Positions 1 to 15,739 of a stretch of 15,739 nucleotides of DNA are shown in pieces. How positions within the stretch are numbered: the stretch's first letter is position 1; each line of letters begins with the position of its first letter. A program made the translations under genes and the position numbers. The DNA lies in contig JBBIJB010000015.1 of NCBI GenBank assembly GCA_037446215.1, positions 1 to 15,739 on the forward strand, read 5' to 3'. The notes under the pieces are model-generated. The model was not told where the DNA came from. It worked only from the letters and a program-made list of their open reading frames with translations, and searched no databases. This DNA comes from Armatimonadota bacterium (GTDB lineage: Bacteria; Sysuimicrobiota; Sysuimicrobiia; Sysuimicrobiales; Humicultoraceae).

Positions 1-877
1 CGGAAGACCCCCCGACTATCAGGGCCGCCCCTAGCCATAGCCGTGTGGAGACCAGCTCCAGGTGGCGACCCGACACGAGCGGAGACAGCAGCAGGACGAT
101 CGGCACCGAGACCTGTGTCAAGGCCAGAGCCACCGAGATCGGTACCAGGTCGACCGCCATCCACCTGGCCCAGGTCGCAAGCCCAACCAGCACCGCCGCG
201 GCCACCCTGAACGCCGCGTCTTCGCCGGCGGGCCGCCGAAGGTGGCCCGGCTTCCTGGGCCTGACCAGCAGGATCAGGGCCAAGAGCGCGGCGCACCCCC
301 AGAGCCCCGCCGTCACCCCCAGCAGGGGTGAGTCGAGCCCCTCCAACCCGTGCCTGATGAAGAGCGGGCTGATCGCCCAACAGGTGGCGGCACCGATCCC
401 GTACATAGATGCCCGCCACCCCGTGGCGATGTCCCGAACGGGGCGGGGATCGCGGGCCGGGGCTGAGATCACGTAGACGCCGCTCACCACCACGACCACG
501 CCCAAGAGGACTGGAGGTGACGGCACCTCCGCGAGGAGCAGGGCGGCAAGCACCGTCGCGAAGACGGGCGTGGTGCTCAGGAGCGGGCTGGTGCGCGCCG
601 CGCCAATCCGCTTCTGGCTGGCATTGAGCAGCGTCCATCCGAGCAGGAAGTGGAAGAAGCTGGCCAGGAAGAAGTGGAGCAGAGCGGAAGGCGGCGCCCG
701 CCAGATGCGCCCCGGCTCATCGGTAACCAGCGCTATCGCCGAGAGCACCAGCGCGCTTCCCAGCAGCAGGGAGAAGGTCGAGGGGAGCGCGTCCGCTTCC
801 TTGACGGCGCGCCGGTTGAGGGATTGGAAGAGCCCGAATCCCGCTCCCGATGCCAGGGCCCATAGCGCTCCGCTCAT
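1..877 (-). CDS. EamA/DMT family transporter (3' end outside window; absent from the ORF track)
   Basis: Manual translation from ATG at 877, which overlaps the TGA of the upstream gene (ATGA): MSGALWALASGAGFGLFQSLNRRAV...FFHFLLGWTLLNASQKRIGAARTSPLLSTTPVFATVLAALLLAE...YGIGAATCWAISPLFIRHGL...LWLGAALIVGGSS. The frame is open for 292 codons to the window edge, with about 10 hydrophobic segments in two EamA-like repeats. Confidence 0.88.
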   Translation of the reverse strand, partial: MSGALWALASGAGFGLFQSLNRRAVKEADALPSTFSLLLGSALVLSAIALVTDEPGRIWRAPPSALLHFFLASFFHFLLGWTLLNASQKRIGAARTSPLLSTTPVFATVLAALLLAEVPSPPVLLGVVVVVSGVYVISAPARDPRPVRDIATGWRASMYGIGAATCWAISPLFIRHGLEGLDSPLLGVTAGLWGCAALLALILLVRPRKPGHLRRPAGEDAAFRVAAAVLVGLATWARWMAVDLVPISVALALTQVSVPIVLLLSPLVSGRHLELVSTRLWLGAALIVGGSS

Positions 878-1812
878 TGCGGCACACGGTTCACAATCCG
901 CCGATGTGCGAACGCCGAGATGGTCTCCATGGCGCTTGCCATAATCCGGCCGGCGGCTTCACCGGTATACCATCCTATGTGAGGGGTGACCACGACGTTG
1001 AGGCCTACAAAGTCGTGGTAGGCCTGCGGCTCCCCCTCCAGTACGTCGAGCCCTGCCCCGCCCAGGTGCCCGCATCGAAGCGAGTCGATCAATGCCGCCG
1101 TGTCCACTACCGCGCCCCGCGAGGTATTGACCAGGTAGGCCCCCCTCTTCATCTCGGCCAGCCGCCCGGAATCGATCAGATGATGCGTTGACGGTGTAAG
1201 GGGCACGTGCAGTGTCAGTGCGTCGCTCGCGGCCAGCACCTCCGGGAGTGCGGCGTAGGAGAACCCGAGACGGCGCGCCGCATCCAGGTCCTCCACCGTG
1301 TCGCAGGCTATCACCCTCATCCCGAAGCCATGAGCGATGCGGACGCTGCAGCGGCCGACGCGCCCGGTGCCGACCACACCCATCGTCTTGCCGAAAAGCT
1401 CCGCGCCCATCAGCCCGTCGGCGCGGAAACCTCGCTCGCCGCGGTAGCGTTCGTCGGCCTGCACGATCTTCCGCGCGACCGCAAGGAGAAGCCCGAACGC
1501 CAGCTCGGCTATCATATTGGCGCCGTAGTCCGGCACGTTGCAGACTACGACACCCCGGCTGGACGCCTCGGCGACGTCTATGTGGTCGAACCCCACCGAT
1601 CGAGTGACGATGCAGCGAAGCCGCGGGAGGCGCTCGAGGATCTCACGCGTGATCTTCCCGAATCGATCGCGGATGCACAGCACATCGGCCCCCGCGGCAG
1701 CTTCCACTATCTCGTCGGACGTCACCAGAGGCCCGAAGGTACGGACCGTACAGCCTTCCAACCGGATCGACTCCCGGTCTTCGAAGGTGAGGTCGGCGAA
1801 GGTCACGAGCAT
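874..1812 (-). CDS. D-isomer-specific 2-hydroxyacid dehydrogenase (NAD-binding)
   Basis: RSVGFDHID and NVPDY motifs, Rossmann GTGRVG followed by an Asp, LHVPL, NTSRG (Arg), DVLEGEP (Glu), TPHIG (His). GGAGGGAG lies upstream of the ATG. Confidence 0.92.
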   Translation of the reverse strand: MLVTFADLTFEDRESIRLEGCTVRTFGPLVTSDEIVEAAAGADVLCIRDRFGKITREILERLPRLRCIVTRSVGFDHIDVAEASSRGVVVCNVPDYGANMIAELAFGLLLAVARKIVQADERYRGERGFRADGLMGAELFGKTMGVVGTGRVGRCSVRIAHGFGMRVIACDTVEDLDAARRLGFSYAALPEVLAASDALTLHVPLTPSTHHLIDSGRLAEMKRGAYLVNTSRGAVVDTAALIDSLRCGHLGGAGLDVLEGEPQAYHDFVGLNVVVTPHIGWYTGEAAGRIMASAMETISAFAHRRIVNRVPQ

Positions 1813-1857
1813 GACCGGTCGTTGCTCCCTCCACGGCGGCCCGGGCCGGCCGGCGGC

Positions 1858-3081
1858 CTAGCGCGGATTACAGACCATCAGATCCTCGTACGGCCAGGTA
1901 GTGATGATCTTGTGGCCGTCCCGGGTCACGACCACCTGAACCTCGATCCTGGCGCCGTCGCCGCCCTCACCGTAGAAGGTCTCGAGGGCGAAGTGCATGC
2001 CCTCCTCCACAACGACCGGGTGGTCGAGCGAGTAGGCGCGCGAGATCCACGGCTTCTCGTGGTGGCTGAGGCCTATGCCGTGCCCGAGCGCGAGGGCGTA
2101 GGCGTCGGCCTCGTTGGCATAGCCGAGCTCCTTGGCCGAGGGCCACCGGGCCGCTATATCGGCCGTTGTGATCCCGGGCCTCACTGCCTCCACGGAGGCC
2201 TGGAGCCATTCGAGTGCGCGCCTGTAGACGCTCCTCTGCCGCTCGGTGGCACGGGTCACGGCGAATGTCCTGTAGTAGCAGGTGGCATACCCCAGGTAGT
2301 GGCTCATGATGTCGATGTAGACGAGCTCGCCGGGCCTTATCATCCGATCTGAATAGTCATGCGGATGGGGATTGCTTCTGGGGCCCGAGACGCAGTTGAT
2401 GCCGCTGATCCGATCGGCACCGTGCTCGATCAGCCACCCGTATATCTTCCCGACTACCTCGCACTCGCGGACACCGGGACGGATGAAGTCGAAGACCTCG
2501 CTGTAGACGCCGTCGGCCAGCGACGCCGAGAGCTCGATGATCTTGATCTCCTCGGGCGACTTCACCATCCGAGCGTCGAACATCGCGTCGTAGCCGTTGC
2601 GCACGCTGAGCCCGGCGTCCCGCAGGGCGTCCCACAGGTACATCTCCATCTCGTCCACGCCGACAGGCATGTCCGCAACGCCGTGCTCCGAGAGAATCGC
2701 CTTGATCTCCGCCACCGCTGCCCGCGAGAGGGCCACGTTCACAGGCCTGACATTGGCGCCGCGGTTCCAGCCGACCGCCGGCCGGATGTTCTCGGGCTTC
2801 AGCCAGGGGCACAGCTCGCGCTTCACGACTGTGGCGGTTCCGACCTCGAACAGGATCGGGTCGCCGCCCCGCGGCAGCAGGCACCAGCGGAAGTACTTGC
2901 CCCTCGCCCACTCGGCAAGGTGGGTTCCGGTGATGTAGCGGATGTTGTCCTGATCGAAGCAGAGAAGCGCACCAAGATCGTACTTCTCCATCTGGCGGCG
3001 CGCGCGTTCGAGCCTGTAGTTCCGAAGCGCCTCGAAATCCACCCTCTGCTCGACGTCGGTCGCCATCGGTCCCAGCGTCAT
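1858..3081 (-). CDS. M24 (pita-bread fold) Xaa-Pro peptidase/creatinase-like hydrolase, atypical metal site
   Basis: Creatinase_N-like N-terminus (NIRYITG), RMVKSPEEI, IRPGVRECEV, IDIMSHYLGYATCYYRTF, GHGIGLSHHE, FALET, ARIE. GGAGGAGG RBS upstream. Confidence 0.88.
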   Translation of the reverse strand: MTLGPMATDVEQRVDFEALRNYRLERARRQMEKYDLGALLCFDQDNIRYITGTHLAEWARGKYFRWCLLPRGGDPILFEVGTATVVKRELCPWLKPENIRPAVGWNRGANVRPVNVALSRAAVAEIKAILSEHGVADMPVGVDEMEMYLWDALRDAGLSVRNGYDAMFDARMVKSPEEIKIIELSASLADGVYSEVFDFIRPGVRECEVVGKIYGWLIEHGADRISGINCVSGPRSNPHPHDYSDRMIRPGELVYIDIMSHYLGYATCYYRTFAVTRATERQRSVYRRALEWLQASVEAVRPGITTADIAARWPSAKELGYANEADAYALALGHGIGLSHHEKPWISRAYSLDHPVVVEEGMHFALETFYGEGGDGARIEVQVVVTRDGHKIITTWPYEDLMVCNPR

Positions 3082-3100
3082 GCCGTCCTCCTCCCGGCCG

Positions 3101-4072
3101 TCAGCGCGGCGGCCATGCGACGGTGTAGATGTGCCTGCCCCCGCGCAGCGGTCCCCGCACGAGATCGTCCACCTGCTCCTGCGTGAGGCGTTGGGTCACG
3201 AGCGAGGCCTCCGGGAGCTTGCCCGGCGGGAACCGCTCCATGATGTCGTCGTGCAGCCTCACCATGTAGTCGAGAAGCGCCTCAAGCCCGGGGCGCGCCT
3301 TCTCCGCGTCCGCGAGCGTTGCGCGGCCCACCACCCCTTCCGGGTTCCCGACCACTTCGATGGTCCCAAGCCCGGCATGCCCGTACCAGGGGATGGCCCG
3401 CTGGTATGCGTTGGCGGCCGAGTCCACGTGACCGGGCGGCAGGAAGCCGCGGAACTCCGTATCGACTGCGTCCTTCATTCGGATCATCTCCGGGAAGAGG
3501 GCTAGAGAGAACGAGGTCTCGCACTCGTCGGCGTGAACGAAGGGCGTCTCAAAAGGCCCTCCGTGCGCCTTGTCTTTGACATGGGGCTGGATCGCGTAGT
3601 ACCAGTTGAGGTTGACCAGCACGGCGGGGACCTGGTAGCGCTTCGCGAACCTGTGGATTGCGGTCGGGATCACGTACTCCTGCCCATGTCCGTTGAGGAG
3701 GATCTGCTTGCGGAAACCGGCGTTCCAGAAGCCCGCGATGATGGAGCTGAGGTAGGCCGTGAATGTGTCCTCGTCAACTGGGATCGTGCCCGGCATGCCG
3801 ATGTGGTGGTATGGGTGACTTCCGAACCACACCGGCTGTGAGACCGTGCATCCTACCCTCCTGGCCACGGCCTCTGCCATCCTGGTCACCAGGAAGGTAT
3901 CCTCTCCGTAGCAGGCGTGGGGGCCGTGAGCCTCTGTGCTCCCCACCGGGATGATGATCAGGTCGTCCGCCGCCAGGCGGGCTTCTACCTCCTTCATCGT
4001 CATGTTCTGGAAGTAGACGCCGTCCGCCGCGTCGAGGTGGCCGCCCTTGGGCGGGATCTCCCAGTTGCCCAT
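3101..4072 (-). CDS. iolN: Creatininase-family protein, IolN-like 3-dehydro-scyllo-inosose hydrolase
   Basis: Creatininase metal motifs PVGSTEAHGPH..GED, NGHG and HADECETS. Long blocks (GVYFQxMTMK, EDTFLVTRMAE, HPYHHIGMPGT, IAGFWNxGFRKQILLNGHGQE, PEGVVGxATLA) match my recollection of Thermotoga IolN. Start is placed at ATG 4072 after GGAGGAG; an alternative in-frame ATG is at 4087. Confidence 0.8.
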   Translation of the reverse strand: MGNWEIPPKGGHLDAADGVYFQNMTMKEVEARLAADDLIIIPVGSTEAHGPHACYGEDTFLVTRMAEAVARRVGCTVSQPVWFGSHPYHHIGMPGTIPVDEDTFTAYLSSIIAGFWNAGFRKQILLNGHGQEYVIPTAIHRFAKRYQVPAVLVNLNWYYAIQPHVKDKAHGGPFETPFVHADECETSFSLALFPEMIRMKDAVDTEFRGFLPPGHVDSAANAYQRAIPWYGHAGLGTIEVVGNPEGVVGRATLADAEKARPGLEALLDYMVRLHDDIMERFPPGKLPEASLVTQRLTQEQVDDLVRGPLRGGRHIYTVAWPPR

Positions 4073-4090
4073 CTCTCCTCCCGTCATGCG

Positions 4091-5158
4091 CTAGGGCCTG
4101 ATGACGACCTTGATCGTCCCTCCCACGCGGTTTGTGAACGTCTCAAAGGCCCGGTTGATCTCGTCGAGCGGGAAGGTGTGCGTAATCAGCGGTGCCACCG
4201 ACAGCCTCCCGTCCGCCATCAGCGGAACGGCCCGCTCCATGCACCACATCCCCTCGGCCTTGGGCCCCGTGATCTCCAGGTTCCACTGGACGATCCTGTT
4301 GAGCTGAAGCGTCACCGGCTCGTGGTAGATGCCGTTGTAGGAGATCCTTCCGCTCTTCCGGGCGATCTCGAGGGCCTCGGCCGCGGGCCCTGCCTGGCCC
4401 GTGCACTCAACCACGAGGTCGGCCCCAATCCCGCCGGTAAGCTCCATCACGGCCTCGCGGAGCGGCGTGGTCCTGACGTTTATCGTTACGTCCGCGCCCA
4501 TCCGGCGACCCACCAGGAGACGGTCGTCCCGCGTTCCCGCCAGGATGATCCTGCCCGCACCGAGGATCCTGGCCAGGCCGGCGGACAGCAGGCCGATCGC
4601 GCCCGGGCCGGTGATCACCACGGTCTCTCCCGGCCGCACCCCGCCTATCCTCTCATACCCGTACAGGACGGTCCCGGCCGTGGTCAGCACCGTGCCTTCC
4701 TCGAACGAGATGCTGTCGGGAAGCAGGTGGAGCGTGTTCACGTGGCAGGCCGCGTACTCCGCGTATGCTCCGTTGCTGCAGAAGCCGTAGTGGCGATGCC
4801 CCTTCTCCGGCCTCCCGTAGTTCAGGCATGTCGTGTACAGACCTCTCAGGCAGTTGACGCAACGACCGCATCCCTTGTGGGGCTCGACTGCCACCCTGTC
4901 GCCCACCTCGACCTCGGTAACATCGGGGGCCACGGCTTCCACGGTACCCGTGAACTCATGGCCGGGTATGAACTCCCCGAGCGGGGGGTGGTTGGGCCAC
5001 CCCCGCGCGACAATCGCGGGATCGCTGCCGCAGATGGCCACGGCGCGCACGCGGACGAGGGCCTCGCCCGGCCCTGGAACCGGCACCCGCACCTCGGTCA
5101 GGCGCAGGTCGCCGTAGCCGTGGAGCACGGCGGCCTTCATCGTGCCAGGTGTGACCAT
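4091..5158 (-). CDS. Zn-dependent medium-chain dehydrogenase/reductase (sorbitol/threonine dehydrogenase-like)
   Basis: ICGSD, GHEFTG, structural Zn motif CGRCVNCLRGLYTTC, GPGAIG, C-terminal KVVIRP. Confidence 0.92.
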   Translation of the reverse strand: MVTPGTMKAAVLHGYGDLRLTEVRVPVPGPGEALVRVRAVAICGSDPAIVARGWPNHPPLGEFIPGHEFTGTVEAVAPDVTEVEVGDRVAVEPHKGCGRCVNCLRGLYTTCLNYGRPEKGHRHYGFCSNGAYAEYAACHVNTLHLLPDSISFEEGTVLTTAGTVLYGYERIGGVRPGETVVITGPGAIGLLSAGLARILGAGRIILAGTRDDRLLVGRRMGADVTINVRTTPLREAVMELTGGIGADLVVECTGQAGPAAEALEIARKSGRISYNGIYHEPVTLQLNRIVQWNLEITGPKAEGMWCMERAVPLMADGRLSVAPLITHTFPLDEINRAFETFTNRVGGTIKVVIRP

Positions 5159-5175
5159 CTACACTCGCCCTCCCC

Positions 5176-6216
5176 TCATACGGCAGGTTCCAGGACTACC
5201 TTCACGGCCTCGGCGGATCGGGTCAGATCGAACCCGCGCTCCCACTCCTCCAGGGGCAGCACGTGGGTGACGATCTGGGCGGGGCGCACCGCGCCACGTG
5301 AGAACAGGGAGAGAGCCCGCTCCCAGCTGCTGTGCGTGGAGCTGTAGCTGAACCGGACCTCCAGCGCCTTGAACAGGGCCTCGCGATAGGGAACCTCGAT
5401 GTGGTCGGAGGGCGGCTGCCCGAGCACGCAGACCCTCCCGATCCGGCGAGCCAGACTGAACCCCTGTGCCACGGCGGCGGGCGAGCCCGAGAGCTCAACG
5501 ACGAGGTCGGCCCCTTCCCCTGCGGTCAGTGACATCACGAGGCCGGCCAGATCGTCCTGCTCCACGTTCACGACGTGGTCGATGCCGAGCTCTCGCGCCT
5601 TTGGCAGCCTGACACGCTCGTCGCGGCCGACTCCGGCAATGGCCACGCTGGAGGCCCCTGCCGACTGCGCCATCCTGGCCGCCACCAACCCTATGGGGCC
5701 GCAGCCGAGCACGAGAACCATGTCCTCGGGCAGGACTCGCGCGCGCTCCAAGACGCCGTGGACTGCGACGGCGGCCGGCTCGGTCAGGGCGGCCTCGATG
5801 AAGCTCAGCCCCTCCGGAATGCGATGCAGCAACCAAGCCGGCACCCTGACGAACCCGGCGAAGCCTCCGTCCGACCCGTAGCCCGGGGCGCGTTTGTGGG
5901 CACAGGCAAACGCGTTTCCGGTGAGGCACAGGCGACACCGCCCGCAGGCGCCGAAGTGCTGCTCGCTCACGACGCGATCGCCCTCCGACCAGCCGGTGAC
6001 CGCGGGGCCCAGAGCCACTACCTCCCCGGCGAACTCGTGGCCGAGGACCACCGGAGGGCTGTACGGGTGCTGGTCGTCCTGGATCCTGAGGTCGCTGCCG
6101 CATATGCCACAGGCCCTGACCCGAACCAGAACCTCACCGGGGCCAGCCTGCGGCATCGGTAGGTCGCATAGCTCCAACAGCCCGCGGCCGCGCCCCGTCT
6201 TGACCAGTGCCCGCAA
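5176..6216 (-). CDS. Zn-dependent medium-chain dehydrogenase/reductase (iditol/sorbitol dehydrogenase-like), TTG start
   Basis: The likely start is TTG at 6216 (MRALVKTGRG..., 346 aa), 6 nt after GGGAGGGAG and just past the E2 stop. Motifs CGICGSD, GHEFAG, CGRCRLC..C, TEP, GCGPIG. The 540-aa ORF-track call overlaps E2 and is over-extended. Confidence 0.9.
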   Translation of the reverse strand: MRALVKTGRGRGLLELCDLPMPQAGPGEVLVRVRACGICGSDLRIQDDQHPYSPPVVLGHEFAGEVVALGPAVTGWSEGDRVVSEQHFGACGRCRLCLTGNAFACAHKRAPGYGSDGGFAGFVRVPAWLLHRIPEGLSFIEAALTEPAAVAVHGVLERARVLPEDMVLVLGCGPIGLVAARMAQSAGASSVAIAGVGRDERVRLPKARELGIDHVVNVEQDDLAGLVMSLTAGEGADLVVELSGSPAAVAQGFSLARRIGRVCVLGQPPSDHIEVPYREALFKALEVRFSYSSTHSSWERALSLFSRGAVRPAQIVTHVLPLEEWERGFDLTRSAEAVKVVLEPAV

Positions 6217-6242
6217 CGGCGTCTCCCTCCCCAGTTGAGCGG

Positions 6243-7418
6243 CTAGCCGAGAAGCGCGAGCGGCTCCTCGATCAGGCCCGCGAGGGCCTCGAGGAAGCGA
6301 GCCGCGCGAGCGCCATCTACCACGCGGTGATCGCACGACAGGCTCAGCGTCATCACGGGCCTTACCGCCGGCCCGCCCCCCACGGCGACGACGCGGGGGG
6401 CGATCCTCCCCACGGCGAGGATCGCCGCCTGGGGTGGGTTGATCACGGCGTCGAAGGCGTCGACCCCGTACATCCCCAGGTTGCTGACGGTGAAGGTCCC
6501 GCCGCTCAGGTCCTCCGGGCGCAAGGCTCCAGCGTTCGCCCTGGCGATCAGATCCTTCCTGCGCCTCGATATCTCCTCGATCCCCAGGCGGTCGGCACCG
6601 TGGATCACCGGAACTACGAGGCCGTCGTCGATCGCGGCGGCGATGCCGACGTTGATCTCTCCAGACTGGATGATCGTGCCGTTCCTCCAGGTGGCGACAA
6701 GCCTGGGGTGCTCGCGCAGGGCAGCGGCAACCAGCCGCACGAGCAGGTCGGTGAAGGTGAGATCCGAGCCCAGGCTCTTCTTTGCCGATTCGCGCCATGC
6801 CGTCAACCGGCCGGCTTCCACGTCGCGTCTGAGGTAGAAGTGCGGTGCGCTGGTCCAGCTCTGCGTGGTTCGCTCCGCCATCAGCCGCCAGACCGTGCCG
6901 ACCGTGATCTCGGCTGAATCCCCCGGCGGCCCAGAGGCACCCGGGCCGCGAACGGAAGCCCGGGCCGCGGATGCCGTGGCCGGAGCGGTCCCGGCGGCGC
7001 GCGCCTGTATGAAGGCCATCACGTCCGCCCTGTCTATCCGACCTCCCCTGCCCCGGACCTGCGCGAGGTCGACGCCGTGCGCGGCCGCGACCCGCCTCGC
7101 CAGGGGGCTCGCAGCGATCCTTCCGGCACCGGCCACAGCGACTGGTGCGTGGGCGGCGCCGCCCGCGCCCAGCTCTTCGCCCGGGGCGGCGATCAGCGCT
7201 ATCACCATGCCCACCGGCACCACATCGCCATCGCCGGAAGTGACACGCGCGAGAGTCCCGGTGGCAGGTGCCTCGACCTCAACGGTGACCTTGTCGGTCT
7301 CTATCTCGATGAGGGGCTCGCCCTTGGCTACCGGATCACCCTCCCTCTTGAGCCACCGCACGATGCGGCCGGTCTCCTGGGACATGCCAAGCGCAGGCAT
7401 CACTACATCCGTGGCCAT
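6243..7418 (-). CDS. Dihydrolipoamide acyltransferase (E2) of a 2-oxoacid/acetoin dehydrogenase-type complex
   Basis: Single lipoyl domain (EIETDKVTVE), peripheral subunit-binding domain (ASPLARRVA..GVDL..GRI..DV), Ala-rich linkers, GGTFTVSNLG, catalytic DHRVVDG. Confidence 0.95.
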   Translation of the reverse strand: MATDVVMPALGMSQETGRIVRWLKREGDPVAKGEPLIEIETDKVTVEVEAPATGTLARVTSGDGDVVPVGMVIALIAAPGEELGAGGAAHAPVAVAGAGRIAASPLARRVAAAHGVDLAQVRGRGGRIDRADVMAFIQARAAGTAPATASAARASVRGPGASGPPGDSAEITVGTVWRLMAERTTQSWTSAPHFYLRRDVEAGRLTAWRESAKKSLGSDLTFTDLLVRLVAAALREHPRLVATWRNGTIIQSGEINVGIAAAIDDGLVVPVIHGADRLGIEEISRRRKDLIARANAGALRPEDLSGGTFTVSNLGMYGVDAFDAVINPPQAAILAVGRIAPRVVAVGGGPAVRPVMTLSLSCDHRVVDGARAARFLEALAGLIEEPLALLG

Positions 7419-7439
7419 CCCTACAGCTCCTCCTGCTCC

Positions 7440-8465
7440 TCAGGCACGCCCACAGAGGGCCCTGGCCTTTGCCGCTACACGCTCACCCGTGGGAACCGTG
7501 AGATCCTCTAGGGCGGGCGAGAAGGGCACCGGCACATCCATGGCCCCCATCCGCGTGACCGGCGCGTCCAGGTAGTAGAAGGCTCCTTCGCCTATGACCG
7601 ATGCGATCTCCGCCGTGACCCCGTGCTGCTCATGGCCCTCATCCAGGACTATGGCCCGCCCGGTCTTCCGGGCGGACTCCACGAGGGTGCCTCTATCCAG
7701 AGGCGCTATCGTCCGCGGATCGATGACCTCGGCGCTAATCCCCTCCCGCTCGAGGATCGAGGCGGCATCGAGCGCAACCTGTACCATGCTGCTGGTGGCG
7801 ACCAGCGATATGTCGGCGCCCTCGCGCTTGATCTCGGCTACACCGAAGGGGATCGTGTACTCCTCCACGGGCACCGGGCCCCTCGCCTGAAACATCAGCT
7901 TGTCCTCGAAGAAGAGGACAGGGTTGTCGTCACGGATGGCCGCCTTGAGCAGTCCCTTCGCGTCGTAGGGCGTGGACGGCATGGCGACCTTCAACCCCGG
8001 GATGTGCGCGAACCAAGCGTGCAGGCTCTGGCTGTGCTGGGCGGCTGAGCGCCTGGTTGCGCCCATCGTGGCCCGAACGACCAGCGGTACTCGGAGGCGA
8101 CCGCCGGACATGTAGTGCACCTTTGCGGCCTGGTTGACTATCTGGTCCATGGCGAGCGTGAGGAAGTCGCCGAACATGATGTCGGCGACCGGCCTAAGCC
8201 CTGTCATCGCGGCCCCGACCGCTACCCCAGTGAAGCCGGCCTCGGAGATCGAAGTGTCGATGACCCTGTCTTGTCCGAACTCCTCGACCAGGCCTGAGAG
8301 CACCTTGAAGGGGGTGCCTGCCTCTGCCACATCCTCTCCAAGGATGATCACGCGCGGATCACGGCGCATCTCCTCTGCGAGCGCCTCCCGCACGGCCTGC
8401 GCGAATGTGATCTCGCGGGTTGCCTTCCCCGAGCTGGTAGCTGCCACCGGGCTAGGCGTAGACAT
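7440..8465 (-). CDS. TPP-dependent dehydrogenase E1 beta subunit (AcoB/PdhB-like)
   Basis: LGEDV, DTSISEAG, IMFGDF, DQIVNQAAK, AAQHSQS, DAKGLLKAAIRDDNPV. Start is moved to ATG 8465 (GAGGTG upstream, 14-nt overlap with the E1 alpha end). Confidence 0.94.
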   Translation of the reverse strand: MSTPSPVAATSSGKATREITFAQAVREALAEEMRRDPRVIILGEDVAEAGTPFKVLSGLVEEFGQDRVIDTSISEAGFTGVAVGAAMTGLRPVADIMFGDFLTLAMDQIVNQAAKVHYMSGGRLRVPLVVRATMGATRRSAAQHSQSLHAWFAHIPGLKVAMPSTPYDAKGLLKAAIRDDNPVLFFEDKLMFQARGPVPVEEYTIPFGVAEIKREGADISLVATSSMVQVALDAASILEREGISAEVIDPRTIAPLDRGTLVESARKTGRAIVLDEGHEQHGVTAEIASVIGEGAFYYLDAPVTRMGAMDVPVPFSPALEDLTVPTGERVAAKARALCGRA

Positions 8466-9450
8466 CTCGGTCCACCTCTTCCGGCTCCGGGTAGGGGGCC
8501 GCAAGGCCGAACTCGACCCCCGCTGCGACCTCGGCCCGGGCGCGGTTATCCAGTTCGTCCAGCACAGCCGGGTCCAGGCCGGCACCGTCTATGAGCCAAC
8601 GGCGGTGGATCTCCAGGGGGTCGCGCTCCGCCTTCCACCGCTCCTCCTCCTCCCTAGATCGGTAGTAGGAGCGGCTGATGTCTCCCACGTGATGCCCGTA
8701 GTAGCGGTAGGTGTTACACAGCAGCGCGGCAGGGCCTTCGCGGCGCCTCGCTCTTCCCACCGCCTCCTCCGAAGCGGCATAGACGGCGCGTACGTCCTGT
8801 CCATCGACCTCCCAGACCGGGATCCCGAACGCCTCAGGCCTGGCTCGCAGAGAACCCGCCGCGGTCTCGGTATACAACGTGTACTCGCTGTACAGGTTGT
8901 TCTCGCACACGTAGATTACGGGCAGCTTCCACAGCGACGCCAGGTTCATCACCTCGTAGAGGAGTCCCTGACCCAGCGCTCCTTCCCCGAAGAAGCAGAC
9001 CGAAACGCGATCGTCACCCAACGCCTTGGCCGAGAGCGCGGCGCCTGTCGCGATTCCCGCGCTTCCGCCCACTATCGCGTTGGCGCCCAGGTTCCCCGTG
9101 GCAGGATCGGCTATGTGCATCGAACCGCCCTTCCCTTTGCAGTACCCAGCGGCCTTTCCGAGGAGTTCCGCAAACATCCGATCGGGCGAGGCTCCCTTGG
9201 CCAGGCAGTGGCCGTGGCCCCGGTGGGTGCTCGTGATGTAGTCCCGCGGGCCCAGAGCCATGCAAACCCCGACAGCCACCGCTTCCTGACCCGTGCACAG
9301 ATGCGCCAGCCCCGGCATCTTCGCCGTGATGTACAGCTGATTCACGCTCTCCTCGAAGGCGCGGATCGTCGCCATCAACCCGTAGGCAGCCACCCACCGG
9401 TCCAGGTCGGCCCGGGCCGGCTTCCTTCGCGCACCTGCTCTATCTCCCAT
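8452..9450 (-). CDS. TPP-dependent dehydrogenase E1 alpha subunit (AcoA/PdhA-like)
   Basis: HLCTGQEA, STHRGHGH, GKGGSMH, GANAIVG, TPP motif FFGEGA...CENN, TYRYYGHH. Confidence 0.94.
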   Translation of the reverse strand: MGDRAGARRKPARADLDRWVAAYGLMATIRAFEESVNQLYITAKMPGLAHLCTGQEAVAVGVCMALGPRDYITSTHRGHGHCLAKGASPDRMFAELLGKAAGYCKGKGGSMHIADPATGNLGANAIVGGSAGIATGAALSAKALGDDRVSVCFFGEGALGQGLLYEVMNLASLWKLPVIYVCENNLYSEYTLYTETAAGSLRARPEAFGIPVWEVDGQDVRAVYAASEEAVGRARRREGPAALLCNTYRYYGHHVGDISRSYYRSREEEERWKAERDPLEIHRRWLIDGAGLDPAVLDELDNRARAEVAAGVEFGLAAPYPEPEEVDRDVYA

Positions 9451-9490
9451 ACGCCCGAACCCCTCCCGCCCGCGGCCTTCCCCTGGAGCG

Positions 9491-10375
9491 CTAATAGCCC
9501 GCCAGGCCCGCCATCCGGGCCAGCACCTTGAACACGGAAGCGAAGTCCTGCCGGGACAGGCCCATGCCCCTCGCCGAGGTCAGCATCTCATTGGCCACGG
9601 CTGTCGTCGGAAGCGGAACCTCCAACTCCCGGCCCAACTCGAGCGCGAGCTGAAGGTCCTTCTGCATCATCGTTACGTCGAACCAGGCCTCCTCAGGCAT
9701 CTCGAGGACGAACGGACCTCGGTAGCGCAGCATCGGGGAGGCCATGACGCTGTTCAGCAGGACCTTGACCGCGGTCGCGCGGGGGACCCCGCGCTTCTCG
9801 GCGAGCAGCACGCCCTCGCTGAACGCCAGCATCTGGACCGCCAGGCTCAGGTTGCTCGCGACCTTCAGGAGGACGGCCTGGCCGTTCTCACCCACATAGT
9901 CAACGGTGGGGCCGATTGCCGTCAGGACCGGCAGGACGCGGTCGAACACGTCTCGATCGCCGCCCACCATTATCGACAGCCGTCCGGCCTCGAGGGTGGC
10001 GACACTTCCCGACACCGGCGCGTCGAGCATTCGCGCGCCCAGAGCCTCTACGCGGGTTGCCAGCTCCGCGCTTGCGCGCGGGCTGGCGGTACTCATGTCT
10101 ATATACACGCTGCCCGGTCGCAGGCCGGCGAGTACTCCGTCGGGTCCGTCGGTGATCTCTTGGAGCGCCTTGGTGTTTGTGACCATCGAGAAGACCACAT
10201 CAGAGGCCTCTGCGACGGCGCGGGGTGTAGGCGCCAGCCGCATACCTGCCTCCTCAAGCCACTTGGCCTTCTCCCTGGTCCGGTTGTAGCCCACGACCTG
10301 ATGCCCGGCGTCCAGGAGACGCTTGGCGATCCGCCCTCCCATGACTCCCAGTCCCACATAGCCCAGTTGCTGCAT
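9491..10375 (-). CDS. Beta-hydroxyacid dehydrogenase family oxidoreductase (3-hydroxyisobutyrate dehydrogenase/tartronate semialdehyde reductase-like)
   Basis: GLGVMG, YNRT, IDMST, DAPVSGS, catalytic K in LKVASN, F..MMQKDL. GAGGAG RBS next to the regulator stop. Confidence 0.93.
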   Translation of the reverse strand: MQQLGYVGLGVMGGRIAKRLLDAGHQVVGYNRTREKAKWLEEAGMRLAPTPRAVAEASDVVFSMVTNTKALQEITDGPDGVLAGLRPGSVYIDMSTASPRASAELATRVEALGARMLDAPVSGSVATLEAGRLSIMVGGDRDVFDRVLPVLTAIGPTVDYVGENGQAVLLKVASNLSLAVQMLAFSEGVLLAEKRGVPRATAVKVLLNSVMASPMLRYRGPFVLEMPEEAWFDVTMMQKDLQLALELGRELEVPLPTTAVANEMLTSARGMGLSRQDFASVFKVLARMAGLAGY

Positions 10376-10385
10376 CCGCTCCTCC

Positions 10386-11126
10386 TCAGCTCTCCTCGTT
10401 CACAGTGCCCGGAGCGGAGCCGGCCTCTGCCGCGCTCTCCCTGAGCACGTGCCTGAAGTCCCTCTCTACCCTGGCTAGGTGCTCAAGCATCCTCTGCCTG
10501 GCGCCATCGGCGTTGCCCGCGGCCACCGCCTCCAGGATCAGGCGGTGCTGCGCTATCGACTGATGGGGGCTCCCGGGAATGTGGAAGATCGATCCGAGAG
10601 CCCGGTGCAGCAGATCTCTTATCGCCTGCATGACGTGAACGACGACTCTGTTGCGCGTCGCCTCCGCAACCGCGAGGTGAAACTGCAGGTCGGCTTCGAT
10701 GTACTCCTCCTGTGAGCCCAGTCCCGCCGACATCTCCTCGATGTGGCTGTTCATCCGTGCCATGTCTGCCTCGGTCCGTCGCAGGGCTGCGAGCGCGGCT
10801 GTCTCGGCCTCGACTATCTTCCGCGCCTCGTAGAGCTCTCCGAGGTTCGTCTCCCTTGCCGCGAGGAGGAACCGCAGGGAGTCGCTCAGGGGGTTCCAGT
10901 AGTCGGCGACGACGAAGGCCCCCTTCCCCGCGAATCCTATAAGGCCCCGCGACTCAAGCATTCTGAGCGCCTCTCGCACGGAGGACCTCCCGACGCCGTA
11001 GGCCTGCGCGAGATCCCGCTCGGTGGGCAGCGGCTCTCCCGGCTTCAGATGGCGCTCCCGAATCTGCCCCGAGAGGTCCTGTGCGACAAGCTCGTAGAAC
11101 TTGCTCCGTTTCAGCGTCGCAGGCAT
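10386..11126 (-). CDS. GntR family, FadR-subfamily transcriptional regulator
   Basis: wHTH LKPGEPLPTERDLAQAYGVGRSSVREAL. FCD domain with EARKIVE, DLQFH, N and QH motifs. Confidence 0.95.
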   Translation of the reverse strand: MPATLKRSKFYELVAQDLSGQIRERHLKPGEPLPTERDLAQAYGVGRSSVREALRMLESRGLIGFAGKGAFVVADYWNPLSDSLRFLLAARETNLGELYEARKIVEAETAALAALRRTEADMARMNSHIEEMSAGLGSQEEYIEADLQFHLAVAEATRNRVVVHVMQAIRDLLHRALGSIFHIPGSPHQSIAQHRLILEAVAAGNADGARQRMLEHLARVERDFRHVLRESAAEAGSAPGTVNEES

Positions 11127-11144
11127 TGGATGACCCCGCTCAAG

Positions 11145-13007
11145 CTAGCTCATCACCCGCGGGCCGGCCGCCCTCCTTCTCTGCCAGAAGTAGATAGCAA
11201 CGAATATCGCGATGCCCGACAGGTCGGTGGCCAGCCCCGGGATGAAGGTCAGGACCGTGGCGACCGCCAGCAGCACCCACTCGACAAGATTCGTGCGCAC
11301 CAGGAAGAACCCCGTGCTCATTATCGAGAACGCCACCGTTCCCACCACCGCGGACACCACAGCCCACGCGTTCTCGGCCGGGGTCCCGTTGAACAGGATG
11401 TGCGTATACGCGAATAGCACGGGCATCACGTAGATCAGCTTCGCGAACCGGAAGCTGTTCCAACCGGTCCGCCAGGGATCTGCGTCGGCGATCGCCGCCG
11501 CCGTGTACGCGCCGAGGGCCACCGGAGGCGTGATGTTGGAGTCGAGGCTCAGCCAAAAGATGATGAGGTGCGCCGCGATTAGCGGCACACCCAACTCTGC
11601 CAGCGCGGGCGCGGCGGCAACGGCCACCACAAGGTAGGCCGCCGTTATCGGCATACCCATCCCGAGGATGAAGGATGCTATGGCCACAAGCAGCAGCACC
11701 ATAGGGAGGCTCTGGCCTGCCAGCGTCAGCATTATCGTCGAGAACCTGATGCCAATCCCCGTGAGCGCGAGTATCCCGATGATGATGCCGACGGCTCCTG
11801 TCGCCGCGCCGACGAAGACAGAGGCCTTCCCGCCGTCCACCAGGGCTTGCCACACCTGGGCAGGCCCCATCCGGGTCTCACGGCGCGCCCAACTCACCAG
11901 GATCGTGGCCAATATCGCGTGGGTGGCGGAGCGGCCCGGCGTATAACCCTCGACGAGGGATGCCACCAGGACCACAATGGGCAAGAACATGTGCCAGCCG
12001 CCTCGAACCACCTCCGACAAACGCGGCAGCTCATCCTGGCTCAACCCGCGCAGCCCCAACTTCCGGGACTCAAGGTAGACCATGATCCCCACGGACAGGA
12101 AGAAGAGCATCCCCGGGACAATGGACATCTTCACTATCTGTACGTAGGGGATGCCTGTGATCTCGGCCATGATGAACGCGCCGGCGCCCATCACGGGCGG
12201 AAGGATCATCCCGCCCGTGGACGCGGAGGCCTCTACCGCCGCCGCTATGTGCGGTGGGAAACCGGTCTTCTTCATCAAGGGAATGGTGATCGACCCCGTG
12301 GTTGCCGTGTTGGCAATTGGGCTGCCGTTGATCGATCCCAGCAGCGCGCTGGACACCACGGCGACCTGGGCAGGCCCTCCGGCGATCCGACCGAAGAGCG
12401 CCATCGAGATATCGACAAAAACCTTCGCCACGCCCGCCCGCAGCATGAAGGCCCCGAAGGCGACGAAGGGTAGTATGAACGTGGCCAGGACCTCGGCCAT
12501 CACTCCGAAGAGGCCCTCCGAGGTCAGGTATACGTACTCGATCACCCGCCGGAAGGTGAAGCCCCTATGCCCAATGAGGGGAGGGAGGTGGTTTCCGAAG
12601 AGGGCATAGGCTATAGACAGGAGGGCGATCACCGCGAGGGGGCGTCCCAACACCCGACGGGCGACCTCCACGGCCAGTGCAGTCGCCACAAGGCCCATGT
12701 AGAAGTCCAGGCGCGTGTAGGCGCCAGCCCTGTAGGCGAGCGCCTCGTGTAGGACGATCCAGTACCCCACGCCCACCACCGCGCCCACTATCATGGCGAT
12801 GTCGGCCGGCCCGGGAGCGGATTTCGGCGACCGCTTCCATCCTCGGTAGAGAAGCAGGGCGGCGACCAGGCTGAAGAGCAGCGCGATCCCCCTGTGGTGC
12901 TGTAAAGAGGTCATGCCGAACGCGGCCGTTCTGAGGTAGTACAGGACTGTGGAGACCAGCAGGAGCTGGGCGACTAGGTCCCATGATCGGCTGAGGCTCC
13001 GGTTCAT
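11145..13007 (-). CDS. TRAP transporter fused 4TM/12TM permease (TAXI type)
   Basis: 620-aa highly hydrophobic protein with GGPAQVAVVSS, GSINGSPIAN, TIPLMKK, EASASTGGMILPPVMGAGAF, LGMGMPITAAY and ITPPVALGAY motifs. Confidence 0.93.
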   Translation of the reverse strand: MNRSLSRSWDLVAQLLLVSTVLYYLRTAAFGMTSLQHHRGIALLFSLVAALLLYRGWKRSPKSAPGPADIAMIVGAVVGVGYWIVLHEALAYRAGAYTRLDFYMGLVATALAVEVARRVLGRPLAVIALLSIAYALFGNHLPPLIGHRGFTFRRVIEYVYLTSEGLFGVMAEVLATFILPFVAFGAFMLRAGVAKVFVDISMALFGRIAGGPAQVAVVSSALLGSINGSPIANTATTGSITIPLMKKTGFPPHIAAAVEASASTGGMILPPVMGAGAFIMAEITGIPYVQIVKMSIVPGMLFFLSVGIMVYLESRKLGLRGLSQDELPRLSEVVRGGWHMFLPIVVLVASLVEGYTPGRSATHAILATILVSWARRETRMGPAQVWQALVDGGKASVFVGAATGAVGIIIGILALTGIGIRFSTIMLTLAGQSLPMVLLLVAIASFILGMGMPITAAYLVVAVAAAPALAELGVPLIAAHLIIFWLSLDSNITPPVALGAYTAAAIADADPWRTGWNSFRFAKLIYVMPVLFAYTHILFNGTPAENAWAVVSAVVGTVAFSIMSTGFFLVRTNLVEWVLLAVATVLTFIPGLATDLSGIAIFVAIYFWQRRRAAGPRVMS

Positions 13008-13084
13008 CGGCTGGCCGGCCCCACTTCCTCGATGGGCGTGATGCCGGAGTGCGCCCCCGACGGCAGGCGTGTGGAGCTCATCAT
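13004..13084 (-). other. Possible 26-aa mini-ORF bridging the TAXI binding-protein and permease genes
   Basis: Minus strand reads TAG(stop)GAGCGCC ATG ATG AGC...CGA TGA = MMSSTRLPSGAHSGITPIEEVGPASR*. An AGGAG RBS precedes it and its TGA overlaps the permease ATG. Confidence 0.3.
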
Positions 13085-13091
13085 GGCGCTC

Positions 13092-14105
13092 CTACCGCGC
13101 CCTGATCCGCTCTGGGATCTCGAGGCCTACGGAGTTCCAGTGGGCCTCTGCACCCTTGTGAAGGGGAGTAGTCACTCCCTGCAACGCTCTCCTTGATGTC
13201 ATGTCCGATGACGCGCTGTGGACCCTGAGCATGTGACCGTGGCCGTCACGGCTGTAGCCCGCCTCCACGAGCCTCTGTATCAGAGCCGCGGAGGTCCTGG
13301 CGTTCGTGAACCACATCGCCGGAATCCCAAGCGCCGACACGTTCTCGGTAACGCCCGCGTAGGCGCCGCCCGGTATCAGGTACCGTGAGAAGTAGGGATA
13401 TGCGGTGAAGAAGTCGGTCCTCGTGAGCGGGCCGTAGATGTCTAGGAAGTGCACCGGCTTGGCAATCGCGGCCTCGATGGTGACGCGATCGGGGTAGGGG
13501 CCTGTCCAGAAGTAGGCGTCTGCCCTGCCCTCTGCCATCGCTGCTCCGGCCGCCGCGCCCAATAGCGGAACCCTTGTCATCCGCTCCCAGACACCGAGCT
13601 TCCTGAACACGCGCTCCGCGCTGGCGAAGGTCCCCGAGCCCGGCGTTCCGACCGCCACCCTCTTGCCGGCGAGGTCCTCCACGGTCCGGATCCCGCTGTC
13701 GCGGAACGTCACGACGTGTGCGACGCCCGTGAATATCATCCCAATCGCCCTGATGTTCGTCTGCGGGGTGCCGCGAAACGCGTCGATCCCGTTGAAGCCC
13801 TCGTGCAGGTCCGAGGCGAACGCGATCCCCATCTCGGCCTCGCCCGCGTTGACCCGACGGACGTTCTCCACCGAGCCGCCGGTTGCTGCTACGGAGACAT
13901 CCACGCCGGAGACGGCGCGTGAGAGATACGTGCCCAGGCCGGTGGCGAAGATCCCAAAGACCCCGCCGGGGGGGCCGCCCAGCATCGTCACCCTCTCCAG
14001 GCCAGGGCCTGCCGCTCCTGGCACTGCCGCGAACGTGCCGAGCAAGAGCGCCATCAACGCGGTGACTCCGAGCCGTACGAATCGCCGATCCAGTCTGGTC
14101 ACCAT
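13092..14105 (-). CDS. TAXI family TRAP transporter solute-binding subunit
   Basis: N-terminal signal peptide, GGPPGGVF, ATGGSVENV, DLAGKRVAVGTPGSG, PLHKGA. GGAGG RBS 7 nt upstream. Confidence 0.94.
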   Translation of the reverse strand: MVTRLDRRFVRLGVTALMALLLGTFAAVPGAAGPGLERVTMLGGPPGGVFGIFATGLGTYLSRAVSGVDVSVAATGGSVENVRRVNAGEAEMGIAFASDLHEGFNGIDAFRGTPQTNIRAIGMIFTGVAHVVTFRDSGIRTVEDLAGKRVAVGTPGSGTFASAERVFRKLGVWERMTRVPLLGAAAGAAMAEGRADAYFWTGPYPDRVTIEAAIAKPVHFLDIYGPLTRTDFFTAYPYFSRYLIPGGAYAGVTENVSALGIPAMWFTNARTSAALIQRLVEAGYSRDGHGHMLRVHSASSDMTSRRALQGVTTPLHKGAEAHWNSVGLEIPERIRAR

Positions 14106-14172
14106 GGAACGTCCTCCCCCGGGCCTTTAGGATCAACTCGAGTCGGGCGACTTCCAACTCCGGGACGATGCG

Positions 14173-14196
14173 ATCAGACAATCGGACCAACAGACC
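14173..14196. promoter_or_regulatory. Three imperfect tandem 8-bp repeats, candidate FadR/GntR operator
   Basis: ATCAGACA-ATCGGACC-AACAGACC (minus strand GGTCTGTT GGTCCGAT TGTCTGAT), about 70-90 nt upstream of the TAXI start, in the largest internal intergenic gap. Confidence 0.45.
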
Positions 14197-14299
14197 GATG
14201 GCTGGTTCTTCGGCGCGCCTCGCGGACATCCTGCATCCGGGCCCACGGTCCGCTGTCGGGCTCCGCGCACTTCAGGGCGAAGCCTTGCCTGCTTGGGTT

Positions 14300-15253
14300 C
14301 TAGCGGACCGGCCTGTCCGTCCGGCGGGTGAGCAGACCCAGGACCTCCTGCCGGGTGGTCCAGGGGACATCCCCCCAGAAGGTCTGGGAGAGAGATGCGA
14401 GTGCGGCTCCATACCTCAGGCCCGCAGCGAGATCCCCTTCCAGGGCGCCCCATATGAGCCCCGCGGCAAACGCGTCTCCTCGCCCGATGGGATCGACCTC
14501 GGCCCCCGGGATCGCGGCCTCGCTGTGCACGCCCTCACCATCTGCCAGATGGGCGCCTTCGACTCCTGCGGTGACCACAGCCGCCCCGGCGCGGACGCGT
14601 TCACGAAGCTGAACCGCCAGCTCACGCGGGGCACCGTGGAGATCGAAGACCTCACGGGCGTCCTCCTGTGTGGCGATTACCAGGTTGATGCCGTCGAGCA
14701 AGGGCATGAGCACGTCCCGCGCCTTGTTGGCGGACCAGAGCTTGCGCCGGTGGTTCACGTCGAGAGAGGTCGCCACCCCCGCGGCCCTTGCCTCGGAGAG
14801 GAACCTCTCGGCCGAGCGGGCACATGGGTCGCCCAGCGCCGGAGTGATCCCGGTGGTGTGGGCCCATCTGGCCTGGCCGATGCTGGTTAGGTCGATCTCC
14901 TCAGGACGGAGCGTGCTGAAGGCGGAGCCGCTCCTGTCGTAGTAGACCGTGACGCCCCGGGGAGATGGTGCCTGTTCGAGGAAGTAGAGGCCTGTCCGGC
15001 CGCCTGTTGCCCACACCACCGCCGAGGTGTCCACTCCGTGGCGCCGCAGGTCGCCGGCGATCCGGCGGCCCAGGGGATCGTCTACCAGTTTGGAGATCCA
15101 CGACGTCCGAAACCCCATTCTGGCAAGCGCCACCGTCACGTTTGCCTCGGAGCCCGCCGACCTCATCTCCAGGATGTGCGCGGACTCCAGGCTCTCACCG
15201 TGTGGAGCGGCAAGCCTGATCATCGCCTCGCCAAGGGCAACCAGGTCGTACAT
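14300..15253 (-). CDS. PfkB/ribokinase-family sugar kinase, 2-keto-3-deoxygluconate kinase-like
   Basis: LGEAMI, AGSEANV, RTGLYFLE, YYDRSGSAFS, TGITPAL, DVNHRRKLWS, VDPIGRGDAFAAGLI. Confidence 0.9.
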   Translation of the reverse strand: MYDLVALGEAMIRLAAPHGESLESAHILEMRSAGSEANVTVALARMGFRTSWISKLVDDPLGRRIAGDLRRHGVDTSAVVWATGGRTGLYFLEQAPSPRGVTVYYDRSGSAFSTLRPEEIDLTSIGQARWAHTTGITPALGDPCARSAERFLSEARAAGVATSLDVNHRRKLWSANKARDVLMPLLDGINLVIATQEDAREVFDLHGAPRELAVQLRERVRAGAAVVTAGVEGAHLADGEGVHSEAAIPGAEVDPIGRGDAFAAGLIWGALEGDLAAGLRYGAALASLSQTFWGDVPWTTRQEVLGLLTRRTDRPVR

Positions 15254-15337
15254 CGCTCCTCATCTTCGCCAGAAGGCACGCAGGGGCCTGCAGGTAGGGC
15301 AAGGAGCATGGGGAGGCCGATCAGGGAAGTGTCCTAG

Positions 15338-15398
15338 ATCATACCCCGTATGGAATCAGTAGGTGCATTTCCGTAGTATGTGGGATAAGCGCCCACAT
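15338..15398. promoter_or_regulatory. Divergent promoter region with candidate -10 boxes and an inverted repeat
   Basis: Locally lower GC. Minus-strand TATGAT (15343-15338) faces the kinase. Plus-strand TGGAAT-N17-TAGTAT (15351-15379) faces the Fe-S gene. Inverted repeat ATGTGGG-N7-CCCACAT at 15378-15398. Confidence 0.35.
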
Positions 15399-15423
15399 CT
15401 CACATGGGGAGGGAATCCACCCT

Positions 15424-15739
15424 ATGATCTCGCGCAGGAGTCTCCTACGAACCGCGGCCCCGGCCGCCCTGGGTCTGGTCGGCATGCGCGCGTCGCGGGC
15501 TCAGGCCCGCCAGCGGATGGCGATCCTGTTCGACAGCAGCCTCTGCCTGGGCTGCCAGGCCTGTCGCGTCGCCTGCCAGGGACAGAACTCAACCGGGCCG
15601 GCCGCGACCTTCCTGCGCGTTCCCACGACCGAGAGCGGGACCTACCCGAGGGTGGCGGCCGCGACGAGGCGGGCGGCCTGCCTGCACTGCGGGGAGGCGG
15701 CGTGCGTCTCGGTCTGCCCCGCGAAGGCCACCTACAAGG
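15424..15739 (+). CDS. 4Fe-4S dicluster electron-transfer protein (NrfC/HybA/TtrB/DmsB-like) with twin-arginine signal; 3' end outside window, absent from the ORF track
   Basis: Manual translation: MISRRSLLRTAAPAALGLVGMRASRAQARQRMAILFDSSLCLGCQACRVACQGQN...ESGTYP...ACLHCGEAACVSVCPAKATYK. Contains CxxCxxCxxxC and CxxCxxxxCxxxCP motifs. GGGAGG RBS upstream. Confidence 0.9.
   Translation, partial: MISRRSLLRTAAPAALGLVGMRASRAQARQRMAILFDSSLCLGCQACRVACQGQNSTGPAATFLRVPTTESGTYPRVAAATRRAACLHCGEAACVSVCPAKATYK

Follow-up and report, generated by a model that had tools for sequence, protein, structure and literature searches.

A mosaic gene array in an Armatimonadota bacterium joins a type A IolN block to a TPP/lipoyl enzyme block, pointing to a candidate breakdown pathway

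The window analyzed here, a stretch of 15,739 nucleotides from an Armatimonadota bacterium, opens a contig of 39,963 bp. The window holds 14 tightly packed genes between positions 2 and 15253, all on the minus strand and all confirmed in place. Neighboring genes overlap or are separated by 3 to 45 nt, with the exception of an 84-nt gap between the TAXI and permease genes and a 194-nt gap between the kinase and TAXI genes. These wider gaps occur only at the 5′ end of the array, adjoining an operator-like motif that is common to other block B loci, as defined below. A sequence-only reading of this DNA had described 14 co-oriented genes with mostly short gaps or overlaps, and had listed an importer, a regulator, a kinase, a DMT transporter, four oxidoreductases, and TPP/lipoyl enzymes; the layout was borne out, and domain and model matches recovered the gene list. 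The 5′ limit of the array was placed at the PfkB kinase gene because a divergent molybdopterin oxidoreductase lies upstream of it, and the 3′ end is truncated by the contig edge within the EamA gene. An assembly chimera was ruled out by the identical gene order found in independent assemblies (L009, L146, L147, and L231-L234). The genes form one co-directional array that is probably transcribed as a single operon under GntR control. The array is a mosaic in which two older units, blocks A and B, are fused.

Block A consists of MDR2-MDR1-IolN together with the PfkB kinase, D-2-hydroxyacid dehydrogenase, and EamA genes. IolM is a scyllo-inosose 3-dehydrogenase, IolN converts 3-dehydro-scyllo-inosose to 5-keto-L-gluconate, and IolO is a 5-keto-L-gluconate epimerase. 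The creatininase-fold cyclic diketone hydrolase of the window (positions 3101 to 4087), earlier called IolN-like, earned that name with a full-length match (residues 1 to 307) to the curated IolN equivalog NF041098 at 536.7 bits versus a cutoff of 245. It is 60% identical to the second IolN of the same genome, on contig C55, and 80 to 87% identical to homologs that are mainly from Chloroflexi. The two adjacent Zn-dependent medium-chain dehydrogenases, MDR1 (4091 to 5158) and MDR2 (5176 to 6216, with a TTG start and a GGAGG box), both carry PF08240 and PF00107. On the IolM model NF041097 they scored only 199 and 208 bits, respectively, far under the cutoff of 450, and both scored about equally or higher on threonine dehydrogenase models, the Tdh value for MDR2 (247 bits) also being below its cutoff. 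The PfkB-family sugar-acid kinase (14300 to 15253; PF00294, 137.4 bits), encoded by the first gene of the array, had the KDG/KDGal kinase model NF041332 as its top NCBIfam match (307.8 bits, under the cutoff of 440) and shares no more than 39% identity with the PfkB encoded after IolN in sister genomes of the L012 type. For the D-isomer-specific 2-hydroxyacid dehydrogenase (874 to 1812; PF02826 and PF00389), every equivalog match fell under its cutoff, and the nearest structures were glyoxylate reductases and phosphoglycerate dehydrogenase. The EamA/DMT transporter gene (2 to 877; PF00892, 101 bits) is cut at its 3′ end by the contig start.

Type A IolN loci have a gene signature of their own. 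In 21 loci with an IolN at least 80% identical to that of the window, here called type A, an MDR1 orthologue was adjacent in all 21 and an MDR2 orthologue in 20; PfkB and KDPG aldolase genes were each present in 12 and an IolO-like gene in only 2. Among 42 contrasting loci with an IolN of at most 70% identity, none had the MDR1/2 orthologues and 22 had an IolO-like gene. Type A proteins of at least 88% identity were confined to the window's genus. As judged by sequence comparison, block A represents a version of the Thermotoga inositol route in its own right, "type A."

Block B consists of genes for a TAXI-TRAP system, a GntR regulator, a HIBADH-family enzyme, E1α/β, an M24 enzyme, and E2. The TAXI-family solute-binding protein (13092 to 14105) and the fused DctQM-type TRAP permease (11145 to 13007) both passed their models, TIGR02122 at 196.6 versus 84.35 bits and TIGR02123 at 602 versus 320.65 bits, and the closest solved structures to the former were 8u79 and 1us4. 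The GntR/FCD (FadR-type) regulator (10386 to 11126; PF00392 and PF07729) had weak top matches to NanR, LldR, and PdhR. Operator-like GTCYGA repeats on the minus strand at 14173 to 14195, in the spacer between the kinase and TAXI genes, make a candidate GntR site; the window has no other site of this kind, and the count of the pattern is not above chance. Related GTCTGA(C)..TCAGAC or GTCGGA motifs lie upstream of TAXI in L130-L133, L146, and L147. The HIBADH-family β-hydroxyacid/semialdehyde dehydrogenase (9491 to 10375; PF03446 and PF14833) scored 228 bits on the tartronate-semialdehyde reductase model, below the cutoff of 340.75, with 3pef, 3pdu, 3cky, and 1vpd as its nearest structures. The TPP-dependent E1α (8452 to 9450; PF00676, 238.6 bits), the E1β (7440 to 8465; PF02779 and PF02780), which begins with ATG and overlaps E1α by 14 nt, and the dihydrolipoyl acyltransferase E2 (6243 to 7418) with lipoyl (PF00364), E3/E1-binding (PF02817), and catalytic (PF00198) domains together present all the Pfam domain sets of these three components of a 2-oxoacid dehydrogenase complex. 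In E2, the lipoyl D42-K43 and the catalytic D363-H364-R365..D368-G369 are invariant among 22 orthologues.

The E1/E2 proteins resemble pyruvate dehydrogenase (PDH), other 2-oxoacid dehydrogenases, and AcoABCL in their heterotetramer-type E1α/β with a TPP domain, and in an E2 with lipoyl-lysine, subunit-binding domain, and DHRxxDG catalytic motif whose partner E3 is encoded elsewhere. They differ in that E1α and E2 fell below the PDH equivalog cutoffs (315.8 versus 393.85 bits on TIGR03182 and 314.7 versus 445 bits, respectively), the E1β subfamily model NF006667 (400.4 versus 321 bits) being the only PDH-related model passed. No E3 (dihydrolipoyl dehydrogenase) gene is present in the window; the single E3 of the genome is on contig C24, together with LipA and a second E1/E2 set. 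Because that set outscores the window set on PDH models (381.8 bits for its E1α) and shares its contig with LipA and the only E3, the window enzymes are not the housekeeping PDH. They are a diverged paralogue of it, 35/51/42% identical to the C24 set (35% for E1α). The AcoC-type E2 model NF011457 matched the lipoyl domain alone (residues 2 to 141; 95.4 versus 307 bits), and window-type loci further depart from PDH and AcoABCL in normally having an M24 gene between E1β and E2 and a HIBADH gene in front.

The M24 "pita-bread" enzyme (1858 to 3081) is well above the Pfam gathering cutoff (PF00557, 135.6 versus 23 bits) and aligns over its full length, including the creatinase-type N-domain, with prolidases (e.g., 5cdl), the DMSP lyase DddP (4s00, 4rzy, and 4b28), and the ectoine hydrolase DoeA (6twk). 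However, it scored far under the DddP and DoeA equivalog cutoffs (112.9 versus 600 and 69.6 versus 613 bits, respectively). Its earlier description as atypical proved apt, since alignments to 5cdl and 4s00 placed the metal positions at D257, C268, H334, E367, and E380, giving D-C-H-E-E in place of the canonical D, D, H, E, E. Four of the five ligands are retained, and Cys replaces the second, bridging Asp in each of the 93 full-length relatives examined, which span both subtypes and include the window protein; two truncated copies show D-C-H. The recurrent gene partners of these enzymes are TPP enzymes (E1α/β or, in L167, a split transketolase) and HIBADH or aldehyde/semialdehyde dehydrogenases, not peptide or osmolyte genes. 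The window protein is only 43% identical to the M24 type of its own order and 70 to 82% identical to homologs that sit between E1β and E2 in other lineages. The window lineage has lost the M24 at that place and carries this other family member instead, and for that reason M24 looks indispensable to block B. Among metagenome contigs, E1/E2 genes accompany the window-type M24 on only 14 of 38 and the more distant type on only 9 of 42. Some of the contigs lacking E1/E2 are 10 to 20 kb long.

Within the order, a window-type E1α (64 to 88% identity and at least 446 bits, the next tier being at most 52%) was found in 48 of 93 other genomes. Sixteen of the 48 have no IolN of any type, with E1α proteins 64 to 74% identical to that of the window, and block B can therefore do without an IolN product. 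Across 20 block B loci that were retrieved, GntR and HIBADH lay upstream, often with TAXI-TRAP as well, E2 followed M24 in 14, and M24 directly followed E1β in 19, which by gene order assigns M24 to E1/E2 and not to IolN. On this distribution, the E1/E2-M24-HIBADH-GntR-TAXI unit predates IolN and has a far wider spread. Block B is an uncharacterized organic-acid unit.

A and B are directly fused only in the window's genus, in six of its eight genomes, with a B-A-C order in G000, G031, G027, G033, G029, and G028. Elsewhere, in Chloroflexi, these gene families are arranged more loosely, as a co-directional supercluster. In four genomes (G094, G095, G096, and G098), block B lies 16 to 29 kb upstream of IolN and shares its contig and strand, and in G094 27 co-directional genes run from GntR through KDPG aldolase. 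A window-type E1α was present in 9 of 11 type A genomes outside the Armatimonadota, mostly named Chloroflexi or Anaerolineae, versus 12 to 13 of 151 sampled genomes (about 8%) of one such order, a comparison that is not a clean statistic because the genomes are related and partly hand-picked and the base rate comes from that one order. The E1α was not found in the type A genomes G234 and G249, whose assemblies may be incomplete. Three unrelated contigs from metagenomes (L150, L152, and L158) likewise have block A genes adjoining a window-type M24. The sequence-only reading had proposed conserved synteny of iolN, E1/E2, and M24 as a check. That synteny held as a fusion in the genus and as a looser cluster in Chloroflexi, and type A genomes nearly always had E1/E2-M24; it failed in the 16 IolN-less genomes of the order and in 18 of the 21 type A loci, which lack a window-type E1α or E2 within 10 kb. 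The earlier interpretation is supported in part, with M24 tied to E1/E2 instead of IolN. That both units recur together in two phyla suggests a breakdown pathway not yet described, as a candidate only. Consistent with an earlier claim, no characterized pathway with this gene set was found in open-access literature text.

Among the closest known systems is the oxidative inositol pathway of Thermotoga maritima, which comprises IolG, IolM, IolN, and IolO (Rodionova et al. 2013, as cited in PMC5931981). Like that route, the window has an IolN beside IolM-related MDR dehydrogenases and a PfkB kinase in the cluster, and the clusters of Chloroflexi relatives end with KDG-type kinase and aldolase genes. 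Unlike it, the window has neither an IolO epimerase nor a GFO-type IolG, has two MDRs in place of one IolM, and adds a D-2-hydroxyacid dehydrogenase and EamA. On contig C55 the genome also has a canonical IolN-IolO pair apart from this array, and the IolO there scored 332 versus a cutoff of 300 bits. The only dedicated importer in the window is the TAXI-TRAP system; TRAP systems carry mainly organic acids, and the substrate of the blocks may therefore be a carboxylate rather than neutral inositol. L-Glucose catabolism in Luteolibacter (LguG/C/B/H/E), as described in PMC12632266, takes 5-keto-L-gluconate, the predicted IolN product here, to KDG and on through KDG kinase and aldolase, by means of a C-4 epimerase, a reductase, and altronate dehydratase. 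The window lacks these three enzymes, and a search of the genome (91% complete) turned up no mannonate dehydratase, altronate dehydratase, or KDPG aldolase (PF01081) family.

The reading that we prefer, to which we give an even chance, is that the 14 genes are fused units in which block A would feed a ring-opened acid into block B. The two MDRs would oxidize a cyclitol or cyclitol acid to a cyclic 1,3-diketone, and IolN would hydrolyze the ring to a keto-aldonate-type acid. The block B E1α/β-E2, borrowing the single E3 of the genome, would convert a keto- or hydroxy-acid to an acyl-CoA, probably with release of an aldehyde or semialdehyde for HIBADH to handle. Block A might then be an optional feeder, making in the cell the kind of acid otherwise imported by TAXI-TRAP. 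Block B is most likely the lower pathway because type A IolN is hardly ever seen in its absence, whereas B is often present where A is not.

Catabolic islands can group unrelated operons, and two (or three) such operons may simply lie side by side, with A taking a cyclitol to a KDG-type acid and B acting on an unrelated imported acid, e.g., a hydroxy- or 2-oxo-acid derived from the degradation of N-heterocycles or aromatics. The independent distribution of the blocks would fit this, as would the PfkB and KDPG aldolase genes that end block A in Chloroflexi and the amidohydrolase, ALDH, bicupin, extradiol-dioxygenase-like, FAA-hydrolase, and Mo-hydroxylase genes that surround IolN-less block B. 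We nevertheless consider it somewhat unlikely in view of the 9 of 11 co-occurrence, the adjoining genes on the three metagenome contigs, the absence of KDPG aldolase from g1 genomes with the fusion, and the same-strand position of B ahead of A, on its upstream side, in both the four Chloroflexi genomes and the Armatimonadota genus, albeit with differing intervening gene orders. The scheme first proposed for this DNA, an acetoin-type ketol cleavage of 5-keto-L-gluconate by E1/E2 to glycolyl-CoA and a C4 semialdehyde, with HIBADH reducing the latter and the D-2-hydroxyacid dehydrogenase and kinase finishing the fragments, is more doubtful still. It agrees with the fused operon, the lack of dehydratases and aldolase to complete the Thermotoga route, the semialdehyde reductases among the top HIBADH models, and M24 partners that suit aldehyde-releasing cleavage. 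Yet it gives M24 no role, and it sits poorly with orthologous E1α kept in 16 genomes without IolN, with a canonical acyltransferase E2, with an E1α closest to true pyruvate dehydrogenases, and with an AcoC-type match limited to the lipoyl domain. Those same PDH matches, the top ones for both model and structure for E1 and E2, and the weak regulator resemblance to PdhR and LldR would suit a second PDH oxidizing pyruvate released by the pathway. That is very improbable given the better-scoring and distant C24 set, the subthreshold equivalog scores, and the lack of a pyruvate-forming aldolase in the window or of PF01081 in the genome, and it would leave unexplained why M24 and HIBADH are so tightly embedded and why this arrangement is conserved.

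Beyond the preferred feeder reading, a bolder proposal, which we regard as unlikely, is that HIBADH-E1α/β-M24(D-C-H-E-E)-E2 is a new TPP/lipoyl "ketol-acid cleavage" system. Here, E1 would split the HOCH2-CO-CHOH end of a keto-aldonate that M24, as a new non-peptidase enzyme, had prepared. The keto-aldonate would be imported or arise when MDR and IolN enzymes open the ring of a cyclitol or of one that bears a carboxyl group (a quinate-like acid, for instance), and the products would be an acyl-CoA and a semialdehyde that HIBADH would process further. If so, this system and block A would make up a complete route from cyclitol to CoA ester that dispenses with KDPG aldolase and is common to Armatimonadota and Chloroflexi. 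In the sister genome L009, EamA is followed by genes for Amidohydro_2, an α/β-hydrolase, a second M24, a cupin, and a CoxL-type Mo-hydroxylase.

The window contains an array of 14 minus-strand genes between positions 2 and 15253, and open reading frame listing combined with Pfam and NCBIfam scans recovered all 14 co-oriented genes that had been described from the sequence alone. In order, the 5' half of the array encodes a PfkB kinase, a TAXI binding protein, a fused TRAP permease, a GntR/FCD regulator, a HIBADH-family dehydrogenase, E1alpha, and E1beta, and the 3' half encodes E2, two MDR Zn-dehydrogenases (MDR2, then MDR1), IolN, an M24 protein, a D-2-hydroxyacid dehydrogenase (HADH), and EamA. 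Direct reading of the DNA placed the start of MDR2 at TTG 6216, with a GGAGG box ahead of it, and that of E1beta at ATG 8465, giving a 14-nt overlap with E1alpha. Neighboring genes overlap or are spaced by 3 to 45 nt, the exceptions being gaps of 84 and 194 nt, both at the 5' end. Since there is no larger gap downstream of that end, the genes that we call block A (the MDRs, IolN, the PfkB kinase, HADH, and EamA) are probably transcribed from the same promoter as the rest of the array. The upstream limit is marked by a divergent molybdopterin oxidoreductase gene, and EamA is cut by the contig end, the window being the initial 15.7 kb of a contig of 40 kb. The genome bin measures 2.16 Mb, is 91% complete, and has Armatimonadota bins as its nearest named records. 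Scans of the window for promoters and terminators were at chance level (1 versus 1.7 and 4 versus 4.7, respectively). An operator-like GTCYGA repeat upstream of the TAXI gene is the single such site in the window, a count not statistically above chance, and is common to other loci of the remaining genes, block B (TAXI-TRAP, GntR, HIBADH, E1alpha/beta, M24, and E2). Upstream of the kinase gene, at 15378 to 15398, there is a perfect 7-bp inverted repeat (ATGTGGG, a 7-nt spacer, and CCCACAT), which could be an operator or part of the divergent gene.

The IolN-like ring hydrolase of the sequence-only reading was borne out by the curated IolN model, which the protein passed with 536.7 bits against a cut-off of 245. 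The TAXI binding protein and the TRAP permease likewise pass their own models. MDR1 and MDR2 show likeness to IolM and threonine dehydrogenase but score below every cut-off, and the PfkB kinase is KDG-kinase-like, also below cut-off. E1alpha and E2 are pyruvate dehydrogenase (PDH)-like, not reaching the equivalog cut-offs, and E2 keeps both the lipoyl lysine and the catalytic DHRxxDG motif. Contig C24 of the same genome carries another E1alpha/E1beta/E2 set, 35, 51, and 42% identical to the window set, which outscores the window set on PDH models and shares its contig with LipA and the only E3 of the genome. The window complex is therefore a specialized paralog that must borrow the C24 E3. A housekeeping PDH role for the window E1/E2 was ruled out on the same grounds, a better PDH set lying on one contig with LipA and the sole E3.

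A comparison of neighbors at 80 IolN loci from species-representative genomes separated two kinds of IolN. The first, type A, is at least 80% identical to the window IolN and comprises 21 loci in Armatimonadota and, mostly, Chloroflexi/Anaerolineae. An MDR1 ortholog was present at all 21 and an MDR2 ortholog at 20, along with PfkB (12/21), KDPG aldolase (12/21), EamA (11/21), and D-2-hydroxyacid dehydrogenase (8/21), while an IolO-like gene occurred at only 2. At 42 loci the IolN is no more than 70% identical; none of these had the MDR1/2 orthologs and 22 had an IolO-like gene. Given its own partner set and the rarity of IolO-like genes, type A is a distinct pathway variant, apparently finishing with KDG-type kinase and aldolase steps and without the epimerase. 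The sole IolN pathway found in open-access literature searches is that of Thermotoga maritima; compared with it, type A forms a sharply separate clade that has partner genes of its own and lacks the IolO epimerase, so its substrate and products may differ from those of the textbook case. The window genome also carries a second IolN, 60% identical to that of the window, on contig C55 (1752 to 3542 and surroundings of fetched locus L007), where it adjoins a bona fide IolO epimerase (332 versus 300 bits) and stands between two ABC importers. Around this canonical pair are genes for a phosphodiesterase-like protein, a PFK-family kinase, a Cgl0159-like aldolase, and a protein resembling hydroxypyruvate or 2-oxo-tetronate isomerase, and this is probably the Thermotoga-type inositol locus of the genome. 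One ABC ATPase domain there (L007:516-1755, plus strand) is spread over two overlapping reading frames (516 to 1067 and 832 to 1755), possibly through a frameshift or an assembly error.

Block B was found far more widely than type-A IolN. In a census of 94 genomes of the phylum, all from one order, 48 of the 93 genomes other than the window genome encode a window-type E1alpha, that is, an ortholog of the window protein (64 to 88% identity, at least 446 bits; next tier at most 52%), and 67 encode an IolN of any type. In 16 genomes the E1alpha occurs in the absence of any IolN, and 14 of these are at least 91% complete. The block B tallies take in two unpublished genomes, G017 and G025, and no conclusion depends on these alone. 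At 20 fetched E1alpha loci, M24 directly follows E1beta in 19; E2 comes after M24 in 14, the contig end in 2, and other genes in 3. Upstream of E1alpha lie HIBADH (19/20), GntR (15/20), and often TAXI-TRAP.

The M24 protein was called atypical in the sequence-only reading, and it is so: the second, bridging aspartate is replaced by cysteine. The alignment of the window protein with DddP spans the entire length, and that with prolidases spans the catalytic domain. Metal positions read D-C-H-E-E in 93 of 93 full-length members of both subtypes, the window protein included, and two truncated copies read D-C-H. Window-type M24 has many homologs at 70 to 82% identity. On 38 metagenome contigs carrying it, many of them short, although some lacking E1/E2 span 9 to 11 kb, a window-type E1 or E2 was found on 14, where the usual order is E1beta-(second HIBADH)-M24-E2, and a HIBADH-like gene on 19. 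Block A genes were seen on three (MDR1 on L150, IolN at 85% on L152, and E2-MDR2 on L158), and on contig L167 a split transketolase comes after GntR-M24. Among 42 more distant members (46 to 56% identity), 9 lie beside E1alpha/beta and others form a pair with an aldehyde dehydrogenase (ALDH) gene. A protein atlas query with M24 returned only generic M24 clusters, and the open-access full-text literature yielded no paper on this gene set or on M24 with a 2-oxoacid dehydrogenase. The PDH-like E1/E2 with an embedded Cys-variant M24 is a conserved and apparently undescribed unit, which occurs in roughly half of the genomes of one Armatimonadota order as well as in Chloroflexi and further metagenomic lineages. 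On two high-GC soil contigs, L187 and L202 (about 9500 to 12800), an insertion made up of a distant D-C-H-E-E M24 and an aldehyde dehydrogenase, with an HTH-cupin regulator in L187, separates proteasome subunit genes from a Pup-ligase gene.

The fusion of blocks A and B is specific to one genus. IolN at 88% identity or more is limited to the genus of the window, other IolNs of the order being 57 to 66% identical, and the MDR2-MDR1-IolN-PfkB-HADH block lies between E2 and EamA in G027, G033, G029, G028, and G031 as well as in the window. Unlike the sister genomes, the window and G031 (L009) lack M24 between E1beta and E2; they have instead an M24 in place of PfkB after IolN, only 43% identical to the sisters' E1beta/E2 M24, and an array headed by a PfkB 39% identical to that of the sisters. 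G030 (L230, contig C40, about 14199 to 14768) retains the 3' 57% of a type-A IolN (residues 138 to 328), with PfkB, HADH, EamA, and Amidohydro_2 downstream. It has lost block B, the MDRs, and the beginning of IolN, and neither the MDRs nor the E1/E2 unit occurs in the next 20 kb, so the locus looks like a deletion remnant. G032, which is 73% complete, shows neither type-A IolN nor window-type E1alpha.

The sequence-only reading had joined both blocks in one pathway, and the comparative evidence cuts both ways: what was seen in the sequence is confirmed, and the interpretation gains partial support. The link does recur. Outside Armatimonadota, 11 genomes with type-A IolN were tested, most of them named as Chloroflexi or Anaerolineae, and 9 of these had window-type E1alpha. 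As a base rate, 12 to 13 of 151 genomes sampled from one such order have window-type E1alpha, and 2 of the 151 have type-A IolN. The enrichment is indicative and no formal statistic, because the genomes are related and were partly chosen for long contigs. In G094, G095, G096, and G098, block B shares contig and strand with IolN and lies 16 to 29 kb upstream of it. In G094, 27 co-directional genes span 68.7 to 96.5 kb: GntR, HIBADH, E1alpha, E1beta, M24, E2, a five-gene Liv-type ABC importer, EamA, Amidohydro_2, acyl-CoA dehydrogenase, an alpha/beta-hydrolase, a second M24, CoxG/M/L/S, a reductive-dehalogenase-family gene, three MDRs, IolN, PfkB, and KDPG aldolase. G096 has the same families in a different order. 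The dehalogenase-family gene of this Chloroflexi supercluster, between a CoxS-like gene and the MDRs (L016:5429-6652 and L019:5387-6610), scores 267.8 bits on TIGR02486 against 160. Substantial weight must still be given to the blocks being unrelated neighbors in a catabolic island, as the 16 genomes with block B and no IolN count against an obligatory link, and at most type-A loci E1/E2 is absent from the surrounding 10 kb. Yet type-A IolN is almost never found without block B, while block B is often found without block A, as would be expected if block B were a lower pathway and block A an optional feeder. The results are best described as two findings, a new IolN pathway variant and a conserved, undescribed E1/E2-M24 unit whose link to that variant recurs in two phyla and becomes a fusion in one genus.

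TRAP systems carry mainly organic acids, and TAXI-TRAP is the only dedicated importer in the window, so the entry substrate of the array is probably a carboxylate. M24 recurs with TPP enzymes, either E1 or a split transketolase, and with dehydrogenases of the aldehyde or semialdehyde type, company that would suit an aldehyde-releasing cleavage, as with acetoin, better than plain 2-oxoacid decarboxylation. Neither KDPG aldolase nor the mannonate or altronate dehydratase families were found in the window genome, which makes the Thermotoga or Luteolibacter completion of 5-keto-L-gluconate (PMC12632266, PMC5931981) unavailable to it. PF01081, the aldolase family, is missing from the fused genomes and within the genus occurs only in G030. 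The argument that E1/E2 replaces KDPG aldolase was dropped, as G030 holds a truncated remnant and as, across the order, an above-cut-off aldolase is present in 21 of 48 genomes with window-type E1alpha versus 27 of 45 without it. Two speculative routes agree with parts of the gene set, one from deoxy-inositols to 2,5-diketo-3-deoxygluconate and one from quinate-like acids to a citryl-CoA-type product. The unit could reveal a new route from cyclitols or sugar acids to CoA esters in subsurface bacteria, and a substrate assignment would annotate many genes probably misnamed "Xaa-Pro peptidase" and "pyruvate dehydrogenase." The comparative data replace a vague guess with specific assays that are now possible.

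Block B is often followed by a further set of genes, block C, encoding EamA, Amidohydro_2, a FrsA-like alpha/beta-hydrolase, a second M24 in which most of the metal-binding residues have been replaced (E-Q-H-Q/E-G), a cupin, and a CoxL-type Mo-hydroxylase. In the window genome, a CoxL-type Mo-hydroxylase 80% identical to the one ending the array in sister locus L009 lies at 1612 to 3933 of the 4218-bp contig C141; the genes that should separate it from the window EamA, for Amidohydro_2, the alpha/beta-hydrolase, and the second M24, were not found in the 91% complete assembly. Divergent from block B on one metagenome contig (L156:1424-5055, minus strand) are genes for GntR, a PF04199 cyclase, a cupin, an SDR, and a 3-hydroxyacyl-CoA dehydrogenase, a set that we take to resemble anaerobic phloroglucinol degradation.
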